Below, one piece after another: positions 1 through 64,000 of a stretch of 64,000 bases of DNA. Each line of letters begins with the position of its first letter. The first letter of the stretch is position 1. The stretch is from contig JAPPLB010000150.1 in the NCBI GenBank assembly GCA_028819575.1, positions 8,683 through 72,682 on the forward strand. The letters run 5' to 3'. Both the position numbers and the translations under genes were made by a program. The stretch comes from Bryobacterales bacterium (GTDB lineage Bacteria; Acidobacteriota; Terriglobia; Bryobacterales; UBA6623). Below the pieces are notes generated by a model. It saw only the letters and a program-made list of their open reading frames with translations. It made no database searches and had not been told where the DNA came from.

Positions 1-1
1 G

Positions 2-946
2 CCTCTCGACGACGCTTACCGCTTGCGCTACACCCTCACCGACCTGCAACGCGCCGTGCGGGAACTGACGAACCGCATCGGGCGTGAGCGCGGGCGTCCA
101 TTGCACCTGGCGGTGCGCGTGACAACGACGCTGGAATCCTGCCGCCGCATCGGTTACGACCTGCCGGCCTGGGTGAAAGAGGGGCTCTGTGACATCGTGA
201 TCGCGGGCGGCGGAGCACTCACCGATCCCGGCGTCGAAGTGGAGAAGTTCCGTGAGCTTCTGAACGACACGGGCATCCGTTTCTACCCGGGGTTCGACAG
301 CGGCTTCTGGGGGGAGCACGAGGGCCTGATGCCCCGGGAAGAATGGAATACCGCCTGGGTGCGCGCGCTCGCCGAGGGTTACTGGGCTCGCGGCGCCGAC
401 AGCATGTATGTCTTCAACTGGCACGCCAACGAACGCGGGCGGCGGCCTCTGCTGACCACGATCGGCTCGCCCGCGACTTTACGCCGAACGAACAAGGTCC
501 ATGCAGCGCTACACCGGCACATCAGGGAGGACGCAGCCCCATGGACCGGCGCCGATCTGCACGACCGGATCCATGGGGAGACACCGGTCGAGTTGCATCC
601 GACCTTGTCCGGCGACGGACCGCGCTTCCGCGTGCCGGTCCATGAGTCACCGGCCGATGCGCGGACGGTGGAGCTGCACATCGAAATCGACCACTACACG
701 GCGCTCGACAAGATCCGAGTCACCTTCGACGGGAACCAGCTCGGCCCGCCGGCTGTCCGCAGCGCCTCACGCGAACTCAACGACGATCCGGCCGACTTCG
801 GCGAATCGAGCTGGCTCGTATGGCCGCTCGCTCCACAAAGCGCTGTTGTCGGCGAGCACGAGGTGCAGACGATTCTCCTCGAACGCAATCGTCACGTCAG
901 GCCGCCTCTAGTGGTGAAGCATGTCGAGATCCATGTGCGGTATTGA
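2..946 (+). CDS. hypothetical protein, 5'-truncated by window edge (possibly TIM-barrel/glycoside-hydrolase-like)
   Basis: The frame is open from position 2, with no stop upstream of the TTG at 23. GC3-rich coding pattern. I recognised no diagnostic motif. Confidence 0.5.
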   Translation, partial: PLDDAYRLRYTLTDLQRAVRELTNRIGRERGRPLHLAVRVTTTLESCRRIGYDLPAWVKEGLCDIVIAGGGALTDPGVEVEKFRELLNDTGIRFYPGFDSGFWGEHEGLMPREEWNTAWVRALAEGYWARGADSMYVFNWHANERGRRPLLTTIGSPATLRRTNKVHAALHRHIREDAAPWTGADLHDRIHGETPVELHPTLSGDGPRFRVPVHESPADARTVELHIEIDHYTALDKIRVTFDGNQLGPPAVRSASRELNDDPADFGESSWLVWPLAPQSAVVGEHEVQTILLERNRHVRPPLVVKHVEIHVRY

Positions 947-1020
947 GGCCTGACCGCCAAGGGTTCTATTCCCTGTGAGAACCGCACGCCGGCCGGACTT
1001 TGGCGCGAGGAGTCATCAAT

Positions 1021-1047
1021 GAGTAGCGTTTCTTACAAGCGCTACTC
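1021..1047. terminator. 8-bp perfect hairpin (GAGTAGCG...CGCTACTC), possible bidirectional terminator
   Basis: Inverted repeat seen directly. It lies 75 nt after the stop at 946. There is no U-tract. Confidence 0.25.
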
Positions 1048-1226
1048 GACGTAGATTCACGATTGCCGCAACCATCCAATGCGTCTGCGTGTTTGGACAC
1101 AAATGGCGGTTGGTCGATTGTCTAGAGCTTTTTCCCTTGCTGCCATGGTTTGTGCTGTGGCGCTGGTCTTGATCATGGAACAGCTCAAACCGCTGGTGTT
1201 CAGGGAGCGGATTGAAACCACCTGAT

Positions 1227-1253
1227 GCGGGCTGGAAGCCCGCGCACCCAGGG
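1227..1253. repeat. REP-like 27-mer GCGGGCTGGAAGCCCGCGCACCCAGGG (hairpin GCGGGC-N5-GCCCGC)
   Basis: A near-identical 27-mer recurs at 37643-37669. A related GCGGGCAAGATGCCCGC hairpin lies at 40757-40775. Confidence 0.6.
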
Positions 1254-1351
1254 GGCTCCTCTCGCCTTGGTGGGGGGCTGCCCTTCGGATGGGCGAGGGT
1301 GTATAGGTCAAGCCGCCGCGCTTCGGCAATCCGCACGGAGAACTACGGGAG

Positions 1352-2824
1352 CTAGTGATCGCCCGGCCGGTCTCGTTTTTTCTTGATGTCGATATTGAGG
1401 CGCTGGATTTTCTGATTCAGAGTCGACAGGGCGACGCGCAGACGGCGGGCGCACTCGGTCTGGTTCCAGCCGGACTTCTCCAGTTCCTGGGTAATGAGCC
1501 GACGCTCGAATTCTTCAACGATTTCCGGCAGGCTGGCGCCTTCGGCGGGCTTGACGTCGGTCGGGATATGCAGCCTGCGGATACCGTTGGCCTCCAGCAG
1601 CGACTGGGGCAGCATTTCCACCGGGACCTCGGGTCCGGTGGCGAGGACTACGGCCCGCTCGACTACGTTCTCGAGCTCACGGACGTTGCCCGGCCATTTG
1701 TGGTTCAGCAGGATTTGCAGGGCCTCGGACGCGAAACGGAGCTCCGACTGTTTGCGGTTGTTCAGGAAGCACTCATTCTCCAGGCAGTACTTCGTGAAGA
1801 AGTGGTCGATCAGCAGCGGGATGTCTTCCCGCCGCTCGCGCAGCGGCGGAAGATCGATCTGAATGACATTGAGCCGGTAATAGAGGTCTTCGCGGAACTC
1901 TCCCCTGGCCACCAACTCGGTCAGGTCGACGTTGGTGGCGGCCACGATGCGAACATCGACTTGAACCATGTTGGTCGAGCCAAGCGGCATGAACTCCCGC
2001 TCTTGAATGACGCGCAGCAGTTTGGCTTGCGTCTCCAGCCCGAGAGTGCCGACTTCGTCCAGGAAAAGCGTCCCGCCGTTGGCGCGGTCAAAGCAACCCT
2101 TCTGAGTTTGCGTGGCGCCGGTGAAGGCGCCGCGGACGTGTCCGAACAACCGGGATTCCAGCAAGTCGACAGGGATGGCGCCCGTGTTGACGGCGACGAA
2201 TGGACCATCGGCGCGCGGAGAATGAGAGTGGATGGCGTGCGAGATGAGTTCCTTGCCGGTTCCGCTTTCGCCGTGCACCAGGATTGTCGTGCGACTCTTG
2301 GCGACCTGAGTGACCAGCTCGAAGACACGCCGCATTTCCTCGGACTTGCCGATCAGGTTTCCGAAACTGTAGCGCCTGCGCAGAGCCTCTCGAAGGGCCG
2401 TGTTTTCCTGCTCGAGGCGGCTTTGCCTGATCGCCTGCTCGATCTCGAGCAGCAGCTTGGCATTATTCCAGGGCTTGGTGAGGAAATCGTTCGCGCCTCT
2501 CTTGATCGCCTGGACGGCGTTTTCGACGGACCCGTAGGCCGTAAGCATCAGGATGGGAATTTCCGCATTCGTACGGCGGACTTCCTCGACGACTTCCAGA
2601 CCACTGCGGTCGGGGAGCATCAGGTCGAGCAGGACCAGATCAAAAAACTCGTCCTTGAGCGCGGTGACGCCCTCACCGCCGGACTCGGCCATCGCGGTCG
2701 AATAGCCTTCGAGTTGGAGGAGAGTGTCGAGGCTCTCACGGATCGCCTCTTCGTCATCGACAATCAGGATGCGGCCTTTTGTCGTGACTGCTGCCTCAGC
2801 GACCGTTACCCGGCTGGCCTGCAT
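1352..2824 (-). CDS. sigma-54-dependent two-component response regulator (NtrC family)
   Basis: Receiver domain (RILIVDDEE...DLVLLDLMLPD), AAA+ sigma-54 activator core (GESGTGKE, GAFTGA-type loop as GAFTGAT) and a C-terminal Fis-type HTH. Confidence 0.92.
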   Translation of the reverse strand: MQASRVTVAEAAVTTKGRILIVDDEEAIRESLDTLLQLEGYSTAMAESGGEGVTALKDEFFDLVLLDLMLPDRSGLEVVEEVRRTNAEIPILMLTAYGSVENAVQAIKRGANDFLTKPWNNAKLLLEIEQAIRQSRLEQENTALREALRRRYSFGNLIGKSEEMRRVFELVTQVAKSRTTILVHGESGTGKELISHAIHSHSPRADGPFVAVNTGAIPVDLLESRLFGHVRGAFTGATQTQKGCFDRANGGTLFLDEVGTLGLETQAKLLRVIQEREFMPLGSTNMVQVDVRIVAATNVDLTELVARGEFREDLYYRLNVIQIDLPPLRERREDIPLLIDHFFTKYCLENECFLNNRKQSELRFASEALQILLNHKWPGNVRELENVVERAVVLATGPEVPVEMLPQSLLEANGIRRLHIPTDVKPAEGASLPEIVEEFERRLITQELEKSGWNQTECARRLRVALSTLNQKIQRLNIDIKKKRDRPGDH

Positions 2825-2945
2825 TTCTCACCACCGACAGCCGAAGCACGCGAAAAAGGCCGTGTTTCGTGTCTCGTGTCTCGTGATTCGTGAAAAACCA
2901 TAAAGGCCCTGTTGCGGGCGCCTTTTCCCTCCGCCCCGAGCGGAT
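2818..2945. repeat. truncated copy of the mosaic MITE-like element (one TIR, heptad array, partial module A)
   Basis: CCTGCATTTCTCACCAC followed by ...GTGTTTCGTGTCTCGTGTCTCGTGATTCGTG... It fills the HK-RR spacer and contains the RR start codon. Confidence 0.8.
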
Positions 2946-3004
2946 CATACAAGCGCGAAACATCCGGATCGGTGTCAACACCGCTTGCCCCGGAGGATTT
3001 CACA

Positions 3005-5971
3005 TCAGGCATGAATCGGCTTGGCCGCCACCGGAATCTCCACGATGAAAGTGGAGCCTTCACCGGGGCGGCTGTCCACCGTTATGGTACCGGAATGTTC
3101 CTGAATGATTCCGTAGCTGACGGCCAAACCCAGGCCGGTCCCACTCTTGGGACCTTTGGTCGTGAAGAAAGGATCGAAGACATGCCGTGCCTGGTCGGCG
3201 GTCATGCCCGAGCCCGTATCCCGGATTGAAACGCAGGCCATGCCGCCCCGCTCGATCGTGCTGACGATCAGCCGTCCGCCGTCCGGCATGGCATCGCGCG
3301 CATTGAGGATGAGATTGAGGAAGACCTGTTGCAGTTGTCCGGCGTTGCCGAGCACGCCGGATGCTTCAGGCAATAGATTCTTCTCGACCGAGATATGCCC
3401 CTGGCGAAGCTGAGGCGTGACCATCTCGAGGGTTTCGTTGATGGTGCGCGATAGATCGAGCGTCGTCTTCTCGCTGCCCGAGGTCCTTGAGAAGTTGAGC
3501 AGCGAGTTCACGATCTCGCTGGCACGGAAGGTTTGCGAGGTGATTTTGTCAAGAATCTCGGCAGTCCTGGGAGTTTCGGAAACCTGGCGAGCCAAGATTT
3601 GGGCATAACTGGAGATGACGGCCAGCGGCGTATTGACTTCATGCGCCACGCCGGCCGCGAGCAGTCCGATCGAGCTGAGCTTCTCGGCCTGGATCAGTTG
3701 ATTCTCAAGAACCGAGTGTTCGGTGACATCGTCGAAGATGATCAAGCGGCCGATGCGTTCGAACGTCTTTGTGACGAGAGGGGCCACGACGATGTTCAAC
3801 ACGCGCTCCTGGTCGTCGTGGCCGGAATCAGGCCGAAACTCGACGGGGAAGTCGCTTGCGCGGAGACGGAACTTGTACAAGTTCTTGAGGCCGGTGTCCT
3901 CGCGGATCTTGTTCAACTCAGTGACCAGCCTGGCGGGCAGCAACTCGTTCAGCCGCCGCCCCGACGCTTGCTGGCGAGAGATGCCGAACATCAGCTCCAG
4001 GGGGGTGTTCCAACTTCCCACACGGCCGTCAAGATCCGTTGCGGAGATGCCCACGCTCAAAGACTCGACAATGTTCTCGCTGTAGTCCTTGAGGCGCTCA
4101 TATTGCCGCGCCTTGCGGTCGAGGGATTCATGAAGCCGCGCATTCTCGATCGCGATCGCCAGGTAGCCCGACAAGGCTCGAACCAAAGCAATGTCTTCCG
4201 AGTTCAGAAACTGCCCGTCGCGAGTGCGCCCCAGCCCCAGATAAGCAATCGTCCGGCCCTTGACGCGGCAGGGAACATAGTCATTGAGGTCGAGGTCGAC
4301 AAGGGCCGACCGATACGGCGCCAATGCGGAGGGGGGTTGCCCGGCATCTTCGATGTGCAAGTGAGCACCGGCGTCGTTCGACGCCAGCGCGTGGTCCGCA
4401 AGAAACCGCGTGTTCGCGGCCTCGGCCACCCGCTCGAGCCCAACGGCCTTGACGAGCCGGAAGCTGCGGTCTCCAGTGGGCCCCTTCGCGAGGTCGGGCA
4501 CAAAAACGGCGACTTTCTTCAGGCGCAGGGTCTTTACGAGGCGGTCCGTGACCGAATCCAACGTCTTGTCCAGATCGGTCTCGGTGGTGAGCGCTGCGGC
4601 GAAGCCGGAGAGCGTCCGGCGCGAATCGTAGCGATCTCGGTAATGGCGCCGGTCAATTCGGGTCTGGATCCATGACCGCAAAGGCTGGAAGGCCAAGGCG
4701 CCGCCAAACACGGAGACGACCCAGACGGCCGGGCCGAAACCTTCGGCGCTCAAAATCGTCCCGCTCCATGCGAAGAGCAAACCATAGGCGGCGGCCAGCA
4801 ACCCCGACGCGGCCAGTGAAGCAGCCGTCACACGGCGCGCAAAAAGCTCGACGTCCATCAATCGATATCGAACGATGGCGTAAGCGAACGTCAGCGGAAT
4901 CAATCCCAGAGAGAAGACAGACAGCGTCTGGCTGGGGCTCGGAACTTGCCCGGCGACATACGGCGCAAGGTAGAAAACCGCGAAGGGCAGGGTACCCCAA
5001 AGAGAACCCATGGCCAGCCATCTTCGTTGTTGCCGCAGAATCGGTTCTTCGGTGCGGCCGGTCTGCCTTCGCAAGATCAGCGCTCCGACGATGAAGTAAA
5101 CGCCATAAAGGCCGAAGGCGATGCGATCCAACAGGAAACGCACTTCGACCAGCGGCAATGTGAACTCCAAGGCGCCGAGCGCGACAAGGTGCTGCACGAC
5201 ACCCAACCCCAATACCGGCAGGTAGAGCGCGCCTGAGGCCCAGCGGCGCCGGCGCGACGTTTTCCCGGCGTCCGGGAAGGTCAGACAGAAATGAAGGAAC
5301 AACGAGGGCGCCAGCAGCGTAGCCCAGACATCGGTCCAGTAAACAAGACGGTCCAGGCCGTCGAGGCGAGTCGTGTAGCTGAAGCAATGGAGAACAAACG
5401 AGACCAGGGTAAAGAGGAAAAAATGATGGACCATCGGCCCGGCTACGCGGGACAAAAGGACTGTCAGCCCAATAGCTAGGTAGGCCAGACCGACGATCCA
5501 TTGAAAGGAGGAGGCAACCCCACCCTCAGGCGCGGCTCCGACGATGACGCGGGTCTCGAATCGAGTGCCCGCCCGCTCGATGACATACGTCGCCTGCCTC
5601 CAGACCCCAATCCGGGCAAGCGTACGCGCCACATCCAGCGCTTCATCGATGGTGGAAGAGTCGATCCGTACGAGCCGGTCGCCTGCATGAATGCCTGCCT
5701 GCGCGCCCGGACCCTCGAGCTCGACGCGCAGTGACTCGACCCCTGCGGGCCGGTCGATCCAGGTGACGCCGTCGTGCGGCAACTGGAAATCACTACGGTC
5801 GGCGAGGTTCAGCAGGGCGATCAAGACGCAGGCCGCCGTGGCCAGCAGAAGCAGGCCGGTGACCGCTCGGGATGTCGTGCTCTTACTCACCTTCGTCTTC
5901 GAATCCATGGCCGGAGCCGCGCGGAGACATAACTCAACCCCAAAACGCAGACCATGGAGGTCATTTCCCAT
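3005..5971 (-). CDS. membrane sensor histidine kinase with periplasmic PDZ, polytopic membrane region, GAF/PAS, HisKA and HATPase_c domains
   Basis: PDZ-like segment GPGAQAGIHAGDRLVRID, multiple hydrophobic helices, H-box AAGVAHEVNTPLAVI, and N/G boxes (NLILNARDAM, DTGSGM, GTGLGLAVS). An alternative start is the ATG at 5908. Confidence 0.9.
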   Translation of the reverse strand: MGNDLHGLRFGVELCLRAAPAMDSKTKVSKSTTSRAVTGLLLLATAACVLIALLNLADRSDFQLPHDGVTWIDRPAGVESLRVELEGPGAQAGIHAGDRLVRIDSSTIDEALDVARTLARIGVWRQATYVIERAGTRFETRVIVGAAPEGGVASSFQWIVGLAYLAIGLTVLLSRVAGPMVHHFFLFTLVSFVLHCFSYTTRLDGLDRLVYWTDVWATLLAPSLFLHFCLTFPDAGKTSRRRRWASGALYLPVLGLGVVQHLVALGALEFTLPLVEVRFLLDRIAFGLYGVYFIVGALILRRQTGRTEEPILRQQRRWLAMGSLWGTLPFAVFYLAPYVAGQVPSPSQTLSVFSLGLIPLTFAYAIVRYRLMDVELFARRVTAASLAASGLLAAAYGLLFAWSGTILSAEGFGPAVWVVSVFGGALAFQPLRSWIQTRIDRRHYRDRYDSRRTLSGFAAALTTETDLDKTLDSVTDRLVKTLRLKKVAVFVPDLAKGPTGDRSFRLVKAVGLERVAEAANTRFLADHALASNDAGAHLHIEDAGQPPSALAPYRSALVDLDLNDYVPCRVKGRTIAYLGLGRTRDGQFLNSEDIALVRALSGYLAIAIENARLHESLDRKARQYERLKDYSENIVESLSVGISATDLDGRVGSWNTPLELMFGISRQQASGRRLNELLPARLVTELNKIREDTGLKNLYKFRLRASDFPVEFRPDSGHDDQERVLNIVVAPLVTKTFERIGRLIIFDDVTEHSVLENQLIQAEKLSSIGLLAAGVAHEVNTPLAVISSYAQILARQVSETPRTAEILDKITSQTFRASEIVNSLLNFSRTSGSEKTTLDLSRTINETLEMVTPQLRQGHISVEKNLLPEASGVLGNAGQLQQVFLNLILNARDAMPDGGRLIVSTIERGGMACVSIRDTGSGMTADQARHVFDPFFTTKGPKSGTGLGLAVSYGIIQEHSGTITVDSRPGEGSTFIVEIPVAAKPIHA

Positions 5972-6317
5972 GGAGCACGTTCGCTGCCAAACGCGGTCTA
6001 TGGCGGAGGGCGTCTAAATGCTTGAAAAACGATAGTGTATCGGTATTTCTCGAAGCTGCCGAAAGAGTTCCCGGTGCAGGAATCCCGTTTCTGGAAGCCG
6101 AGCCTGTGAATCCTGGGATAATTCGGCATGGCATGCCCCTTCCGTTCGGGCTGTGCACGGGGCATTCTCATCATCGACAGCGGAGGACGTTGATCGAGTC
6201 TTGTTCGGGCAGGCACGGAATCAACCCTGACCCGCATTCTTCCGCAAAGCCCGGTTCAATCGTGCGGCCGCGCTCTCGACCGGTCTCCCTGAAGCGTGCG
6301 CAAAGCGCTGAAACCGG

Positions 6318-6463
6318 CCTGCATAAAAAAGGCTGTGATTCGTGTTTCGTGCCTCGTGATTCATGAAAACCTAAAAACAGTGGCTAGTGGCTAGTGAAAG
6401 CCTTGAAAGCCCTGATTCGTGATGCGCACGGACTTCGCCTCGTTGCCTGGCGAGAAATGCAAG
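6318..6463. repeat. degenerate copy of the mosaic MITE-like element (heptads plus CAGTGGCTAGTGGCTAGTGA module)
   Basis: Ends are CCTGCAT... and ...CGAGAAATGCAAGC. The internal sequence is the reverse complement of modules seen at 49440-49500. Confidence 0.7.
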
Positions 6464-6645
6464 CTGTTGAAACTAATTGGACGACTCAGCCGTACCGTCC
6501 CTTGCAGGGCAGGTGAGGCAGAGTGTGTTTTTGTTCACCAAGATTTACTTGACGCGCCCTGGCAAGGTAGCTAGAATCGAGGCTAGAATATTGCGGTAGA
6601 AATCCGTCCGGTCGAAGCGCCGGCCCGAACACGGTCCGTTTAGAG

Positions 6646-8307
6646 GTGGCTATGCGGCGAATGCTCATTGTTGGTTGGCTTGTTGTTTTCATCGCTCTCG
6701 GTTTCACTCCCTCGTTGGTTGAAGGAGCCGAGGGGGAGGAGCCGCGGCAACTCTCGAAGAAGGAAGAGAAGAAACGACTGAAGCAGCTTCAAGACGAGTT
6801 GCGCGGACCCTTCAGGAAGTGGATGCGTGAAGATGTCCGCTACATCCTGACGTCGGAAGAAAGAAAGGCTTTTGTTCGTCTGACGACGGACGAGGAGCGT
6901 GAGAACTTCATCGAGCAGTTCTGGCTGCGGCGAGACCCCACTCCCGACACGCAAGAGAACGAATACCGGGAAGAGCACTACCGGCGGATCGCCTACTCCA
7001 ACGAGCGGTACGCATCAGGCATTCCCGGCTGGAGGACCGACCGCGGCCGCATCTACATCACCTTCGGTCCTCCCGACGAGATCGAATCGCACCCCTCCGG
7101 AGGGATGTACCAGAGACCGTATGAGGAAGGCGGCGGAATGACCTCGACCTACCCCTTCGAGATCTGGCGCTATCGCTGGATCGAGGGTGTCGGCCAGGAC
7201 GTATTGATTGAATTCGTAGATCCCACGATGACAGGCGAGTACCGCATGACGTTGGATCCCTCTGAAAAGGACGCCCTGCTCTACGTGCCGGGCGCTGGCC
7301 TCACGCTCGCCGAGCAGATGGGGCTCTCGGAAAAACGCGACCGCTTCATGCGCAGCGACGGCACCCGCATGGGCACTCCGATCGGCGGTGCGGTGTCGAT
7401 GCGTTACAACCAGTTCGAACGACTGCAACGATGGGCCGCTCTGCAGAAACCTCCTGAGATCAAGTTCAAGGATCTCGAGGCCGTCGTTGACTCCAGCATT
7501 GAATACAACACCTTGCCGGTTCGGATCGAGGTGCAATATACGCGGATCACGAACGAGAATATTCTGGCCGGAGTATCGGTTCAGTTGGATAACAAGGACC
7601 TGGTCTTCCGCGAAGAAGACGGACGGCACAAGGCGATCGTCAACATCTACGGCCGCGTGACGACGATGACCCGTCGCGTGGCGGCGATCTTCGAAGACGT
7701 GGTCACCGTGGATACCACCACGGAACGGCTTCCGTACGAGTCTGAACGATCAGCGCTCTACCAGAAACCATTGATTCTGGTGCCGGGGATGTATCGCCTG
7801 GAAGTCGTCTCGAAAGACGTGGTCGGCGAGACCATGAGTACCTATCGCACGGCGCTCGAGGTCCCGCAGTACGACGACGAGCGACTGGCGTCGAGCACGT
7901 TGATTCTGGCGGACCGCATCGAGCGTGTCCCGATGCGGTCACTCGGTCTGGGCCAGTTCGTGATCGGCAGCTCGAAAGTGCGCCCGCGCATCAACGAGGA
8001 GTTCAAGCAGGATGAGCGCCTGGGCATCTACCTGCAGGTTTACAACCTGGGCGAGGACGACTCGAGTTCGGAACCCAAAGGCAGCGTGACCTACCAAGTC
8101 GCACGCCTCGATCAGCCGGATGAATTGCTGTTGGACTTCACCGAGCCGATCAGTCAGATTCGCGGCGCCACTTCGAAGCAGATGATCGTGGAGAAGTTGT
8201 TGCCGCTCAAGACGTTGGATCCGGGAGAATACCGGCTTAGCCTGAGAGTGAACGATTCCATCAGGAACGAAACCCTAACACCATCGACAACGTTCAGGGT
8301 CAGGTAG
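6646..8307 (+). CDS. GWxTD domain-containing secreted protein
   Basis: N-terminal signal-like helix and the literal motif GWRTDRGRIYITFGPPDEIESHP. Confidence 0.85.
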   Translation: MAMRRMLIVGWLVVFIALGFTPSLVEGAEGEEPRQLSKKEEKKRLKQLQDELRGPFRKWMREDVRYILTSEERKAFVRLTTDEERENFIEQFWLRRDPTPDTQENEYREEHYRRIAYSNERYASGIPGWRTDRGRIYITFGPPDEIESHPSGGMYQRPYEEGGGMTSTYPFEIWRYRWIEGVGQDVLIEFVDPTMTGEYRMTLDPSEKDALLYVPGAGLTLAEQMGLSEKRDRFMRSDGTRMGTPIGGAVSMRYNQFERLQRWAALQKPPEIKFKDLEAVVDSSIEYNTLPVRIEVQYTRITNENILAGVSVQLDNKDLVFREEDGRHKAIVNIYGRVTTMTRRVAAIFEDVVTVDTTTERLPYESERSALYQKPLILVPGMYRLEVVSKDVVGETMSTYRTALEVPQYDDERLASSTLILADRIERVPMRSLGLGQFVIGSSKVRPRINEEFKQDERLGIYLQVYNLGEDDSSSEPKGSVTYQVARLDQPDELLLDFTEPISQIRGATSKQMIVEKLLPLKTLDPGEYRLSLRVNDSIRNETLTPSTTFRVR

Positions 8308-8341
8308 GCGGCCGCCGGAACGAACAGCAAAGCCCAACCCC

Positions 8342-10150
8342 ATGGCAAACCCAGGACATCGAGTCAAACGGAGCTGCGGCGGCGGGGCCTGCTTGCTGCC
8401 GTTGCTGGTTCTGCTGTTTGCGCCGGCTCTCGATGCCTCCATTTTCGGGTCTATCCGAGGGCTCGTACATGACCAACAGGGAGCGCCCCAGGTAGGCGTC
8501 CTGGTGACGCTGCTGACGCCGGAAGGCAAAGAGTCGCGCCAGGTTCGCACCGATTTCGACGGTGTATTCTCGGTGGATCATGTCCTGCCGGGACAATACT
8601 CCCTGCGAGTAGCCGTGGACCGGTTTCTGCCCGTCACGCGGGACGGAATCCAGGTGAAGGCCGGATTGAGCACGCTGCTGGATGTCAGCCTGCGGGGCGT
8701 GTTCGCCACTCTCCAACTGACCTACCCCGCGGATGGAAAGATCCGCGACATGAGCGACGACTGGAAATGGGCATTGCGCACATCCCTGTCGACTCGTCCC
8801 GTCCTGAGGTTCCGGCGTGTCGAAAGTAAAGAAACCAGGAGCGTGATGCGCAAGTTGGCGGGCCGCTTCAGCGACACCAAGGGCTACGCGCAGTTGAGCG
8901 GCGGCGGCATCAAGCGGTCGGCCTTGGCCAATGAAACGGATCTCGGTACGGCTTTTGCCGTGGCCACATCCGTCCTGGGCGAGAACAGCATCGTCGTGAG
9001 CGGCAACATGGGCTACGGCTCGGCGAACGGCACGCCGGCGGCGGCTTTCCGAACGAGCTACCGCCGCGAGATCGCCGAAGGCATCGCTCCGGAAGTTTCG
9101 GTAACCGTGCGGCAATTGCAGATGCCGATCGCGGCCGGACAGGCAATCTACGGTCCGGGCGGGAATCAGAATGGCCCCTCGCTCGAGACAGTGACGCTCG
9201 GCTTTTCGGATACTGCGCGGCTGGGCGACCGGACCCGGTTCGATTACGGCTTTCTGTTTGAATCGGTCCGCTTCCTCAATCGACTGAATTTTGTCAGCCC
9301 TTATGGACGCTTGGTGTACGAGCTGGGCAAGAACAGGGAAGTGCAGTTGCGCTATGCGTCGGGAGTTCCCCATACGGCGCAGAGAGCGACGGTGGGTGAG
9401 GACGGGACGTTACGCCAGGAAGTTTCTTCTTTGGGCATGTTCCCGAGAATGGCGCTGCGAGACGGCCGCCCGACCGTGCAACGGGCCGAGCATATCGAGA
9501 TCGCCTACCGCGAAGAGAAAGGCGACAATCTGCTCGAACTGGCCGTGTACAGAGACGACCTGAACAACGCAGCACTGTCGGCGATGACTCCAGCCGGGCA
9601 TTTCTCCGGCAGAGAGGTTTTGCCGGACCTTTTCTCCGACAGCTCCACACTGAACGCCGGCAGCTATCAGACCAGCGGTTACCGTGTTTCCTATGCCCGA
9701 AGACTTCGCGACCGGCTTCAGGCGGCCATCGGTTACAGCTCAACCGGTGTCCTCTCTCCCACGAGTTCGCAACTGCAGACGGCGGATGTGAACGAGTTGC
9801 GGCGGTCGCTGAAGGTGAAACGAGCCAGTCTGGTGACCGCGTCTGTTTCAACAACCCTTCCGCGCGCCGGGACTCAAGTCGTCAGCAGCTATCAGTGGTC
9901 GAATCAGTTGGCTGCCATCGCGCCGGATCTCTACAACGATTTCGCTTCCCGGTCCGACCCGGGACTCAATCTCGTTATCCGACAGCCATTGCCGTTTTCG
10001 GACGGCCTGCCGGGCAGGCTGGAGGCGACCGGGTACATCAACAATCTACTGAAGGCCGGATACATTCCAGTCCAGACCTTCGATGGACAGCAGATCTTCC
10101 TTTTACCCGCCGTGCGGAGTTACCGAGGCGCCCTCAGCTTCGTATTCTGA
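8342..10150 (+). CDS. outer-membrane beta-barrel protein with N-terminal carboxypeptidase-regulatory-like domain
   Basis: Signal peptide. CarboxypepD_reg-like segment (GSIRGLVHDQQGAPQVGVLVTLL...DGVFSVDHVLPGQYSLRV). C-terminal OMP beta-signal ending ...ALSFVF. Confidence 0.75.
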   Translation: MANPGHRVKRSCGGGACLLPLLVLLFAPALDASIFGSIRGLVHDQQGAPQVGVLVTLLTPEGKESRQVRTDFDGVFSVDHVLPGQYSLRVAVDRFLPVTRDGIQVKAGLSTLLDVSLRGVFATLQLTYPADGKIRDMSDDWKWALRTSLSTRPVLRFRRVESKETRSVMRKLAGRFSDTKGYAQLSGGGIKRSALANETDLGTAFAVATSVLGENSIVVSGNMGYGSANGTPAAAFRTSYRREIAEGIAPEVSVTVRQLQMPIAAGQAIYGPGGNQNGPSLETVTLGFSDTARLGDRTRFDYGFLFESVRFLNRLNFVSPYGRLVYELGKNREVQLRYASGVPHTAQRATVGEDGTLRQEVSSLGMFPRMALRDGRPTVQRAEHIEIAYREEKGDNLLELAVYRDDLNNAALSAMTPAGHFSGREVLPDLFSDSSTLNAGSYQTSGYRVSYARRLRDRLQAAIGYSSTGVLSPTSSQLQTADVNELRRSLKVKRASLVTASVSTTLPRAGTQVVSSYQWSNQLAAIAPDLYNDFASRSDPGLNLVIRQPLPFSDGLPGRLEATGYINNLLKAGYIPVQTFDGQQIFLLPAVRSYRGALSFVF

Positions 10151-10183
10151 CACTGAGCTCATTCCGAGGCCGCTGAAGAAGTC

Positions 10184-10552
10184 ATGAAGACGCTTTATCT
10201 GGGTTTGGTGTTGGTTCTTGCGGGATTCGCTCCCCAAGCGGACGCCGCCAAGCCCATGACTCGTCTGCAGGTCCTGGTACAGAACGAGAAAGGCGATCCC
10301 GTACCGCGAGCCAGCGTAATCGTGCGGACCGTAAAAGGGAAAAAAAAGAACAAGGTGACTGACACCTTACAACTCAAAACCAGCCAGCAAGGCACCGCGC
10401 CGCTACCGCCAATCCGGCAGGGCCCCATCCTGCTGCAGATACACGCCCGCGGTTACCAGACCTTTGGAGAAACCATCGAACTCACAGAGCCTGAGCAGAC
10501 GGTCAACGTCACTCTGAAGCTGCCTCAAGATCAGGCAACCGTCACGCGTTAG
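10184..10552 (+). CDS. small secreted PEGA/carboxypeptidase-regulatory-like domain protein
   Basis: Signal peptide MKTLYLGLVLVLAGFAPQADA followed by a single beta-sandwich-like unit (ASVIVRTV...ILLQIHARGYQTFGETIEL). Confidence 0.65.
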   Translation: MKTLYLGLVLVLAGFAPQADAAKPMTRLQVLVQNEKGDPVPRASVIVRTVKGKKKNKVTDTLQLKTSQQGTAPLPPIRQGPILLQIHARGYQTFGETIELTEPEQTVNVTLKLPQDQATVTR

Positions 10553-10595
10553 CGGCGGCATTCGGCCTGTATCCCGCTCGACAACCAAGAAAACT

Positions 10596-11201
10596 ATGCG
10601 TCTTTTTGCAGCTCTTGAACTGGACACCAAAGTCATTGCCAATCTCACCGAGTTGGTGCACCGTCTCCGACCCTGCGGAGCGATTTACTGGAGCCATCCC
10701 CAGAGCATGCATCTCACGTTGAAATATATCGGCGACTGGGCTGTGCATCGGGTGGACGTACTCGTACAGGCCCTGCAGCGTGTCAAGGTGCCGCCTTCCC
10801 TCAGCGTGCCTCTGGCCGGTTTGGGCTTCTTCCCCAACCCCCGGAACCCGAAAGTCTTCTGGGCCGGCGCCGAGAATACACCCGCGCTCCGCCGATTGGC
10901 GAGCAGTGTAGACAGCGAGTTGCAGATGCTTGGCATCGCTCCGGAAATCCGTCCGTATTTCCCACACCTCACACTCGGACGCGTCGTCGAGGGCGCCCAA
11001 CTTGACGAGTTGTACCGGAGCGTAGAAGATCTGCCGAGCCGCGAGTTCGGAGCCATATCGCCGGACCGCTTCGTGCTGTTCGAAAGCACGTTGGCGAACG
11101 GCGGGTCGATGTATCGAAAAGTGGCTGAGTTCCCGTTCACCAATGGCGCTACCCCGGTTGACGAGCCCGAGACCGCGCAGCCGGTCGGAGCCGGCAGTTA
11201 G
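10596..11201 (+). CDS. thpR: RNA 2',3'-cyclic phosphodiesterase (2H phosphoesterase, ThpR/LigT)
   Basis: Two HxTx motifs (HLTLKY and HLTLGR) at the expected spacing. Size is about 200 aa. Confidence 0.85.
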   Translation: MRLFAALELDTKVIANLTELVHRLRPCGAIYWSHPQSMHLTLKYIGDWAVHRVDVLVQALQRVKVPPSLSVPLAGLGFFPNPRNPKVFWAGAENTPALRRLASSVDSELQMLGIAPEIRPYFPHLTLGRVVEGAQLDELYRSVEDLPSREFGAISPDRFVLFESTLANGGSMYRKVAEFPFTNGATPVDEPETAQPVGAGS

Positions 11202-11499
11202 CCTGCATTTCTCACCACCCGACGGCCCAAGCACGCGATAACAGGCCGTGATTCGTGACTCGTGATTCGTGAGCCCAAAACCCAGGCAGGCGTTACGACC
11301 GTCGCTCATGGGCGTCATTTGTTACGCTTGCGTGCCGTTCTCCATGGGGTAAAGGCCGTGTTGCGTGTCTCGTAACCCGAGGGCCGAAGGAGGCGATACG
11401 GCAAGTACGCCTGCGCACGCCTTTTCCTCCGCCCGGCTTGCGCCTCGTCCTGACGGCCCTCTCACGCACTTCGCCTCGCCACGTGGTGAGAAAGGCAGG
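11198..11499. mobile_element. full-length mosaic MITE-like element (302 bp), inverted orientation
   Basis: TIRs are TTAGCCTGCATTTCTCACCAC and GTGGTGAGAAAGGCAGG (1 mismatch). It carries internal heptads and module A. The left TIR contains the thpR stop codon. Confidence 0.85.
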
Positions 11500-11674
11500 A
11501 TAATCGTGATGCACAAAAAGTTTCACTGATCGGCGTCAATGGGCCGGCCGGCGAACTTCTTTTGCATGCATACTGCGACGAAGCGCAACGACAGCTTGTC
11601 GATCCGGCGGTCAGTTTCGACGAAGATCCGAAACGGAAACGCGTGCCGGGAGAACCCAGGGTCAAGGAGGCGAG

Positions 11675-12943
11675 ATGACGAGTTCAAGCAAACACATCTG
11701 TAGCGCAGTTGCATTCATCATGCTGACGGCTTCATGCTCACATTTCCAGGCAGGCACAGAGTTCACTGCGCTATCGGTACCGTTCGTTGCCCCCAAGGGA
11801 AGCTATGTAACGCAACAGGACCGTTATCACACGTTTCGCATTCCAGGCATGATCGTCTCGCCAGACGGTTCGATACTGCTTTTTGCCGAGGGGCGCCGAG
11901 GAGAGGGCAGCGACCCGAGGCGTGATGAGAACGCACCGATCGATCTTGTCATGCGACGAAGCACCGATAACGGCCGGACCTGGGAGCCCCTGGTGGTCAT
12001 CGATTCCGGTTATCGCCCTGACGGCGGACTGGTCGATTTCGCTGACCCGACTCCGGTGCTTGACGCGACGACCGGCACAGTGTTCTTGTTCTACGGACAG
12101 TGGCCGGACATTGCTCCGATTACCGTCGACTACGGACAGAGCACCGACCCCGATGACGGCAACCATGTCGTTTGGGTCCGCTCGAGCAGCGACAACGGCA
12201 TGACGTGGTCGGATCGTGAGCAAATCGTGTATCCGGACGAACCCCACGAGACGAGCGACGGGCTCTATTGGAGACAGGCTGAGCCCGGTCCGGGCAACGG
12301 CATCCAACTCCGATGGCAGGACGACTCGGGCGCACCCAATGGCCGACTGATCATTCCGGCCAAGCGAAGCGGCTCGAAAACTCCGAATGGAGAAGTTACG
12401 GTCGAGCCGTTCGTCTATTACTCCGATGACCACGGCAAGACCTGGCGTGTCGGCAACGTCACACCGGGACCGGATGCCAACGAGGATGAAGTTGTCGAGC
12501 TGACCGACGGCAGCGTACTACTGGATGCCCGGCAGAACAGTGGTGATTTCAGGCGGCGCCATCTGAGCACGGACGGCGGTGTCACGTGGGAAGCTGATCG
12601 ACCGGACGACATACCCATCACGGCGGTAGACGGCTCACTGGCGCGCTATTCCGCCGCACGCAGCATGCATGACCGGGATCGACTGCTTTTCTCCGGCCCG
12701 CGGGGTGAAGGCGGCCTCAACCGCAACAATATCACGGTCTGGACCAGCTACGACGAGGGAAAGACCTTCACGAATCCGGTTCAGTTCAACACCGGGTTTG
12801 CAGCCTACTCGGTACTGCAACGCTTGTCTGACGGCAAGATCGGAATGGTCGTCGAAACCGCGCAAGACGAGGGTGTCCGATACGGGGAGATCACGTTCTA
12901 TCGTTTCGACATCGCTGAATTGGAAAACAAGGACAGGGACTGA
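11675..12943 (+). CDS. exo-alpha-sialidase (BNR/Asp-box, GH33-like) lipoprotein
   Basis: Lipobox LTASC. The FRIP motif is present as FRIPGM. Four Asp-boxes: SxDxGxTW as STDNGRTW, SSDNGMTW, SDDHGKTW and STDGGVTW. Confidence 0.9.
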   Translation: MTSSSKHICSAVAFIMLTASCSHFQAGTEFTALSVPFVAPKGSYVTQQDRYHTFRIPGMIVSPDGSILLFAEGRRGEGSDPRRDENAPIDLVMRRSTDNGRTWEPLVVIDSGYRPDGGLVDFADPTPVLDATTGTVFLFYGQWPDIAPITVDYGQSTDPDDGNHVVWVRSSSDNGMTWSDREQIVYPDEPHETSDGLYWRQAEPGPGNGIQLRWQDDSGAPNGRLIIPAKRSGSKTPNGEVTVEPFVYYSDDHGKTWRVGNVTPGPDANEDEVVELTDGSVLLDARQNSGDFRRRHLSTDGGVTWEADRPDDIPITAVDGSLARYSAARSMHDRDRLLFSGPRGEGGLNRNNITVWTSYDEGKTFTNPVQFNTGFAAYSVLQRLSDGKIGMVVETAQDEGVRYGEITFYRFDIAELENKDRD

Positions 12944-13291
12944 CAGGGCGTGGCGAGGAAAGCTGGGCAATGCGTTCCCTCTAACGAACGAGCGGCCGCC
13001 GCTCTCAGAAGCCGATATAGGTGTCAGAGTACGGATCGTGCTCACCACAAGACAGCTCGCGCGAAATCGCCTGCCCATTGGCTGCTCCTCGATTGGGGCC
13101 ACCTAAAAAGCTCGGGCGAGAGCCGATCTGCTCCCGCTCTGAGCGTTGTGCCGAGAGTCGCGCCTGTTAACAGCTTTTCCGTGAATGCTGCTCGAGACTC
13201 CCTTCAACTCTCCGACGTACCTCGCTGTCCGATCATACACACGCGTTGAGGTCGGATCGGACATGATTTGCTAGAAAGTAGATCAACCGCC

Positions 13292-14215
13292 ATGACAATT
13301 CGTGAAATCCATCAATCCGGTCCATATCGGTATAGCTACTCGCCGTTTCATCCGCCCATCGCCACGGTCGAGCCGGGTGAGACAGTGGCGATTCATACCG
13401 TTGACGCTTTCGAGAACAAGATGACACCCGAGGTGCGGCATTTTGCCGATGTCTGCACCTACCCTTTCTTGAATCCGCAAACCGGACCGATCGTCGTCAA
13501 TGGAGCCGAGCCCGGCGACACGCTCGCCGTCAAGATCCACGAAATCACTCCAACCCGCGACCACGCCATAACGGGTACGATTCCGTACTTCGGCGGCCTT
13601 ACATCCACGAAGCTCGACCCGACATTGCAGCCGCCGCTGGAGGAGCAATGGCTGTACCTGCCTATCGACGATGCGGGTATTCACTTCGACGCGCAGAGAG
13701 TGATCCCCTATGAGCCGTTCCTGGGCACGATGGGCGTCGCACCGGAGATTGAAGCCGTCAATGCGCTGACGCCCGACTACTACGGCGGCAACATGGACTG
13801 CGTGGAGACACGGCCAGGCAATGAAGTGTGGTTCCCAGTACACGTCGACGGCGCACACTTCTTCACCGGCGACGCTCACGCCAGCCAGGGCGACGGAGAG
13901 CTTACAGGCGTGGCTCTGGAGATTCCGGCCCGCGTAACGGTGTCGTTCGAGGTGAAGAAAGGGTATGGCGTCAAATGGCCCCGCATCGTGAGCAGTGATT
14001 TTCTCATGGTTGCGGGCAGCGCTCGTCCTCTGGAGGCGGCTGCCCGAATCGCCTGGGTCGAGCTGATCGACTGGATGGTCAACGACTACGGCTTCGACCG
14101 CATGAAGGCCTACCATCTGCTAGGACAGGTAGGGCAAATGCGTCTCGGCAACATGGTCGATCCCAAATACACGATGGTCGCCAAATGCCCTCGGCGCTAC
14201 CTCGACCGCCTCTGA
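13292..14215 (+). CDS. acetamidase/formamidase family protein
   Basis: N-terminal pattern ...PPIATVEPGETVAIHTVDAFE... and ...GGNMDC... are typical of the FmdA/AmdA family. The ATG at 13292 is preferred over the TTG at 13268. Confidence 0.75.
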   Translation: MTIREIHQSGPYRYSYSPFHPPIATVEPGETVAIHTVDAFENKMTPEVRHFADVCTYPFLNPQTGPIVVNGAEPGDTLAVKIHEITPTRDHAITGTIPYFGGLTSTKLDPTLQPPLEEQWLYLPIDDAGIHFDAQRVIPYEPFLGTMGVAPEIEAVNALTPDYYGGNMDCVETRPGNEVWFPVHVDGAHFFTGDAHASQGDGELTGVALEIPARVTVSFEVKKGYGVKWPRIVSSDFLMVAGSARPLEAAARIAWVELIDWMVNDYGFDRMKAYHLLGQVGQMRLGNMVDPKYTMVAKCPRRYLDRL

Positions 14216-14398
14216 TTTCGATTAGGCAGCATACCCTCGAACGACTTGGCCTGGCTCTTCCGATGCTCCGCGTCCGACAGCGCTTGCGCTGTCAGAACAC
14301 ATTGCCCTGTTGGTTGTGCAACGGGGATATTTCAGATGTGCCTGACGTCGTTGCTCAGATTCTCAGAATGGGTTTGTCCGAGCCTCGGGTCTGAACGC

Positions 14399-15868
14399 CT
14401 AGGCCAACAACTTGTGAATGACGTTGCCACCCACATCCGTCAGGCGGAAGTCGCGTCCTTGAAACTTGAACGTAAGCTTCTCGTGGTCCAGGCCAAGTAG
14501 ATGCAAGATCGTGGCTTGCACGTCATGAATCGGAGCAAGATCCTCTACAGCATTGAAGCCGAAGTCGTCGGTTACACCGATCTTTTGACCGGGTTTGATG
14601 CCGCCTCCGGCGAACCACATCGTGAAAGATTCGATGTGATGATTCCGGCCGACCGTCGCACGGAGTTGACCCATCGGCGTACGGCCGAACTCCCCTCCCC
14701 ACACGACCAATGTCTCGTCAAACAGGCCACGCTGCTTGAGATCCTTGATCAGAGCCGCGCAGCCCTGATCGATTTCTTTTGTGACGTTATCGAGACCCTC
14801 GTTGAGGTTGTTGTTGCCGCCGCCGTGATGATCCCAGTCTGTGTGGTAGAGCTGCACGAAACGCACACCACGCTCAACGAGCCGCCGCGCCAACAAGCAG
14901 TTGTTCGCGAACGACTTGGCTCCTGGCTCGGCGCCATACAGATCGAGCGTTTTCTTGCTTTCGCTTGAGAAGTCGATCAGTTCCGGTCCGCTCGTTTGCA
15001 TACGGTAGGCCATTTCATACGAAGAAATGCGTGTAGCGATCTCAAAATCACCCGTTTCCTCGAGGTGCTGCAGGTTGAGTTGGCGGATCGTATCGAGCGT
15101 TCGTTTCTGCCGGCTCGTGCTGACACCCTTGGGGTTCGAAAGATTCAGGATCGGATCGCCGCTGCTTTGAAACGGCACGCCCTGGTGAGTGGTCGGCAGA
15201 AATCCACTGCCCCAATTGAGAGCGCCGCCGCGGGGGCCGCGCGTCCCGGATTGCAGGACGACAAAGCCCGGCAGCTCCTCCGACTCGCTCCCCAATCCGT
15301 AGGTCACCCATGCCCCCATGCTGGGATGCCCAAAACGAGATGAGCCTGTATTGGCGTAAATCTTCGCTGGAGCGTGGTTGAAATTCTCCGCCTTGACGGT
15401 CGAGACGAAGGACAGATCGTCAACTACTCGCGCCGTGTTGGGCAGGCACTCGGAGACGTAGCGGCCCGACTCGCCGTAACGCTTGAACTTGCGCTTCGTG
15501 CCCAATAGCTGCATGGGTTCTTTTTCGAAGCTCTCCATGAAGGCGAAGCGTTTGCCTTCGAGGAACGACTTCGGGATCGGCTTGCCGTCGTACTCCTGCA
15601 GCGCGGGTTTGTAGTCAAAGAGTTCGAATTGACTGGGACCGCCGGCCATGAAGAGGTAAATGACGCTCTTCACTCGAGGGCTGAAATGCGGTTTTTTGGG
15701 CGCCAGAGGATTCCTGACCTCCGGAAGCTCGGCCGCCGAGGCGTTCCCGCGCCGAGACAATGGCGGATACAGCAAAGACGTAAGGGCGATTTGTCCCAGT
15801 CCTACGAAACACTTCTGAAAAAAGTGACGACGGGTGTCGGTTAGCAGCAGAGTGTCATGTGGAGGCAT
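14399..15868 (-). CDS. DUF1501 domain protein (sulfatase-like, Tat-exported)
   Basis: Twin-arginine leader (TRRHFFQKCFVGLG). Conserved DUF1501 blocks: HTDWDHHG and GGEFGRTP. Confidence 0.88.
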   Translation of the reverse strand: MPPHDTLLLTDTRRHFFQKCFVGLGQIALTSLLYPPLSRRGNASAAELPEVRNPLAPKKPHFSPRVKSVIYLFMAGGPSQFELFDYKPALQEYDGKPIPKSFLEGKRFAFMESFEKEPMQLLGTKRKFKRYGESGRYVSECLPNTARVVDDLSFVSTVKAENFNHAPAKIYANTGSSRFGHPSMGAWVTYGLGSESEELPGFVVLQSGTRGPRGGALNWGSGFLPTTHQGVPFQSSGDPILNLSNPKGVSTSRQKRTLDTIRQLNLQHLEETGDFEIATRISSYEMAYRMQTSGPELIDFSSESKKTLDLYGAEPGAKSFANNCLLARRLVERGVRFVQLYHTDWDHHGGGNNNLNEGLDNVTKEIDQGCAALIKDLKQRGLFDETLVVWGGEFGRTPMGQLRATVGRNHHIESFTMWFAGGGIKPGQKIGVTDDFGFNAVEDLAPIHDVQATILHLLGLDHEKLTFKFQGRDFRLTDVGGNVIHKLLA

Positions 15869-16005
15869 GGCGGTACCCTCGAGATGGAGGCGCGGTGACT
15901 ACCTGTTCTCATCCAATATTCAGGTTCGGACCTCCGGCTGCTTCAATGGTATACCTCGACGTGCTGTTGTGGGAAGCGCTTTCTCCGGTCTGTGCTGTTA
16001 TCCGG

Positions 16006-17028
16006 CTAGAGACTGGCGGCAGGAAGTTCTTCCAGGCCTTTGAGGAGAGTGGCTTCGATTTCCTTATTGACGCCCCCTTCGTAGATTTCGCGGGCAACCC
16101 GGATGGCGTTCTTGATGGCGTGGGCGTTCGAGCGACCGTGGCAGATGACGCAGACGCCTTTGACGCCGAGGAGCGGAGCTCCGCCGTATTCGGTGTAGTC
16201 CACCCGCTTGCGGAAGTCCTCGAAGGCTCCGCGCGAAAGCGCATAGCCGAGTTGGCGGGTGAGATTGGCTTCGAGTGACTCGCGGAGCAGAGATTTGACG
16301 GTATTTACGAGTCCTTCGCTGACCTTGAGCGCAACATTGCCGATGAAGCCGTCGCAGACGATGACGTCGGCATGTCCGCTGTAGAGGTCCTGGCCTTCGA
16401 CATTGCCGATAAAGTTGATGGGGAGTTGCTTGAGCAGCGGAGTCGCTTCGCGGGTGAGCTCGTTGCCCTTATGTTCTTCCTCGCCGATCGACAGGATACC
16501 GATGCGGGGATTCTCCCGGTGACAAACGACACGGGAGTAGGCCGCGCCCATGATGGCGAAGTCGGTCAGCATTTCCGGTGCGCAGTCCACGTTCGCACCA
16601 ACGTCGATCAGGACGGCCAGGGTTCCCTTCAAGGTGGGGAAGACCTGTGCAATAGCCGGTCGATGGACACCGGGGAGGACGCCCATGACAACCTTCGATA
16701 TGGCCATTGTGGCGCCGGTGTTCCCTGCAGAAATCAGTCCCTGGGCATAACCGTCGCGCACGAGCCCGGTTGCGACCCGTATCGAGCTATCCTTTGCACG
16801 GACGGCCTTGCCGGCTACATCGGACATCGAGATCACCTCACTGGCGTGAGCAATCTCGATTGGCAGCAGGGCGGCTTCTTCGTACTGGGCGAGTTCGCGC
16901 CTCAGGACGTTCTTACGGCCGACGAGAATGATGCCGAGACCGTATTCGCGGGCGGCCTGGACAGCTCCCTCGACTTCAACGCGGGGTGCCTGATCTCCGC
17001 CCATTGCATCGAGGGCAATCTTGAGCAT
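16006..17028 (-). CDS. plsX: phosphate acyltransferase PlsX
   Basis: [12 protein letters not shown] start and the GNTGA motif. Conserved rpmF-plsX synteny. Confidence 0.95.
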
Positions 17029-17157
17029 CGGTTTCTCGAGCGTGAAAGGAGGGAGCGTAACGATGACGGTATTGTGCCACCCTCGTCAAAACGCGGTCAA
17101 GCAAAACCTCAGATGGCAACGAAACCGTTGCGCGGGACAGTGCGGGACATGTGTCGA

Positions 17158-17340
17158 CTACTCGGTCTCGATTTCGACGACTTCCCGGCCGCGGTATTGG
17201 CCGCACTCCGGGCAGACGCGATGAGGTAATTTCTGGGCGCCGCAGTTCGGACAGAGGCCCTGAGTGGAGCGTTTGAGATGGTCGTGAGCCCGGCGCTTAT
17301 GCGTGCGAGCCTTGGAATGGCGTCGTTTCGGATTGGGCAT
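17158..17340 (-). CDS. rpmF: 50S ribosomal protein L32
   Basis: [19 protein letters not shown] followed by a CxxC...CxxC zinc ribbon. 60 aa. Confidence 0.97.
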
Positions 17341-17347
17341 GACTTCC

Positions 17348-17887
17348 CTATGATTTCATCTTCGATCGAAACTCCCGCAGAACGTCCCAACGGGGATCGA
17401 CGAATTTATCTTCGCAACGGCAATCCGCCGAGCCGCGCCTGGCGCCGCAGCGGGGACAGATTCCCGGGCAGTTCTCGTCACAGAGCGCTTGCATCGGCAG
17501 CCATAGCAAGAGTTGCTCGCGAATCACGTCTCCCAACTCGATACCGCGGCCTTCGTAGAACCCCAGATCCATATCGTCCCGTTCGATCCGAATCTCCTCG
17601 GAGCAGGCAATCATCGCCATCGGGTAGTAGAACAGGTCGAAGTTCTCGCGAAGAGTCTTGGACACGGGCTCCAAACAGCGGGCACAACTGCCACCGGCCT
17701 CTCCCTCGATTCTCCCGCGGACTCGAATCGTGCGGGAGCCTGATCGGTCAAGCAACTCCGCAACCCCCGCGGCGCGCAACTCCCCGCTCTGCCGCCAATC
17801 GCTATCAGCGAGGACGATGGCGCCGGGAGCGAACCGGCTATCGAAGGGGACCGTTCGACGCTCAAGCTCTAGGACTTCAATGAACAC
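17348..17887 (-). CDS. yceD: DUF177/YceD family protein
   Basis: Sits immediately upstream of rpmF. C-terminal Cys cluster ([13 protein letters not shown]) typical of YceD. Confidence 0.85.
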
Positions 17888-18337
17888 GGTTCCAGCCTCG
17901 CGAAAGGCCGCACCACAAGCTATTATACCCGACGGGATGCGGCGGCAACGGAAGACCCGAATGCACTGCGCCGGCGGGAAGAGAAGATCTTCGCCGCCGG
18001 CGCAGGTAGGTTCGTATGTGGGAAGAGCCGAGGTTTACCAGAACGCAGTGTGATTCGGGACACGTCGCGGTTCAGGAATTACCTCAACCGCTCTGGTTCA
18101 CCTCTCATCTACAATCAAGACGAACGAACAATGATTTTTTTCGGCAGGAACGTGCGAGAACTGCGAGCAACCTCGCCTGAAGGGGCTCGGGAGGCTTAAA
18201 CTGTTGTTTCATAGGGCTTTTTCGTAATGCTCAAATTGACAGTGATCTGCTGGAAAGACGAAAATGAGGTTGTCCTGCCGTAAGAATGTCTGCCTGATAC
18301 GTCTAATACTTTCAGGCACAGTGGCACCTGGAGCGCT

Positions 18338-18886
18338 GTGCAGTTGAATGGTGAGCATGATTCGGCCCTACGCGAGACGGAGACAGTCTTTGCTTCGTAT
18401 CGAGAGAGCCTGATCCGCTACCTTCGGTACCAGATGGAAGACAACTCCGAAGCCGAAGACATTGCTCAAGAGGCGTTCGTTCGCTACTACGAGTCAAGAG
18501 TCCGAAGAGAGGAGATTCTCCAGCCCCGCGCCTGGTTGTTTCGAGTAGCCCACAACTTGGTGATCGACCGCGGGCGGAAAAAGAAGCCGGAGTTATTGGA
18601 CGATGAGGCTTGGCTGAATGTGGAGCGGCGATTAGCTTCTCCTTCGGCTCCCGCGGACGAAAAAGTCTACATATCGCAGTTACCGTGGCACCGGCTCAGT
18701 AAGATGGAGTTGGAGTGCATGAGGCTGCGGACGGAAGGTTTGAAGCTCCGAGAGATCGGGGAAGTGTTGGGTCTGGCTATCTCAAGTGTCGTCAGTTACC
18801 TGGCCAGAGCCACGAAGAAGTTAGGAGCGACAGAAGTCGGTGAGAATAAGGCATCTCAGCACGGAAGAACTCCTGCTCCGGTGTGA
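18338..18886 (+). CDS. ECF-type RNA polymerase sigma-70 family factor
   Basis: Region 2 (AEDIAQEAFVRYY...WLFRVAHNLVIDRGRK) and region 4 HTH (REIGEVLGLAISSVVSYLARA). Start is GTG or TTG and is uncertain. Confidence 0.88.
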   Translation: MQLNGEHDSALRETETVFASYRESLIRYLRYQMEDNSEAEDIAQEAFVRYYESRVRREEILQPRAWLFRVAHNLVIDRGRKKKPELLDDEAWLNVERRLASPSAPADEKVYISQLPWHRLSKMELECMRLRTEGLKLREIGEVLGLAISSVVSYLARATKKLGATEVGENKASQHGRTPAPV

Positions 18887-20360
18887 AGCCGAGCTAGGGT
18901 TAGAACGCGCGGCGCATCTGGATGAGTGCGAGGCGTGCCGGACTGCTCTCGTCGAACTGGTCGAGTTGCTTGACGGCGCCGAGCAGGAGTTGCGCTGTAC
19001 CGTCCCAGCGGATACCGCTGCGGAGCGTGCGGCCGCCTGGGACGCCATCGAGCAGCGTATCAGCAAGCCCGCGACGGTACTTGCCTTCCCGGCGCGCTGG
19101 GCGGCGGCTTATGGTGTAGCCGCCGTGTTGGGCTTTGCCGTTTTCAGCGGAATTACGGAAATGGATCTCTTCGGGCCGAGCCCGGTGGCCGATCCGGTTA
19201 CGAGCGCCGAGGCGACGCTTCCTGAACCACCGGCTTTGGAGCCTGCCGCGCCGGAGCCCGTTCAGCAAGAGCGGGTATCGATAGAGTCTCCTGCCGCGGC
19301 CGAATCGGAGCAAACGGAAACCGTTGCCGCCGTTGCCGCTGCGTCAGATCCTGTCATCTCTGAAAAAAAGACATTGGAGCGTTACGCGGGCGAGCCATCC
19401 GCGCCGGATGCTGTCCCGGCTGGCGCAGTGTCGTTCCTGGAACCTCCCGAGATTGCTGCTGCCCGATCGACGATGGCCTCGTTGCTGTTGCCGACGACCG
19501 CTCGATTGATCGAGCCGATTGTCGAACCCGGGATGATCGAGCAGCCTCTGTTGACTTTGGCCGCCGCCAAGGAAGTCATCGAAGGTCACTGGATTCTCCA
19601 CCGCGCCAAAGTCTGGCGTGAGGACATCGCGCCCGTCTGGACGAATAACGGACTGGCGTTCGTAGGCACTGTGGACAACGAACAAGTCCGCGACAAAGTC
19701 GCCGCTGTGGTTCGCTCGGCGCAGAAGGGCCGCGAAGTCCCGCTGGAGTTGCGGTTGCGACCCGTCTCCCCGGATTCGGACCGTTCATCCGCTTCGACTT
19801 CACTGGAGCGAGGCATTGCCGGCGGCGTTGTCCGGACAGCTCTTCTGGCCCATTACCGTGACGTGGCTCGCCGGTCGTTCGCGTCTACCGAGCCGTCGGA
19901 ACTGGAAGGCGAACTTGACCGGTTCATGAACAGCGTTTTCGAGAATCAGTCGAACCTGCTCGCTCACCTCTATCAGTTGAACGCGCTGGTGAGTGACGTG
20001 CCGGAGGAATTGGTTCCGGATGTGGCCTCTTCCAGCCGTTTCGTCGAATTGGCGGTAACCCATACCAACGCCGCTCGGCAGCACCAGGCTCGGATCTACG
20101 ACCTGTTGTCCGAGTCGCTGCCACGCAAGTACTGGAGCTACAAAACCAAGGATGGCGACGTTCCATTCAAGGGTCTTCATGGTGAAGCAAAAGCGTTGTT
20201 GCAAGATGCTCTGGAACTCGACGCTACTCTCACCGCCTTGCTGAGCACTCCTCAGCATCTGCTGGATGCCGGTGACGCGAACGTTTCCTGCGGAGAAGCG
20301 CTGAGCCGCATTCGCACTCGTCTGAGTCGCATCAAAGCCGATACCGCTAAACTACGGTAG
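18840..20360 (+). CDS. ZAS-type anti-sigma factor, single-pass membrane protein with a large periplasmic domain
   Basis: Hx3Cx2C motif (HLDECEAC) and one TM helix (WAAAYGVAAVLGFAVFSGI). Follows the ECF sigma gene. The 47-nt overlap makes the start uncertain. Confidence 0.7.
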   Translation: MRIRHLSTEELLLRCEAELGLERAAHLDECEACRTALVELVELLDGAEQELRCTVPADTAAERAAAWDAIEQRISKPATVLAFPARWAAAYGVAAVLGFAVFSGITEMDLFGPSPVADPVTSAEATLPEPPALEPAAPEPVQQERVSIESPAAAESEQTETVAAVAAASDPVISEKKTLERYAGEPSAPDAVPAGAVSFLEPPEIAAARSTMASLLLPTTARLIEPIVEPGMIEQPLLTLAAAKEVIEGHWILHRAKVWREDIAPVWTNNGLAFVGTVDNEQVRDKVAAVVRSAQKGREVPLELRLRPVSPDSDRSSASTSLERGIAGGVVRTALLAHYRDVARRSFASTEPSELEGELDRFMNSVFENQSNLLAHLYQLNALVSDVPEELVPDVASSSRFVELAVTHTNAARQHQARIYDLLSESLPRKYWSYKTKDGDVPFKGLHGEAKALLQDALELDATLTALLSTPQHLLDAGDANVSCGEALSRIRTRLSRIKADTAKLR

Positions 20361-20366
20361 GCGGCT

Positions 20367-23300
20367 ATGTCCTACCGGGTCGGTATTGTCGCAGGTGTAG
20401 TGGCGTGCCTGCTCGGGACGGTTGCCCATGCCGTTGATCCCTGCGTGATTCGCGGTAACGTAATCACGTCGGGCTCGGAGCCTCTTCCGGGCACGCAGGT
20501 TGAACTGATCGACTTTTCCACCGGAAAGGTCATCGTCACCCATACGGACTCGCAAGGACGCTTTGCATTCGAGGGTTTGGCGACCGGCCGCTACTCCGTT
20601 TCTTTTTCGCTCGAGCAATATGCGACCCAAAGGATCGGGCCCTACGAGTTGCTGCCCGGCATCCCGCTCGAGCTTTTGGTGCAACTGCAGAGTCTGGCCC
20701 CGCCTTTGACGCGGGCGAAGGCCGGCCTGGAAGGCATCGCACTTGAGTACGGACTCGTTCGCGAGCAGATCGAGGGTTTGCCGGTTCTGGTCGGCAGCGA
20801 AGGCCGTACGTCGGTCGACAAGCTGTTGTTGATGGTTCCGGGCATGAGTCCGACGACTTCGCTTGAGGTCGATCCTTTCTCGGGACGCGGCGCAGCGGTC
20901 TCAGCCAACGGTTCACGACGTTCGGCGATCAACTACCAGTTCGATGGCGCGCTGAACAATTCGCAGAATCGCATCACTGGCGCGCAAGCCGCGACCTTCG
21001 GGCCCATACCGGAAGCCGTCGAGTCTTTTCGTGTCGTGACGCACACCTATTCGGCGGCTGACGGTCGTAACGCAGGCGCGATCGTGGCCCCGCTGTCGCG
21101 GCGCGGCGATAACAATTGGCACGGATCGCTACGAAGCTTCTGGCGCCCTGGCATGAACGATGCCCTGGAGTCGTTCGACGGCTCGACGGATTCCATCAAT
21201 GGATGGACCGGAGGTGGACAGATCGGTGGGCCGCTATGGCGCAAGCGTGGACTCTTCTTTCTGTTGGACGCCGAAGGCTGGGGCACGCAGCGTGAGCATC
21301 TTGAAATCTCGAACGTCTTGAGCGAAGCAGAGCGCTCGGGAGACTTTTCGGCCGTTCCCGCCTTTGACCGACCCATCGATCCTGATACGCTCCAGCCCTA
21401 TCCCAATGCGCAGTTGCCCACGACCACCTTCGATCCGTTAATGGCCAAATATCTCGACACCTTTGTGCCGAGGGCCAACGTCGATACAAACCTGCATCGG
21501 CAACAGAGCACGCTTGACAGCAGCGGCGAGATGCTGCTTGGCCGGTTGGATTACCGGCGCCGACAGTGGTTGATGAGCTGGAGTCACCACACCTTCCGGA
21601 ATACCGTGCGGGACCCGCTGTCGGAGGTGCTGCTCACCGTGCCCGGGGTAGCCGAACAGCGGCGCCAGCTTTCCAACAACTCTCAAATCTCCATCACATA
21701 TTCGCCGACAGCCAACTTCACACACTCGACCGGCATAGCCGGACAGCGTCTGGCGATTGGCCGCTGGCAAGGACTCCTGGACTTTCGTGATGTGTCGGCC
21801 GAGAGTGTCGGATTCAATTTCCGGAGCTTCGGTACTGACCCCGGAACGATCCCCGACGTTACGCTTTTGACCAACGCAGGCGCGGAGAAACTGCGCATTA
21901 CACCGTTCTTGTTCAGTGAGGGTTCAGCGCAGACGACGCTTCAGCTTCGCGAAGACGTCAACTATCGCCGCGAGCGCGTGGGCTTGCGCGCAGGCGTGTC
22001 CTATCAGCGCGGCGTCTGGCCGTTTTCCAACACCGAGAACCATGCCGGCAGCTTCACGTTTGGAACCCCTGCTACCGGGGGGACGCGCAACAGCGTGGCG
22101 AACCTGCTCAGCGGCGTCCCAAGTGGCTACCGTTTGCAGACGCCGCGAAGCTTGAATCTTCACTGGACCGAGTGGGCCTACTACGGCGAGGCCGTGTTGC
22201 GGCCGTTTCGTGGTGCGCAAATCACTCTCGGCTTGCGGTACGAGTCGCAGCCGCCGGCGGTCGACCGGCTGGATCGCGTGGCGGCTTTTCGCGAGGAAGT
22301 GGAATCGCAGCGTTTTCCCGACACCTTGTCGAACCTCATCTTCCCCGGCGATCCCGATGGCGACCTCGGGCCGTTGCCACGCTCAACGGTCGAGACGGAT
22401 GGCAAGCACTTCGTTCCACGCGTTGGCCTCAGCTATTCTCCGGTATCGGACAACCGGGTCTCGCGTTGGATCTTCGGCGAGTCCGGACGCTCGGTTTTCC
22501 GTGCTTCCTACGGCGTCTTCTACGATTTCGGGACGTTCGCCGGATCAAGCGCCGCGGCGCTGTTTCAGGCCACCTATCCGCCGTTCAGCACCGATAACCG
22601 TTTCGACTTCACGCCGTTCTCCGGCACCCAAGGGAGTTTCGAAGCGCCGCTGTCGAAGATTCCGGTGCTCGATCCGAATGCGATTCGCAGTCAGTATGTG
22701 ACGTATCCCATCCGGGTGTTTGATCGCAATTTCGACAACGCCTTTGCCCGGCATTGGACCATCGGTTGGCAGCGCCTGCTGCCCGGGCGCGTGCTGGTTA
22801 GTGGGGTTTACCTGGGTACACGGAGCGAACAATTACAGCGGCAGCGTGAGTTGAACGTCTTCAGGCGCAATCCTCTCCTGCCGTTCAGCTTCATCAGCGG
22901 CATGCGCCGGTACTCGCTGTACACGGATATCCGGCAATTCGAGAGCACAGGCACGAGTCTTTACCACGCGGCTCAAATTCGTGCGACGCGGTACCTGAAC
23001 CGGGGCCTGGCCTTCGACGTGAGCTACAACTGGTCCCGCGCGCACGACGACGGCAGCACCACGTTTGGAGATGAGTTGAATACGGAGCCCTGGGCTCTGT
23101 CCAACTTTGATCGCCGCAACACGTTTACGGCTACCTGGTTCTATCAGCTTGGCTTGGCGCCGGGCCTGCGAAACCGCGCGGCTTGGCTTGACGGATGGAT
23201 GATCAGCGGCACTTGGCGATATCGCTCCGGGTTGCCCCTCGATATCCGGCAAACGCAGGACCCGACGTTCAGTTTCGAGCACGTCGGGCGACCGGATCTG

Positions 23301-23681
23301 GTAGGTGAATTCCGGCGGCTCGATCCCGGCGAGAATCGGACTTTCACTTTATCCGACGGGCGCAAGATCACCGGTCGATTCGCTTTCGACCCGACGGCGT
23401 TTCAACGTGTCGGGCCCACCGATTTTGACGAGTTGCGGCCGGGTAACGTCGGACGGAACCAGTTCACCACCGGTGGCTTTCAGCAGTGGGACATGCGTGT
23501 CGCCAAGGCGGTCAGCTTGAACGAAGCTCTGTCCGCGAACGTCGGCCTCGACTTCATCAACCTCTTCAACAATAAAAACTGGGACCTGCCGTTCAACAAT
23601 ATCGACCATCCGTTCTTCGGTGTCGTGCGAACGGAAGGGCTTGATCGCACGCTTCAGTTGAGCGTTCGGCTTCAGTTCTAG
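20367..23681 (+). CDS. TonB-dependent-receptor-like outer-membrane protein with N-terminal carboxypeptidase-regulatory-like domain
   Basis: Signal peptide. CarboxypepD_reg segment (IRGNVITSGSEPLPGTQVELID...GRFAFEGLATGRYSVS). About 1000 aa of barrel ending in the OMP signal ...LSVRLQF. Confidence 0.85.
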   Translation: MSYRVGIVAGVVACLLGTVAHAVDPCVIRGNVITSGSEPLPGTQVELIDFSTGKVIVTHTDSQGRFAFEGLATGRYSVSFSLEQYATQRIGPYELLPGIPLELLVQLQSLAPPLTRAKAGLEGIALEYGLVREQIEGLPVLVGSEGRTSVDKLLLMVPGMSPTTSLEVDPFSGRGAAVSANGSRRSAINYQFDGALNNSQNRITGAQAATFGPIPEAVESFRVVTHTYSAADGRNAGAIVAPLSRRGDNNWHGSLRSFWRPGMNDALESFDGSTDSINGWTGGGQIGGPLWRKRGLFFLLDAEGWGTQREHLEISNVLSEAERSGDFSAVPAFDRPIDPDTLQPYPNAQLPTTTFDPLMAKYLDTFVPRANVDTNLHRQQSTLDSSGEMLLGRLDYRRRQWLMSWSHHTFRNTVRDPLSEVLLTVPGVAEQRRQLSNNSQISITYSPTANFTHSTGIAGQRLAIGRWQGLLDFRDVSAESVGFNFRSFGTDPGTIPDVTLLTNAGAEKLRITPFLFSEGSAQTTLQLREDVNYRRERVGLRAGVSYQRGVWPFSNTENHAGSFTFGTPATGGTRNSVANLLSGVPSGYRLQTPRSLNLHWTEWAYYGEAVLRPFRGAQITLGLRYESQPPAVDRLDRVAAFREEVESQRFPDTLSNLIFPGDPDGDLGPLPRSTVETDGKHFVPRVGLSYSPVSDNRVSRWIFGESGRSVFRASYGVFYDFGTFAGSSAAALFQATYPPFSTDNRFDFTPFSGTQGSFEAPLSKIPVLDPNAIRSQYVTYPIRVFDRNFDNAFARHWTIGWQRLLPGRVLVSGVYLGTRSEQLQRQRELNVFRRNPLLPFSFISGMRRYSLYTDIRQFESTGTSLYHAAQIRATRYLNRGLAFDVSYNWSRAHDDGSTTFGDELNTEPWALSNFDRRNTFTATWFYQLGLAPGLRNRAAWLDGWMISGTWRYRSGLPLDIRQTQDPTFSFEHVGRPDLVGEFRRLDPGENRTFTLSDGRKITGRFAFDPTAFQRVGPTDFDELRPGNVGRNQFTTGGFQQWDMRVAKAVSLNEALSANVGLDFINLFNNKNWDLPFNNIDHPFFGVVRTEGLDRTLQLSVRLQF

Positions 23682-23934
23682 AAGGACGAGTCGAGACAGG
23701 CGGACTTTGCCGTCGGGGTCGATGGAGTAAGCCTCCTCGATTCAAGGAACTTGCTGTCACGCTCTTTGCGCTGCCGGTCTACCGTGTCGCGAACGGTTCG
23801 GGGCGACGGGGGCGTGTGGACGTTTGCTCTGTCGTTCGCCGCGGTTCACCGACCCGCATCGCCGTCCTGTTCATTCCGCGCCGAGCGATTGTAGAGTCCT
23901 TCCGCACCTTCCAGATGACTTTCACCATGTACTA

Positions 23935-25158
23935 CTAACGGACCGCCATCACCTGGACTTGTTCGAGTTGGCTTTGGATCACCTGGAGCGTGGTCCGTAC
24001 CGGCGGGTTGTTGGGGAAGTACTCTTTGAACACCGCATTCATCTCGTCCATGTCGGCCATGTCTTTGAGATAGACGTGGGCGTCGACCACGTGCTCCATA
24101 TCCATCCCGGCAAGGTTCAACGTATCCCGGATCTTCTCCAGCGAGTCGCGCATCTGCTCCGCTACCGTTTCTCCTGCACCCGACTTGCCGGACGTCCAAA
24201 GCGTATCTCCCGCGAGGACACCGCCTCCGGATGAGGTCGGGCTGGTTCTCATATACCCGGGAACGACTCGGCCCTTGTTGCCCGAATCACGGGTAGCGAC
24301 GAAGGTGATCTCGGTCGAGATCGTCCCCGGCAGTCTCGAAACACAGAAGCTGGCCCGGCTCGACGCGCTGCCGATCGTGAAAAAGTTCTTGTAAACGGAG
24401 TTCAACCTGCCGTAAACGGGCCCGCGATTGCCTTCGGGATCGAGGAAGTAGACGTTCACAAAGACGGCGTCTTCGTGGTCGAGTCCGGCGGCGTTGAGGA
24501 TTGCGCCGATGTTCTTCATCGTCTGTTCGGTCTGGCCCTCGATCGTGGGATCGATTTCGTTTGTCTGCGGATGACGGCCTCCGCTGCCGGAAACGTACAG
24601 CATGTCTCCGGCCCAAACACCGGGCCGATACGGCCCCATGGCGGCCGGGATCGAGCCCTCGGGAGGAATGACGATCGAGATCTTCGACTTGTCGGCGTAG
24701 GCGATGCAGGTGACTTCGAGATTGGCATTGCCGGGCAGGCCGGGAAATTCGAGCGTCGTTCGAGCCGGAAAGTGCTCGGGGCCGAAGTAGCTGCCGTAAA
24801 CTTCGTTCATGTCCTTGTAGTTGTCCATGTCGGCGAGTTGGACATGGCAAGTAACGACGTTCGAGAAGTCCATGCCGGCCGCTCGCAGGACATGTCCCAT
24901 GTTGTCCATCGCCATACGGGTCTGGTCGGCAATGCCATCGGGCTGGTCGCCGGTCTTCGGGTCTCTGTCGATCTGGCCGGAAATGTAAAGGTAGTCATCG
25001 ACCAGGATGCCGGGCGTATACGGTTTGCCGGCCGCGAATTCGTCCGGGTAGATGAACTGCCTCTCGACCTTGTAGTGATGCTCGCCGATCAGAATGCCCG
25101 CCAAGGGCGAGAGGAGCGAGAGGAAACCGATCAGACAAACAGTGGATTTCAATTTCAT
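23935..25158 (-). CDS. exported protein made of three tandem RidA/YjgF/L-PSP domains
   Basis: Signal peptide MKLKSTVCLIGFLSLLSPLAG. Three RidA-like units of roughly 120 aa, each with a YxSGQ/SG motif and a conserved Arg (PARTT, SSRAS, PVRTT). Confidence 0.85.
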   Translation of the reverse strand: MKLKSTVCLIGFLSLLSPLAGILIGEHHYKVERQFIYPDEFAAGKPYTPGILVDDYLYISGQIDRDPKTGDQPDGIADQTRMAMDNMGHVLRAAGMDFSNVVTCHVQLADMDNYKDMNEVYGSYFGPEHFPARTTLEFPGLPGNANLEVTCIAYADKSKISIVIPPEGSIPAAMGPYRPGVWAGDMLYVSGSGGRHPQTNEIDPTIEGQTEQTMKNIGAILNAAGLDHEDAVFVNVYFLDPEGNRGPVYGRLNSVYKNFFTIGSASSRASFCVSRLPGTISTEITFVATRDSGNKGRVVPGYMRTSPTSSGGGVLAGDTLWTSGKSGAGETVAEQMRDSLEKIRDTLNLAGMDMEHVVDAHVYLKDMADMDEMNAVFKEYFPNNPPVRTTLQVIQSQLEQVQVMAVR

Positions 25159-25176
25159 GGGTGTTCTCCTTGGCTC

Positions 25177-26418
25177 CTATCGGACGGCAATCATGGAGAT
25201 TTCTTCGAGCACTTTCTCGCGAGGCCCCTCCTGCATTACCTGTACAGTAGTGCGCACGGGCTGGTTGGAAGGGAAGTACTCTCGGAAGATCTCCGTCATC
25301 TTGGGCATGTCGTCGAGATTCTTCAGGTAGACGTTGGTGCTGACCACGTTTTCAAGACCCATACCGGCGATTTTGAGAATCCGCAGTCTGGATTCGATCG
25401 ACGCGCGGAACTGCGACTCGATGTCGTCCCCTGCGCCCGGAGCGGATTTCGCCGAGAGATACATCGTGTTGCCGTCGATCGTCGCCGGGACGGCCGTGTG
25501 CGAGGGCCGGCGCCCATGTGGGTAGACGCGGCCTTTTTTTCGCATGTTGCGCGTCGCAATGAAGGTGATCTCGACACTGATGGTTCCGGGAAGCCGCGAC
25601 AAGCAGAAGCTCGCCCTGGCCGAAGGCCGCCCGAGGTCGAAGTACTCGCTGTAAACCGAGTTCAGCTTGCCGTAGTTCTCGGGTCCCAGGTAGTAAGGAT
25701 TCACCATCACCGTGTTTTCGTAGTCAAGGCCGGCGGCCTTGAGAATCTCGCCGACCGTGTCGAGTGTCTGCTTCGTCTGCCCTTCGATCGTCGGGTCGAT
25801 CTCGTTCGTCTGCGGATTGCGGCCTCCTTGTCCGGACAGGTAGAGCGTATCGCCGGCCCACACGGCGGGCGAGTAGGGGCCCATCGCGGCGGGCGTTTTG
25901 CCCTCCTCGGGGCGGACGACTTCGATTTTCGACTTGTCGCCATAGGCGATGCAGGTGATCTCGAGGCGCGAGTCCGAGGGCAAGGCGGGGAACTCCAGCG
26001 TCGTCCGAGCGGGGTAGCGTCCGGACGTGTAGTAGCTGCCGTAGACCTTGTTCATGCCCTGGTAATCATCCATGTCGTCAAGCTGCACGTGGCACGTCAC
26101 GACGTTGTCGTAGTCCATGTCCGCGTCGCGCAGCACGTAGCCCATGTTCTTCATCGCCATGTGGGTCTGCTCTTCGATCGTTGAGGGCTGCTCGCGCGTC
26201 TGAGGATCAAGACTGACTTGACCGGCGATATAGAGTGTCTCGCCGACGAGGACGCCGGGGCTGTACGGCTTGCCGGGCGGGAACTCTTGGGGGTAAATGA
26301 ACTTGCGTTCGACCTTGAAGGACGGGCCTTCTGCTTCCGGCGCCTCAGGTGCGCAGCCCAAGGCCAGAGCCGTCAAGACAACAATGACAATCGAATGCAG
26401 TTTCACTCGCTCCTCCAA
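25177..26418 (-). CDS. lipoprotein made of three tandem RidA/YjgF/L-PSP domains (paralog of 23935-25158)
   Basis: Lipobox LTALALGC. Same three-unit layout (PARTT, SARAS, PVRTT). High identity to the neighbouring gene. Confidence 0.85.
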   Translation of the reverse strand: MEERVKLHSIVIVVLTALALGCAPEAPEAEGPSFKVERKFIYPQEFPPGKPYSPGVLVGETLYIAGQVSLDPQTREQPSTIEEQTHMAMKNMGYVLRDADMDYDNVVTCHVQLDDMDDYQGMNKVYGSYYTSGRYPARTTLEFPALPSDSRLEITCIAYGDKSKIEVVRPEEGKTPAAMGPYSPAVWAGDTLYLSGQGGRNPQTNEIDPTIEGQTKQTLDTVGEILKAAGLDYENTVMVNPYYLGPENYGKLNSVYSEYFDLGRPSARASFCLSRLPGTISVEITFIATRNMRKKGRVYPHGRRPSHTAVPATIDGNTMYLSAKSAPGAGDDIESQFRASIESRLRILKIAGMGLENVVSTNVYLKNLDDMPKMTEIFREYFPSNQPVRTTVQVMQEGPREKVLEEISMIAVR

Positions 26419-26575
26419 CTCGCTCCAATCGACCCGAATAGGTTAGCAGCTATGGCGGATGATCTCAAAAGCTTGAAAGGAGTGAACTCGTCGGCAGTCG
26501 AACGAGGGCTCTCGGGAAGCGGCTGCCGGCGCTGCTGATTGGACGCGTGGAACTGGTCTCGTGGGCGAATGGCTC

Positions 26576-26956
26576 CTACCAGCCCGTCCTGGGCCCCGGA
26601 TACGGACCCACCTGCCGGATCCGAGGAAACGTCTCCACCGTTCCTCCCGCTTCAATCACTTCCAAACACTCCCGAGCCGACCGCTCAATCGCCTGCGTAT
26701 CCACTCCGTCCCACTCCGGCAGATAGCCTTGAATCTTCTTCAGCCCTTTGCGAAGCTGCCTCGTCGCCCCGACAACGTTCCGGTTGCGGTGGTGATAGAA
26801 GCCGACCGCGAAATGAATCAGGCTTTGCAGGAACCAGCGGTCGGGCTGTTTCGTGGGCGTCCAGACCTCTTCCAGCACTTCATGACAGTCGTAGAACTCG
26901 CCTCCGTTAAACAGGTCGATGCCCTTTTGGAACAGGAGTTTGGGATCGGACTGCAT
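26576..26956 (-). CDS. DUF309 domain protein
   Basis: FNGGEFYDCHEVLEEVW...LQSLIHFAVGFYH is the DUF309 signature. The start is placed at the ATG at 26956 (MQSDPKLL). Confidence 0.8.
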   Translation of the reverse strand: MQSDPKLLFQKGIDLFNGGEFYDCHEVLEEVWTPTKQPDRWFLQSLIHFAVGFYHHRNRNVVGATRQLRKGLKKIQGYLPEWDGVDTQAIERSARECLEVIEAGGTVETFPRIRQVGPYPGPRTGW

Positions 26957-27182
26957 GTTAAAAGTCCGTGTTGAAACCCCGCGTAGCACCGAGAGCGGCC
27001 CGCATAGCACCGCTAATGGCGCTGTGCCCGGCTGACAAGGCGCGACCATGGAGCATATTGGACATATTCGACCGAGAAGCAACGCAGTTCAGCCGGGATG
27101 TATCGCCGCTTGAATGTAGAGGGGTTTTTGCCACGGGCTGCTAAACTCAACAGTTTATTTCACGGGCCCTTCCGAGTCCTGA

Positions 27183-27812
27183 GTGCCGTTCAACACCGAG
27201 CGAAAAGAGCTGGAGCAAGCCCGCCGCGAGGACGGGCGCTTGCCGCCGGGCCAGTCTCTCACTCTCAAGTGGCCGGTCCTTCACGAGGGTCCCGTCCCCC
27301 CGTTCGACCCCGAGAGGTGGCGCTTCTGGGTGAGCGGCCTCGTCGAGAATCCCTTCGAACTGGCCTGGCATGAGTTCCAGCAGCTTCCCCGAACGACGGT
27401 CACCGCTGATTTCCACTGCGTCACCACCTGGAGCAAGTTCGACAACCGCTGGACGGGAGTGCCGTTTTCTGTTATCGCCACGAAGGCCGCGCCGAAACGG
27501 GAAGCAAAATTCGTTATGGTCAAGGCCGAGGGCGGTTACAGCACGAACGTCTCATTGACGGATTTGATGCGGGACAACGTGCTCTTCGCCGACCAGCATG
27601 AGCCCGAGCCTCTCACGCCGGAACATGGCGGACCGCTGCGCCTGGTCGTCCCACATCTCTATGCCTGGAAAAGCGCCAAGTGGGTAAGAGGGTTGGAGTT
27701 CATTGCCGAGGATCGCCCCGGCTTCTGGGAACAGGTCGGCTATCACATGAACGGCGATCCGTTCAAGGAACAGCGCTACCGGGAATCGAATAGACGGCGG
27801 AAGGTCCTATAA
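27183..27812 (+). CDS. sulfite-oxidase-like molybdopterin oxidoreductase (small YedY/SUOX-fold family)
   Basis: ...FHCVTTWSKFDNRWTGVPF... and ...GGPLRLVVPHLYAWKSAKWV... are typical of the Mo-co binding oxidoreductase domain. GTG start. Confidence 0.8.
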   Translation: MPFNTERKELEQARREDGRLPPGQSLTLKWPVLHEGPVPPFDPERWRFWVSGLVENPFELAWHEFQQLPRTTVTADFHCVTTWSKFDNRWTGVPFSVIATKAAPKREAKFVMVKAEGGYSTNVSLTDLMRDNVLFADQHEPEPLTPEHGGPLRLVVPHLYAWKSAKWVRGLEFIAEDRPGFWEQVGYHMNGDPFKEQRYRESNRRRKVL

Positions 27813-27837
27813 CTCATACTGCCAAACTTTCAAGAGC

Positions 27838-28248
27838 ATGTCCTGGCTAGGCCGCTTGTTCAAGAAAGACATCAAGGCGCCCCTGCGAGGAGCGCGGCCC
27901 GTCCGCCGCGAAAAGACCTATTCGGCGGACACAGGCTATGTCTACCAGTACTTCTACGAGGGTTACCGCGAGTTGACACAGGCCGGCGAATCCGGCTTCG
28001 AGCATGTCTTCAGCGTGACGTCGGATCGCATTTCACGTTTCCCGATCAACATCTTTCTGTCCCACCAGGTCATCGAGGCCTGGCAAGCCGGCAATGATCG
28101 CGAACTGAGCGCGACCGAGCAATATGCCATCGTCAAGATGACGTTGTTTGCATTGTTTGACGATCGAACCGACTTCGACGGCTCCGAGCGGAACTTCGAT
28201 GTCAGTCTCGAGAATGTCGAAGAGCACGCTGAAACTCTGGATCTGTAG
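27838..28248 (+). CDS. hypothetical protein
   Basis: Clean GC3-rich ORF of 136 aa. No motif recognised. Confidence 0.6.
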   Translation: MSWLGRLFKKDIKAPLRGARPVRREKTYSADTGYVYQYFYEGYRELTQAGESGFEHVFSVTSDRISRFPINIFLSHQVIEAWQAGNDRELSATEQYAIVKMTLFALFDDRTDFDGSERNFDVSLENVEEHAETLDL

Positions 28249-28898
28249 CGGCGCTGCCTGAACGCCGTTCCTTGAAAGCGGAGTTCCTCCGAGGAATTCA
28301 GCGAAGCCGATGATGCGATTCGAGAACACGGAGTTTCGATACGGATCGGATCGATGACCGCTTCCCGCATCCTGTGGGAGTGCCTGGAGCCGCATCATAT
28401 GCAAGTCCGCAGCGGAATCATTTCTTCCGGCAGGGTCGTTATTCCGGCGCGGGTCTGGAGCAGCCCGCATGGTGAGTGCCTCCTCTGATGCGGAGAAGCA
28501 GGTGGCTGAAAAATGCAAGGTCGGGAGTCTCTGCAACGAAGATGGAGGTCCGCTCGCCTCGCCGCTTATAGTCTTGTCCGGAACCTTTTCCCCTAAAAGA
28601 ACACTGCTTCGTTATCTGGCAGGAGTGGACGGCGGTTCATGGGGGCCAAATGTACGATTTCATACAAGCATTAACTCGTCGATCAACCCGCCTTGGTGCC
28701 CCGCGAAAGTGGCCTCGCGACCGTCAATAGCGCGATTTGCGGGTTATTTATGGTTTCTAGTGCTCCGCCGCTCCGACCTTGCAACCTTTATCGTGTTGGT
28801 GACGTCGTACTGCACTACCGTGGGCCTGTGTCAGAGGGGTTTTCCGTGTTAGCCTTACTTACAGTTCCAGACTGAGTGCCCCTGATGTAGGTATGCTC

Positions 28899-30332
28899 AT
28901 GCAGCGGATCAAGATACTGGCTGCCGTTTTAGGTTTGTTGTTTGCCACCACTGTCTGGTCTCAACAAGACGGAGACAGAGACGGCGGGGCCACCGGTAAC
29001 CCGCCAGGTGGGGCTACCGGCGGCGTGCCGGGTGGGACTGCTGGTGACATACCAGGAGGGGCTGCCGGTGGCTTGCCAGGTGGCCCGCCAGGTGGGGCTA
29101 TTGGCGGTGCGCCAGGGGGCACGACCGGTGGCAGGCCAGAGGGGGCTACCCGTGGCACAACCGGTGACGGTGACCGAGGTAGGGGAAACCGCCCAACCAC
29201 CGAAGATCAGCAGGAAGACATCATCGACCCCTACAGAGAGCAGCAAGAACAGCCGCAGCCATTTCCTCGATCGCAGAACGGGCACCTGCGTCTGCGGCGT
29301 CCGGTCATTCTCAGCGGCAAGGTCATGTTGGGAAACGGCATGACGCCTCCGGAGCCGGTGAGGATTTACGTGGAGTGCGATGGCCGGCGCATGACCACCG
29401 ACTATACCAATAGCAAGGGTGTCTTCAACGTCGATCTTAACAATCCTCAAAACACCTTTCTCGATGCGGGCGTCGGAGGTCCTTGGAAAGGTCACGGAGT
29501 CTGCGTCGACCGGTTTGGGCGAGTCAACCTGTTCGGTTGCCAGCTTTTCGCCGAGTTGGGCGGCTATCGAGCTGATCCGATTCAATTGGTTGCTCGTCGC
29601 AGCATCTTTGACAATCCCGACGTCGGAGCGATAGTCCTGCGACGCTTGGATGGTGTCGATGGTATGTCCATCAGTTACACCAGTCTGTCAGCCCCCGGGA
29701 AGGCCAAAAAAGCCTACGGCAAGGCATTCAGGGAAATGCAGAAGAGGGGACCGGACCTGCAAAAGGCCGAGAAGGAATTGGAGACGGCGGTGGGCTTGCA
29801 CTCCGAATACGCCGCGGCCTGGAACCTGCTGGGCCACGCTCGCCTGATGCAGGGCGACCGGGAACGCGGCCGGGCCGCGTTCGAAAAGGCTGTCGAAGCC
29901 GACCCGAAATTCCTGGATCCCTACCCCGCTCTCGCGCGTCTGGCGCTCGTCGAGGAGCGCTGGGATGATGGCCTGCAATGGTCGAATCAGCTTCTGCGGC
30001 TGAATCCCCACGTTGCGATTTCACATTACTATTCGGCCATTGCCAACTTTCGTTTAGGCCGCATGGAGGCTTCCAAGAAGTCGATGCTCGATCTTCAGGA
30101 GAAAAGCGCCGGCAGAGATTTTCCCCGGTCGCATCAGATCCTCGGTATGATCCATGCTGAACAGGGGCTCTACGAGCAGGCTGCCACATCCTATCGCGAC
30201 TATCTCGCGGTGCAGCCGGACGGGCCTTTCGCTTTACAGATCCAACGTCAACTCCGCGATTGGGAATTGCTGGGGGTGATCCGGAAACAGGAGACCGCCG
30301 CGGCGCCGACCGTCGCCGTCACCCAGGACTGA
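28899..30332 (+). CDS. secreted Gly-rich repeat / beta-sandwich / TPR protein, paralog 1 of 3
   Basis: Conserved start MQRIKIL plus signal peptide. About 70 aa of PGGxxGxx repeats, a CarboxypepD_reg-like unit (LSGKVMLGNGMTPPEPVRIYVECDG) and a C-terminal TPR region. A start 6 nt upstream is possible. Confidence 0.85.
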   Translation: MQRIKILAAVLGLLFATTVWSQQDGDRDGGATGNPPGGATGGVPGGTAGDIPGGAAGGLPGGPPGGAIGGAPGGTTGGRPEGATRGTTGDGDRGRGNRPTTEDQQEDIIDPYREQQEQPQPFPRSQNGHLRLRRPVILSGKVMLGNGMTPPEPVRIYVECDGRRMTTDYTNSKGVFNVDLNNPQNTFLDAGVGGPWKGHGVCVDRFGRVNLFGCQLFAELGGYRADPIQLVARRSIFDNPDVGAIVLRRLDGVDGMSISYTSLSAPGKAKKAYGKAFREMQKRGPDLQKAEKELETAVGLHSEYAAAWNLLGHARLMQGDRERGRAAFEKAVEADPKFLDPYPALARLALVEERWDDGLQWSNQLLRLNPHVAISHYYSAIANFRLGRMEASKKSMLDLQEKSAGRDFPRSHQILGMIHAEQGLYEQAATSYRDYLAVQPDGPFALQIQRQLRDWELLGVIRKQETAAAPTVAVTQD

Positions 30333-30377
30333 CCCGGATATCTCCCAAGCGGTAAGGAGGCGTGTGTGCGACGGTCC

Positions 30378-30510
30378 TCAGTTGGTGAGATATCCAGGCT
30401 CGGTTGATGACCTCGAACCGGTCGGGTTGCCACACATCCATCGCGTCGATCCCTCTCCCTGCAAGCGCGTCAGGTCGACTTCGGATCGTATTCGCCCCGG
30501 TACCGCAACC
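30378..30510. repeat. decayed copy of the VWA gene's 3' end and downstream spacer, carried in the tandem-duplication unit
   Basis: Aligns by eye with 33726-33860, for example ...GATCCCTCTCCCTGCAAGCGCGTCAGGTCGACTT... against ...GGTCCCTCTCCCTGCAGGTGCGTCAGGTTGACTT... Confidence 0.75.
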
Positions 30511-30621
30511 TTTTTGTTGTTGGCGACGTCGTACTGCGCTACCAAAGGCCTTGGTCGGAGGGGGTTTCTGTGAGTGCCTTACTGACAGTTGCAGCCTGAA
30601 TACCCGAAAGGGGGGATGATC

Positions 30622-31875
30622 ATGCAACGGATCAAGATTCTGGCTGCCGTTTTGGGCTTGTTGTTTGCTACGGCTGTCTGGTCTCAACAAGACGGCGGCA
30701 GAGGCAGTGGCGGCACGACCGGCGGCTCTGGCGGCACGACCGGTGGCGGTGGCCGAAGTACGGGAAACCTTCCAACCACCGGCGGTCAGCAGGGACGTAG
30801 TACCTACGACTCCTACCGACGGCAGGACTTGGACCTCCGCAGGCGCCCGTTTTACCTCAGCGGCAAGGTTGTGTTGGCGAACGGCATGACGCCTCCTGAG
30901 CCGGTGAAGGTTTACTTGGATTGCGACGGTCAGCGCCGGCCCGCCGGCTACACCAATTCCAAGGGTACCTTCAGGGTCGATCTCACCGATCGCAACACCC
31001 CCTTTGCCGATGCGAGCATGGGAGGGATGGGGCCACGGCGCGGATTCAGCAGCAGCGGCCTCGGACGAGTCACCCTGTTCGGTTGCCAGCTTCTCGCCGA
31101 GTTGGGCGGCTATCAAGCTGATCCGATTCCGTTTGGTAGTCGCAGCATCTTTGACAATCCCAATGTCGGAACGATGGTCCTGCGACGCTTGGATGGTGTT
31201 GAAGGTATGCCTATCAGTTTCACCAGTCTGTCAGCCCCCAATAAGGCCAGAAAAGCCTACGACAAGGCATTCAGGGAAATGCAGAAGAAAGAGCCGAACC
31301 TGCAAAAGGCCGAGAAGGAATTGGAGACGGTGGTGGGCTTGCACTCCGAATACGCCGCGGCCTGGAATATGCTGGGCCGCGTTCGCATGATGCAGGCCGA
31401 CCGGGAAGGCGGCCGGACCGCGTTCGAGAAGGCTGTCGAAGCCGACCCGAAATACCTCGATCCCTATCCCGATCTCGCACTTCTGGCGCTCACCGAGGAG
31501 CGCTGGGACGATGGCCTGCAGTGGTCGAATCAGCTTCTGCGGCTGAATCCCCACGTTGCGATTGCTCATTATTATTCGGCCATTGCAAACTTTTATTTAG
31601 GCCGGATGGAGGCTTCCAGGAAGTCGGTGCGAGAGCTCAAGGAGAAAAGCGCCGACGGATATTTTCCCCAGTCGCATCTGATCCTCGGCATGATCCATGC
31701 TCAACAGGGGCTCTACGAGCAGGCAGCCATATCCTTCCGCGACTATCTCACGGTGCAGCCGGACGGGCCCGTCGCTTCACAGATCCAACGTCAACTCCAC
31801 GATTGGGAAGTTCTGGGGAAGATCCGGAAACAGGAAGACCCCGGGGCGCCGACCGCGGCCATGCCCCGGAACTGA
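30622..31875 (+). CDS. secreted Gly-rich / beta-sandwich / TPR protein, paralog 2 of 3
   Basis: Same architecture as paralog 1 with a shorter Gly-rich tract. RBS AAAGGGGGG. The conserved upstream 120 nt is also present. Confidence 0.85.
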   Translation: MQRIKILAAVLGLLFATAVWSQQDGGRGSGGTTGGSGGTTGGGGRSTGNLPTTGGQQGRSTYDSYRRQDLDLRRRPFYLSGKVVLANGMTPPEPVKVYLDCDGQRRPAGYTNSKGTFRVDLTDRNTPFADASMGGMGPRRGFSSSGLGRVTLFGCQLLAELGGYQADPIPFGSRSIFDNPNVGTMVLRRLDGVEGMPISFTSLSAPNKARKAYDKAFREMQKKEPNLQKAEKELETVVGLHSEYAAAWNMLGRVRMMQADREGGRTAFEKAVEADPKYLDPYPDLALLALTEERWDDGLQWSNQLLRLNPHVAIAHYYSAIANFYLGRMEASRKSVRELKEKSADGYFPQSHLILGMIHAQQGLYEQAAISFRDYLTVQPDGPVASQIQRQLHDWEVLGKIRKQEDPGAPTAAMPRN

Positions 31876-31920
31876 CCCGGGTATCGCCCAAGCGCCGAGG
31901 AGGAGTGTCTGGGGCGATCC

Positions 31921-32053
31921 TCGGTTGGTGAGATGTCCAAGCTGGGCCAATGACCTCAAACCGGTCGGGTTGACACACATCTACTGTGCCGATCCCTCTC
32001 CCTGCAAGCGCGTCAGGTCGATTTCGGATAGTATTCGCCCCGGTCCCGCAACC
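31921..32053. repeat. second decayed copy of the VWA 3' end and spacer
   Basis: Collinear with 30378-30510 and 33726-33860. Confidence 0.75.
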
Positions 32054-32163
32054 TTTCTGTTGTTGGCGACGCCTTACTGCAAAACCGAAGGCCTTGGTCA
32101 CAGGGGTTTGCTGTGATAGCCTTACTGGCAGTTCCGGCCTGAATACCCGACAGGAGGGTGATC

Positions 32164-33477
32164 ATGCAACGAATCAGGATTCTGGCTACCGTTCTGGGTT
32201 TGTTGTTTACGACGGCTGTCTGGGCTCAACAGACAGGCGGCACTGGCGGTACCACCGGGGGCGCCACCGGTGGCACGACAGGTGGCGGTGGCCGAGGTAG
32301 TACGGGAAACCTCCCGACCACCGGCGGTCAGCAGGGGCGAACCAGCGACCCCTACGGACGGGAGCAACAGCAGATTCCCCAACCGGACTTCAGGCGCCCG
32401 CTGTATCTCAGCGGCAAGGTCGTGTTGGCGAACGGCATGCCGCCTCCGGAGCCGGTGAAGATTTATTTGGATTGCAACGGCCAGCGCCGGCCCGCCGGCT
32501 TCACCAATACCAAGGGCACCTTCAGCGTCGATCTTAACGATCGCAACAACCTCGCGTTTGCCGATGCGAGCGTCCAGGGAGCACCCGTTGGGATAGGGCA
32601 ACAAGGGGGCGGGGGCGGATTCGGCACTGTCGGAACCAACCTTTCTTCTCGCAGCGACGGCCTCGGTCGAGTCAACCTGTTCGGTTGTCAGCTTCTCGCC
32701 GAGTTGGGGGGCTATCAAGCTGACCCGGTTCCTCTGGGTACTCGCAGCGTCTTTGACAACCCCAACATCGGAACGATGGTCATGCAGCGCTTGGATGGAG
32801 TAGAAGGTTCGTCCATCAGTGTCACCAGTCTGTCAGCCCCCAAGAAGGCCAAGAAAGCCTACGACAAGGCCTTCAGGGAGATGCAGAAGAAGGAGCCGAA
32901 CCTGCAAAAGGCCAAAAAAGAGTTGGAGTCGGCGGTGGGTCTGCACTCCGAGTACGCTACGGCCTGGAACCTGCTGGGTCGCATTCGAATGATGCAGGAC
33001 GACCTCGAAGGAGGCCGGGCCGCGTTCGAGAAGGCTGTCGAAGCCGACCCGAAATTCCTGGATCCCTATCCCGCTCTCTCGCGTCTGGCGCTCACTGAGC
33101 AGCGCTGGGACGATGGCCTGCAGTGGTCGAATCAGCTTCTGCGGTTGAATCCCCACGCCTCGATGGCGCATTACTTTTCGGCCATTGCCAACTTCCGTTT
33201 AGGACGGATGGAGGCTTCCAAGAAGTCGGTGATCGAGCTCAAGGAGAAGAATGCCGACAGAGACTTTCCCCAGTCCCATCAGATCCTTGGCATGATCCAT
33301 GCTCAACAGGGGCTCTACGAGCAGGCGGCCACATCCTACCGCGACTATCTCACGGTGCAGCCGGACGGCCCCGCCGCTTCGCAGATCAAACGCCAGCTCC
33401 ACGAATGGGAAATTCTGGGGGTGATCCAGAAAAAGGAAGCCGCGGCGGCGCCGACAGCCGCCGTCCCCCAGAACTGA
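32164..33477 (+). CDS. secreted Gly-rich / beta-sandwich / TPR protein, paralog 3 of 3
   Basis: Same architecture as paralogs 1 and 2. RBS CAGGAGGG lies 5 nt before the ATG. Confidence 0.85.
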   Translation: MQRIRILATVLGLLFTTAVWAQQTGGTGGTTGGATGGTTGGGGRGSTGNLPTTGGQQGRTSDPYGREQQQIPQPDFRRPLYLSGKVVLANGMPPPEPVKIYLDCNGQRRPAGFTNTKGTFSVDLNDRNNLAFADASVQGAPVGIGQQGGGGGFGTVGTNLSSRSDGLGRVNLFGCQLLAELGGYQADPVPLGTRSVFDNPNIGTMVMQRLDGVEGSSISVTSLSAPKKAKKAYDKAFREMQKKEPNLQKAKKELESAVGLHSEYATAWNLLGRIRMMQDDLEGGRAAFEKAVEADPKFLDPYPALSRLALTEQRWDDGLQWSNQLLRLNPHASMAHYFSAIANFRLGRMEASKKSVIELKEKNADRDFPQSHQILGMIHAQQGLYEQAATSYRDYLTVQPDGPAASQIKRQLHEWEILGVIQKKEAAAAPTAAVPQN

Positions 33478-33512
33478 CCTGACTGCTCTCACGTGGCCAG
33501 TCGAGGTGCTTG

Positions 33513-33721
33513 CTAACCTGCATATCTCACCACGTGGCGAGACGAATTGCGTGAGAGGGTCGTCAGGACTAGGCACAAGCCGGGCGGAGGAAAAAGGCGC
33601 GAGCCGCTTGGCGCGCGCAGACGTACTTGAACAGTACGTTGAGCACGGCAAGCAAGCGTAACGAAGTCATGGCGGTCATACCGCGTACTTCGGCCGTCGG
33701 GTGGTGAGAAATGCAGGTTAG
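33513..33721. mobile_element. short (209 bp) mosaic MITE-like element with 21-bp TIRs
   Basis: TIRs are CTAACCTGCATATCTCACCAC and GTGGTGAGAAATGCAGGTTAG. It is absent from the two paralogous spacers. Confidence 0.9.
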
Positions 33722-33817
33722 GGCTTCAGTTTGTGAGATATCCAGGCTGGACCGATGACATCAAACCGATAGGGGTATGCACCACCGGCTACACCGGTCC
33801 CTCTCCCTGCAGGTGCG

Positions 33818-34792
33818 TCAGGTTGACTTGGGGTAGTATCCGGTCCGAGCCTGCACCTTGAGGTTCTTGCGCCGCGTTCGCAAGTTGATTTTGCGAAGCC
33901 CGGCCCCGCTTGAGTTGCTGTCGGGTGAGAAACCGATGCTGTATTGGCTGCGCAGTTCGTTCTGAATCTCATCGAAGATCTGCCGCAGTGTCCGCTTGCG
34001 CGTCACCTCGAAGACGTTGCCGCCGGTTTCCCGCGCCATCTTTTTCAGCGCCCCGGAACCGCCGCCCGCGAAGCCCATCCGGCCATAGTAGAAAGTGCGG
34101 TCGTAGTACCGCACGCCGTACACCACGACATCGGATTTGTGAGCCGCTTCGACCGCCTCCTCGCGATCGACGCGGCTGCCGTAGTCGACGCCGTCGGAGA
34201 TCAGCACAATGGCCTTGCGCCCGACCTGCCCCTGCATCATCTCATCGGAGGCAAGGTACACTGCGTCGTAGAGGGCCGTCCCCACCGGCGGTCCTGAATT
34301 CGGCACAGGTCCGGGATGGATGCCGCGGTTGGCTCCTTCCACTTGCAGGTCTTCGAGAGACCTTTCCAGCAGCTTTTGCGAGCCTGTCAAATCTTGCAGC
34401 AATTCGACATTGACGTCGAAGCTGATCAGGAATGCCAAGTCCTTTTGGAGTCGGAGCACCTGCGAAAAGAATTGGGCGGCGGCCCGCTGCTCTTCGTAGA
34501 TCAGACGTTCCTGGCTGACGCTGGTGTCGACAAGCAGCCCCACCGTGAGTGGCAGGTCCGTCTGTTGAGAGAAGTAGCGAATCTGTTGGCGCTTACCGCC
34601 CTCTTCCAGGATGAAGTCGTCTTTACTGAGGTCCGTGACCAGACCACCCTTGTTGTCGCGTACCGTGGCCAGGAGATTTACGACCTCCACGTCCACCGAG
34701 ATGATCGCTTCTTCCTGGGCTCCGGCCGTTCTGCGCAGCCAGGGGCTCGCTGCGGAAGCCGCAAGCAGGGAGATGGCCCTTCGTCGATGCAT
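33818..34792 (-). CDS. VWA domain protein (acidobacterial VWFA-related family, TIGR03436-like)
   Basis: Signal MHRRRAISLLAASAASPWL, then IISVDVEVVNL...D-x-S-x-S MIDAS-like motif (VGLLVDTSVS)...IVLISDGVD. The ORF can extend to 34858. Confidence 0.8.
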   Translation of the reverse strand: MHRRRAISLLAASAASPWLRRTAGAQEEAIISVDVEVVNLLATVRDNKGGLVTDLSKDDFILEEGGKRQQIRYFSQQTDLPLTVGLLVDTSVSQERLIYEEQRAAAQFFSQVLRLQKDLAFLISFDVNVELLQDLTGSQKLLERSLEDLQVEGANRGIHPGPVPNSGPPVGTALYDAVYLASDEMMQGQVGRKAIVLISDGVDYGSRVDREEAVEAAHKSDVVVYGVRYYDRTFYYGRMGFAGGGSGALKKMARETGGNVFEVTRKRTLRQIFDEIQNELRSQYSIGFSPDSNSSGAGLRKINLRTRRKNLKVQARTGYYPKST

Positions 34793-34902
34793 AACTCTAT
34801 TTCTGGGACGATCAGGCCACGGCGGTGGTTTCCCGGATCCCGAAACGCGGACAGCCATTTCTGATCGAACGACTAAGAATTATCGCAGTTCAGGTCCGAT
34901 AT

Positions 34903-35191
34903 TAGCCTGCATTTCTCACCACGTGGCGAGGCGAAGTGCGTGAGAGGGCCGTCAGGACGAGGCGCGAGCCGGGCGGAGGAAAAAGGCGTGAGCCAAGCGC
35001 ACTTGCCAAATCACTTCCTTCACCCCTCTTGTCACGAAACGCGGCCTTCCCGGTTCACTGGCCGTCAGACATTTCTTCTGGAGCGAACCAGACCCCCTCT
35101 CATGGTTTTCACGAATCACGAAACACGAAACACGAATCACGGCCTTTTTCTCGCGTGCTTCGACCGTCGGGTGGTGAGAAATGCAGGTTAG
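34903..35191. mobile_element. full-length mosaic MITE-like element (289 bp)
   Basis: Perfect 17-bp TIRs CCTGCATTTCTCACCAC / GTGGTGAGAAATGCAGG. Modules A, S and the heptad array are all present. Confidence 0.9.
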
Positions 35192-35323
35192 CCCAAGCCG
35201 CCCGGGGCCGGCACACTCCGCTGCTCGAACCTGACAAGGAGGGGCTCGATCAGTGCCCGAACCCTCCCGCCGAAGATCGGCATCTTGTGTTTCAGTGAAC
35301 GAACGTACGCTTCCCCGCCACCG

Positions 35324-35536
35324 TCACTCGCTCCGGGTTACGACGGACCACAAGTAGAGCAGCATGCCGGCTCCAACAAGCAAGGCCCCCAGGCTGAGGA
35401 ACAGGAAGAAAGAAACGGGATGGATCCAGAACAAGGTGGTCAGTTCGACTCCAATCCCCGAAGCGATCAGCAACCCGGATAGCTGGAGGCGGCCGGCGAA
35501 TCCGGCCCGCAGGCCCAGCGACCGAATCCGGCTCAT
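35324..35536 (-). CDS. small two-helix membrane protein, translationally coupled to the tetraheme cytochrome
   Basis: ATGA start/stop overlap at 35533-35536. 70 aa with two hydrophobic helices. Confidence 0.55.
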   Translation of the reverse strand: MSRIRSLGLRAGFAGRLQLSGLLIASGIGVELTTLFWIHPVSFFLFLSLGALLVGAGMLLYLWSVVTRSE

Positions 35537-36150
35537 TGCCTGGCCTCGGGTTCCCAACTCGGGAATCGGTCCAGCTTCGTGACCTCGTGAATCAGGTTGT
35601 GACACATCAGGCATGACCTCTCGCCATCGAGCAGCTCGGCGCGGAATGCCTTGTGGGCCGGGTGCTCCTCGTAGGACCGCGCCCCTTCGTGGCATTCCAG
35701 ACAGGCTTGGTTCTCATATGGCTGATACAGCTTGACCGGCTCTGAAGCAGTGCCCCAAATGTTGTGCCATACGTGCCTCACGCCGCGGATCTTGTCATCA
35801 ACGTCCCCGAACATCGTGTAGTTGGTGTGGCATGCATAGCAAGCTTTGTCGATGGGGATTCGCTTGTTCTGATAATGCGCGGCTGGAAGGAATCGAGCAT
35901 CGTCAATCCGGAGACTTTCTCCATAGGGTTGAATGATGTGGCACGAGAGGCAGAACTCCTTTGTCTTGGCCTGTTCGTAGTGCTGGCCGGCGCCGCCCAG
36001 CAGCAGAAGCCCCGGCAGTGCAAAGAGAGAAACAAAAGCCAGGATCTTGCCCCCGGTGGTGGCAGCCAGCTCGGGCCGCCGGAAAAGGGCCGCAATCAAC
36101 GCGAGTGTTGCGATGGCCAGGGCACTGAGGCTGATGACGTAACCGGTCAC
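35533..36150 (-). CDS. NapC/NirT/NrfH-family membrane-anchored tetraheme cytochrome c (quinol dehydrogenase)
   Basis: N-terminal TM helices plus four CxxCH motifs (CLSCH, CYACH, CLECH, CLMCH). About 200 aa. Confidence 0.85.
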   Translation of the reverse strand: MTGYVISLSALAIATLALIAALFRRPELAATTGGKILAFVSLFALPGLLLLGGAGQHYEQAKTKEFCLSCHIIQPYGESLRIDDARFLPAAHYQNKRIPIDKACYACHTNYTMFGDVDDKIRGVRHVWHNIWGTASEPVKLYQPYENQACLECHEGARSYEEHPAHKAFRAELLDGERSCLMCHNLIHEVTKLDRFPSWEPEARQ

Positions 36151-36174
36151 TGAAAAAGGCCTCCGCGCCGCCGG

Positions 36175-37443
36175 CTAGCGGCTGCTGCGCATCTCCTGCG
36201 CCAATGTTTTGATCTCGGTCAGATCCTGCAACATCTCGCTCCAGCCGTACCAGAGCGCGTAATCCGGATTGTTGTGAAACACGCCCTGAAACGCTCGCAT
36301 CCGGTGCTCCAGGTGCATCTTGAAGAGTCTTTGTTCGATCACCGACGGTGCGTCGTGGAAAGCCAGCAGGTCCGGGAAGTTGTACGCATAGTGGTCCGGC
36401 TTGCGCAGCACCCCGTCGCGGTAGAGGGTACTGACGATGCGGATCGCCTCGGCAAGCAGCCGGTCCGTTTCCCGGATCATCTCGTCGCCCTTCTCGAGTT
36501 CCGCTCGTACAAAATTTCCCGAGTGGCACTGCTCGCAAACACCGATCATGCGGTCGCGCTCCTTCTGCCAATCCTCTTGGGTCAGCCGGGCGACATCGGC
36601 TTGCTTGACGGCATCCAGGCGCGCGGTTGGATTTCCCTGCGGGTCCAGGACACCGAGCGCTTGGAGGATGGTGGTTCGATCGGCCGCCCACTGGGCGTCT
36701 TCCGGCATGGGCAATCGCACGGCCAGGAATCCCCAGGCTGTCCGCACGCCGTGATCCCCCTGCGGCATGTGGCACGTCTGGCAGGTGGGCGCCGCGGCCT
36801 GCTCCGGCAGCGTTCCGCTCTGCTTGAGCAGATGCCGAACGCCATGCTTGGACGAGGAATACATCTCCCACTGCGGATGGTCGATGCCCATGTGGCACGT
36901 CCGGCAAGCTTGTGGCTCCCGGGCCTCTTTGACGGAAAAGAGGTGGCGCGTATGGCAGGCGTCGCACGAGGCAAGGCCGAACATGACACCCTCGGCCTTC
37001 AACTGCCGGATCTCCTCCTCACTCTTGAGCCCGAGGCGGTGGCACCCTCCACAGCCCTTCATGCCTTCCGTGAGAGCCATCGGCAGCCAATGCGTCGTCG
37101 GCATGGCGTTCATGCTGGCCCAGGCCAGAGCGTGCTTGCCGCCTTCGAACTGCTCTGTCTGGATCGGATGGCAAGTCCCGCAAACATCCGGCGTCGCGGT
37201 CTTGACCAAAGCGACATTGTCCGCCGAGTCATGCTCGTCGCCGTGACATAGCGAGCAGTCCACACCCTTCTCGCTGTGCCGGCTCAGTTCCCAATCCGTG
37301 ACGATGCTCGGCGTCACGCTGCGGTGACAGTCGACGCAGTCCGATGAGCTGCGAGAGGTGTCTTCCCCGCCGCCGCACGCTGCCAGCGCCAGAACGGCCG
37401 GCAGTAGAAAGCATCTTCTCCGACGCGATCGTCTTGTTCTCAA
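36175..37443 (-). CDS. octaheme cytochrome c, hydroxylamine-oxidoreductase (HAO) family-like lipoprotein
   Basis: Eight CxxCH motifs (CVDCH, CSLCH, CGTCH, CGGCH, CDACH, CRTCH, CQTCH, CEQCH). Lipobox LALAAC. The start is placed at TTG 37443, although the ORF is open to 37701. Confidence 0.8.
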   Translation of the reverse strand: MRTRRSRRRRCFLLPAVLALAACGGGEDTSRSSSDCVDCHRSVTPSIVTDWELSRHSEKGVDCSLCHGDEHDSADNVALVKTATPDVCGTCHPIQTEQFEGGKHALAWASMNAMPTTHWLPMALTEGMKGCGGCHRLGLKSEEEIRQLKAEGVMFGLASCDACHTRHLFSVKEAREPQACRTCHMGIDHPQWEMYSSSKHGVRHLLKQSGTLPEQAAAPTCQTCHMPQGDHGVRTAWGFLAVRLPMPEDAQWAADRTTILQALGVLDPQGNPTARLDAVKQADVARLTQEDWQKERDRMIGVCEQCHSGNFVRAELEKGDEMIRETDRLLAEAIRIVSTLYRDGVLRKPDHYAYNFPDLLAFHDAPSVIEQRLFKMHLEHRMRAFQGVFHNNPDYALWYGWSEMLQDLTEIKTLAQEMRSSR

Positions 37444-37642
37444 CTGGTTGTGATGAACCCGCGGCCATTGCGGGAAGATGCATCCCTCAAGAAGACGTGC
37501 TCTGCAAATTCTGGTCGTCCGGGCGATGTGCTCCAAGCGCATTGACCTGTTCGAGCTCTCATTATATGGCCCGTTCCATTCCGGCCCTGATCGGCGCCCT
37601 GACAGCCCATGCGAAGGAAAAGTCCTGCCGCATCGTTCGTCG

Positions 37643-37669
37643 GCAGGCTGGAAGCCTGTGCTCCCAGGG
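37643..37669. repeat. REP-like 27-mer GCAGGCTGGAAGCCTGTGCTCCCAGGG
   Basis: 23 of 27 positions identical to 1227-1253. It abuts the truncation point of the DUF1156 stub. Confidence 0.6.
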
Positions 37670-37768
37670 ATGTCCGTTCCGGATCGACTTCTCCCGCACA
37701 TCGCGCCGCGACACTTCAGCGATGGGAAAGTCCACCTCGGTCAGCCTCTTGCGCTCCTTGGGGATCAC
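37667..37768 (-). pseudogene. N-terminal stub of a DUF1156-type putative DNA methylase
   Basis: (M)IPKERKRLTEVDFPIAEVSRRDVREKSIRNGHP matches the DUF1156 N-terminus. The expected [11 protein letters not shown] is missing. GTGA overlap with the HEPN gene's stop. Confidence 0.6.
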
Positions 37769-38157
37769 AAACGCTCCTCGGCCCAGCGAACCACGGCTTC
37801 GGCGATCTCGATTGCCTTCGCATATTGTTGCTCAGTGACAGGCTGGTCGATCCCCGGGTAGCGAGTGATCGTAGCGAATTGGGTAAGCTTCCTGGCCTGG
37901 CCGACGTCATCCGGGATCGCCTCGCCTGCATCTTTGAGCATGGAAAGCAAACGTGCCAGGTCATGCACATACGGGAAGTCAATGCCACGCTTGATCATCA
38001 GCGCCTTGATAGCCTTCTCGGCGGCCTGTTGTGCGTCGAAGCACAGATCCTCCAGGTAGACGCCGGGGATACGGTTCACCGCCATGGCCAGATTGCTGCG
38101 GGAGCGGTTCAACCATTCCCGGGGATCGTCCGCTGGAAAACGTTCAGGCGGCTTCAT
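37765..38157 (-). CDS. HEPN domain toxin-like protein (of a HEPN/MNT pair)
   Basis: ...AQQAAEKAIKALMIKRGIDFPYVHDLARLL...ITRYPG is typical of PF05168-type HEPN. It overlaps the upstream MNT gene by 14 nt. Confidence 0.85.
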   Translation of the reverse strand: MKPPERFPADDPREWLNRSRSNLAMAVNRIPGVYLEDLCFDAQQAAEKAIKALMIKRGIDFPYVHDLARLLSMLKDAGEAIPDDVGQARKLTQFATITRYPGIDQPVTEQQYAKAIEIAEAVVRWAEERL

Positions 38158-38473
38158 AGATCACCCGGCCTTCCCGCAGTGCAGGTTTGATGATCACCGC
38201 GTGGCTATCCCTGTACCGCTCCACGTCGCCAGGCGTGACCACAACCGCGTCGATCGCTACACCGATGCCGTCCAGGTTCATGTATATCTCGCCCGTCAGT
38301 TCCAGAACGTCGGCGCCCTCCTTGATGATGAGCAAGTCCACGTCGCTGTGCGGTCCCATCTTGCCCCGGGCAGCGGACCCGAAGAGAATGATCTTCTCCG
38401 GCCGGGCCACCTCTACGATGCGCCGGATGATTTCGTCCAACGTCTCTTGATCAAGTATCCTTCGGGCCCTCAT
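38144..38473 (-). CDS. minimal nucleotidyltransferase (MNT) antitoxin-like protein
   Basis: ILFGSAARGKMGPHSDVDLLI carries the GS-x9-12-DxD nucleotidyltransferase motif. 109 aa. Confidence 0.88.
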   Translation of the reverse strand: MRARRILDQETLDEIIRRIVEVARPEKIILFGSAARGKMGPHSDVDLLIIKEGADVLELTGEIYMNLDGIGVAIDAVVVTPGDVERYRDSHAVIIKPALREGRVIYEAA

Positions 38474-38529
38474 TTGTCAAATCCTCAATGAATGTCAGGA
38501 TGATCCGCTGCATTCCGCCGTCCGGACTC

Positions 38530-38683
38530 ATCGCGCTTGTCCACCTGTGAGGCCGCCGCGCCCGCCGCAGGTGCAGCTCGACGGCTGCCCGCGACGGATC
38601 GACTTCTCCAGCGCCGCGTGCCGCGACACTTCGGAGATCGGAAAGTCCACCTCGCCCAGCCGCTTGCACTCCTTGTGGATCAT
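38530..38683 (-). pseudogene. second, frameshifted N-terminal stub of a DUF1156-type methylase
   Basis: MIHKECKRLGEVDFPISEVSRHAALEKSIRRGQP is followed, after a frame change, by ...VELHLRRARRP (compare [11 protein letters not shown]). Confidence 0.6.
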
Positions 38684-38698
38684 GGTTCTTCATTTTGT

Positions 38699-38914
38699 CT
38701 ACGAACGAGGCGGAACGATGATCTTACATCTGGGGCCGCTGGATTGGCCCAGCTTTCTGCCCAACGTCACTAGCGGGCAATCGAGCGCCTCGGCCAACAC
38801 CAGTTCCGGGCCGGCCGGATAGCCCTCGGTGACCGCGGATTCCGCCCACTTCCCCTCCTTCCCCGAGTCGACCAGGGCTGCGGCCAGCACGGACGCATCG
38901 ACGACCACCGTCAC
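38699..38914 (-). pseudogene. vapC: internally deleted PIN-domain VapC toxin
   Basis: GTG overlaps the antitoxin stop (GTGA). VTVVVDASVLAAALVDS is the PIN N-terminus and ...ALDCPLVTL... is the PIN C-terminus, but only 71 codons remain. Confidence 0.65.
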
Positions 38915-39189
38915 CGCCGGTCCATATCGCGGGCGCTGAGAATGTTGGCGGGTCGGACACGGGTTTCCGCCGCCGCCTTGCGCTCCCGCACTCCTTGCAG
39001 CCAAGTGTCGAGAGAAGGACGGGAGGCGATGCGTTCCAACTCGGAGCGGAGAAATTCCTGCATCGATTGGCGTTGCAACGCCGCCCGCGCCGCAAGCTCG
39101 TCGCGCACTTCCTGGGGGACTCCTCTGATGGTGATCTGTACCGGTATGAACGCATTATGCCATATTAATATTGATTTGGGGCCAGACAC
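38911..39189 (-). CDS. vapB: ribbon-helix-helix (FitA/VapB-like) antitoxin
   Basis: ...PVQITIRGVPQEVRDELAARAALQRQSMQEFLRSELERIA is a typical RHH plasmid-stability antitoxin. The N-terminal extension and GTG start are uncertain. Confidence 0.75.
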   Translation of the reverse strand: MSGPKSILIWHNAFIPVQITIRGVPQEVRDELAARAALQRQSMQEFLRSELERIASRPSLDTWLQGVRERKAAAETRVRPANILSARDMDRR

Positions 39190-39191
39190 CT

Positions 39192-40484
39192 ATGGACGAA
39201 GATGCTTTAACTGCCGCACTGAAGAATGTGCTCATCCAAGTTGATGACGTCAGCATCGCCACTCGTGATGTCAGCATCCGCACACAGAGTGGATATCTAT
39301 TAACAGAAGGCCCTCTGTTGGCGGAAATGCGAGAGTCGAATATTGACCACGAGCTTGCAAAGATTATTTTTCCCATTTTGGAAGTGCAGCCAGAATTCAA
39401 AGACAAAGCACTGATGATCAACACGGGTGGCGGATCCATGGGATTCCACAGTCAATTTGTTGCAACCGTGTTAGTTCGCGAGGCACGGCGTCGGAAATCG
39501 GCAAAGGATGCTGTCAGGTGGCTAAAAAAAGTGCTAGAGACCGACAGTGCGGAGATGTTGGTTATTCAGACTCTGTGGGGCATATCTCCGAAAAACCGGA
39601 TTTCCGTCTGGAAAGACGTAGAGTTACTTCCGTTCGAATCTCTGCCCCCTTCTCGTCAGAAGGAGCAAATCACAAATGTTCTCGATTGGCCTTACAATTT
39701 GCGCCTTCCAACACTTTTTTTTGCACATGAACCTCCTACTGCAGCGCTAATTTCGAAGACGGAAGTCCGTCCCTTTCTGATTGACAAATCCATAGAAGAA
39801 AACTCAACGGATAGAGACATCCGTAAAGCCTACCCTCCGTTGGATGACATCAGACTCTGCCTGGGTCTGGAAGGTCCATCGATCATTATTGCTGGACCAA
39901 GTTGGTTCCAATACGTCGATGCAGACTTGGAAGCGGCCCTTATCGCCACGAGTAGCAGCTATGGCAGTCAGGAGATATTACCTTTTGGTCTTCTTATAGA
40001 TTCTTTAGAGACGACAACTAACCTGCAAGCTATTGTGCGAGGATACATGGCATTGGAACAGAGAGTAAAAAATCAGGTTCATATCGCTCTTGAGAGGCTC
40101 CATCAAGCTCTTATCCGCACGGATCCGGCCGCACGTGCACTTGAAGTATCAATCGCGTTAGAAACATTGCTGATTGATGACCCTGGTGAGCATACATTCA
40201 AGATCTCGTATCGTGCGTCTCTGCTTATTTCTGACACGGTTGAGGAACGGATGGAAGCCAGGGCAATAATTCAGGCTGCTTATAGCATGCGGAGTGCTCT
40301 TGTGCATAGCGGTCAGACTAAGTCCATGGTTAAGATCAAAGGTCAGGGAGAGAAGTCAGCGGAAGAAGTCGCTAGTAGTGCTGTCACAATCACTGCGCTC
40401 GTGATCAAGCGAATCATAATGCGAGGTAGTATCCCTGAATGGAATCGATTTGAGTTATCAGACGGTAGAATATGGAAGTCCTAG
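39192..40484 (+). CDS. low-GC orphan protein with unknown N-terminal domain and C-terminal HEPN-like domain carrying Rx4H (candidate ApeA-like defence RNase)
   Basis: Compositional break at the island edges. AAYSMRSALVHSG contains R-x4-H at 40290-40307, inside a helical C-terminal region of about 140 aa. ATG 39192 is preferred over TTG 39171. Confidence 0.6.
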   Translation: MDEDALTAALKNVLIQVDDVSIATRDVSIRTQSGYLLTEGPLLAEMRESNIDHELAKIIFPILEVQPEFKDKALMINTGGGSMGFHSQFVATVLVREARRRKSAKDAVRWLKKVLETDSAEMLVIQTLWGISPKNRISVWKDVELLPFESLPPSRQKEQITNVLDWPYNLRLPTLFFAHEPPTAALISKTEVRPFLIDKSIEENSTDRDIRKAYPPLDDIRLCLGLEGPSIIIAGPSWFQYVDADLEAALIATSSSYGSQEILPFGLLIDSLETTTNLQAIVRGYMALEQRVKNQVHIALERLHQALIRTDPAARALEVSIALETLLIDDPGEHTFKISYRASLLISDTVEERMEARAIIQAAYSMRSALVHSGQTKSMVKIKGQGEKSAEEVASSAVTITALVIKRIIMRGSIPEWNRFELSDGRIWKS

Positions 40485-40486
40485 CA

Positions 40487-40717
40487 TTAGCGGACCCTCC
40501 ATCTGACGAGTTTGGTATGTTCTGCTGAACAGTTACATGTGCAGATGGGGTAGTCCAGAAGAGGGGTTCCCCCGGCCTTTTCCAGAAGGGCAAGAAGGCA
40601 GTTGAGGTCGTGCACGAGCGGGAAGTCGATATAACCTGCGGCGAAGCTACTGATCAGGCCGAGCATCCGCATGAACAGATCCCAGAGGGACTGGATTTCG
40701 TAGGTGGCCATGGTCAA
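40487..40717 (-). pseudogene. chimeric relic: duplicated 3' fragment of the SSS transporter fused to a HEPN gene fragment
   Basis: MATYEIQSLWDLFMRMLGL and FAAGY copy residues of the 40826-43378 product. IDFPLVHDLNCLLALLEKAGG resembles IDFPYVHDLARLLSMLKDAGE of the HEPN gene. Confidence 0.7.
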
Positions 40718-40727
40718 TCTGAGGAGC

Positions 40728-40775
40728 GCAGGCTACTAGCCTGCCTGAGAAGAGTGCGGGCAAGATGCCCGCGCA
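40728..40775 (-). terminator. two adjacent GC-rich hairpins downstream of the transporter operon (REP-like or terminator)
   Basis: GCAGGCTA-C-TAGCCTGC at 40728-40744 and GCGGGC-AAGAT-GCCCGC at 40757-40775. There is no U-tract. Confidence 0.4.
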
Positions 40776-40825
40776 AGGAGAGCAGAAGCCGCCGGCGCGG
40801 GGTTGCACAACCGCCCGGTCTGCGA

Positions 40826-43378
40826 TCAGATTCGTTCCGGCGGGATTTGCGTATAGACGGTCAGGCCCTTGAGGCCTTTGGGGCGGTCTGGGAGGAGGAG
40901 GCTGGCGAGGTAGCCAGCGGCGAAGCAGGTGAGCAGGCCGATGGCCGCGTACAGGAAGAAGCTGACGGCGGTATGGGTCTGGACCCAGTAGATGACTGCG
41001 GCGCTGATGACGGCCCCGATGAGCGCCCCTCGTCCGTTGGCGCGGCGGGTGAACATGCCGACCGCGAAGAGTCCGGCCATGCCGCTGCTGAGCAGGCCGA
41101 GCATCCGCATGAACAGATCCCACAGCGACTGGATCTCGTAGGTGGCCATGGTCGCGGCGGTGACGGTAGCGATCAGGCCGAGTCCGGCGGTCAGCCACCG
41201 CGCCAGGCGCAGGCGGACGGCATCCGTGGATTCAGGTCGGAAACGGGCGTAGAAATCCGTCACGACGGCGGTCGAGACGCTGTTCAGGCCGCTGTCGAGA
41301 GTGGACATCGAAGCGGCGAACAGGGCGGCGATGACGATCCCGGTGATGCCGGAGGGCAATTGCTGTGAGATGAAGTGGGGGAAGATCGAGTCCGTGGGCA
41401 GGTTGGGGCTCAGGAGTTCGGGCGTGAGCTTGTAGAAGACGTAGAGCGCAGTGCCGAGCAGGAACCAGACGATAGTTTCCGGCAGCACGATGGCGGCGTT
41501 CATCCAGATGGAATCGGCGGCGCTTTTTTCGTCACGCGTCGTGAGATAGCGTTGGACGACAACCTGGTCGGAGGTGTAGGTGACCAGGTTGATGAAGAGG
41601 TTTCCGATGACGAGGACCCATATCGTACTGGTCGTGTAGTCCCAGCCCCAATGGATGACTTTGAATTTGTCATCGGCCATGCCGAGCGAGAAGATCGTCG
41701 ACAATCCTCCGTCGACGCCGAAAATCATGATCACCAGGCACAACAGGCCGCCGCCGAGCAGGACGATGGCTTGCAGCACGTCCGTCCAGACGACGGCCTC
41801 GATGCCGCCGAGAACGGTGTAGAGCGTGCTGAGAACGCCCATCACGACAATGCAGACGTAGACGTTCATGCCGGTGACGGCGGAGAGGGCCATCGCCGGC
41901 AGAAACAGGACGATCGCCATGCGGCCGAGTTGAAAGAGGATGAACGCGGCGCTGGCGTAGAGGCGGGTCGCGAGGTTGAAGCGCCGCTCCAGGTATTCGT
42001 AGGCGCTGGTGAGGTTGAGGCGGCGAAAGAACGGCAGATAGAAGTAGACCACCACCGGCGTGATGAGCATGAAGGCGAACGTGTTGACGAAGTAGGCCCA
42101 GTCGGTGGCGTAGACCTTGGCTGGAGCCGCCATGAAGGTGATGGCGCTGAGTTGGGTTCCGAAGAGGCTGATGCCGGCCGCCCACCAGGGGATGCGGCGG
42201 CCGGCCAGGAAGTAGTCGGCGGTGGTTTTCTCGCGGCGGGAGAAGTAGACGCCCATCCCGATGAGCATCGCGAGGTATGCGCCGAGGCAGACGTAGTCGA
42301 GCGTGGTGAAGCCGCTGGGCTGATGGCGGGTTTCGAGGGCAAGCACGTGCGGGGAGCGGTGGCCGGGGCGGTCTTCGCCGGAGGCGATGACGATGCGGCC
42401 GTTCCAGCGCGTTGCGGAGGTTGTGACGAGCGCTTCGGTCATCTCGCCGAGTTCGGTCCAGGTGTCGGTGATGGTGTGGTAGGCGAGTACGGTCTTGGGG
42501 AAGCCGGGATGGTCGTCGCCCAGTCCCTGCGCGCGGAAGAAGAGCTCGCCGTCGTCACCGCTGAAGATGAGGATGTGGCTCGGACCCTCGGTGATGGCTG
42601 AGGCGGCGACGACGGGGTGCGGAACGTCGGCGACCTGCTGCCATCCGGCTTCGGGGCGATAGCGGTATGCGTCGGTCAGGAAACGGCGGGTAGTCGAGCC
42701 GTCCTCGGCGGTGACGAGCTCGGCGCCGCTGAAAACGTAGATCGCGCCATCCTGCGCCGCGGCGGCGGGAAGGATGCGAGCGGGGCCGGGCCAGGGGTCG
42801 AGAACTTCCCAGACGGATTCGGGATCGCCGAGGTCGAGCCGCCAGAAGTTGTTCATCGCGCGGGTGGAGTCGGGGGCTTGCTGGCCGCCGGCGATATAGA
42901 TCGATGTGCCGAGCAGGGCGGCGCTGGTCATGGCGCAGGCTTCAGGCAGGTCGGGAAGTTGTCGTTGATGGAGAGTTCCATCCTGCCATTGGAGAAGCCG
43001 GACGTCGCGGTAATGGCGTTGGGCATCGCCGCCGCCGAGAAGGATGAACCCTTCTTCTGTCGAAACGCTCCCGCCGTAGGCCAGCGGATGCTCGAGCTGG
43101 AAGTTGGACAGCCAGTCATCGGAGCCCGGCTCGAGGATGTATACCTCGCGCCGCCACTGCTTGGTCCCGCCCTGAAATGGGGAGATGGGGAAGTTCGAGC
43201 CGCCGGCGACCACGAGCGCCTCATTGGATACGCCGACGAAAGGCCCGCCGAGGCCGAGGGGCGTGGGGAGGTCTGGGAGGAGAGACCACTGGAGGGGCGT
43301 CTCATGTGCTTCGTTCGCGGTTGCCGGGAGCGCCCCAGCGATCAGGAAGAGTATGAGGCCGACGGCGGTGCGTTTCAT
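40826..43378 (-). CDS. fusion protein: periplasmic six-bladed Kelch/NanM-like (sialic acid mutarotase family) domain plus sodium:solute symporter (SSS)
   Basis: Signal peptide. Six Kelch-like blades (LVVAGGSNF, FILLGGGDA, IYIAGGQQA, IYVFSGAEL, ILIFSGDDG, IVIASGED). This is followed by about 500 aa of 13-14 TM SSS core (GRRIPWWAAGISLFGTQLSAITFM). Confidence 0.85.
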   Translation of the reverse strand: MKRTAVGLILFLIAGALPATANEAHETPLQWSLLPDLPTPLGLGGPFVGVSNEALVVAGGSNFPISPFQGGTKQWRREVYILEPGSDDWLSNFQLEHPLAYGGSVSTEEGFILLGGGDAQRHYRDVRLLQWQDGTLHQRQLPDLPEACAMTSAALLGTSIYIAGGQQAPDSTRAMNNFWRLDLGDPESVWEVLDPWPGPARILPAAAAQDGAIYVFSGAELVTAEDGSTTRRFLTDAYRYRPEAGWQQVADVPHPVVAASAITEGPSHILIFSGDDGELFFRAQGLGDDHPGFPKTVLAYHTITDTWTELGEMTEALVTTSATRWNGRIVIASGEDRPGHRSPHVLALETRHQPSGFTTLDYVCLGAYLAMLIGMGVYFSRREKTTADYFLAGRRIPWWAAGISLFGTQLSAITFMAAPAKVYATDWAYFVNTFAFMLITPVVVYFYLPFFRRLNLTSAYEYLERRFNLATRLYASAAFILFQLGRMAIVLFLPAMALSAVTGMNVYVCIVVMGVLSTLYTVLGGIEAVVWTDVLQAIVLLGGGLLCLVIMIFGVDGGLSTIFSLGMADDKFKVIHWGWDYTTSTIWVLVIGNLFINLVTYTSDQVVVQRYLTTRDEKSAADSIWMNAAIVLPETIVWFLLGTALYVFYKLTPELLSPNLPTDSIFPHFISQQLPSGITGIVIAALFAASMSTLDSGLNSVSTAVVTDFYARFRPESTDAVRLRLARWLTAGLGLIATVTAATMATYEIQSLWDLFMRMLGLLSSGMAGLFAVGMFTRRANGRGALIGAVISAAVIYWVQTHTAVSFFLYAAIGLLTCFAAGYLASLLLPDRPKGLKGLTVYTQIPPERI

Positions 43379-44790
43379 TCGTCAGCGATCGCCGGGCGCT
43401 TCAGGTGCCAGTCGGTCGCCTGTTCGTAGGCGTGGCCGATTTCCAGAATGCCCGCTTCGTCCCAGAGGCGGCCGATGATCTGTAGGCCGATGGGGAGATT
43501 CTCTTCGGTGAGGCCGCAGGGGACGGAGAGCAGTGGCAGGCCCGTGAGGTTCAGCGCGCGTGCGTTCCGGGTGGTGGCGATCCGGACGTTGTGTTCGACG
43601 CCGGCGACGGTCAGGGTGTTTTGGCCGATCTTGGCGGGAGGCACCGGGATCGTAGGAGTGACGATCGCGTCGACACTGCCGAGGAGCTCGTTGAAGGCGT
43701 CGATGAGAGCGCGCCGTCGGCGCTGGGCATTCAGGTATTCGGATGCTCGGATGAAGCGGCCCTGATCGAAGAGCGCGCGTACGTCGTCACCGATCTCGCT
43801 TCGCCGTTCGCGCAGCCGTTTCTCGTGCACGGACGTGGCCTCGGCAAGCAGGATGAGTCTGCCGATCTCGTTGAACTCTTCGATGTCGGGGACCTTGATC
43901 GAGACCAGCTCGGCGCCGATGTCTTCGAGCACCGTAATCGCTTTGCGCGCGGCCGCTTCGATGTCGGGGTGCAGGCCGTCGAAGTAGAAGTTTTCGGGGA
44001 TGCCGAGCTTTCGGCCGGCAAGAGTGGGCTCCGGTCCCAGTCTTGGTTCGATCACGGGTTGATCGGCGCAGCTTTCGTCGCGCGGATCTCCGCCCGCCAT
44101 GGCGCAGTAGACATCCGCGGTGTCGCGAACGGTGCAGCCGAAGGGGCCGGCGTGATCGAGGGTGTGGCCAAGGGGGAAGACGCCGTAGCGGCTCACCCGT
44201 CCGAAGGTGGGCTTGAGGCCGACAAGGCCGCAGAAGGACGCGGGGATGCGGATCGAGCCGCCGGTGTCCGAACCGAGCGAGAAGCTGCAAAGGCCTCCGG
44301 CGAGAGCGGAGGTCGAGCCCCCGCTCGATCCGCCGGGAATGCGGTCGGTGTCCCAGGGATTGCGAATGGCTCCGTAGTGCGGATTGTTGCTCGTGATGCC
44401 GTAGGCCCATTCATGCAAACCCGCCTTGCCGAGCATCACCGCCCCCGCGGCGGTCAGTTTCTCGATGACGGCGCAGTCGAAGTCGGGGATGAAGTCGTCC
44501 ATGATCTTCGAACCGATAGTGGTCTTGATGCCCTTGGTGTAGAAGAGGTCTTTGGCGGCATAGGGAATGCCGTGGAGCTTGCCGCGGTAGTTGCCCGCCC
44601 GGATTTCCTGCTCGGCCTGCCGCGCCTGTGCGAGAGCATGCTCGGCGGTGACGGTGATGAAGGCGTTCAGGCGGGGTTGCCGCCTTTCGATGAGGTCGAT
44701 TAGGTGTTGCGTAAGTTCGACGGGGGAAAGTTCGCCTCGCTCGATTCTGGGAGCGAGATCCGTGATGGTGAGATTCATTGCTTGATTCAA
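43375..44790 (-). CDS. amidase-signature family amidase (GatA-like)
   Basis: GGSSGGS motif and the Ser-cisSer-Lys signature context (KDLFYTKG...GGSSGGSTSALA). ATGA overlap with the downstream transporter gene. Confidence 0.9.
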   Translation of the reverse strand: MNQAMNLTITDLAPRIERGELSPVELTQHLIDLIERRQPRLNAFITVTAEHALAQARQAEQEIRAGNYRGKLHGIPYAAKDLFYTKGIKTTIGSKIMDDFIPDFDCAVIEKLTAAGAVMLGKAGLHEWAYGITSNNPHYGAIRNPWDTDRIPGGSSGGSTSALAGGLCSFSLGSDTGGSIRIPASFCGLVGLKPTFGRVSRYGVFPLGHTLDHAGPFGCTVRDTADVYCAMAGGDPRDESCADQPVIEPRLGPEPTLAGRKLGIPENFYFDGLHPDIEAAARKAITVLEDIGAELVSIKVPDIEEFNEIGRLILLAEATSVHEKRLRERRSEIGDDVRALFDQGRFIRASEYLNAQRRRRALIDAFNELLGSVDAIVTPTIPVPPAKIGQNTLTVAGVEHNVRIATTRNARALNLTGLPLLSVPCGLTEENLPIGLQIIGRLWDEAGILEIGHAYEQATDWHLKRPAIADE

Positions 44791-44799
44791 GACCTGCGG

Positions 44800-44973
44800 T
44801 CAGCGGCCGGAAGGGCGGAACGAATGGACCGGATCGGTGGTGCTCAAGTCCCGGTCGAGGGCTCGCGCGGTCTTGTCTGCAACCTCTTCCACGATGGGGC
44901 GGATTGCGTCCAACTCTTCGTCGGGAATGTCGAACCGCCAGGCTTCGGCGGCCTGTTTGACGGACATGGGCAT
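44800..44973 (-). CDS. 57-aa GatC/AtzG(HpxX)-like small protein, not in the ORF track
   Basis: My translation is MPMSVKQAAEAWRFDIPDEELDAIRPIVEEVADKTARALDRDLSTTDPVHSFRPSGR. It ends 9 nt before the amidase start and is GC3-rich. Confidence 0.5.
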   Translation of the reverse strand: MPMSVKQAAEAWRFDIPDEELDAIRPIVEEVADKTARALDRDLSTTDPVHSFRPSGR

Positions 44974-45029
44974 GCTGCGCTTCCCCTTGAGCGAGCCTAC
45001 AGTTTACAGTGTTGGTGATAAGACTTCAT

Positions 45030-45070
45030 TTACCCTGCATTTCTCACCACGTGGCGAGGGATGCAGGTGA
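45030..45070. repeat. collapsed hairpin version of the MITE-like element (two TIRs back to back)
   Basis: TTACCCTGCATTTCTCACCACGTGGCGAGGGATGCAGGTGA. Confidence 0.6.
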
Positions 45071-45110
45071 TAAAGCTTATCCGGACTGAACTGCTCGACG
45101 AGGGGGACAG

Positions 45111-46883
45111 ATGCCTGAGACCTTGGCCCGATTGTTTCGCCATGCCGTGTCCTATGACAAGCCGGACATGATTCTTACGAAGATTGAAGGGGCCTACGGG
45201 CCGATCGCTGCCAGCGAAGTGTACCGCCGTGTGGCAAGGACCCACTTCGAGTTACGGAACGCGGGCATCGCTGCGGGGGATCGTTGTGCCCTGCTTTCGG
45301 AAAATCGTTGGGAATGGGCGGTGACCGATTTCGCCATGATGACCGCGGGCGTGGTCAGCGTGCCGATCTATCCCACGCTGCCAGCACAGCAGATCCACTA
45401 TCTGCTGCAGCACTCGGAGTCGCGCGTGATCTTCGTTTCTACCGAGGAGCAGCTCGAGAAGATCCTGAGTATTTGGGATGACCTCCCCGCGTTGGAGGGC
45501 GTGGTCATCTTCGATTCCTATGACACGGATGACGAGCGAATCACGGCCCTGGCGACCCTTTTGGGCGAGAAACCCCTGTCCGAGGATGAGCGCGAGGATT
45601 TTGAGCAAGCGATAAGCGCCGTACAACCGCAGGACCTGGCGAGCATCATCTACACGTCGGGCACGACGGGAACGCCGAAGGGAGTGATGCTCACGCACAG
45701 CAACTTCGGCAGCAATGTGCGCGACAACGGACTCAATGTCAGCCAGGACGACGTTGCCCTTTCGTTCCTGCCGCTGTCGCATGTGGCGGAGCGCATGGCG
45801 GACTACGCGTTTTTCCAGGACGGTGCGACGGTGGCTTATGCCGAGTCGATCGAAGCCGTGCCTCAGAACCTGCTGGAAGTCAAACCGACCGTTGCCGTGG
45901 GCGTGCCGCGGTTTTTCGAGAAGGTTCATGACAAGGTTCAGGCTGCGGTGTCTGCTGCTCCCGCGGTTCGACGCGGACTGTTCCACTGGGCGATCGGTAC
46001 AGGGAAGGCGTCGGCTCCCTATCGCCTCAAGAACGAGCCCATGCCGCTGGGTCTCCGTTTGAAGTCAGGGTTGGCCGACCGGCTGGTCTTCGCGAAGCTC
46101 AGAGGGCGGCTCGGCGGGCGCATTCGCTTTTTCATGTCGGGTGCGGCTCCCCTTCCGCTGCACGTTGCTGAATTTTTCTACGCCGTCGGGATCAAGATCT
46201 GCGAAGCCTATGGACTGACCGAGACGTCACCCGTCGTCTCTTTGAATTACCCGGACAGTCTGCGGTTCGGAACCGTAGGAAGGGTGATCAAGAACGTCGA
46301 GGTGAAGATCGCCGACGACGGCGAGATCCTGGTGCGCGGCCCCAACGTCATGCGCGGCTATTACAAGGATGAAGAGAGAACCGCCGAGGTAATTCGCGAC
46401 GGCTGGTTCCACACCGGCGACATCGGCAAGATCGACGAGGACGGCTACCTCAGCATCACCGATCGCAAGAAGGACCTCTTCAAGACGTCCGGCGGTAAGT
46501 ATGTGGCGCCCCAGCCGATTGAGAATCAGATCAAGACCAGCAGTTATGTGTCCACTGCCGTTGTCGTTGCGGAGGGACGGAACTTTCCGAGCGCTCTGAT
46601 CGTGCCCGACTTCGAGAAGTTGCAGCAATATGCGGAGCAGCAGGGTATCGATGTGGCGGACCGGGGAACGTTGGTGCGGCACGCCGGGATTGTGAGCATG
46701 ATCGAGAATGAAGTGGACTCGGCATGCCAGGGACTGGCGCGGCACGAGCGGGTCAAGAAGGTGGCGCTGCTCGAAGAAGAGTTTTCCATCGACAAGGGGG
46801 AGATCACTCCCACGATGAAAGTGCGCCGCCGGGAAGTCGAGAAGCTTTACGCGGACCGTATCGAGGAAATCTATTCTTCCTGA
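45111..46883 (+). CDS. long-chain-fatty-acid--CoA ligase (AMP-dependent synthetase)
   Basis: AMP-binding motif IIYTSGTTGTPKGV, TGDIGKIDEDGYLSITDRKKD, and the C-terminal GEITPTMKVRR. Confidence 0.9.
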   Translation: MPETLARLFRHAVSYDKPDMILTKIEGAYGPIAASEVYRRVARTHFELRNAGIAAGDRCALLSENRWEWAVTDFAMMTAGVVSVPIYPTLPAQQIHYLLQHSESRVIFVSTEEQLEKILSIWDDLPALEGVVIFDSYDTDDERITALATLLGEKPLSEDEREDFEQAISAVQPQDLASIIYTSGTTGTPKGVMLTHSNFGSNVRDNGLNVSQDDVALSFLPLSHVAERMADYAFFQDGATVAYAESIEAVPQNLLEVKPTVAVGVPRFFEKVHDKVQAAVSAAPAVRRGLFHWAIGTGKASAPYRLKNEPMPLGLRLKSGLADRLVFAKLRGRLGGRIRFFMSGAAPLPLHVAEFFYAVGIKICEAYGLTETSPVVSLNYPDSLRFGTVGRVIKNVEVKIADDGEILVRGPNVMRGYYKDEERTAEVIRDGWFHTGDIGKIDEDGYLSITDRKKDLFKTSGGKYVAPQPIENQIKTSSYVSTAVVVAEGRNFPSALIVPDFEKLQQYAEQQGIDVADRGTLVRHAGIVSMIENEVDSACQGLARHERVKKVALLEEEFSIDKGEITPTMKVRRREVEKLYADRIEEIYSS

Positions 46884-46961
46884 CCGCGGAAGCATCACCG
46901 CAAGCACCCTGGGAACACGGGCTGCGAAGAAAAAACTCGCCCGCATCCCCGCCGTCGGTCC

Positions 46962-49268
46962 TCAGCGCTTGGGCCAGTCGAGGTGGCGATGCAGGAAATC
47001 GAAGCTGCCCTCGGCGTTGATCTCGTGGGGTCCGAGAAAGAATTCGATCTCGGTCCTGTCCGCTATGCCTAGTTCCGCGTAGTGTTGGCGCACCTTTGCA
47101 TACTCATAGGCGACCCACTCGTCGGGAGCTACGCCGTCATGGTGGCCGCGTTCGACCATGAACGGACGGGGCGCCATCATCTTGGCGAGGTCGCTGTAGT
47201 TGAAGGTGTTGCCCAGGTTGAACTCGAACATCTCGTACTCGCCCGTGAAGACGTAGCTGTAGCGGTGCGCGTCGCTGGTGTTCTTCCAGATCCATTCGTT
47301 GAAGTCCGCCGAGCAGATGGAAAGGGCGTATTTCTTGAGCAGGGGCGGCACCCTCACCGCCGTCTTTCCCCCATAGGAGAGGCCGTAGAAAGCGATCTGT
47401 TTCCGATTGACAAACGGTAACGTCTCCAGCCATTCCAGGATGCGGTCATGCTGGCCCAGAATGAAGGAGAAGAGCGACACCCCCAGGGGGTTGGCCTTGC
47501 GTTGCAGGACGCGGAAGTCATCACGGCCGATGTAGGGGTTCTGCGGCGCGAATACGATAAAGCCTCGATCGGCCAGGCGCGCGCCGTAGTGGTGGTAGGG
47601 TCCCTTGATCGCGGAATCGACCAGCATCCGGGGTCTGCCCTCGAGTCCGTGTTGGGTGACGACGACGGGGCGCTGTTCGCCGGGCTTGAGGTCATTCGGC
47701 AGGAGCAGGATGCCATAGGCAAAGACTTCAGGCCAGACGGGCAGGACCACTTGGTAGCCTTTCCATGCCGCAGTCTCGTACGTGAGCCGGGTGTAGGCTT
47801 CGAGCGGTTCGGAGGGGTCGGGCAGGCGTCCGATCACCTCTTCCCAGAGAACCTTTCGGTACTCGTCGGCGCTTTGCTCCCAGTCAGCGACCGTGGCGCG
47901 CTCCGCTTTGGCCCAGAATCGCTTGCGCGTGAACTCGGACTTCCGGACCAGCGCCTGCGTATGGTCGACAAGCTCGTCGAACTGCCGCCGGAGACGCCGG
48001 GAAGGATCGAAGGCGCGGCGTTGCTCGCTGGGCGTCGAGGGGTTCTCGCCAACGGTGCTTGAGGTGTCGAAGAGGGAAACGAACGCTTGCAGGGTCGCTC
48101 CGGCCCCCGGGTCATGACCGTTGCCGGGTTGGAATTGAAGATGGTCCTCCGCGCCCAACCGGGCAAAGGTGGGTCGGGCTCGGTCTATCTCGGCCCGGAC
48201 CTCGGATGCAGAAGGTGACGGGATCCGGCCCGGAGCCGCTCCGCTCCGCGTCGGGGTGACGGGCGGCGGCCCGCTGATCGGAGGTGTGGGCGCTGCTTCG
48301 ATCACCAGGCGGCGCGGCGCGATGAGACGCGCGATCTCCGCATCGCCATACCGTTCCAGCAGCCGCCAGACATTGCGGTAGATGGGTTCGCTCCAGAGCC
48401 CCTCGCGCGGGCCGAAGTAGCCGCTGACGAGACTCGCGTCGATGCGGGTGTCGATGGCGGCGCTATAAAGGGCGAGCAGGCCGCCCTCGCCGTATCCGGC
48501 AACCCCGACCTTCGCGTCAGGGTCCTCTGCCTTGATGGCGTCGACCGCCGCAAGCACCTTCTGGACTTCGTAGCCGATGATGTGACGTCCCATCTCGAAC
48601 GCCATGCTGTAGATGAACTCGCGATGCGGCTGATTGGTGTAGCGGATGCGCGGGTGTCCTGACCAGTCGTCGGCGCGGTCGATAAGCGTGGGAACGATGA
48701 CGCGCAGGCCCGATTCGGCGAGCAGGCGCGGGTATTGGGCGGCTTTGGCGACACCCGGGGCCAGTCCCACGGCCGCCTCGGGCGGCACGTCCGCATCAGG
48801 CAGGGCGATGACGTGTCCGCGCGGTCTTCCCGTGGGCTGGAGCAGAAGCCCCTCCCCGTGAACGCCGGAAAATACGGGCCAACGGATCGTATGAATTTCA
48901 TACGCGGATGTCTTCGCGGCCAGCGAAGGTTGACGAGTCGTGCCGGCAAGCTCGAATCCGTCGCTCGGCAGTCGATCATCGACGGCGCCGATGATGCGTC
49001 GAAAATGCTCCCGGTTGGCCGCTACGGAAGTTTCGTACGCTTCCGGAGAAGAATAGTCGGAGTTCCAGTGCAGCCGGCGCTGGGATGCCAGGAACTCCGT
49101 CGCAACCGTCAGATAGCGGTTGATGCCCGAGACCATGCGGGCCGCGAGATCGCCCTCCCATTCGAGAGGCCGTGTGCCGTCCAGCGGTTGAGCCTCGAGG
49201 CGGCAAACCGGACTAAGCGGCAGAGTGAGCGCGAAAAACAAGCAGGCAAAAGGAGTTGAACGGGACAT
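46962..49268 (-). CDS. secreted protein with two alpha/beta-hydrolase-like halves (C-terminal half carries the GLSYG nucleophile elbow)
   Basis: Signal peptide. N-terminal half has GYGEGG with no Ser. C-terminal half has IAFYGLSYGGKTA (GxSxG). Confidence 0.6.
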   Translation of the reverse strand: MSRSTPFACLFFALTLPLSPVCRLEAQPLDGTRPLEWEGDLAARMVSGINRYLTVATEFLASQRRLHWNSDYSSPEAYETSVAANREHFRRIIGAVDDRLPSDGFELAGTTRQPSLAAKTSAYEIHTIRWPVFSGVHGEGLLLQPTGRPRGHVIALPDADVPPEAAVGLAPGVAKAAQYPRLLAESGLRVIVPTLIDRADDWSGHPRIRYTNQPHREFIYSMAFEMGRHIIGYEVQKVLAAVDAIKAEDPDAKVGVAGYGEGGLLALYSAAIDTRIDASLVSGYFGPREGLWSEPIYRNVWRLLERYGDAEIARLIAPRRLVIEAAPTPPISGPPPVTPTRSGAAPGRIPSPSASEVRAEIDRARPTFARLGAEDHLQFQPGNGHDPGAGATLQAFVSLFDTSSTVGENPSTPSEQRRAFDPSRRLRRQFDELVDHTQALVRKSEFTRKRFWAKAERATVADWEQSADEYRKVLWEEVIGRLPDPSEPLEAYTRLTYETAAWKGYQVVLPVWPEVFAYGILLLPNDLKPGEQRPVVVTQHGLEGRPRMLVDSAIKGPYHHYGARLADRGFIVFAPQNPYIGRDDFRVLQRKANPLGVSLFSFILGQHDRILEWLETLPFVNRKQIAFYGLSYGGKTAVRVPPLLKKYALSICSADFNEWIWKNTSDAHRYSYVFTGEYEMFEFNLGNTFNYSDLAKMMAPRPFMVERGHHDGVAPDEWVAYEYAKVRQHYAELGIADRTEIEFFLGPHEINAEGSFDFLHRHLDWPKR

Positions 49269-49398
49269 GGAAACAGCCCCCTGTCGTCGAACACGAGAAG
49301 ACCGGACACTCCCGGCGTGGAAGCGATCCAGGGGAAGTCTGATTATCGAAGACGATAGACCGGAAAGTCGAGTGGACGGGTTCGCCGTGCGGCCCCTC

Positions 49399-49620
49399 TG
49401 AGCCTGCCTTTCTCACCACGCGGCGAGGCACAGTCCGTGCGGGTCACGAATCAGCGCTTTCCAGGCTTTCACTAGCTACTAGCCACTGCCTTTAAGGTTT
49501 TTACGAAACACGGGACACGAATCACGGCTTTTACGCAAGCAGCTTTGGAGCAACGGCCGTACCGCCTGCTTGGTTTTGGGGTCACGAATCACGAGACACG
49601 AAACACGAATCATGGCTTTT
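49399..49620. repeat. MITE-like element copy with an intact left TIR and a truncated right end
   Basis: GAGCCTGCCTTTCTCACCAC..., the TCACTAGCTACTAGCCACTG module and two heptad arrays. It ends abruptly at the AT-rich vapB promoter. Confidence 0.8.
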
Positions 49621-49634
49621 ATACTTTTATAAGG

Positions 49635-49660
49635 TAGAATAACTGGTCATATTGACCGGT
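49635..49660 (+). promoter_or_regulatory. putative vapBC promoter -10 (TAGAAT) and palindromic operator ACTGGTCATATTGACCGGT
   Basis: A 7/8 inverted repeat lies 14 nt upstream of the AGGAG RBS. Type II antitoxins commonly autoregulate through such palindromes. Confidence 0.4.
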
Positions 49661-49673
49661 TTAGGAGTGCAAT

Positions 49674-49925
49674 ATGCGTGAAGTACGAACTACCGAGGCC
49701 AAGTCGCGCCTGGCGGAACTCCTGCGGGCGGTCGAGTACGGCGAGACGTTTGCAATCACCCGCCACGGCAGGCCGATTGCGCATCTGGTTCCGGCAAGCG
49801 ACCAGCGTAAAGCGTCACAGAAAGAAGCGGTGGAGCGCTTCCGAGCCCACCGTCGGCAGTGGCGCTGCATTGGGATGACGCCCGAGGAGATCCTCGCGTC
49901 GATTCACGAAGGACGTCGCTGGTGA
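49674..49925 (+). CDS. vapB: Phd/YefM-type antitoxin (VapB partner)
   Basis: MREVRTTEAKSRLAELLRAVEYGETFAITRHGRPIAHLVP is the canonical Phd/YefM N-terminus. Its stop overlaps the toxin's GTG. Confidence 0.88.
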   Translation: MREVRTTEAKSRLAELLRAVEYGETFAITRHGRPIAHLVPASDQRKASQKEAVERFRAHRRQWRCIGMTPEEILASIHEGRRW

Positions 49926-50341
49926 GCCGTTTCGTGCTCGACGCATCCGTCGCGTCGGCGTGGCTCTTTGACGACGAAAACGATCCGCGGTCGAACGAGG
50001 CGTTAGCGCGCCTTGAAAGTGAAGTGGCGCTGGTGCCGCAGTTTTGGCACATCGAAGTCAGGAGCGCACTGCTCGGCGCAGAACGCCGAGGCCGCATACG
50101 AGTGGATGAAGTCGGCGAACGATTGCGCAGGCTGGGTGAGTTGCCGATCAGGACGGACATGGAACCGGACTTCAGAGTCGCTTTTACGCTGGCCCGAACA
50201 CATGGACTTTCCATGTACGATGCGGTGTATCTGGAGTTGGCTCAACGGTCGGGGGCGCCTCTTGCGACACTGGACCAGGCGCTGGCGCGCGCAGCCGTTG
50301 CTGCGGGGCGTCAGTTGATTGAGCCGCTCACCGAGCTGTGA
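49922..50341 (+). CDS. vapC: PIN-domain ribonuclease toxin VapC
   Basis: VLDASVASAWLFDDE...YDAVYLELAQRSGAPLATLD carries the PIN acidic residues. GTGA overlap with the antitoxin. Confidence 0.88.
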   Translation: MSRFVLDASVASAWLFDDENDPRSNEALARLESEVALVPQFWHIEVRSALLGAERRGRIRVDEVGERLRRLGELPIRTDMEPDFRVAFTLARTHGLSMYDAVYLELAQRSGAPLATLDQALARAAVAAGRQLIEPLTEL

Positions 50342-50427
50342 GGGTTCATGACTCCGAAGACAGCCGGGCAGGACGAGTCGAACCTTGCGAAGAACCCCGC
50401 AATCGATCTGTTGAAAGCTCTCGGCTA

Positions 50428-50748
50428 CTCCCACGTGCCGCAGGACGAGGCGCGAGCCGGGCGGCGAAAAAAGGCGCGAGCAGTGTACTGGCCGTATCGC
50501 CTCATTCGGCCCTCGGGTTACGAGACACGCCACACGGCCTTTACGGTTCATCGGCCGTCAGACATTTCTTCGGGAGCGAACCAAGCCTCACCGAATGCCT
50601 TTCACGAGACACGAAACACGAGTCACGAATCACGGCTTTTATGCTTTTCACGAATCACGAGACACGAAACACGAATCACGGCTTTTTTTCGAATCACGGC
50701 CTTTTTCCCGCGTGCTTCGATCGTCGGGTGGTGAGAAATGCAGCTTAG
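50428..50748. mobile_element. full-length mosaic MITE-like element (321 bp) with an eroded left TIR and an intact right TIR
   Basis: Contains module A, module S, two heptad arrays and ...CGTCGGGTGGTGAGAAATGCAGCTTAG. Confidence 0.8.
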
Positions 50749-50795
50749 AGGCAACGCAAGCGAGAAGCCGCCCGATGCCGCTGCGGCGAACGAAG

Positions 50796-52850
50796 TCAGA
50801 CGGCTACGAGCGGCGCGATGACCAGGGCGACGATGGACATCAGCTTGATCAGGATGTTCATCGAGGGGCCTGAGGTGTCTTTGAACGGGTCGCCGACGGT
50901 GTCGCCGACGACGGTTGCCTTGTGAGCTTCGCCGCCCTTCTGCTCGCCCGCTACTTCGCCCTTCTCGATGGCCTTCTTGGCGTTGTCCCAGGCGCCTCCG
51001 GCGTTGGCCATGAAGAGCGCCAGCAGCACGCCGGCGACGGTGGCTCCGGCGAGCATGCCGCCGAGAGCTTCCGGGCCCAGCAGGTAGCCGACGGTGACCG
51101 GAGCGCTGACGGCGATGACTCCGGGCACGACCATTTCTTTCAGCGCGGCCGCCGTGGCGATGTCGACGCAGCGGGCGGCGTCGGGCTTGACGCCGGGCTC
51201 GCCGGCCAGCAGCCCCTTGATTTCGCGGAACTGCCGCCGAATTTCTTCCACCATCAGACTGGCTGCGCGGCCGACGCTTGTCATCGTTTGCGCCGCGATG
51301 ATGAATGGCAGCGTGCCGCCGATCAGTAGCCCGATCACGACGCGGGCATCGTTGATCTGGATGACGACCGCTTCGAGACCCTGGCTGAGGCGGACGGCGT
51401 CCACAGCCTGAGTGTAGGCGGAGAAGAGCGCCAGGGCGGCGAGGGCGGCGGAGCCGATCGCGAAACCCTTGCCCATGGCCGCTGTGGTGTTGCCCAGCGA
51501 ATCGAGCTCGTCGGTGATGGCGCGCACGTCGGGTCCGAGACCGGCCATCTCCGAGATGCCGCCGGCATTGTCGGCAATCGGGCCATACGCATCGACGCTC
51601 ATCGTGATGCCCACCGTCGCCAGCATGCCGACCGCCGCAATGCCTATTCCATACAGGCCGGCTACCTCATGTGCGAGGTAAATCGCGAGACAGATCATGA
51701 ACACGGGGAAGGCGCAGCTCCGGAAGCCGACGGCCAGACCCTGAATGATGTTGGGGGCGGCGCCGGTTTTGGAAGCTTCCGCAATATCCCGGATCGGCCC
51801 CATCGACGTGTAGTACTCGGTGATAAAGCCGATTGCGACGCCGGCCACCGTGCCGGCCAGGACGGCCCAGAACACGGATTGGCTCACTCCGACCGCGCCA
51901 ACCGCGGCGTAGCCGCCCGCGAGGAAGAGCAGGGCGGCGAGCCAGGCGGAATAGCGGAGAGCGGATGCCGGCCCCATGCTCTTGAGAACCTGGATCGAGA
52001 GGATGCCGAGCAGGGACGCAATCGTACCCACTGCCGCCAGCACGAGCGGCAGCGACATCAAGCCCGCGCGGACCGCCTCGGCGCTGTTGCCCGCGGCTAG
52101 CAGTTGCAGTCCTTCGGTGGACAGCGTGGCGGCGATGGCCAGGGTGGCGATCATCGACCCTACGTAGGATTCGAAGATATCGGCGCCCATGCCGGCGACG
52201 TCGCCGACGTTGTCGCCGACGTTGTCGGCGATGACACCGGGATTGCGAGGATCGTCTTCCGGGATGCCCGCTTCGACCTTGCCCACCAGGTCGCTGCCGA
52301 CGTCAGCGGCCTTGGTGTAGATGCCTCCGCCCACGCGGGCGAACAAGGCGATGGAGCTCGCTCCCATCGCGAATCCGTTGATGTAGACGGCCTCTTCCAC
52401 GCCGGAGAAGACTTGCGCGAAGATCCCGACGCCAAGCAGGCCAAGCCCGGCTACCGCGAGGCCCATCACCGATCCGCCGCCGAATGCGACGAGCAGCGCG
52501 GCGTCCGTACCCTCGGCTCGCGCGGCTTCGCTGGTGCGCGAGTTGGCCTTGGTGGCCGCTTTCATTCCGACGAAACCGGCGACCACGGAGAAGATCGCTC
52601 CCGAGATGAAGCAGATGGCGGTTTCGACGCTGAGCTTCCAGGCCAGCAGCGCGGCGACAATGACGACGAAGACGCCCAGAATGCGGTATTCGCGATAGAG
52701 GAACGCCATCGCGCCGCGATGGATCAGTTCGGAGATTTCCCGCATGCGCTCATTGCCGGGCGAGCGTTTGCCGACCATGATGAAGAGCAACAGAGCGCAT
52801 AAGAGCCCGAGCAAACCGATATACGGAGTGAGTGCAAGAAGATCGTTCAT
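50796..52850 (-). CDS. hppA: membrane-bound proton/sodium-translocating pyrophosphatase
   Basis: ...[18 protein letters not shown]..., ...DNAGGISEM... and ...[23 protein letters not shown]... are H+-PPase signatures. About 16 TM helices. Confidence 0.95.
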
Positions 52851-53137
52851 TTTCCGAGATAAGACAGAACTGACAATATGGGGCGGGGGACCCCTGCCTG
52901 ATACCTTCTACCGGCGGTCCGGGAAGACCGCAATGGGAATTCTCAGCGTAACATGCATTCGTCAAGGATGGCTACGGCGGCGGCGTTGCATGTCGGCGTA
53001 ATGTGAAAAGTTCGTCCTGCGAGCCGGACAGGACGTTCCCCTTCATCTGACCTGAAACATCCTGTTGATCAAGCCGGGTTGACACTCATCCGGATGTTTC
53101 CTGTCTGAATGCTCCGCCCAGGAGCGGAGAAAAAAAC

Positions 53138-53212
53138 GGCCCGTCAGACATTTCTTCTGGAGCGAACCAAGCCCCACCAAATGCATTTCACGAAACACGA
53201 GTCACGAAACGC
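53138..53212. repeat. solo module S plus heptads of the MITE-like family
   Basis: GGCCCGTCAGACATTTCTTCTGGAGCGAACCAAGCC...TTTCACGAAACACGAGTCACGAAAC. Confidence 0.7.
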
Positions 53213-53229
53213 AAACGTTGCATATGGGC

Positions 53230-53253
53230 ACTGAAGCCCTTCAGTCTTTTTTT
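53230..53253 (+). terminator. intrinsic-terminator-like hairpin plus T7 run (ACTGAAGCCCTTCAGTCTTTTTTT) in an intergenic region
   Basis: A 6-bp stem, a 4-nt loop and seven consecutive T. There is no protein gene upstream on the + strand. Confidence 0.4.
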
Positions 53254-53752
53254 GCCGCCCGGCTTGCTTAGCATGAAGATCATGGCTCGTGATCAAGGCC
53301 TGGATTCGTTCCCTGCGAGCGCCTGCGAAGCAAAAATCCTTCCCGCTTCAGATCGTCTTGTTCGGGCGCGTTCCCTGCAAAGATTTCCCACGATTTCCCG
53401 GCATTTCCCAGGTACCCCCCCGCATCAAGTGCCCCTGATGTGAAACAAAGTTCCGGGCGCACCTGTCAATGGCAATCGAAAACTGCACACTTTTTGGAGA
53501 GACGTCGCTGGCGGCATTGATGTTCTTCCGTTGAGGCCCAACCCGAAACGCGGCGTGAAGCTGGGGGGCGGCGCCCTCCGGGCTTCTACCGCTGCGGCGG
53601 ACTCGAAATGAACCCATGCTGAGAATGGAGAACGTTCTTTATTGCGTTGACATGGACATGACGGTGCGCTGATATCGGCCTCCGGCGCGAACCGCTTCAG
53701 CCCGCCGACCAAGCATGGGCGGATACGGCCAAGAAGTTGATATCGTAAGCGT

Positions 53753-53885
53753 TCAGCCTGCTTTTCTCACCAAGGGGCGAGGCGAAGTGCGTGAGAGGGC
53801 CGTCAGGACGAGGCGCGCGGCGCAAGCCAGCGCAAGTTCCGAGGTTTTCACGAAACACGAGACACGAAACACGAGACACGGCCTT
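53753..53885. repeat. MITE-like element copy (left TIR, module A, heptads) abutting the start codon of the kinase-deaminase gene
   Basis: TCAGCCTGCTTTTCTCACCAAGGGGCGAGGCGAAGTGCGTGAGAGGGCCGTCAGGACGAGGCG...CACGAAACACGAGACACGAAACACGAGACACGG. Confidence 0.8.
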
Positions 53886-54887
53886 ATGATCATCGGCCTG
53901 ACAGGCGCCAACGGCGCGGGAAAAACAGTTACCGCCGACCACCTCAAGGCGAAAGGATTTCGCTTCTACTCGCTTTCAGACGAGATTCAAGAGGAGCTGA
54001 GACGGCTAGGCCGGCCGGCGACGCGCGAGAACCTGATCGAAATGGGAAATCGGTTGCGGGTTGAGTTCGGCTCCGCCGTGCTGGCCGAGCGTGTGAAGGC
54101 GAAGCTTCGCCCGGATCAGAACTATGTGATTGACTCGATTCGGAACCCGTCTGAGGTCGCGGCCCTGCGGGCGAACGGCGATTTTCATCTGTTGCGCGTG
54201 GACGCGCCTCCGGAAGTTCGCTACGAGCGTGTGGTCAATCGCGGCGGCGACCGCAAGCCTGTCTCTCGAGAGGAGTTCGTCGAGCAGGAGCGGCGCGAGA
54301 TGGAAAGCGACGACCCCACGCGGCAGCAACTGCGGGCCTGCTTCGAGCTGGCTGACGAAACGGTCATGAATGACTCGTCACCGACCTCGTTGAAGCAAAG
54401 CATCGATGAAATCGTCACAGGCTGGTTGATGAAGGCTCGGCGGCCTGGCTGGGACGAGTATTTCATGGAAATCGCGCGGATCGCGGCCCTTCGTAGCAAC
54501 TGCATGAAACGCAAGGTGGCCGCTGTGATCGTCAAGGACCGGCGGATCATTTCAACCGGCTACAACGGCACGCCGCGGGGAGTGAAAAACTGCAACGAGG
54601 GCGGCTGCCCGCGCTGCAACTCGCTTGCCGATAGTGGTACAGGCCTGGGCGAGTGCTTGTGTTCTCACGCAGAGGAGAACGCAATCGTCCAAGCGGCCTA
54701 CCATGGGATCGGCGTCAAGGATTCGACGCTCTACACAACCTATTCGCCGTGCCTGATCTGCACCAAGATGATCATCAACGCGGGGATCTACGAGGTGGTC
54801 TTCAGCCGGGAATATCCTCTTGGTGATGTAGCACTGGAGCTTCTGGAGGAAGCGGGGGTCAAGCTCAAGCGGCTACAGTTGGATTGA
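53886..54887 (+). CDS. fusion of an N-terminal P-loop nucleotide-kinase-like domain and a C-terminal dCMP/cytidine deaminase (ComEB-type) domain
   Basis: Walker A GLTGANGAGKT. Deaminase zinc motifs CSHAEENAI and PCLICTKMI. The start is set at ATG 53886, because the upstream part of the ORF is MITE sequence. Confidence 0.85.
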   Translation: MIIGLTGANGAGKTVTADHLKAKGFRFYSLSDEIQEELRRLGRPATRENLIEMGNRLRVEFGSAVLAERVKAKLRPDQNYVIDSIRNPSEVAALRANGDFHLLRVDAPPEVRYERVVNRGGDRKPVSREEFVEQERREMESDDPTRQQLRACFELADETVMNDSSPTSLKQSIDEIVTGWLMKARRPGWDEYFMEIARIAALRSNCMKRKVAAVIVKDRRIISTGYNGTPRGVKNCNEGGCPRCNSLADSGTGLGECLCSHAEENAIVQAAYHGIGVKDSTLYTTYSPCLICTKMIINAGIYEVVFSREYPLGDVALELLEEAGVKLKRLQLD

Positions 54888-54936
54888 GAACGGCGAATCG
54901 AGTTTTCGGAGGCGTCTCGGTGTCAACAGTCGCTGC

Positions 54937-57900
54937 ATGCGGCCGAGCCCCATGTTCTCGGACGGGCCGGAGTTCGATAGAATGACAGTCTTCCCTATGC
55001 GGGTCCTTCCGGTGTCGCTGCTGGTTGTGGCCGCTCTCCTCACGAGCTGCTCCAATAACTCAGGCCCCGCATTCGCGCCGTCTGGCCCCAGGCAGATCGA
55101 ACTACAACAGATTCGAAATCTCGGCAAGGCCTTCTACGAGAACCCCGCCACGCAAAATCTCGCGCCGGAGACGTTGCGCAAGGCGGTGGACATCGATCCG
55201 GATTCAGCTCGCGATCAGTTGAATTACGGTCTCGCGCTGCTGCGCGCCGGCCTGACGGAAGAGGGCATCGCTGCGGTCCGCAAGGCGCAGGAGATGGACC
55301 CGGAGATTCCCCATACCTGGTTCAACCTCGGGGTGGAGTTCAAGAAACAAGGCGAGATGGATCAGGCGCTCGTACAGTTCGAGCGGATGGCCGAGTTGAT
55401 TCCCAATCACGCCAAGACTCGCTACCAGCTTGGAACGCTTTACAAGCAGCAGGGCGAAACCGAAAGGGCGATGGAGGAGTTCGAGAGGGCGGCTGAGCTC
55501 GATCCGAGCCTGGCGGCGCCGCACTTCCAGATGTTCGGGTTGCAGCGGCGGGCTGACCCCGAGCGTGCTCGCGAGGAAATCGAGATCTTCAAGAAGCTGA
55601 AGGCGGCCCAGGCCGGCGCGGCGGTGGGCGAGGACGTTGACTGGAGCTTCTACTCGGAGTTGTACGATCCGATTCGACCCGCCATGCCGCCGTCCGCTGG
55701 CGAGGTTCGTTTCGAAGCCGAGGCCGTTGCGGTCGATTTGGAGGGCACGCCCTTGGGGATCGAGGTTCTCGACGCGGACGGCGACGGGGCAACGGACATG
55801 CTCGTGTGGTCAGGCGAAGCGGCGCTGCTGCTTGCCCGAAGCGGCGGAACGTGGGAACGGCGGGAATCGCCGGGCCTCTCCGGGACCGCCGGATTGCGGC
55901 GGTTCGCGATCGGAGACTCGAACAACGACGGTTTCTCCGACTGCGCCGTGGTGCACAGCGGCGGCGTCGATTTGATGTCCAGCGCTTCGGGTCGATTCGA
56001 CGCACGAACGACCTTGATCGAGGGTGATTTCGCGGATGCGGTCTGGGTGGACTTCGATCATGACTACGACCTCGATCTGATGGCCGTGGGCCGGGATCAG
56101 GCTCTGCTTCGCAACAATGGCGATGGGACGTTCCTCAATGTCTCGGAGAAGTTTCCTTTCGAGAAGGGTCCGGCAAGGGCCGTGACTACCCTCGAATTGG
56201 AAGAGGACAACGGGAACGACATCGTGATCGCCTACGAGGATGCGCTGGTGGTGTTCGAAGATCGCAAGCTGGGCCTGTTCGAACCGCATCCGGTCGCAGG
56301 GTTAGCCACCGGCTCGGGCATCGCCCGGCTTGATGTATTCGATCTCGACCATGACGGCTTTCTCGATGTCGTGTTGACCACCGAATCCGGTTCGCGCGTA
56401 GCCGAAAACCATGATGGAGATTTGAAGCCCGGACCGGATCTGCCGCGCCTGCTCGCGGTGGGAGACAGTACGAACCGTGGCTGGTTCGACGTGCTGGGAA
56501 GCGACGGTTTGGCGCTGAATGCGGGGGCATTCCGGTTCACGTCAAGCGGCGCCGCGACGGGATCTTTCAGCGCGGCCGCCGCGGCTGATTTCAACGGCGA
56601 CGGTGCGGTCGATTTCGCGACGTTGTCAACCGACGGCGCGCTTGCGATCCAGCGGAATCGAACCGGGACGCAAAATCATCACGTAACGATCGCGATCGAA
56701 GGCGTCAAGAACCAGAAGCGGGCCGAGGGAGCGCGGGTGGAAGTCAAGGCGGGACTCGGCTACGGCAAGCAGATCTACCGCGGGATTCCTCTCACGTTCG
56801 GCGTTGGAGCGAGCGAGTCGGTCGAGACGGTGCGCATTACTTGGCCCAACGGATTGATTCAGAACGAGTCCGAGCAGCCGGTCGGCGTGATGCATCGATA
56901 TGTCGAGAAGCCGCGGCTCTCGGGCTCGTGCCCGATGATTTTCACCTGGAACGGTACCGAGTTCGAGTTCATCAGCGACGTGCTCGGCGTAGCGCCTCTC
57001 GGGGTCGGCCTCGGGGACGGGCGGTTCTTCCCGACCGATAACGACGAGTACATCCAGGTCGGCAGTGCGTCTCTCAAGCCGCGGGATGGTTTCTACGAGG
57101 TGCGCGTGACGGAAGAACTGCGCGAAGTATCCTACCTCGATCAGATCCGGCTCATCGCTCTCGATCACCCGGCCGGCACCGAGATTTATACCAACGAAAA
57201 GTTCATCTCGCCGCCGTTCCCGCCGTTCCGCTTGTTTGGAGTGAGGGAGCGGCTGCCGGCGTCCTCGGCGATCGACGGCCGCGGGCGGGACGTGCTTGAT
57301 GAGCTGTCACGGCGTGACCGGCGCTATCCCGAGGGATTCAGCCGGGACTTCGCGGGCCGGGCCGGGATGCACACGCTGACTCTTGATTTCGAAAGTCTGC
57401 GTGGACATGACGACGCCGTGCTCTTTCTGCATGGCTGGGTGGATTGGGCGGACGGGAGTACTTTCGTCGGCTCGGCGCAGAGCGCGGGCAACATGCTGCT
57501 GCCGCCGCGTCTGGAAGTTCGCGGCGAGCGGGGCGAGTGGGTGACGGCGATCGAAGACATGGGCATCCCGTCGGGCAAGCCGAAGACGATCGCCGTTGAT
57601 CTCAAGGGTGTGTTTCCGTCTGATTCCCGGGAGATCCGGATCACTACGAACCTGTGTGTCTATTGGGACGAAGTGTTTGCCGCCTTGCATGCCAGGCAGC
57701 CGGAAGTTCGATTGACCGGATTGAACGCCGCGAAGGCCTCCTTGGGATTCCGCGGGTTTTCGAAAGTCGAGATTCATCCCGAGCGGAGGCAACCCGAGAA
57801 GTTCATCTATTCGCAGGTGCAACCGGCGTCGATGTGGAATCCCACTCCGGGCTACTACACCAACTACGGTGACGTGCGAGAGTTGCTGGCCGACATCGAT

Positions 57901-58203
57901 GACCGCTTCGTCATCATGGGTTCCGGTGACGAGCTGAAGCTGCTGTTCCCGGCCAACGGGCTTCCGGAACTGCCCGGCGGCTGGACTCGCGACTACCTGC
58001 TGTACTTCGACGGCTGGGCGAAGGACGGCGATGCGAATACGGCCTACAGTTCCGCCGTCGAGCCCCTGCCTTTCCATGGGATGAGCGGCTATCCCTACGG
58101 ACCGGACGAGAGCTATCCCGACGGCGAACTGCACCGAAAATATCTCGAAGAATACAACCAACGCCCGGCGTTACGTCTGCTGCCTCGGTTTTCCCGGCCA
58201 TGA
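54937..58203 (+). CDS. CRTAC1-family lipoprotein: TPR, FG-GAP/VCBS repeats and an ASPIC/UnbV domain
   Basis: Lipobox LLTSC, TPR region, repeated DxDxDGxxD loops (DADGDGATD, DSNNDGFSD, DLDHDGFLD, DFNGDGAVD) and the UnbV_ASPIC block (RVEVKAGLGYGKQIY...VRITWPNG). An alternative start is at 54997. Confidence 0.85.
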   Translation: MRPSPMFSDGPEFDRMTVFPMRVLPVSLLVVAALLTSCSNNSGPAFAPSGPRQIELQQIRNLGKAFYENPATQNLAPETLRKAVDIDPDSARDQLNYGLALLRAGLTEEGIAAVRKAQEMDPEIPHTWFNLGVEFKKQGEMDQALVQFERMAELIPNHAKTRYQLGTLYKQQGETERAMEEFERAAELDPSLAAPHFQMFGLQRRADPERAREEIEIFKKLKAAQAGAAVGEDVDWSFYSELYDPIRPAMPPSAGEVRFEAEAVAVDLEGTPLGIEVLDADGDGATDMLVWSGEAALLLARSGGTWERRESPGLSGTAGLRRFAIGDSNNDGFSDCAVVHSGGVDLMSSASGRFDARTTLIEGDFADAVWVDFDHDYDLDLMAVGRDQALLRNNGDGTFLNVSEKFPFEKGPARAVTTLELEEDNGNDIVIAYEDALVVFEDRKLGLFEPHPVAGLATGSGIARLDVFDLDHDGFLDVVLTTESGSRVAENHDGDLKPGPDLPRLLAVGDSTNRGWFDVLGSDGLALNAGAFRFTSSGAATGSFSAAAAADFNGDGAVDFATLSTDGALAIQRNRTGTQNHHVTIAIEGVKNQKRAEGARVEVKAGLGYGKQIYRGIPLTFGVGASESVETVRITWPNGLIQNESEQPVGVMHRYVEKPRLSGSCPMIFTWNGTEFEFISDVLGVAPLGVGLGDGRFFPTDNDEYIQVGSASLKPRDGFYEVRVTEELREVSYLDQIRLIALDHPAGTEIYTNEKFISPPFPPFRLFGVRERLPASSAIDGRGRDVLDELSRRDRRYPEGFSRDFAGRAGMHTLTLDFESLRGHDDAVLFLHGWVDWADGSTFVGSAQSAGNMLLPPRLEVRGERGEWVTAIEDMGIPSGKPKTIAVDLKGVFPSDSREIRITTNLCVYWDEVFAALHARQPEVRLTGLNAAKASLGFRGFSKVEIHPERRQPEKFIYSQVQPASMWNPTPGYYTNYGDVRELLADIDDRFVIMGSGDELKLLFPANGLPELPGGWTRDYLLYFDGWAKDGDANTAYSSAVEPLPFHGMSGYPYGPDESYPDGELHRKYLEEYNQRPALRLLPRFSRP

Positions 58204-60971
58204 GCACGCCTCGAAAACTAGCGATCTGCTTGCTGCTGGTCGTCGTCAGCGCGGGCTGGATCTGGGCGTTTCCGGAGGCAAGTGTCTTCTTCGTCGGCAC
58301 GGTGCTGCTGCATGTGGTGCTCGGCGTGGTGCTCGTCGGCGCGGCGTTCCGTCATTGGCGATCTGGATGGATGGCGTTGCTTCGACGAGATGCGAAGTTC
58401 GCGCTCTCCGCTTTGGCGGCCTCGGCTCTGTTCGGCCTGGTCCTCGGGTATGTCGGTGCGACGCGGCCGAACCAGTGGATTGTTCAGATCCACGGCGCGG
58501 CGGGATTCCTGGGCGTAGCGCTATTGACGGGATGGGCGGTCCGTCACGCCAGGGCATTTGCGCCGTGGGTCGGCGGGGCGGGCGTGCTGGCGCTGTGCCT
58601 GCCGATCTACGTGGCGCTTCGGAGTCACTGGTTCCCGACGCCACAGGACCGCATCGTGAACCCACTGGAAGCACCCGAGTCGATGGAATACGAGGGCGGC
58701 GGCGTGGGAAGCCCTTTCTTCCCTTCGGCCTCGCAAACCAATACGGGAGGCTACATCCCATCGGATTTCTTCCTTGATTCGAAACTCTGCGGTGAGTGCC
58801 ACAAGGACGTCTACGAGCAGTGGAACGAATCGATGCACCACTTCTCGTCGTTCAACAACCAGTTCTATCGCAAGTCGATCGAGTACATGCAGGAGACCGC
58901 AGGCATCGAAGCTTCGAAGTGGTGCGCGGGCTGTCACGACCACGCGATGTTCTTCAACGGCCGGTTCGAGAAACCCGCCAAAGGGCAGATCGACACGCCG
59001 GAAGCGCAAGCCGGGTTGGGGTGCGTTTCGTGCCATTCGATTTCGAGTGTCGCGGACACGATGGGCAACGGCGGGTTCACGATCGAGTACCCGGCCCTGC
59101 ATCCGTTGATGGCGAGCAGGAATCCCGTCATTCGCGCCATCGACAGCTACGTCATCAACACCGCGCCGGCCGCCCACCGCCGAACCTTCATGAAGCCGTT
59201 CATGCGGCAGGACCGCGCCGAGTTTTGTTCGTCTTGCCACAAGGTGCATCTTGACCTGCCGGTGAACAACTACCGTTGGATTCGCGGCTTCAACGAATAC
59301 GATTCGTGGCAGGCGAGCGGCGTCTCGGGGCAGGGAGCGCGGTCGTTCTACTATCCGGCGGAGTCGGCGGACTGCTCGGATTGCCACATGCCGCTCGTCG
59401 AATCGGATGATCCGGGCAACGTGGACGGCTACGTGCACTCGCATCGCTTTCCGGCCGCGAACACCGCTGTGCCCTACGTCAACGGGCATCAAGAGCAGCT
59501 TCGGGTTACACGGGAATTTCTGGAAGGCTCCGTGACCGTGGACATCTTTGCGATGGCTCCGGCCGCGGACCTCGGCGGGCTCGAAATGCGCCGTACGAGT
59601 TCGGATGAGCCGATGCTCGCGACCTCTTTCGCTGTCGGCGAAGAAAGCGCGGCCATGGGAGCGGCCGCCGTGCTCCGCGAAGTAGGTGAGACGGCTGCTC
59701 CGCTCGACCGTGCGCAGGCGAGGGTCGCGCCGGGCGATGTCGTTCGCATCGACGTCGTCGTGCGTACGCGTACGGTGGGCCACTTCTTCCCGGGCGGTAC
59801 GGTGGACTCGTTCGATGTATGGCTCGAGCTGTCGGCCAGGGACGCCGGCGGAAAGCCTTTTTTCTGGAGTGGCTGGATCGAGGACGACGGCCAGGGCCCG
59901 GTCGAGGATGGCGCGCATTTCTATCGAGCGTGGCTCCTCGACGAGCATGGCAATCCCATCAACAAGCGAAACGCCTTCCATATGAGGAGCGCTCTGTACG
60001 TCAGGCAGATTCCCCCCGGCGCGGCCGACGTAGCCCATTTCCGGATGCGCGTCCCCGAAGATGCCAAAGGCCCGATCGAGCTCCACGCCAAGCTGAACTA
60101 TCGGAAGTTCTCCCACTTCTACACCTCGTTTTCCTATGCCGGACAGCCGAAGGCCGACGGCGCGGCGTTCACGAAAGACTACGATGACCGCGAGTTCACC
60201 TCCGATCCGGCGGACATTCCGGACAATGTTTCAGGAGACATTCGCGATCGAATCCCGGATCTTCCCGTGATCGTGATCGCCGAGGATCGGAAGACGATCG
60301 GGGTGGGCGGCGGTGCGCCTTCCTGGGGACCGGTGGTCCGTGAGGAAGACTACGAGCGCTGGAACGACTACGGGATCGGGTTGCTCCTTCAGGGAGACCT
60401 GAAAGGAGCCGAATACGCCTTCGAGCGGGTGACCCAAGCGCGTCCGGACTTCGCGGACGGCTGGTTGAACGTGGCGCGTTCACTGATTCGCGAAGGACGT
60501 ACGGACGAAGCGGCCGGCTACCTCGAACGAGCGCGGGAGATCGACGACAGCCTCGGCAGAATTCACTTCTTCCGGGCCGCCGTGGCTCGCGCCGAAGGGG
60601 ATTACGACACGGCGATCGAGGCGTTGGAGCGCGTGTTGGACGCCTATCCCCGGGACCGCGTGGCGCTGAATCAATACGCCGTCGTGCTGCGGCTGCAACG
60701 GCGCTACGAGGAAGCTCTGGAGATTCTCGACCGCGTCGCGCGCATCGACCCCGAAGACCTGCAAATGTACTACACGCGCATGCTCTGCTACCGCGGCCTC
60801 GGCGATGAAGAAGCCGCCGCGCGCGCCGAGGCGCGCTTCTTGCGCTTCAAGGCCGATGAGTCGGCGCAAACGATTACCGCGACGCGCCGCCGGCAAAGCG
60901 CGGAAGACAACAACGAGCGACAAGCGATCCACGAACACGTCTCGGTGCCCGGCGACTGGCCGGAAGAGTGA
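58200..60971 (+). CDS. membrane-anchored pentaheme c-type cytochrome-like protein with C-terminal TPR domain
   Basis: About 5 N-terminal TM helices. Five CxxCH motifs (CGECH, CAGCH, CVSCH, CSSCH, CSDCH). C-terminal TPR repeats. ATGA overlap with the upstream gene. Confidence 0.8.
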   Translation: MSTPRKLAICLLLVVVSAGWIWAFPEASVFFVGTVLLHVVLGVVLVGAAFRHWRSGWMALLRRDAKFALSALAASALFGLVLGYVGATRPNQWIVQIHGAAGFLGVALLTGWAVRHARAFAPWVGGAGVLALCLPIYVALRSHWFPTPQDRIVNPLEAPESMEYEGGGVGSPFFPSASQTNTGGYIPSDFFLDSKLCGECHKDVYEQWNESMHHFSSFNNQFYRKSIEYMQETAGIEASKWCAGCHDHAMFFNGRFEKPAKGQIDTPEAQAGLGCVSCHSISSVADTMGNGGFTIEYPALHPLMASRNPVIRAIDSYVINTAPAAHRRTFMKPFMRQDRAEFCSSCHKVHLDLPVNNYRWIRGFNEYDSWQASGVSGQGARSFYYPAESADCSDCHMPLVESDDPGNVDGYVHSHRFPAANTAVPYVNGHQEQLRVTREFLEGSVTVDIFAMAPAADLGGLEMRRTSSDEPMLATSFAVGEESAAMGAAAVLREVGETAAPLDRAQARVAPGDVVRIDVVVRTRTVGHFFPGGTVDSFDVWLELSARDAGGKPFFWSGWIEDDGQGPVEDGAHFYRAWLLDEHGNPINKRNAFHMRSALYVRQIPPGAADVAHFRMRVPEDAKGPIELHAKLNYRKFSHFYTSFSYAGQPKADGAAFTKDYDDREFTSDPADIPDNVSGDIRDRIPDLPVIVIAEDRKTIGVGGGAPSWGPVVREEDYERWNDYGIGLLLQGDLKGAEYAFERVTQARPDFADGWLNVARSLIREGRTDEAAGYLERAREIDDSLGRIHFFRAAVARAEGDYDTAIEALERVLDAYPRDRVALNQYAVVLRLQRRYEEALEILDRVARIDPEDLQMYYTRMLCYRGLGDEEAAARAEARFLRFKADESAQTITATRRRQSAEDNNERQAIHEHVSVPGDWPEE

Positions 60972-61088
60972 AGGGACCGGCTACGAGTAGCATTCGCAGC
61001 GCACCCGCTCCACGGACTCTCGTGAGTCGATAGGAATACTCGATTTCTCGAACTCATACGCACAATTCTTCTTTGTCATTGGCTCGAT

Positions 61089-61137
61089 CTGCCTTTTCTC
61101 ACTTCACCTCGCAGCGCCCTGAGGTGAGAAAAACAGG
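61089..61137. repeat. minimal hairpin relative of the MITE TIRs
   Basis: CTGCCTTTTCTCAC...GTGAGAAAAACAGG. Confidence 0.4.
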
Positions 61138-61153
61138 AAGAGACTCTACGTCT

Positions 61154-62254
61154 TCAGATCAATCGGCGGTCGAAGGTTACGGATTTGATGAGGGCGAAGA
61201 CGGGAGTTCCCTTCGTGAGTCCCAGGTCTTCGACGGCGGCTCGCGTGAGCCGCGCGCGGAAGCGGGTGGTTCTCAGGGCGACATAGACTTCGGCGAAGGC
61301 GGTGTCGGGCTCGGGGGTGATGTCGTCCACGGCGCCGGGGAGGACGTTGCGGATGCTGATGCCTTCGGGCCGCCGGGTGGCCAGGGCCACGTCGCGGGCT
61401 CGGATGCGGAGGCGGATGGTGTCGCCGGGCTTGAGGTGGCCGACCATCGGCATTTTCAGCGTCTCGCCGTCGAGGTCGAGATGGGTGAGCGCGAGGCGCT
61501 CGTCTTGTCCGGTCACACGGGCCTCGACCAGGGCGCCGGCATCGAAGCGGCCGGTGATGGGCTGGAGGTCGAGGCGTTCGACGATCGCTGCGGCGGGGCC
61601 GTAGGCTTGCGGGCGGCCGTCCGCCAAGACAAGCACGCGGTCGGCGAGCCGGACGACTTCTTCCAGAGCGTGGCTGACGTAGATGGTCGGGATGCCGAAG
61701 CGCTTCGGGAGATCTTCCAGATAAGGCAGAATGTCGGCTTTGCGTTCGAGGTCAAGGGCGGAGAGGGGCTCGTCGAGCAGGAGCAGCTTGGGGCGGGTCA
61801 GGAGCGTCCGGGCGAGGGCGACGCGTTGGCGCTCTCCCCCGGAGAGCGAACCGATGCTCCGGTCCAGCAGCGGTCGAAGGTCGAGGGCGGCGATGACGTC
61901 GCCGCGGTTGAAGCCGGCGGCGCGGGTTCGGCTGCGCTTGTCGGCAAAAGCGAGATTGCCGGCCACGCCAAGATGCCCGAAGAGGCGCGCATCCTGGAAC
62001 ATGAAGCCGACGGGCCGGCGATGTGCGGGGACGTTCACTCGGGCCTCGCTGTCGAACCAGATCTCGCCTCCGAGGGCGATGCGGCCGGCCCTCGGGGTCT
62101 CGAAGCCGGCGATCGTCTGGAGGAGCGTGCTCTTGCCGCCGCCGCTCGGTCCGAAGAGCGCGGTGACGCCGTCGAGGCGCAGCTCTTCCGCAACATCGAG
62201 GTCGAATCCGGGAAAGGAAAGCTGGACCCGGAGGGACAGCAACTCAGCCGACAT
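61154..62254 (-). CDS. modC: molybdate ABC transporter ATP-binding protein with C-terminal TOBE/Mop domain
   Basis: Walker A GPSGGGKST, signature LSGGERQRVALAR, Walker B LLLLDEP. The start is set at MSAELL, overlapping the modB end by 11 nt. Confidence 0.9.
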   Translation of the reverse strand: MSAELLSLRVQLSFPGFDLDVAEELRLDGVTALFGPSGGGKSTLLQTIAGFETPRAGRIALGGEIWFDSEARVNVPAHRRPVGFMFQDARLFGHLGVAGNLAFADKRSRTRAAGFNRGDVIAALDLRPLLDRSIGSLSGGERQRVALARTLLTRPKLLLLDEPLSALDLERKADILPYLEDLPKRFGIPTIYVSHALEEVVRLADRVLVLADGRPQAYGPAAAIVERLDLQPITGRFDAGALVEARVTGQDERLALTHLDLDGETLKMPMVGHLKPGDTIRLRIRARDVALATRRPEGISIRNVLPGAVDDITPEPDTAFAEVYVALRTTRFRARLTRAAVEDLGLTKGTPVFALIKSVTFDRRLI

Positions 62255-62915
62255 GCACGGGGAACCTTCGGTTGAACGTGTAGATGAGCAGCAGGACACA
62301 GAAAGAGAAAGCGACGAGGCCCGCCGAGAGGACGTGCGCCTCGGCATAGCGCAACGTCTCGACATGCTCGTAGATGGCGATCGAGATGACGCGTGTGCGT
62401 CCGGGGATGTTGCCGCCGACCATCAGCACCACGCCGAATTCACCGATGGTGTGAGCGAAGGTGAGCACGGCCGCGGTGAGAAAGCCCCGCGCTGAAAGAG
62501 GTACGGCAACGTTGAGAAAGGCGTCGAGCGGCGAGGCGCGCAGGCTGGCGGCGGCTTCCATCGGCCCGCGGCCTACCGTTTCGAATGCGCTCTGAAGCGG
62601 CTGCACCATGAAGGGCAGTGAATAGAAGATGGAGGCGACGACCAGTCCGCTGAAGGAAAAGGTGAGAGCGTCGCCGGTGACATCGACCCAGAGACCGCCC
62701 AGGAAAGACGTGGGGCTGAGGATGACGAGCAGGTAGAAGCCGAGCACGGTGGGTGGCAGGACGAGCGGCAGCGCCGTGACCGCTTCGACGGCGGGCTTGA
62801 GGCGCGAGGTCGTCGTAGCGAGCCACCAGGAGATGGGCGTCCCCAGGACGAGCAGGATGGCGGTGGTGACGAGCGCCAGGTGGAGCGTGAGCCAGAGAGG
62901 TCCGAGATCGGGCAT
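62244..62915 (-). CDS. modB: molybdate ABC transporter permease
   Basis: Five or six TM helices, an ABC permease EAA-type loop (MEAAASLRASPLDAF) and synteny between modA and modC. Confidence 0.9.
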   Translation of the reverse strand: MPDLGPLWLTLHLALVTTAILLVLGTPISWWLATTTSRLKPAVEAVTALPLVLPPTVLGFYLLVILSPTSFLGGLWVDVTGDALTFSFSGLVVASIFYSLPFMVQPLQSAFETVGRGPMEAAASLRASPLDAFLNVAVPLSARGFLTAAVLTFAHTIGEFGVVLMVGGNIPGRTRVISIAIYEHVETLRYAEAHVLSAGLVAFSFCVLLLIYTFNRRFPVHVG

Positions 62916-62918
62916 GGG

Positions 62919-63698
62919 TCAGTCCACGGCGTAGCCGAAACTTTCGATGACGCCGCGGGATTCCTTCGACTTCAGGTAGTCGAGAAAGGCGCGAGCGGCG
63001 GGATTGTCGATGCCTCGGTTGAGCAGAACGGCATCCTGGCGGATGGGCGCGTAAAGGTGTTGAGGTACGTCCCATCGGCTGCCTTTCTGTCGATTGCGGG
63101 GACTGAGGACATGGGACAGCGCGACGAAGCCCACGTCGGCGTTGCCGGTGGCGACGAGGGCGTGTGCCTGGCCGATGTTTTCACCCATGACGATGCGCTG
63201 ACGGAGGGTGCCGAAGAGGCCGAGGGCTTTCAGTGTTTCGCGGGCGGCGGCGCCGTAAGGGGCCAGGTCGGGGTTGGCGATGGCGAGCTTGTCGAATGCG
63301 CCGTCCCGGAGGATTGCGGGGCCGGCGGCGGAAATGCGGTTGGGGTCGGGGCTCCAGAGCGTGAGACGTCCGATGGCATAGGTGAATCGGGACCCGGCGA
63401 CGGCCTGGGATGAGGTTTCGAGCAGTCGAGGCCGGTGCTGATCCGCGGCCAGCAGGATGTCGAAGGGGGCGCCATGGCGGATTTGGGCGTACAGTTTGCC
63501 GGTGGAGCCTGTGGTGATGGTGAGGGTGTGCTCGCTTGTGTCCTCGAAGTGGGTTGCCAGGTGGTTGGCCGTTTCGGAGAAATTGGCGGCGACGGCGACG
63601 AGAGCGTCCCCGGCGGATGCCGAGGAGCAGAGGAATACTCCCACTAGAGTGGCCAGGACCGGCAGAGCAGGGAAGCGTCCTTTTGACAAGCTAAGCAC
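62919..63698 (-). CDS. modA: molybdate ABC transporter periplasmic substrate-binding protein
   Basis: Signal peptide. ...LTITTGSTGKLYAQIRHGAPFDILLAAD... is typical of ModA. GTG start. Confidence 0.88.
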   Translation of the reverse strand: MLSLSKGRFPALPVLATLVGVFLCSSASAGDALVAVAANFSETANHLATHFEDTSEHTLTITTGSTGKLYAQIRHGAPFDILLAADQHRPRLLETSSQAVAGSRFTYAIGRLTLWSPDPNRISAAGPAILRDGAFDKLAIANPDLAPYGAAARETLKALGLFGTLRQRIVMGENIGQAHALVATGNADVGFVALSHVLSPRNRQKGSRWDVPQHLYAPIRQDAVLLNRGIDNPAARAFLDYLKSKESRGVIESFGYAVD

Positions 63699-63959
63699 TA
63701 CGGTTTCCCCAGCGTAACACCGGCGGTGAAGGAGATATGGCCGGACGGCAGTGGAGACCGCTCAGCTCCTCCGGGACCATGGGCGCGCCATGGATCGCCG
63801 GTGCGTTTTTCTCCGAGGCGATGTTGTGCGGAGTAGGTCGTTGGCGGGTCGTATCCTTTACGGACAGACTTTGGTCCGACCCGGCCAGGTTCCCGCTAGG
63901 ATCTTTGGGGATCTTGGGATAGAATGGCGCTAACGTCGGTCCTACAGGAGGAGATCTGA

Positions 63960-64000
63960 TGGACAAACAATACCGCCCGATGGTTGATTTCCTGGTGGCC
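63960..64000 (+). CDS. start of an unidentified gene, truncated by the window end
   Basis: RBS GGAGGAG lies 6 nt before ATG (MDKQYRPMVDFLVA...). Confidence 0.4.

Follow-up and report, generated by a model that had tools for sequence, protein, structure and literature searches.

The intergenic repeats in the 64-kb stretch of Bryobacterales DNA analysed here (the window) are, with a probability of about 0.9 as judged from sequence comparison, recently mobile MITEs that would be mobilised in trans by an IS1380-family transposase, a DDE enzyme related to piggyBac, encoded elsewhere in the genome. This transposase would recognise ends of ~17 bp (CCTGCATTTCTCACCAC / GTGGTGAGAAATGCAGG), and the element would insert into YTAR (CTAG > TTAG, CTAA, TTAA) with duplication of those 4 bp. 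The longer window copies would represent derived subfamilies and decayed fragments, their core being replaced or extended by heptad arrays, S, W and terminator-like modules, with nested insertion, slippage and recombination as likely causes. A non-autonomous transposable element family had already been proposed in a preliminary description of this DNA, and this reading is supported, as every refuting test named beforehand and run favoured the MITE. The element is of a well-documented, ordinary kind, and current understanding is not overturned by it. Bryobacterales are soil Acidobacteriota known mostly from MAGs; they gain a defined, recently active MITE family together with its likely driver, and MITEs with a 4-bp YTAR target are documented for the IS1380/piggyBac lineage.

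The repeat family in the window

With up to three mismatches allowed, the 17-mer CCTGCATTTCTCACCAC matches the window 15 times (2818, 6447, 11202/11483, 33517/33701, 34906/35171, 45034/45051, 49403, 50728, 53757, 61121 and 30382), compared to 0.16 matches expected from shuffled sequences. These matches are carried by about a dozen intergenic MITE copies with sizes of 34-304 bp (Table 1), and ORFs overlapping the examined elements only translate the repeat itself. The intergenic copies listed in the preliminary description are real and do add up to ~1.9 kb. The matches lie at or adjoining the coordinates given there, except for that at 30382, which belongs to a copy not listed. Likewise, modules A, H, S and W were found again, common to several copies and in either orientation. 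Perfect TIRs had been assigned to the copies starting at 33513 and 34903, which is correct for the latter (17-bp TIRs, perfect in 34906-35187), whereas those of the former agree at 16/17 positions.

Table 1 MITE copies and fragments in the window
Position	Strand	Type	Context and flanks	Ends and modules
2818..3004	-	MITE-derived insertion, 187 bp	Histidine-kinase/sigma54-regulator junction; flanks CTGG 2814-2817 and TCAG 3005-3008; ancestral site CTAG	B-side TIR 2818-2834; heptad array 2858-2892; far end without recognisable TIR
6318..6465	-	Degenerate copy		Truncated end CCTGCAT 6318-6324; heptad array 6338-6365; W module CACTAGC x2 ~6380-6398; decayed A-side TIR 6447-6463 (3 mismatches)
11202..11499	-	Complete mosaic copy, 298 bp TIR-to-TIR	Flanks TTAG/ATAA; TAG of left flank is stop codon of LigT-like gene 10596-11201	TIRs 11202-11218 and 11483-11499
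30333..30398	.	Older mini-MITE, 66 bp	Directly after stop TGA 30330-30332	Variant ends CCCGGATATCTCCCAAG...TTGGTGAGATATCCAGG
33517..33717	+	Canonical-type copy (177-bp form + 24-bp internal insertion)	Flanks CTAA/TTAG	
34906..35187	+	Complete mosaic copy, 'v289' subfamily	Perfect TTAG/TTAG duplication 34902-34905, 35188-35191	Perfect 17-bp TIRs; modules A and S; 5-heptad array 35110-35144
45034..45067	.	TIR-only hairpin, 34 bp, internally deleted copy		
49403..49622	+	One-ended copy	Upstream of phd/vapC operon	A-side TIR; W module; heptad arrays 49502-49529 and 49583-49617; right TIR absent
50437..50744	+	5'-truncated v289-type copy	TTAG after B-side TIR	First ~45 bp missing; heptad arrays 50603-50637 and 50649-50683; B-side TIR 50728-50744
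53141..53250	+	TIR-less fragment		S module; 3-heptad array 53189-53209; terminator-like hairpin ACTGAAGCCCTTCAGT, then T-run
53757..53885	+	One-ended copy	Abuts ATG (53886) of kinase/deaminase-like gene	A-side TIR (2 mismatches); module A; 5-heptad array 53849-53883
61089..61137	.	Decayed TIR-like hairpin, membership weak		CTGCCTTTTCTCAC...GGTGAGAAAAACAGG; 3 mismatches

The long copies of the window are mosaic subfamilies in which the ends have been kept and the core has been swapped for modules such as (CACGAAW)3-6. Copies of 290-320 bp, previously regarded as full length, are derived, and the supposed 209-bp deletion form is in fact the canonical 177-bp form carrying a 24-bp internal insertion (the 33517 copy, which across 201 nt agrees with the 177-bp consensus at 82% identity). 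The 34903 copy matches the consensus without a single difference in two parts (66/66 and 37/37 nt) and shares 76% identity over 309 nt with the copy at 11202; full-length relatives of the 34903 copy occur in loci L038 (89%), L011 (84%) and L003 (81%). For the 50437 copy, identity amounts to 77% over 207 nt and 95% over the final 59 nt. Forms of 34-39 bp equivalent to the 45034 hairpin are present in other genomes (L027, L075). Many window copies display one recognisable end only, or imperfect flanks. Additionally, three older mini-copies of 66 bp with the variant end CCCGGATATCTC... were absent from the earlier list. Two of these are intact, that at 30333-30398, which L189 also carries at the orthologous position, and its paralogous copy at 31876-31941, while the third is split into halves (33478-33512 and 33722-33746) between which the 33517 copy is nested.

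Spread, master form and target duplication

The family is not confined to the window, as the same element was found with 90-100% identity in at least nine Bryobacterales MAGs. Loci totalling 729 kb, the majority of them from Bryobacterales MAGs, contained 290 TIR matches and 59 distinct copies of 176/177 bp, conserved to more than 90% per column. The master copy is the 177-bp form, a near-perfect hairpin whose consensus pairs over its entire length, and not the 290-320-bp form. Contigs carrying the same gene stop inside the MITE repeats, so that the repeats explain the assembly breaks there. The same 17-mer with a YTAR flank is also found on otherwise unrelated short elements in MAGs of Verrucomicrobiota, Planctomycetota and others.

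The 4-bp sequences on both sides of an element are identical in 44 of 103 flank pairs, in contrast to 0/103 for the next 4-mer outward. Identical pairs comprise CTAG (23), TTAG (7), CTAA (6) and TTAA (4); hence the TA or TWA duplication suggested earlier is to be replaced by a 4-bp YTAR duplication. TTAG-TTAG and CTAA-CTAA were counted 13 times in total, their inverted combinations not once, and for all 17 identical non-palindromic pairs no inverted combination was observed. Direct non-palindromic pairs without inverted ones indicate a duplication rather than an extension of the inverted repeat. Since YTAR includes the stop codons TAG and TAA, copies often lie exactly at gene ends.

Insertion polymorphism and the operon junction at 2818

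Presence/absence polymorphism, proposed earlier as a check, was found in the form of empty sites for three window copies. For the 2818 copy, locus L193 carries the empty orthologous site ...CATGCCTAGCCGGG...; the 33517 copy is absent at orthologous sites in L186, L187 and L189 and from paralogous flanks, and the 34906 copy at orthologous sites in L186, L188 and L189. All three have therefore been inserted recently.

The insertion at 2818 lies in a kinase/regulator operon, at the point where stop and start codon overlap as ATGCCTAG. It now supplies both the stop and the start codon (predicted ATG 2822-2824), and the N-terminus of the sigma54 regulator reads MQASRV in the window versus MPSRV in orthologs. 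This is a concrete case of an element entering an operon stop/start overlap without destroying either gene. A second instance of such a junction, besides 2818-3004, is found at gatB in L034. The outward-facing MITE end GGTGGTGAGAAATGCAGG contains a Shine-Dalgarno-like sequence and an ATG. It is conceivable, albeit rather doubtful, that the MITE is translation-transparent in general, re-supplying stop and start at operon junctions while its heptad subfamily delivers a protein-binding platform to many promoters; if true, this would make the family a device that rewires the whole genome, and not neutral junk. As a general start, the outward ATG gave no excess of long ORFs in its frame, ORFs of at least 100 codons numbering 44, 61 and 9 in frames 0, 1 and 2, respectively.

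The IS1380-family partner

An autonomous element with the same TIRs had been named as a further check, and IS1380-family elements with matching ends and YTAR duplication were indeed found. One of them is a 1.7-kb IS (L001, 357-2080) adjoining a 97%-identical MITE copy on a 2.3-kb contig that is binned as Gammaproteobacteria, its host being deduced from the MITE it carries. This IS ends in CCCGCATTTCTCACCAG and CTGGTGAGATATCCGGG, is flanked by CTAG at either end and encodes a 487-aa ORF scoring 388 bits on the NCBIfam IS1380 model NF033539 (cut-off 180) and E = 2.7e-147 against Pfam DDE_Tnp_1_4 (PF13701), while the only other NCBIfam match was IS701 with 18.7 bits. Among 80 metagenomic relatives (56-65% identity), element ends, where findable, read CCCGCATTTCTCAC... 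or CCCGGATTTCTCAC... with YTAR flanks, at element lengths of mostly 1647-1763 bp. IS1380-family ISs of 1.65-1.76 kb carry the MITE end consensus CCyGsATTTCTCACCA, elements with MITE-like ends comprising L001, L103-L182, L191 and L192. Furthermore, transposases 87-93% identical to that of L001 are encoded in MITE-carrying Bryobacterales genomes, one of them under the name 'IS1380 family transposase [Bryobacterales bacterium]'. The structure CTAG|CCCGGATATTTCACCAG...CTGGTGAGAAAAGGCGG|CTAG or CTAA was seen in two fetched Bryobacterales ISs; ISs from the MITE-bearing Bryobacterales genomes match the MITE ends at about 12-13/17 positions only. Within L001 and the fetched IS1380 relatives, the best agreement with the MITE ends was 15-16/17, and no IS with identical ends was found.

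The preliminary description had also noted that the window holds no transposase gene, which applies to relatives of the IS1380-type and of two IS110-type transposases, the types covered by the search. Long TIR-bounded pairs in L016, L030, L078 and L013 were considered as autonomous elements and rejected, being heptad-array clusters or IS110-carrying MITEs. A scan for TIR-like pairs that share identical flanks at a spacing of 600-3500 bp returned only MITEs lying side by side and two pairs of intermediate size (608 and 713 bp), and a 17-mer scan of viral contigs gave one irrelevant match.

YTAR as target together with a 4-bp duplication is a hallmark of IS5 (PMC5009759) and its relative IS711 (PMC2266754), so that IS5 or IS701 was first suspected; both were dropped once IS1380 elements with matching ends had been found. 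An IS5-family-derived MITE, or a REP/BIME- or REPIN-like palindrome dispersed by a transposase of the RAYT (HUH tyrosine) type, is accordingly very improbable, even though the mosaic, palindromic and intergenic architecture resembles BIMEs. Neither a RAYT nor an IS5 transposase was seen next to the copies, and the only full-length elements combining the end sequence with YTAR flanks belong to the IS1380 family. Moreover, REP and REPIN elements are not known to make target duplications, whereas the 4-bp duplication is clear here.

Hairpin of the consensus

An alternative would be that the long hairpin is maintained by selection on RNA, the copies being immobile members of a conserved family of structured non-coding RNAs or terminators. 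The 177-nt consensus folds as a single hairpin of -116.8 kcal/mol, copies are intergenic, and one central pair (alignment columns 82/98) changes from CG to UA in 8/57 copies. However, eleven other pairs show a two-sided change in only 1-2 copies each, most changes are one-sided or pair-breaking, and the covariation term contributes just -1.52 of -70.6 kcal/mol. Compensatory changes, named in the preliminary description as a sign of structured RNA, thus gave no such signal. No Rfam family matched the whole window at the gathering threshold or two element-rich stretches at E <= 1, no terminator-like or promoter-like site lies inside the scanned elements, and copies point either way with respect to genes. 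Target duplications, empty sites and the matching IS account for the hairpin as the inverted terminal repeats of a MITE, so that selection as RNA appears highly unlikely.

Comparison with known systems

IS1380 transposases serve as the prokaryotic outgroup of piggyBac, which targets TTAA (PMC10813416), and the family makes short direct repeats, as for IS1247 with 1672 bp and a 5-bp repeat (PMC3281130). The partner elements meet the NCBIfam equivalog model of this family, which includes ISEcp1 and IS1247; their ends, which have CC as the first two bases, are similar to the left end of ISEcp1 (CCTAGATTCTAC... vs. CCTGCATTTCTCAC...). Like piggyBac, they make a short target duplication, and YTAR includes the TTAA of the former. 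In contrast to IS1247, the elements found here duplicate strictly 4 bp and prefer CTAG, and unlike IS1380 ISs the window elements are non-autonomous, 34-304 bp long and without ORF. No description of IS1380-derived MITEs was found, in that no title or abstract opening among the papers listed for both terms links the two, and searching the literature for the TIR sequence itself returned chance eukaryotic and viral matches only.

Correia/NEMIS of Neisseria, RUP of pneumococcus, ERIC and the cyanobacterial Nezha are small, TIR-bounded, intergenic and high-copy elements with target duplication, often a hairpin, which are mobilised in trans and can give neighbouring genes regulatory or coding signals. 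The window family is equally small, TIR-bounded, intergenic and high-copy, but differs in its transposase family, in duplicating 4-bp YTAR instead of TA, in its unusually long near-perfect hairpin of 177 bp and in its strongly modular subfamilies. Mosaics of short reusable intergenic modules are also known as BIMEs (E. coli), BOX (pneumococcus) and STRR (cyanobacteria), the latter consisting of heptanucleotides in tandem, as do the H, W and AAAACTA modules here. This likeness concerns the architecture. In the window, the mosaics have transposase-type TIRs at their borders together with target duplications, while BIMEs and REPs are not known to make duplications and depend on RAYT.

Heptad arrays

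Arrays of (CAYGRNN)>=3 occur ten times in the window and not at all in the reversed-sequence control; 79 were counted in the 729 kb of loci versus 1 in 225 kb of IS loci. The array unit, GGTTTT-(CACGAAT CACGAGA CACGAAA CACGAAT CACGGCY)-TTTTT, is well conserved and in many copies lies ~40 nt from one TIR. Compatible with the MITE reading, though unlikely, is a function of the (CACGAAW)n arrays as a working protein-binding platform spread by the element, with a ribbon-helix-helix-type regulator, a partition protein or the transposase itself as candidate binder. The arrays are highly non-random, for 25 of the 79 the nearest TIR is more than 350 bp away, and a precedent exists in the omega/ParB protein of pSM19035, which binds at least four contiguous 7-bp WATCACW repeats (PMC9499535), the array unit reading ARWCACG in shifted register. 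On the other hand, no binding protein was identified, the orientation of the ten window arrays relative to flanking genes is inconsistent, and heptad numbers of 3-6 are as expected from neutral slippage. Tandem repetition of 7-bp units is also seen in other modules whose sequences are unrelated (CACTAGC, AAAACTA), pointing to slippage as a general process, and since the autonomous IS ends lack heptad arrays, a role in transposase binding is unlikely. The arrays nevertheless offer a lead for protein-DNA studies.

IS110-family insertions

IS110-family elements were observed to insert site-specifically into the MITE. These are located at 6395-7833 in L030 and at about 6572-7738 in L078, with the MITE apex reading GTACTGTTCAA|AAGTACG. 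Such MITE-homing IS110 elements represent a lead for studies of bridge-RNA targeting.

Repeat family and master form

When each coordinate in the preliminary description was read and an unbiased repeat search was run on the window, the common termini and all the internal blocks named there (modules A, H, S and W) were recovered, with copies either way round. The sequence CCTGCATTTCTCACCAC (≤3 mismatches) has 15 matches in the 64-kb window versus 0.16 from dinucleotide-preserving shuffles. The copy at 2818 reaches its right-hand limit at 3004, and the terminal inverted repeats (TIRs) of the copy at 33513, described as perfect, agree at 16 of 17 positions. Three older mini-copies of 66 bp with a variant end, one of them split, were previously unlisted (Table). 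The same old mini-MITE lies 3' of each of three tandem paralogous TPR-repeat genes (28893-33477; duplication unit ~1.54 kb; N-terminal repeats Gly/Thr-rich and of low complexity) and was therefore inserted before the gene was duplicated.

One protein of the window is also encoded on a metagenome scaffold, and the nearest named homologs of window proteins come from Bryobacterales. The family is not restricted to the window. Scanning 185,579 species genomes with the exact 17-mer TIR returned at least 99 stretches (729 kb in all), which among the matches listed are mostly from Bryobacterales MAGs and include the closed chromosomes OZ242366, OZ241991 and OZ244625. These listed matches hold 290 TIR matches within the 729 kb, and the spacing of facing TIRs has a sharp peak at 176/177 bp (59 distinct copies) and a minor one at 201 bp. 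The 177-bp consensus is conserved above 90% at nearly every column, folds into a single hairpin (-116.8 kcal/mol) and is 100% identical to the window copy at 34903 over its first 66 nt and last 37 nt. Spacing, conservation and this identity establish the 177-bp hairpin as the master form. The 33513 copy, formerly regarded as a 209-bp deletion form, is rather the 177-bp form with a 24-bp internal insertion, and the copies of 290-320 bp, formerly taken as full-length, are a derived subfamily (v289), which retains the terminal ~66 bp on one side and ~36 bp on the opposite side around a swapped core and has full-length relatives in other genomes (77-89% identity).

Three independent assemblies carrying the VWA gene of the window (L183, L184, L185) stop 135-165 bp from that gene, with contig ends that adjoin or fall within its flanking MITEs; thus, the family appears to break up short-read assemblies of these genomes.

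Features of the repeat family and associated elements
Feature	Location or sequence	Result
Identical flank pairs	CTAG	23
Identical flank pairs	TTAG	7
Identical flank pairs	CTAA	6
Identical flank pairs	TTAA	4
Mini-MITE, 66 bp, variant end	window 30333-30398	older copy
Mini-MITE, 66 bp, variant end	window 31876-31941	older copy
Mini-MITE, variant end, split	window, around 33478-33746	older copy
Heptad arrays	729 kb of loci, mostly Bryobacterales, among the matches listed	79 arrays, 3-6 heptads each, mode 5
Heptad arrays	window	10 arrays
Heptad arrays	225 kb of IS1380 loci	1 array
Heptad arrays	reversed-sequence controls	0 arrays
Module S	GGCCGTCAGACATTTCTTCTGGAGCGAACCAAGCC	mixed with TIR-distant arrays
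Terminator-like hairpin	ACTGAAGCCCTTCAGT + T-run	mixed with TIR-distant arrays
Repeat module	CCCACGATTT	mixed with TIR-distant arrays
Other 7-bp tandem repeats	CACTAGC, CACTATC, AAAACTA	mixed with TIR-distant arrays
IS110 in MITE apex	L030 6395-7833	
IS110 in MITE apex	L074 7336-8000	
IS110 in MITE apex	L066 1-563	
Same IS110 transposase gene	L067 7698-8000	possible fourth apex case
Second, different IS110	L078 ~6572-7738	at TIR inner edge
17-mer-bounded unrelated elements	L004, L007, L026, L041, L048, L051, L071, L094	Verrucomicrobiota
17-mer-bounded unrelated elements	L077, L090, L088, L089	Planctomycetota
17-mer-bounded unrelated elements	L042, L057 and others	other MAGs

Target-site duplication and insertion polymorphism

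Flanks were compared for 103 distinct TIR pairs lying 100-400 bp apart. The 4 nt directly outside are identical at both ends in 44 of these pairs and the next 4 nt outward in none (0/103). That the flanks merely prolong the inverted repeat is ruled out, since non-palindromic flanks occur as TTAG...TTAG or CTAA...CTAA in 13 cases and in the inverted combination in 0. Hence, the 4-bp flanks of the MITE are genuine direct repeats that stem from duplication of a YTAR target, in place of the TA or TWA duplication proposed earlier; the window copy at 34906-35187 displays a perfect TTAG/TTAG pair. Target duplication also rules out that the repeats are REP/BIME elements.

Three window copies are lacking at compared sites. 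The copy at 33517-33717 is absent from the orthologous sites in L186 and L187 (flanking VWA protein 98% identical) and in L189 (OZ244625; 91%); two tandem duplicates of the TPR gene in the window also lack it in their paralogous 3' flanks. The copy is nested within an older mini-MITE, which is kept at all compared orthologous and paralogous sites. The copy at 34906-35187 is absent in L186, L188 and L189, where ~52 bp of unrelated sequence is found instead. For the 2818 copy, the 94%-identical ortholog L193 has an unbroken junction (...CATGCCTAGCCGGG...) in which the kinase stop TAG and the regulator start ATG overlap, and the window carries 187 additional bp precisely at the junction CTAG.

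This last MITE (window 2814-3012 versus L193 520-680) lies in an operon for a histidine kinase and a sigma54 regulator, within the 8 bp (ATGCCTAG) where stop and start overlap. The kinase stop is now a TGA straddling the insertion edge (3005-3007, minus strand), composed of one base from the insertion and two from the right-hand duplication copy, and the regulator now starts at an ATG inside the TIR (2822-2824), so that its N-terminus reads MQASRV... versus the ancestral MPSRV.... Read outward, the MITE end is GGTGGTGAGAAATG, with a Shine-Dalgarno-like sequence 6 nt 5' of the ATG. A gatB gene in L034 also starts at a MITE ATG; a general surplus of long ORFs in frame with the outward ATG was not found. 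At 50348-50440 of the window, a short ORF (MTPKTAGQDESNLAKNPAIDLLKALGYSHVP...), which we take to resemble a type I restriction R subunit in its N-terminal part, is interrupted at the start of a 5'-truncated MITE copy (50437) and may be a gene remnant ruined by insertion and deletion.

Structured RNA as an alternative

The preliminary description named a structured RNA, to be recognized by compensatory base changes, as the rival to a MITE. In an alignment of 57 canonical copies this signal is minimal: covariation contributes -1.52 of the -70.6 kcal/mol of the consensus hairpin, and the majority of variable pairs show one-sided changes or are broken. Only columns 82/98 change from CG to UA in 8 copies, most simply through common lineage, and eleven further pairs with two-sided change involve just 1-2 copies each. 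Rfam gave no match in the window, nor at E ≤ 1 in 3.3 kb of element-rich sequence, and neither promoters nor terminators were detected by consensus scans within the elements of the 33400-35300 stretch. On these grounds, a structured RNA is not supported, and the repeats are not an Rfam-type RNA.

Probable IS1380-family partner and proposed mechanism

Long TIR-bounded pairs in the loci, considered as autonomous candidates, proved not to be partners. As the MITE ends are similar to the left end of ISEcp1 (CCTAGATTCTAC...), the ISEcp1 transposase was used as query on the loci, which resulted in a match in L001, a short contig binned as Gammaproteobacteria. Here, a 177-bp MITE (176-351, 97% identical) is followed by CTAG and a 1.7-kb element (357-2080) with the ends CCCGCATTTCTCACCAG and CTGGTGAGATATCCGGG and CTAG at both flanks. 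Its 487-aa ORF matches the NCBIfam IS1380 equivalog (388 bits, cut-off 180) and Pfam DDE_Tnp_1_4 (E = 2.7e-147). Fetching 80 metagenomic relatives (56-65% identity) gave elements of mostly 1647-1763 bp whose ends, where both were found, read CCCGCATTTCTCACCA. or CCCGGATTTCTCAC... In most of these, one end precedes the start codon by 37-120 bp; the complementary end mostly lies 170-280 bp beyond the stop. Their flanks are CTAG, TTAG, CTAA or TTAA, identical in about half of ~40 pairs by manual count. Bryobacterales encode transposases 87-93% identical to that of L001, one annotated as 'IS1380 family transposase [Bryobacterales bacterium]' and others residing on chromosomes of 6,301,730 and 5,780,619 bp rich in MITE copies; two fetched Bryobacterales elements run from CCCGGATATTTCACCAG to CTGGTGAGAAAAGGCGG, with CTAG before and CTAG or CTAA behind.

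Of the autonomous element with the same TIRs, related genomes thus hold an IS1380-family insertion sequence with matching ends and YTAR flanks; identical ends were not found among the fetched elements (best 15-16/17). As for the reported lack of a transposase gene, no relatives of these IS1380-family transposases are encoded within the 64-kb window. IS1247, another member of this family, comprises 1672 bp and has a 5-bp repeat (PMC3281130), and IS1380 transposases have served as prokaryotic outgroup for piggyBac, which targets TTAA (PMC10813416).

All five sequence-level features of a MITE were found, and the element has the defining properties of a bacterial MITE and works like one. It would be moved in trans by the matching IS1380-family transposase; mini forms (34-66 bp) would result from deletion between the hairpin arms, and mosaics from nested insertion, slippage and recombination. 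An IS1380/piggyBac-lineage partner and a 4-bp CTAG-preferring target set the family apart from Correia, RUP, ERIC and IS630-type MITEs. Among the listed papers that mention both IS1380 and MITEs, none connects the two in its title or abstract opening.

Mosaic modules and heptad arrays

The H unit reads GGTTTT-(CACGAAT CACGAGA CACGAAA CACGAAT CACGGCY)-TTTTT, and window arrays were defined by at least 3 tandem CAYGRNN heptads (Table). In many copies, a constant linker places the array ~40 nt from the B-side TIR, one of the two MITE ends; hence, the array is integral to a transposing subfamily. Another 25 of the 79 arrays are >350 bp from any TIR and intermixed with other modules. The terminator-like module GGTACTGAAGCCCTTCAGTCTTTTTTT stands alongside heptad arrays at window 53220-53250 and in many loci (e.g. 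L016, L011, L073), and the tandem-repeat module CCCACGATTT likewise recurs beside them; both seem to be additional parts of a modular set of repeats in intergenic DNA. The W heptad CACTAGC includes the preferred target CTAG, which may favour nested insertions.

Economically, heptads and modules can be read as slippage-prone hitch-hikers. A protein platform is possible: omega/ParB of pSM19035 binds WATCACW heptad arrays (PMC9499535), a resemblance that serves as a lead only. The ten window arrays had no consistent orientation relative to flanking genes.

IS110 insertions and other phyla

An IS110-family element (Pfam DEDD_Tnp_IS110 and Transposase_20) occupies the same apex position, between GTACTGTTCAA and AAGTACG, in three different 177-bp MITE copies. 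The MITE halves of L030 and L074 show ~5 differences in 90 nt (by eye), and aligned stretches across IS110 and MITE half are ~99% identical, which argues for what looks like site-specific homing into the MITE, possibly guided by a bridge RNA. Parallels are the use of REP elements as insertion sites by IS110-family members (PMC1525189, PMC12288879) and targeting by bridge RNAs (PMC11208160). On chromosome OZ241991 (L191 238-1143), an IS110-family transposase gene directly adjoins the IS1380 element, suggesting mobile elements nested one in another.

Elements of ~66-200 bp with unrelated interiors, bounded by the exact 17-mer with CTAG, CTAA or TTAG in front of it, occur in several other phyla; apparently, the same IS1380 clade gave rise to MITE families independently in different phyla. 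The TIR of the Singulisphaera copies is immediately followed by a short repeat (GAGAACAC).

What the first reader, a model, noticed from the sequence alone, without database searches (positions are those of the whole stretch)
23935..26418. Two tandem exported proteins, each a fusion of three RidA/YjgF domains (single-chain pseudo-trimers)
Direct observations:
- Both ORFs (407 and 413 aa) divide into three consecutive units of about 115-125 aa with RidA hallmarks. For 23935-25158 these include ...LYISGQID..., ...LYVSGSGG... and ...LWTSGKSG..., and each unit keeps an Arg in the P(A/V)R(T/S) or SRAS position.
- The N-termini are a hydrophobic signal (MKLKSTVCLIGFLSLLSPLAG) and a lipobox (LTALALG|C).

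Established knowledge: RidA/YjgF proteins are cytosolic homotrimers of about 125 aa. Their active sites sit at subunit interfaces, and an invariant Arg is needed for enamine/imine deaminase activity.

Inference: here the trimer is encoded as one chain with three non-identical interfaces and is exported. The substrate or role is likely to differ from canonical RidA.
Basis: partly seen in the sequence, partly recalled or inferred. Interest (0 to 1): 0.6.

Follow-up and report, generated by a model that had tools for sequence, protein, structure and literature searches.

The report
Exported single-chain triple RidA pair
Two neighbouring genes in a soil Acidobacterium each encode three RidA (imine deaminase) units fused into one exported chain, a fusion type already named "3x-RidA"; its export and its usual pairing in related genomes with an exported PLP ammonia-lyase point to an undescribed deamination pathway outside the cytoplasm.

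Summary
ORFs 23935-25158 (A, 407 aa) and 25177-26418 (B, 413 aa), both on the minus strand, each hold three PF01042 Rid domains (E 4e-66 and 3e-68). All six units keep the catalytic Arg. AlphaFold2 gives compact three-unit bodies (pTM 0.90 and 0.89).

The fusion is not new: Niehaus et al. 2015 named it "3x-RidA" and presumed a covalent trimer.

What I found no description of:
- **Export is a clade trait.** A has a Sec signal. B and all its orthologs have a lipobox plus a Pro/Glu/Ala tether.
- **Two canonical sites and one remodelled site.** Units 1 and 2 keep all seven RidA invariant residues. Unit 3 keeps Arg/Asn but has Tyr17->Ser and Glu120->Gln in 80 of 81 relatives.
- **A recurrent exported partner.** In 23 of 39 lineages (Acidobacteriota, Planctomycetota) the gene lies within 6 kb of a Tat-signal DgaE-like PLP ammonia lyase, usually adjacent. 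A Sec-signal amidohydrolase and an outer-membrane barrel often accompany it.
- **Route depends on fusion.** Unfused Rid neighbours of such lyases carry Tat signals (116 of 120); fused ones carry Sec or lipoprotein signals.

The 64-kb window contains neither the lyase nor the amidohydrolase. The most likely function is periplasmic enamine/imine deaminase. This is a new variant of a known kind, of moderate interest.

The parts
25177..26418 (-). Gene B: lipoprotein-type 3x-RidA (413 aa from the TTG at 26418; the likely true start is the GTG at 26406)
   Evidence: ORF. Three PF01042 stretches, 228 bits. GGAGGAG Shine-Dalgarno before the GTG. AF2 pLDDT 91.3, pTM 0.89.
26353..26406 (-). B signal peptide MKLHSIVIVVLTALALG plus the lipobox Cys (codon 26355-26353), followed by the Pro/Glu/Ala-rich tether APEAPEAEGPS
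   Evidence: Sequence read. The lipobox is conserved in all B-type orthologs (ALALGC, SLGLGC, LLSAGC, LLFAGC, LSVAC). AF2 shows helix 2-15 and then a disordered segment 18-23.
25933..26331 (-). B unit 1 (RidA-like; Tyr17, Gly31, Asn57, Asn88, Arg105, Pro114 and Glu120 equivalents all present)
25543..25932 (-). B unit 2 (RidA-like; all invariant residues kept except Asn57->Thr)
25180..25542 (-). B unit 3 (divergent: Arg105 and Glu120 kept; Tyr17->Val, Gly31->Ala, Asn57->Ser, Asn88->Thr)
25159..25176 (-). 18-nt B-A spacer containing the AAGGAG ribosome-binding site of A (25166-25171); the two genes look co-transcribed
   Evidence: Sequence. The tandem pair is conserved in five dereplicated lineages.
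23935..25158 (-). Gene A: soluble exported 3x-RidA (407 aa)
   Evidence: ORF. Three PF01042 stretches, 221 bits. AF2 pLDDT 92.8, pTM 0.90.
25084..25158 (-). A Sec-type signal peptide MKLKSTVCLIGFLSLLSPLAGILIG, with probable cleavage before EHHY
   Evidence: Orthologs end in AFA|EHHH, LLG|EHHH and LFA|DHHF. pLDDT is 45-64 over residues 1-30. No SignalP was available.
24688..25083 (-). A unit 1 (all seven RidA invariant residues; 100% conserved in 81 relatives, except E120 in 80 of 81)
24283..24687 (-). A unit 2 (all seven invariant residues; a small insertion EGNRGPVY in the loop before the second helix)
23938..24282 (-). A unit 3 (keeps Gly31, Asn88 and Arg105; Tyr17->Ser, Asn57->Lys, Pro114->Ser, Glu120->Gln; shortened loop after SGK)
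20367..23681 (+). Convergent outer-membrane barrel gene (CarboxypepD_reg + OMP_b-brl_4, weak Plug). It is a possible uptake partner, but the link in this window is weak.
   Evidence: Pfam. A member of the same BLAST cluster lies within 6 kb of a 3x-RidA gene in 10 of 39 lineages, and directly downstream in the cluster AMIDO>3xRidA>PLP>OMP. The background frequency of this family in Acidobacteria is not negligible.
18338..20360 (+). ECF-type sigma factor (18338-18886) and a putative anti-sigma factor (18840-20360) upstream of the OMP gene. This is context only.
   Evidence: Pfam Sigma70_r2/r4. The arrangement is conserved only in the close relatives, the WIN and L001 groups.

Best explanation
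**What A and B are.** A and B are paralogous members of the already named 3x-RidA class. Each chain folds into a pseudo-trimer of three Rid domains. Both leave the cytoplasm as unfolded chains through Sec. A becomes a soluble periplasmic protein. B is lipid-anchored through Cys and held on a short Pro/Glu/Ala tether.

**Active sites.** A RidA site needs Asn88 and Arg105 from one subunit and Tyr17, Gly31, Asn57, Pro114 and Glu120 from the next. The fused chain therefore carries two canonical enamine/imine-deaminase sites, built from the intact halves of units 1 and 2. It also carries one remodelled site that keeps the Arg but has Ser and Gln in place of Tyr and Glu.

**Most likely job (inferred).** The proteins hydrolyse the enamine/imine released by exported PLP-dependent ammonia lyases, yielding a 2-keto acid and NH3. 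This would speed the pathway and protect the PLP enzyme outside the cytoplasm. In most related lineages that partner is encoded next door: a Tat-exported DgaE-like lyase. It often comes with a Sec-exported amidohydrolase/deacetylase and an outer-membrane barrel, which suggests this order of steps:
1. uptake across the outer membrane;
2. de-N-acylation;
3. alpha,beta-elimination;
4. imine hydrolysis, acting on an amino-sugar acid or a D-amino-acid-like substrate.

**This window's lineage.** Here the gene was duplicated into A and B and no longer sits beside the lyase.

**Shown versus inferred.** Shown: domain content, residue conservation, signal features, the predicted fold and the synteny. 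Inferred: catalysis, the substrate, the compartment and the partnership in this organism.
For: - **Domains:** three PF01042 domains per chain.
- **Fold:** compact, confident three-unit models. RidA monomers fit each third.
- **Site composition:** taken from PMC12218379, Fig. 5 legend. Units 1 and 2 keep 7 of 7 invariant residues. Unit 3 keeps Arg105 in 80 of 81 relatives but has Tyr17->Ser and Glu120->Gln in 80 of 81.
- **Export signals:** conserved across about 100 homologs and all B orthologs.
- **Synteny:** 23 of 39 dereplicated lineages, from Bryobacterales, Vicinamibacterales and Planctomycetota, have one neighbour family within 6 kb, mostly adjacent.
- **Identity of the neighbour:** TIGR01437 DgaE family, E 1e-42 to 1e-55. 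It aligns over its full length to the DgaE crystal structure 7lc0 at E 1e-37, with a lysine aligned. Nearly all complete copies carry twin-arginine motifs.
- **Another Tat PLP neighbour:** the L004 relative sits next to a different Tat-signal PLP enzyme of the Aminotran_5 class.
- **Other recurrent neighbours:** a PRK09237 amidohydrolase (439 bits against a cutoff of 371 for the Vicinamibacterales representative), with Sec signals on the copies with an intact N-terminus, in 11 of 39 lineages; and an RraA-like aldolase in 6 of 39.
- **Reverse test:** 10 of 33 well-flanked metagenomic DgaE-like loci have a Rid gene within 6 kb.
- **Precedent:** the ong cluster combines a transporter, a deacetylase, a PLP deaminase and an essential RidA (PMC9537276).
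Against: - The 64-kb window holds no DgaE-like, amidohydrolase or RraA homolog (tblastn). None of the tandem-pair lineages has the lyase within 6 kb; only L018 has an amidohydrolase nearby. I could not search the rest of the genome.
- The DgaE-like neighbours score below the NCBIfam cutoffs (144-188 bits against 385), so their substrate is unknown.
- No signal-peptide predictor was available. The calls rest on motif and hydropathy heuristics plus conservation.
- The trimer geometry was not measured on coordinates.
- Only 30% of the broader set of DgaE-like loci have a nearby Rid gene.
- No enzymatic or localisation data exist for any exported Rid protein.
Confidence: 0.55

Rival explanations
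1. A and B are general periplasmic imine scavengers or nitrogen-release enzymes. They are not tied to a PLP lyase. They hydrolyse imino acids made by periplasmic or membrane-bound amino-acid or amine dehydrogenases and oxidases (PQQ, FAD or cytochrome-linked), as RidA homologs do for DauA and DadA.
For: - The window pair has no lyase neighbour.
- PQQ dehydrogenase plus cytochrome c genes recur near 3x-RidA genes in 6 of 39 lineages, including the L001 relative of the window.
- Rid proteins have broad imine deaminase activity and accelerate DauA (title and abstract of PMC5619798, listed). DadY is a Rid protein of the dad operon (PMC9714295, listed).
Against: - The PQQ association (6 of 39) is much weaker than the DgaE-like association (23 of 39) and is not conserved in position.
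- The PQQ enzymes nearby look like sugar or alcohol dehydrogenases rather than amine dehydrogenases. This is based on Pfam names only.
Confidence: 0.2
2. A and B are non-catalytic exported proteins, either small-molecule (carboxylate) binders or stress-activated holdases, that merely reuse the Rid scaffold. The remodelled third site would be the functional one.
For: - Unit 3 carries a different but strongly conserved residue set: Ser310, Gln400 and the SPTSS motif, conserved in 90% or more of relatives.
- Planctomycetota relatives lose the Arg of unit 2, so full catalytic symmetry is not required.
- From my own knowledge: E. coli RidA becomes a chaperone holdase after N-chlorination, and many Rid structures bind assorted carboxylates.
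Against: - All seven catalytic-site residues of units 1 and 2 are invariant across 81 relatives, as expected for maintained catalysis.
- The conserved adjacency to an imine-producing enzyme class predicts a deaminase role.
Confidence: 0.12
3. The N-terminal hydrophobic segments are start-codon artefacts or uncleaved segments, and the proteins are cytoplasmic 3x-RidA like EF_0115.
For: - Cytoplasmic-type triple fusions that start directly at "...APAAIGPY" do exist (P0148, P0154).
- The ORF-based start of B is indeed slightly wrong.
Against: - Good Shine-Dalgarno sequences sit before the ATG of A and the GTG of B.
- There is no alternative in-frame Met in A before the middle of unit 1.
- Signal-like N-termini vary in sequence but keep their properties in about 100 homologs, and they end right before a conserved mature strand.
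- The lipobox is conserved in all B orthologs.
- The neighbouring pathway enzymes are also signal-tagged.
Confidence: 0.03

Closest known systems
3x-RidA (Niehaus et al. 2015, BMC Genomics 16:382, PMC4433059; example EF_0115 of Enterococcus faecalis V583)
   Same: Three RidA-type domains fused in tandem in one chain of about 400 aa. The authors presumed a covalently linked trimer. A and B fit this definition.
   Different: - The paper contains none of the words signal peptide, periplasm, secreted, extracellular or lipoprotein.
- A and B are exported, by Sec and as a lipoprotein.
- Their third unit is remodelled, whereas cytoplasmic-type triples such as P0148 and P0154 have three near-identical canonical units.
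- Relatives of A and B sit beside Tat-exported PLP lyases.
- No 3x-RidA has a solved structure or, in the literature I could search, an assay.
Canonical RidA homotrimers (S. enterica RidA, E. coli YjgF/TdcF, human and goat UK114)
   Same: - Same fold: TM normalised to the target 0.84-0.93, rmsd 1.3-2.2 A per unit.
- 25-37% identity per unit.
- The same seven invariant active-site residues in units 1 and 2.
- The essential Arg is present in all six units.
   Different: - One chain instead of three.
- Only two of the three sites are canonical.
- N-terminal export signals.
- An extra N-terminal strand motif, YKVxRKFIYP.
OngD in the ong cluster for oxidized-chitin (GlcNAc1A) catabolism, Pseudoalteromonas prydzensis (Jiang et al. 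2022, PMC9537276)
   Same: The cluster has the same logic: an outer-membrane TonB-dependent transporter, an amidohydrolase deacetylase (OngB), a PLP deaminase producing a 2-keto-3-deoxy acid plus NH3 (OngC), and a RidA-family protein that is genetically essential (OngD).
   Different: - OngD is a 127-aa single-domain protein.
- OngB and OngC are predicted to be cytoplasmic.
- OngC is a fold-type III enzyme and OngB a D-aminoacylase type. They are not orthologous to the DgaE-like (fold-type I, SelA-like) and PRK09237 enzymes found here.
DgaE, D-glucosaminate-6-phosphate ammonia lyase (Salmonella dga operon; PDB 7lc0)
   Same: The recurrent neighbour of 3x-RidA aligns with DgaE over its full length (E 1e-37), with a lysine aligned at SGGK/SGAK. 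From my own knowledge, that is the position of the PLP-binding Lys in this family. It also hits TIGR01437 and NF047797. From my own knowledge, the DgaE reaction goes through an enamine/imine, the substrate class of RidA.
   Different: - The neighbours carry Tat signals.
- They score below the family cutoffs (144-188 bits against 385-600).
- The Bryobacterales forms have an extra C-terminal domain of about 130 aa.
- DgaE is cytoplasmic and acts on a phosphorylated PTS product, which is unlikely in the periplasm.
PvdN-type Tat-exported periplasmic PLP enzymes
   Same: These are a precedent for cofactor-loaded PLP enzymes exported by Tat. The Tat-signal Aminotran_5 neighbour in L004 weakly hits the NCBIfam model "pyoverdine-tailoring periplasmic protein PvdN" (E 7e-10).
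   Different: It is a different PLP subfamily and pathway, and I know of no reported link to Rid proteins.

Membership tests
Rid (YjgF/YER057c/UK114) family, Pfam PF01042 | Significant match to the family profile above the curated cutoff | tested here: met
   221 and 228 bits against a cutoff of 27.3, with three stretches in each protein. TIGR00004 gives 229 and 237 bits against 106.
RidA-type imine deaminases (Arg-containing Rid subfamilies) | Arg105 (E. coli numbering), the only residue shown to be essential for imine hydrolysis | tested here: met
   Present in all six units. Conserved in 81, 81 and 80 of 81 relatives for units 1, 2 and 3.
RidA-type imine deaminases | All seven invariant active-site residues (Tyr17, Gly31, Asn57, Asn88, Arg105, Pro114, Glu120) | tested here: inconclusive
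   Met in units 1 and 2 of A. B unit 2 has Asn57->Thr. Not met in unit 3: A keeps only Gly31, Asn88 and Arg105. The result is two canonical sites and one non-canonical site.
RidA-type imine deaminases | Enamine/imine deaminase activity | not testable with these tools
The searchable literature has no data on any exported or triple Rid protein.
3x-RidA (Niehaus 2015) | [quoted passage not shown] | tested here: met
   definition in PMC4433059
3x-RidA (Niehaus 2015) | The units pack like a RidA homotrimer (covalently linked trimer) | tested here: inconclusive
   AF2 pTM of 0.90 and 0.89 with ordered linkers indicates one rigid body, and the cross-interface residues are conserved. The model coordinates could not be superposed on a trimer, and no PDB chain covers the fusion.
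Sec-exported proteins / bacterial lipoproteins | An N-terminal signal with charged n-region, hydrophobic core and cleavage site; for lipoproteins a lipobox [LVI][ASTVI][GAS]C | tested here: met
   Tested at pattern level only. A: MKLK + 19 hydrophobic residues + G|EHHY, with AFA|E in orthologs. B: ALALG|C, with a lipobox in every ortholog. 98 of 113 long homologs were classed as Sec or lipobox. SignalP and LipoP were not available.
Exported DgaE-like lyase / amidohydrolase / 3x-RidA gene cluster (defined here) | A 3x-RidA gene within a few kb of a Tat-signal DgaE-like PLP enzyme | tested here: not met
   Met in 23 of 39 lineages. Not met in this window: tblastn finds no homolog in 64 kb.

The most novel reading that the evidence does not exclude
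Fusing the three protomers is what allows an obligate trimer, whose active sites lie between subunits, to be exported unfolded through Sec and even lipid-anchored. Unfused exported Rid proteins instead use Tat, which carries pre-folded proteins. Together with Tat-exported DgaE-like PLP lyases and Sec-exported amidohydrolases, these proteins would form a previously undescribed periplasmic de-acylation and deamination pathway, with its own RidA step, in Acidobacteriota and Planctomycetota. That would extend the RidA "reactive enamine" paradigm beyond the cytoplasm.
Probability: 0.35. Interest if true: 0.7.

Novelty: new variant of a known kind. Interest (0 to 1): 0.5.

Why it matters
RidA biology has been framed as a cytoplasmic or organellar defence against 2-aminoacrylate-type intermediates of PLP enzymes.

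A large clade of exported Rid proteins would imply that PLP-dependent elimination and deamination chemistry also runs in the periplasm of abundant soil phyla. This search found over 1000 clusters of the fused form and over 6700 hits for the Tat-signal single-domain form. The conserved link to Tat-exported PLP lyases, exported amidohydrolases and outer-membrane barrels supports that reading.

That would bear on how oligotrophic Acidobacteria and Planctomycetes obtain nitrogen and carbon from amino sugars or D-amino compounds.

The split between Tat for the unfused form and Sec for the fused form gives a simple, testable reason for a gene fusion: it solves oligomer assembly after export. The arrangement of two canonical sites and one remodelled site is a natural case of asymmetry evolving once a homo-oligomer is fused.

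All of these points can be tested with standard assays.

Tried and rejected
- **Gene calling.** The first greedy ORF caller let the 569-aa antisense shadow ORF displace A and B. A retrained codon model was worse. A combined model with a filter against the reverse-complement frame reproduced the database gene calls and was used.
- **AlphaFold database.** The afdb50 fold library was not available, so other predicted 3x-RidA models could not be compared.
- **Promoters and terminators.** The scan around the pair gave no more sites than shuffled sequence.
- **Chimeric origin of unit 3.** I tested whether unit 3 derives from the Tat-signal single-domain Rid family, which shares its short loop and the NPPVRTT motif. 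Bit scores to that family (47-63) are about the same as to sibling units (41-56). The idea is not supported.
- **OMP adjacency as evidence of function.** 10 of 39 lineages have the barrel within 6 kb. This family is abundant in Acidobacteria, and the window has one copy in 64 kb. Adjacency alone is close to background. Only the co-directional clusters in Vicinamibacterales are convincing.
- **DUF309 gene.** The gene upstream of B (26576-27082) is conserved only among the closest relatives and was dropped as a partner.
- **Literature.** Searches for periplasmic, secreted or extracellular RidA, for DgaE together with RidA, and for Tat together with YjgF or L-PSP found no prior description. The library holds open-access papers only.
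Full report
**1.

The window carries two minus-strand ORFs at 23935-25158 (A, 407 aa, ATG start) and 25177-26418 (B, 413 aa from a TTG), separated by 18 nt.

Pfam PF01042 matches three separate stretches in each protein: 221 and 228 bits against a cutoff of 27.3, E 3.8e-66 and 2.8e-68. NCBIfam TIGR00004, "Rid family detoxifying hydrolase", gives 229 and 237 bits against a cutoff of 106. Each unit also matches E. coli RidA separately, at E 5e-22, 3.5e-20 and 7.5e-10 for A.

A and B are 58% identical over the mature region. Matching units are 62%, 68% and 46% identical between A and B, whereas units within one protein are only 23-35% identical to each other. The triplication is therefore old and the A/B duplication is more recent.

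The true start of B is probably the GTG at 26406, which follows a GGAGGAG. A has AAGGAG eight bases before its ATG.

A 569-aa ORF on the opposite strand (24475-26184) is a high-GC shadow ORF.

**2. Source and family size.**

The window is 98-99% identical at this locus to Bryobacterales (Acidobacteriota) MAG chromosomes. More than 1000 protein clusters (90% identity level) match A at E <= 1e-10. The 120 best are nearly all 390-438 aa, and where they are named they are called "RidA family protein". At the 50% clustering level, 106 clusters score E <= 1e-30 and most of the best 150 are triple-length.

**3. The fusion is already known.**

Niehaus et al. [quoted passage not shown] It is the only paper in the searchable library that uses the term. 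It says nothing about export.

No solved structure is a triple fusion. All PDB sequence hits are 115-165 aa, and Foldseek finds only monomers.

**4. Structure.**

AlphaFold2 with 81-sequence alignments gives mean pLDDT 92.8 and pTM 0.90 for A, and 91.3 and 0.89 for B. Each model has three beta-alpha-beta-alpha-beta-beta units and well-ordered linkers. B's model shows an N-terminal helix and then a disordered tether. A's N-terminal 30 residues are low-confidence with no assigned secondary structure.

Solved RidA monomers superpose on one third of the A model (TM normalised to the target 0.84-0.93, rmsd 1.3-2.2 A).

A pTM this high for a three-domain chain means the mutual arrangement of the units is predicted with confidence. 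I could not superpose the coordinates on a RidA trimer, so the trimer geometry is strongly suggested rather than measured.

**5. Active sites.**

According to PMC12218379 (Fig. 5 legend), a RidA site combines Asn88 and Arg105 from one chain with Tyr17, Gly31, Asn57, Pro114 and Glu120 from the adjacent chain (E. coli numbering).

| Unit (81 relatives) | State of the seven invariant residues |
|---|---|
| Unit 1 | All seven kept in all 81 relatives, except Glu120 in 80 of 81 |
| Unit 2 | All seven essentially invariant; Asn57->Thr in 9 sequences, including B |
| Unit 3 | Gly31, Asn88 (Asn or Asp) and Arg105 (80 of 81) kept; Tyr17->Ser (80 of 81), Asn57->Ser/Thr/Lys, Pro114 variable, Glu120->Gln (80 of 81) |

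B's unit 3 reads Val, Ala, Ser, Thr, Arg, Glu, Glu at these seven positions.

All three "Arg halves" are therefore intact (B's unit 3 has Thr at Asn88), and two of the three "Tyr/Glu halves" are intact. That gives two canonical sites and one remodelled but conserved site.

In Planctomycetota relatives, unit 2 often loses its Arg (to Cys, Ser, Ala or Gly), and the Glu120 position of unit 3 becomes Arg or Lys. Asymmetric decay is thus a general property of these fusions.

Cytoplasmic-type triples (P0148, P0154) keep three near-identical canonical units.

**6. Export.**

Almost every complete homolog begins with a charged n-region, a hydrophobic core and a small-residue site, immediately before the conserved strand YKVxRKFIYP. 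With a simple classifier, long A homologs split into 87 Sec, 11 lipobox, 2 Tat-like and 13 with no signal.

A's orthologs end their signals in AFA|EHHH, LLG|EHHH or LFA|DHHF.

B-type proteins occur only in lineages that have the tandem pair and are 75-83% identical to B. All complete copies carry a lipobox (ALALG|C, LGLG|C, LSAG|C, LFAG|C, LSVA|C) followed by a Pro/Glu/Ala-rich tether.

Among diverse triple-length representatives, 62 of 90 look Sec- or lipoprotein-exported and 22 have no signal.

No signal-peptide predictor was available, so these are pattern-level calls supported by conservation.

**7. Genomic context in the window.**

Downstream of A and convergent with it lies a 1104-aa outer-membrane barrel gene (CarboxypepD_reg + OMP_b-brl_4, weak Plug). 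It is preceded by genes for an ECF-type sigma factor and a probable anti-sigma factor. Upstream of B are a DUF309 gene and a divergent molybdopterin oxidoreductase gene. Only the sigma, anti-sigma and OMP genes and the tandem pair are conserved in the relative that is 84% identical.

**8. Context across the family: the main new result.**

I called genes in 53 loci that hold a triple fusion, collapsed them to 39 lineages and clustered all neighbours within 6 kb.

| Neighbour family | Lineages (of 39) | Identification | Export signal |
|---|---|---|---|
| DgaE-like PLP ammonia lyase | 23 | TIGR01437 E 1e-42 to 1e-55, below the cutoff; full-length alignment to the DgaE structure 7lc0 at E 1e-37, with a lysine aligned | Twin-arginine motifs (NRRQMLV, TRRTFFE, TKRRAFLG) on nearly all complete copies |
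| Amidohydrolase/deacetylase | 11 | PRK09237; 439 bits against a cutoff of 371 for the Vicinamibacterales representative, 327 (below the cutoff) for the Planctomycetota one | Sec signals on the copies with an intact N-terminus |
| Outer-membrane barrel | 10 | CarboxypepD_reg + OMP_b-brl_4 | not assessed |
| RraA-like aldolase | 6 | PF03737 | Unclear: a signal-like N-terminus in only some copies |

The DgaE-like neighbour appears in Bryobacterales, Vicinamibacterales and Planctomycetota, mostly directly adjacent to the 3x-RidA gene. The lysine aligned with 7lc0 is, from my own knowledge, at the position of the PLP-binding Lys in this family.

Tat-signal enolase-superfamily dehydratases, Tat-signal GFO/IDH/MocA oxidoreductases, PQQ dehydrogenases and an M19 dipeptidase also recur.

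The arrangements are:
- AMIDO>3xRidA>PLP>OMP, co-directional, in Vicinamibacterales;
- PLP<AMIDO< divergent from 3xRidA> in Planctomycetota;
- PLP< divergent from 3xRidA> in most single-copy Bryobacterales.

One further relative (L004) sits next to a different Tat-signal PLP enzyme of the Aminotran_5 class.

The tandem-pair lineages, including the window, lack the lyase within 6 kb. The whole 64-kb window has no lyase, amidohydrolase or RraA homolog.

**9. Reverse test and the Tat/Sec split.**

I started from the DgaE-like enzyme in metagenome contigs. Of 33 loci with at least 1.3 kb on both sides, 10 have a Rid gene within 6 kb, and several are 65-300 nt away. Most of these Rid genes are single-domain.

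They carry twin-arginine signals (SRRSIFRTFL, SNRRAFLKKG, TKRRTFLAGA and others) and keep Gly31, Asn88, Arg105 and Glu120. This single-domain family is very large, with 6783 hits at E <= 1e-8, and 116 of its 120 best members have the Tat motif.

So unfused exported Rid proteins use Tat, which moves folded proteins, while fused ones use Sec or the lipoprotein route, which moves unfolded chains.

The inference that fusion solves trimer assembly after Sec export is mine and is untested. Cytoplasmic triple fusions also exist, so export cannot be the only driver of fusion.

**10. Precedent for the pathway logic.**

The ong cluster of Pseudoalteromonas (PMC9537276) contains:
- an outer-membrane transporter;
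- the deacetylase OngB (an amidohydrolase);
- the PLP deaminase OngC, which converts D-glucosaminate to KDG plus NH3;
- the 127-aa RidA protein OngD, which is essential for growth but has an unknown role.

OngB and OngC are predicted to be cytoplasmic.

The cluster found here has the same four roles filled by non-orthologous, signal-tagged enzymes.

Salmonella DgaE itself acts on a phosphorylated substrate in the cytoplasm, so the exported relatives probably take a non-phosphorylated amino (sugar) acid. Their substrate is unknown.

**11. Verdict.**

A and B are exported members of the known 3x-RidA class and are probably periplasmic enamine/imine deaminases.

Four points have no description in the literature I could search:
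- the export;
- the site arrangement of two canonical and one remodelled;
- the lipoprotein paralog;
- the conserved partnership with Tat-exported DgaE-like lyases.

For the window itself the partnership is inferred by orthology only. A is 64-76% identical to the single-copy proteins that sit beside the lyase, and B is 48-60% identical to them.

I rate this a new variant of a known kind. Interest is about 0.5. Confidence in the mechanistic reading is about 0.55, with much higher confidence (about 0.9) in "exported single-chain triple Rid protein".

Noticed in passing
window 24475-26184 (+): A 569-aa ORF antisense to both A and B. It is longer than either real gene, displaced them in a naive longest-ORF gene call, and has non-coding codon statistics in the corresponding ORF of relative L001. 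It is a typical high-GC shadow ORF that could mislead automatic annotation.
   Followed up: yes
window 25075-25083 (-), mature N-terminus of A; orthologs P0003-P0012: In the tandem-pair lineages the predicted mature N-terminus of A-type proteins is His-rich (EHHY, EHHH, EQHH, DHHF). Single-copy relatives start QYKV or QFKV. With His at position 3, this would be an ATCUN-like Cu/Ni-binding N-terminus if cleavage is where predicted.
   Followed up: no
L112, L114, L117, L118, L141, L143, L145, L148, L149, L161 (Rid ORFs listed); P0271-P0390: A very large family of single-domain Rid proteins of about 158 aa (6783 hits at E <= 1e-8) with canonical twin-arginine signals (SRRSxFRTF). The catalytic Arg is kept and Tyr17 is replaced by Phe. 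They often sit directly beside DgaE-like PLP genes. I found no description of Tat-exported Rid proteins.
   Followed up: partly
L031:11293-12549, L035:11154-12281, L017:11229-12380, L006:11177-12436, L024:11578-12924: Enolase-superfamily sugar-acid dehydratase homologs (L-rhamnonate dehydratase-like) and GFO/IDH/MocA oxidoreductases with twin-arginine signals lie next to 3x-RidA genes. This hints at sugar-acid metabolism outside the cytoplasm in Acidobacteria.
   Followed up: partly
L054, L056, L057, L058, L060, L062, L063 (Planctomycetota 3x-RidA genes): In these triple fusions the catalytic Arg of unit 2 is replaced by Cys, Ser, Ala or Gly, and the Glu120 position of unit 3 is mostly Arg or Lys (Gln in L054, Glu retained in L056). 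If the Arg of unit n pairs with the Tyr/Glu half of unit n+1, both losses fall in a single interface.
   Followed up: partly
L005:6369-7955, L006:6314-7900, L017:8293-9879 and similar: The Bryobacterales DgaE-like lyases are about 528 aa. They carry a C-terminal extension of about 130 aa (…GLWEAEIRFKSGSTRHTFYLDPKGN…) that is absent from the roughly 400-aa Vicinamibacterales and Planctomycetota forms and from DgaE. It was not identified.
   Followed up: no
window 28893-30332, 30589-31875, 32158-33477 (+): Three tandem paralogous genes encode proteins with nearly identical signal peptides (MQRIKILAAVLGLLFAT…WSQQ). In the first, fully read paralog this is followed by a long Gly-rich repeat region (GGATGG…) and C-terminal TPR repeats (Pfam, run on the first only).
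   Followed up: partly
window 13268-14215 (+) and L006:9496-10485: An acetamidase/formamidase-like gene lies about 10 kb from the pair in the window (identified by eye only). An FmdA_AmdA gene lies directly downstream of the 3x-RidA gene in L006. This may be coincidence or another amide/ammonia link.
   Followed up: no
window 37765-38473 (-): Two small overlapping ORFs (130 and 109 aa) look like a HEPN / nucleotidyltransferase (MNT) toxin-antitoxin pair, from the motif …IILFGSAARG…. This was judged by eye and not checked against Pfam.
   Followed up: no
L001:11362-11622, L012:11379-11633 (c86 family): A small predicted membrane protein of about 86 aa sits between the A-type gene and the OMP gene in two tandem-pair lineages. 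It has no counterpart in the 253-nt gap at the same position in the window.
   Followed up: partly

Follow-up and report, generated by a model that had tools for sequence, protein, structure and literature searches.

The spacer between a transporter operon and a cytochrome operon in the window, a 64,000-nucleotide stretch of Bryobacterales DNA, is quite probably the remnant of a single Hma phage-defence system that carried toxin-antitoxin (TA) passengers, lost its core genes to decay, and later received a block of low-GC DNA. As laid out in PADLOC-DB and PMC12839542, Hma systems, also named Type-1 DUF499-centred BREX-related (BR) systems, consist of an SNF2/NOV_C helicase (HmaA), a DUF1156 methylase (HmaB), and a DUF499 ATPase (HmaC), in that order. 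Two gene stubs in the window match the N-terminus of HmaB, and related genomes retain fragments of HmaA and HmaB at the same site. No functional Hma core gene is left, and the window therefore holds a relic rather than a system. The decay itself is of an ordinary kind.

Methylase stubs and Hma relics between conserved borders

Positions are those of the window, and features lie on the minus strand unless a strand is given. The left border of the islet is an 850-amino-acid fusion of NanM/Kelch and sodium:solute symporter domains (40826 to 43378; Pfam SSF, 3e-49; NANM, 4e-37) that is 92 to 97% identical in Bryobacterales relatives. The right border is a gene called as a 380-amino-acid multihaem cytochrome (36175 to 37317), 94 to 98% identical in four relatives. 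Upstream of the cytochrome operon lies conserved sequence (37624 to 37669) comprising the motif CCCTGGGAGCACAGGCTTCCAGCC with a 6-bp hairpin and then a second hairpin, CCTGCCG-N10-CGGCAGG; it is also found in L006, L009, L166, and L172, and in the window the methylase relic is fused to it. The first-pass annotation had placed a REP-like element here; the hairpin motif exists, but it is 24 nt long and occurs in the window just twice, at 1230 and 37646.

Stub 1 (38550 to 38683) corresponds to codons 1 to ~45 of an HmaB methylase. As had been described, it begins 15 nt past the vapC stop codon and is frameshifted, the Thr codon of HPS-T-LHL near 38577 having lost 1 nt; it also carries a WW-to-RR change. 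After frame correction it scores 28.9 bits against Pfam DUF1156 (cut-off, 24) and E = 1e-8 against positions 5 to 47 of PADLOC HmaB. Stub 2 (37667 to 37768; codons 1 to 34) starts, as claimed, in a 4-nt GTGA overlap with the preceding HEPN gene. The proposed DUF1156 assignment held in Pfam for corrected stub 1, whereas stub 2 alone has no Pfam match and was placed by PADLOC HmaB (E = 2e-4) and by tblastn against a consensus N-terminal peptide (E = 3e-13). Its counterpart in L009, once reconstructed, matches residues 1 to 95 of ~1000-amino-acid methylases at 60 to 75% identity. The window copy breaks off at ...GGACATCCC, where a deletion bounded by short imperfect repeats took out a MITE together with what was left of the methylase relic. 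The stubs share 24 of 34 residues, in keeping with the two-thirds protein identity noted previously, and are ~85% identical in DNA.

The site is variable among close Bryobacterales relatives, as had been suspected: we distinguished seven haplotypes, one of them empty. HmaA relics span residues 247 to 344 in L007 (70% identical, 2e-40), 214 to 342 in L009, and 1047 to 1113 in L006, and the HmaB relics of L006 and L009 consist of residues 1 to 34, a MITE, and then residues 47 to 94 and 228 to 252. The HmaA relics lie upstream and a longer HmaB relic downstream, in canonical order and orientation. These relics, together with the HmaB stubs, bear out the proposal that the site once had a DUF1156-methylase defence system, since destroyed. 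No intact Hma gene occurs at the site in any relative and no HmaC relic was found there, so the case for a full system is built from fragments and gene order. An alignment to the empty site had been suggested as a check; the empty L010 haplotype (257 bp) exists, but its spacer is unrelated to the islet ends, and hence it allows neither a clean insertion boundary nor a target duplication to be demonstrated.

The metagenomic assembly of this sequence and the sharp GC change within it could suggest that the frameshift, the deletions, and a chimeric open reading frame (ORF) described below are assembly or binning artefacts. Against this, three assemblies, which come from two samples, agree over the islet at 100% identity (ENA ERZ23495530; Logan SRR10996925; and ERZ23495471, from the second sample), the stub 1 frameshift recurs in L009, and the chimeric ORF and a 430-amino-acid gene recur in L166. 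Artefact is thus a vanishingly improbable explanation, refuted as far as assemblies can tell, and the lesions are genuine, as the first-pass annotation had assumed.

A slot for extra genes between helicase and methylase

We compared the islet with 80 metagenomic loci picked by similarity to the stub. Canonical loci score 4e-176 for HmaA, 2e-110 for HmaB, and 3e-94 for HmaC, and in them the methylase start overlaps the helicase stop. Of the 55 related metagenomic loci, 44 keep the helicase C-terminus and the methylase apart by 0.3 to 7.3 kb, an 80% occupancy that is rough and pertains to one subfamily, given that loci were picked by stub similarity and that in some of them the helicase "end" is itself a relic. 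The inserts encode AAA_15/21 proteins (OLD-, Gabija-, and PARIS-like), UvrD, Fic, RmuC, SIR2, RAMP, patatin, and KTSC; the helicase/methylase gap of Hma systems commonly gathers extra defence genes. In the intact locus L133, the helicase 3' end is followed by MNT and HEPN genes (the pair is 61% identical to that of the window) and a 1010-amino-acid methylase, and HEPN and methylase overlap by 4 nt, exactly as HEPN and stub 2 do in the window. L173, which lacks Hma core genes, has an MNT-HEPN pair (82% identical) and then an 18-codon stub.

A stub, a cassette, and then a methylase are also arranged in this order in L124, L162, L093, and L088; over its first 44 nt the L162 stub is an exact match to the resident methylase gene, from which it diverges afterwards. 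The window stubs differ in kind: in stub 2 we see the head of the methylase formerly resident here, and we read stub 1 as a duplicated 5' "linker" between the VapBC and MNT-HEPN cassettes, a layout that recurs in loci keeping an intact methylase. The earlier description of two decapitated methylase starts is therefore right in that both are HmaB heads, but not in treating them as equals, and two stubs need not mean two systems. Elsewhere, fusions of a methylase head to a helicase tail form ~30 protein clusters of 83 to 154 amino acids, and L169, L170, and L171 share the order helicase, Fic cassette, chimera, PHP-AAA plus AlbA_2 cassette, methylase.

We considered whether stubs and chimeras are maintained functional elements, which could act as small adaptor or decoy proteins, translational-coupling leaders for downstream genes, or recombination anchors under selection. 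The stub-MNT-HEPN-stub order persists in four genomes, length is conserved at 126 to 131 amino acids across ~20 chimera clusters with ~55% identity, and L170 and L171 keep stop/start overlaps on both sides of the chimera. Yet stub 1 has been disabled independently by the 1-nt frameshift common to the window and L009, which is a different genome, by a 1-nt deletion at codon 10 in L166, and by a 37-nt deletion in L006; the WWARRP motif is degraded in the window and in many chimeras; and stub 2 is MITE-split or truncated. The length conservation is moreover biased, since the protein database takes in only ORFs that stayed open. We regard a maintained function as very unlikely; both stubs are decaying pseudogenes.

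The first-pass annotation had interpreted the spacer as an integration hot-spot of repeated cassette insertion and decay; on that model VapBC, MNT-HEPN, and two separate DUF1156 systems would each have inserted independently. Such a history would accommodate the seven differing haplotypes, the empty one included, the low-GC block as at least one arrival that is clearly separate, repeated MITE insertion (several within the L006 islet), and a possible DUF932 fragment (E = 0.03 to 0.13) that hints at a mobile-element origin. However, the site shows no integrase, att site, or target duplication, helicase relic, cassettes, and methylase relic follow the order of a single Hma operon, the 4-nt HEPN/methylase overlap is the native junction in intact L133, and the stub-cassette-methylase layout is found inside intact Hma operons elsewhere. 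A hot-spot is thus an unlikely, though not negligible, alternative, and serial independent TA insertion does not agree with the relic order or with L133. Given the canonical order of the relics and the layout and overlap of L133, the TA pairs were most likely passengers inside the Hma operon.

From the homologies, the relics in relatives, the recurrent layout, and the selection signatures, we infer an order of events and a recombination mechanism for this single-operon origin. The Hma system would first have lain between the transporter and cytochrome operons, on the same strand. VapBC with a methylase 5' stub (stub 1) would have become embedded between the helicase and methylase genes, as would MNT-HEPN, whose stop codon overlapped the start of the full methylase gene, now stub 2. 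Core genes would next have been lost piecemeal through microhomology deletions and MITE insertion, islet haplotypes would have recombined between lineages, and a foreign low-GC block would have replaced the helicase relics. Stub 1 may be a recombination scar, the duplicated methylase head left ahead of an incoming cassette, and recombination at two conserved places, the methylase 5' end and the helicase 3' end, may swap and stack cassettes among Hma loci. Since stub 1 of the window lacks the helicase-tail part of most chimeric linkers elsewhere, its own origin may differ.

Embedded auxiliary effectors (HEPN, MNT-HEPN, PIN, Schlafen) are described for BREX/BR core loci in PMC12839542; term searches of that article returned no mention of a specific helicase/methylase slot, of translational coupling between the slot's last gene and the methylase, or of duplicated methylase-head linkers. 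PrrC is similarly embedded in the EcoprrI type Ic restriction-modification (R-M) operon, and similar effectors are nested in R-M and BREX loci (PMC3710099). Both cases place an accessory toxin-type gene within a modification-based defence operon, where it presumably serves as a back-up, but here one slot takes a stack of several cassettes with core-gene relics from the flanks between them, and the passengers outlast the decayed host system. Integron cassette arrays offer an analogy only: they too stack small, promoter-poor defence or TA cassettes in order beside a conserved gene, whereas the Hma slot has no integrase or attC sites. Its joints are made of pieces of the adjacent core genes, which suggests that recombination, homologous or illegitimate, produced them.

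VapBC and MNT-HEPN, the probable passengers

The ribbon-helix-helix antitoxin and shortened PIN toxin reported by the first-pass annotation are both present. The FitA/VapB-like antitoxin gene (38911 to 39189 if read from GTG, or 38911 to 39147) matches Pfam FitA-like_RHH (E = 8e-8); compared with L009 and L166, its canonical ATG has become ATA (39145 to 39147), with an in-frame GTG 14 codons upstream at 39189. The 71-codon vapC (38699 to 38914) has no PIN match in a Pfam search. It has lost 186 nt (62 codons) in frame between TTGGCCGAGGC and TTGGCTGAGGC, relative to intact PIN genes of 133 to 140 amino acids in L009 (3.6e-11), L166, and L172; the deletion is flanked by 11-nt imperfect direct repeats, with its junction near 38787 to 38798. 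The antitoxin gene precedes the PIN toxin gene and the two overlap at GTGA, as in VapBC/FitAB type II TA modules, and the module is intact in those three relatives. In the window, by contrast, both genes are pseudogenes and the module is dead.

The MNT and HEPN genes are intact, as claimed, with full-length Pfam matches. MNT, a minimal nucleotidyltransferase (38144 to 38473; Polbeta, 1e-11; NTP_transf_2, 1.5e-10), contains the GSx10DxD motif and overlaps HEPN (37765 to 38157; PF05168, 1e-27) by 14 nt. The overlapping genes, their typical lengths of 109 and 130 amino acids, and the GS...DxD motif resemble MNT-HEPN TA pairs (HepT/MntA type VII; COG2250/COG1708-type); unlike those, this pair was embedded in an Hma operon and has outlived it. 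Nearly all of the 3838 HEPN homologues are 129 to 134 amino acids long. Because the HEPN protein belongs to PF05168 and has no Rx4-6H motif, a HepT-like RNase toxin mechanism should not be assumed.

Sliding identity marks 37800 to 38350, which takes in nearly the whole of HEPN and the 3' two-thirds of MNT, as an allele-replacement tract: it is 50 to 82% identical to L009 and L006, versus 92 to 98% for its flanks, and dS for HEPN is 1.9, versus 0.095 for the transporter flank. The window-type allele also occurs in L172 (95.9% identical). A HEPN dN/dS of 0.12 against L009 indicates purifying selection on the pair, and this, with the intact ORFs, suggests that it is probably functional.

The low-GC block and the left junction

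A block of 47 to 49% GC, in surroundings of 60 to 68%, carries an intact gene on the plus strand (39192 to 40484) for a 430-amino-acid predicted HEPN-superfamily RNase and is clearly one separate, later arrival. Block and gene, the latter the largest of the islet, were absent from the first-pass annotation. Homologues form 53 clusters, with source names such as "HEPN domain-containing protein" and "Apea-like HEPN," and adjoin an MmeI-type R-M gene or transposases. R367-x4-H372 is invariant in the family, and the N-terminal region of ~270 amino acids is uncharacterised. The protein has no Pfam, PADLOC, or PDB match (Foldseek against PDB likewise gave none), and none of 34 family members matches Pfam or PADLOC. 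Judging from a dN/dS of 0.27 against L166, the gene is under purifying selection and, its ORF being intact, probably functional.

We predict an abortive-infection RNase, a candidate single-gene defence of ApeA-like architecture. ApeA provides HEPN defence from a single gene and acts as a tRNA anticodon nuclease that deoxydinucleotides activate (bioRxiv 10.64898/2026.01.26.701840). Shared with it are a C-terminal helical domain with invariant Rx4H, a large N-terminal region of unknown function, the name given to one homologue by JGI ("Apea-like HEPN"), and homologues in defence-island contexts. However, the protein has 430 residues versus at least 583 implied by the Ec2ApeA domain range, and the structure predicted for its N-terminal part is mixed alpha/beta, against a mostly helical one reported for ApeA (bioRxiv 10.64898/2026.01.26.701840).

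Beside this gene lies the 76-codon chimeric ORF (40487 to 40717), which does combine a transporter copy with a HEPN-gene fragment, as had been noticed. Positions 40646 to 40715 copy transporter codons at 41084 to 41153 (blastn, 92.9% over 70 nt), and 40571 to 40630 match HEPN residues 59 to 78 of the L009/L006-type allele; the second supposed transporter piece, FAAGY, matches at 12 of 15 nt, which is indistinguishable from chance. The ORF has no Pfam or PADLOC family match, recurs in L166 (dN/dS, 0.53, from few sites), and is probably a decaying pseudogene; the Hma-relic model leaves the 70-nt duplication and the fusion to the HEPN fragment unexplained. At the left junction of the block specific to the window and L166 lies a palindrome, CAGGCTAGTAGCCTG (40721 to 40735), at which homology to L007 and L009 stops. 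Its right half and the next bases resemble a truncated MITE terminal repeat (13 of 17 nt).

Structure and haplotypes of the islet

The islet occupies the spacer between a transporter gene (40826-43378, minus strand) on its left flank and a cytochrome gene (36175-37317, minus strand) on its right. The features listed by the first-pass annotation are present, with profile matches for the RHH antitoxin, MNT, HEPN, and both methylase stubs; that list did not include a 430-aa ORF (39192-40484, plus strand), which lies inside a low-GC block (47-49%, vs 60-68% in the surroundings on the GC profile). A promoter and terminator scan of the islet returned nothing better than shuffled sequence. The islet is not an assembly artefact. 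Its sequence is 100% identical in ENA scaffold ERZ23495530, Logan contig SRR10996925, and contig ERZ23495471, which was assembled from another sample and spans 37317-38938 only, stub 1 included. The frameshift in stub 1, caused by loss of one base from the Thr codon of HPS-T-LHL, is common to a different genome, that of locus L009. Identical assemblies from two samples and this shared lesion exclude the concern, raised when the islet was first described, that its frameshifts and deletions are artefacts.

We retrieved close Bryobacterales (Acidobacteriota) MAGs with the transporter protein, and two more contigs through look-ups of the 430-aa and HEPN proteins, obtaining seven haplotypes of one transporter-cytochrome site, the window counted. 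A clean empty site is not reconstructable, since L010 carries an unrelated 257-bp spacer between transporter and cytochrome. L007 retains a helicase fragment, a possible DUF932 fragment (E=0.03), and a 7-codon micro-stub. In L009, fragments of the L007 type are followed by an intact RHH-VapC pair, stub 1 with the window's frameshift, and MNT-HEPN; a MITE then splits stub 2, which continues as methylase residues 47-94 and 228-252. L006 contains several MITEs, a helicase C-terminal fragment, stub 1 minus 37 nt, MNT-HEPN, and a split methylase relic like that of L009. L172 resembles L009, except that it has the window's MNT-HEPN allele, and its stub 2 is followed by a MITE. L166 contains the chimeric ORF, the 430-aa gene (83% aa identity to the window's), RHH, an intact VapC, and stub 1 with a 1-nt deletion of its own, MNT-HEPN and stub 2 having been deleted via CAAGCG microhomology. 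This microhomology joins the stub-1 tail to the methylase relic, and stub-to-stub recombination was therefore rejected as the cause of the loss. Because the window combines the left part of L166, the stub-1 lesion of L009, and the MNT-HEPN allele of L172, segments of the islet have been recombined between lineages.

Several smaller differences were observed among these loci. The micro-stub (LIPKECK) lies after the possible DUF932 fragment (L007 13140-13165, L009 about 13150-13175, L172 4630-4650), is identical over 19 nt to the stub start in L009, and is joined to a hairpin-like sequence resembling one upstream of the cytochrome operon. With E=0.03-0.13 only, the DUF932 identity of the L007/L009 fragment was not accepted. 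Directly past the transporter stop, L007 (12545-12625) and L009 (about 12553-12640) carry an insertion of ~60 nt that is absent from the window and is bordered by a ~20-nt direct repeat (ACGGAACGAATCTGATCGCA). At about 39150-39200, the window is without 57 nt present in L166 between the divergent RHH and 430-aa genes, and about 45 nt remain from the 430-aa ATG to the original start-codon position of the RHH gene.

Remains of an Hma defence system

The stubs resemble HmaB, the DUF1156 methylase of the Hma phage-defence system. With the reconstructed stub 2 of L009 as query, we retrieved 80 metagenomic loci, in most of which it aligns at 60-75% identity to residues 1-95 of a ~1000-aa gene. In the canonical neighbourhood, the stop of a ~1150-aa SNF2/NOV_C helicase overlaps the methylase start, and a DUF499 ATPase lies downstream of the methylase; PADLOC identified the three genes as HmaA (4e-176), HmaB (2e-110), and HmaC (3e-94). 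PMC12839542 equates Hma with the Type-1 DUF499-centred BREX-related (BR) systems and describes auxiliary HEPN, MNT-HEPN, PIN, and Schlafen effectors within Type-1 BR/Hma-type loci.

The HmaB/DUF1156 feature of the window is confined to the N-terminal ~35-45 residues. Stub 1 (38550-38683, minus), a DUF1156/HmaB N-terminus, scores 28.9 bits against Pfam DUF1156 (cut-off 24) once its frameshift is corrected, and matches PADLOC HmaB at positions 5-47 (1e-8). Stub 2 (37667-37768, minus), which starts inside a GTGA overlap with HEPN, is without a Pfam match; it matches PADLOC HmaB at 2e-4 and the consensus N-terminal peptide at 3e-13 (tblastn). Nothing in the window amounts to a complete methylase with its N6-MTase core: tblastn with two ~1000-aa HmaB proteins found residues 1-36 and 1-34 only. 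The relatives add only residues 47-94 and 228-252, so that L006 and L009 carry 1-34, 47-94, and 228-252 (tblastn). No HmaA SNF2 helicase with a NOV_C/REase C-terminus was found in the window by tblastn; at the same site, L007, L009, and L172 hold fragments within HmaA residues 214-344 (with canonical proteins in tblastn, 247-344 in L007, at 70% identity and 2e-40, and 214-342 in L009), and L006 holds residues 1047-1113. For the HmaC DUF499 ATPase, tblastn gave no match, either in the window or in the islets of the relatives. All HmaA and HmaB fragments of the relatives are in canonical order and orientation. An intact counterpart exists elsewhere: in L133, a helicase 3' end is followed by MNT and HEPN (61% identical in each case), then by a 1010-aa methylase, with a 4-nt overlap between the HEPN stop and the methylase start.

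This case is a decayed Hma/BR-1 locus. The first-pass annotation had proposed that a DUF1156 system was destroyed here and that TA cassettes had entered by serial insertion. Its first point is borne out by the HmaB-type stubs in the window and the helicase and methylase relics in relatives. Serial insertion is disfavoured by the canonical order of those relics and by intact L133; the cassettes were most likely passengers of the Hma system, and, read most simply, the locus is a single Hma operon with embedded TA cassettes that later decayed.

Of the two decapitated methylase starts that had been recognized, stub 2 alone represents a gene once present at the site. It is the front part of the resident methylase, since the rest of that gene survives piecemeal in L006 and L009. 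The window's copy of the gene ends with GGACATCCC followed immediately by TGGGAGC; in L172, GGACATCCC is followed by a MITE and then by ACACCCC and TGGGAGC; in L009, GGGAACATCCC precedes TGGGAGC after a longer relic. From these junctions it follows that a deletion between short imperfect repeats removed the MITE and gave the state seen in the window. A REP-like element had been noted at the cut; it was dropped as the explanation of the cut because so little of the sequence recurs. The cut is a deletion between ACATCCC-like repeats, and what follows is a 24-nt hairpin motif, whose two copies do not amount to a REP family. This motif (CCCTGGGNGCNCNGGCTTCCAGCC) occurs at 1230-1253 and 37646-37669 on the same strand, two copies in 64 kb vs 0 expected, and its stem differs between copies by a compensatory A-T to G-C change. 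Neither the 35-mer nor a second hairpin past stub 2 has another copy in the window; only the 24-nt core recurs, once. The stem sequence resembles joined MITE termini.

The MITE copy in the relatives interrupts their methylase relic directly past ...GHP. The family measures about 185-290 bp and has terminal inverted repeats AGCCTGCATTTCTCACCAC, matches to which number 13 in the window vs 0.01 expected. Copies lie at 33515-33719, 34904-35189, 11200-11501, and other sites in the window, at 14960-15141 in L009, at 12551-12734, 13231-13418, and 14805-15000 in L006, and at 6494-6677 in L172. At about 30000-33500, on the downstream side of the cytochrome operon, relatives cross-match in a way that suggests MITE-interspersed tandem paralogous units of about 1.5 kb.

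The islet itself represents routine defence-island turnover. Its seven haplotypes constitute a well-resolved fossil series, in which microhomology deletions and MITEs took apart a large modification-based defence system, whereas the small modules embedded in it persisted and exchanged alleles.

Toxin-antitoxin and HEPN genes

VapBC is dead in the window. VapC (38699-38914, minus) has an in-frame deletion of 186 nt between TTGGCCGAGGC and TTGGCTGAGGC, and the 71-codon remnant has no PIN match at E<=1, whereas its L009 orthologue matches PIN at 3.6e-11. The antitoxin gene upstream (38911-39189, minus; FitA-like_RHH, 8e-8) overlaps it at a GTGA stop/start, and its canonical ATG is ATA in the window. 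A second TA pair, a PhdYeFM antitoxin and a PIN toxin, lies at 49674-50341 on the plus strand, as called in L001 (14542-15209).

About 75 nt past stub 1, MNT (38144-38473, minus; Polbeta, 1e-11) and HEPN (37765-38157, minus; 1e-27) are adjacent and intact, with a 14-nt overlap. The pair looks functional by its substitution pattern: dN/dS vs L009 is 0.12 for HEPN and 0.31 for MNT, as under purifying selection. Synonymous divergence is 1.9 in HEPN vs 0.095 in the transporter, and from about 38350 to 37800 identity to L009/L006 is 50-82%, down from 92-98%; this allele replacement spans the toxin and the C-terminal part of MNT. HepT-type HEPN RNase toxins have an Rx4-6H motif, whereas the 130-aa HEPN of the window (PF05168) has no Arg with His 5-7 residues later, and an RNase-toxin mechanism is therefore not established for it. 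The idea that TA modules always outlive the system fails as a rule, given that L166 no longer has MNT-HEPN and that VapBC is inactivated in the window.

The 430-aa HEPN-type gene also looks functional (dN/dS 0.27 vs L166). Its recorded form starts at the ATG at 39192; a look-up from a TTG start gave nothing. It has homologues in 53 clusters, named "HEPN domain-containing protein" by NCBI and, in one case, "Apea-like HEPN" by JGI, and these adjoin an MmeI-type R-M gene or transposases. R367-x4-H372 is invariant in 34 family sequences and falls within predicted helix 350-373 of a C-terminal helical domain (model pLDDT 86). ApeA likewise has a conserved Rx4H in such a domain, but it is covered by the HEPN_ApeA profile, whereas the 34 members of the 430-aa family have no Pfam or PADLOC match (0/34 at E<=0.1, for all Pfam HEPN models and for PADLOC ApeA). 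No PDB match was found by sequence or Foldseek. The protein is ApeA-like in architecture and a candidate member only; its family, about 50 clusters without a Pfam or PADLOC profile, is a reasonable candidate for experiments.

The chimeric ORF (76 codons; 40487-40717, minus), separated from the transporter gene by a spacer of about 100 bp, is probably a pseudogene. It fuses a 70-nt copy of transporter codons to a HEPN fragment nearer the L009/L006 allele than the window's (35 nt at 88.6%; protein 80% vs 65%), and its left joint carries a palindrome resembling MITE termini. The ORF is also present in L166 (dN/dS 0.53 over few sites). We rejected the 70-nt repeat as a pair of att sites: the two copies lie only ~370 bp apart with no integrase in the vicinity, and the second is HEPN-fused. 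"FAAGY" agrees with the transporter at 12/15 nt, as chance alone might give, and was not accepted as a second transporter fragment. Directly downstream of the duplicated segment, 40800-40999 (the transporter's final ~200 nt and post-stop sequence) is 87.5% identical to L166, vs 93-99% elsewhere in the gene.

The interval between helicase and methylase genes

Stub 1 separates the VapBC cassette from MNT-HEPN, and similar arrangements occur in loci with an intact methylase. In 55 loci a helicase C-terminus precedes the methylase; the gap between the two genes is -4 to 41 nt in 11 of them and 278-7295 bp in 44. Most close relatives of this Hma subfamily have extra defence genes in this slot, although the occupancy of ~80% is approximate, the sample being biased to relatives of the window's stub and some helicase "ends" being relics. 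Twelve of the 72 ORFs in the gaps are AAA_15/AAA_21 ATPases, which also match OLD, GajA, AriA, AbiL, and HEC-01 models; others include UvrD helicases, OLD-type TOPRIM domains, Fic, RmuC, SIR2, RAMP, patatin, KTSC, and YhcG. Slot genes are often translationally coupled to the methylase, the last inserted gene frequently overlapping its start by 4 nt, and are sometimes parted by chimeric core-gene relics. With the methylase intact throughout, the order is helicase, stub, AAA ATPase, methylase in L124; a stub-helicase tail fusion is followed by a UvrD-like gene and the methylase in L162 and L093, and by KTSC, an OLD-like ATPase, and the methylase in L088.

A protein search with the L162 chimera returned about 30 clusters of 83-154 aa that cover methylase head and helicase tail, many with a common joint (...ARRPLASSRA(V/S)LL joined to ..ERRVAEDR.DC(F/Y)WLYVV). 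L169, L170, and L171 have the order helicase, Fic cassette, chimera, PHP-AAA and AlbA_2 cassette, methylase, with stop/start overlaps on both sides of the chimera in L170 and L171. ORFs joining a DUF1156 head to a NOV_C tail, of about 126-131 aa, lie at L169 9001-9381, L170 9001-9387, and L171 4086-4472 (proteins P0054-P0089). In L162, the resident methylase and the stub are identical over exactly the first 44 nt and diverge thereafter, the pattern expected of a crossover inside a conserved stretch. We infer that the stubs are scars, left either when Hma loci recombined with each other or when a circular cassette integrated via the methylase 5' end.

It is possible, if doubtful, that the helicase-methylase slot of Hma/Type-1 BR loci is dedicated to integrase-free stacking of cassettes. 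The anchors would be the highly conserved 5' end of hmaB (first ~50-170 nt) and the final ~200 nt of hmaA, through which loci could exchange and stack accessory defence and TA cassettes; each exchange would leave a methylase-head or methylase-head::helicase-tail linker, and cassettes may outlive the core system, as in the window and L173. The slot and its linker scars are a modestly novel by-product of this analysis. If confirmed, the pattern would offer a simple sequence signature for new accessory defence genes and suggest a recombination route to layered defence operons without dedicated recombinases.

L173 may be another decayed Hma locus. At 5700-6443 it carries an MNT-HEPN pair (HEPN 82% identical to the window's), then, after a 4-nt overlap, an 18-codon methylase stub (MIARECKRLAEVDFPIAD); it has no Hma core genes and contains AlbA_2 and AAA_15 genes of the Hma-slot kind.
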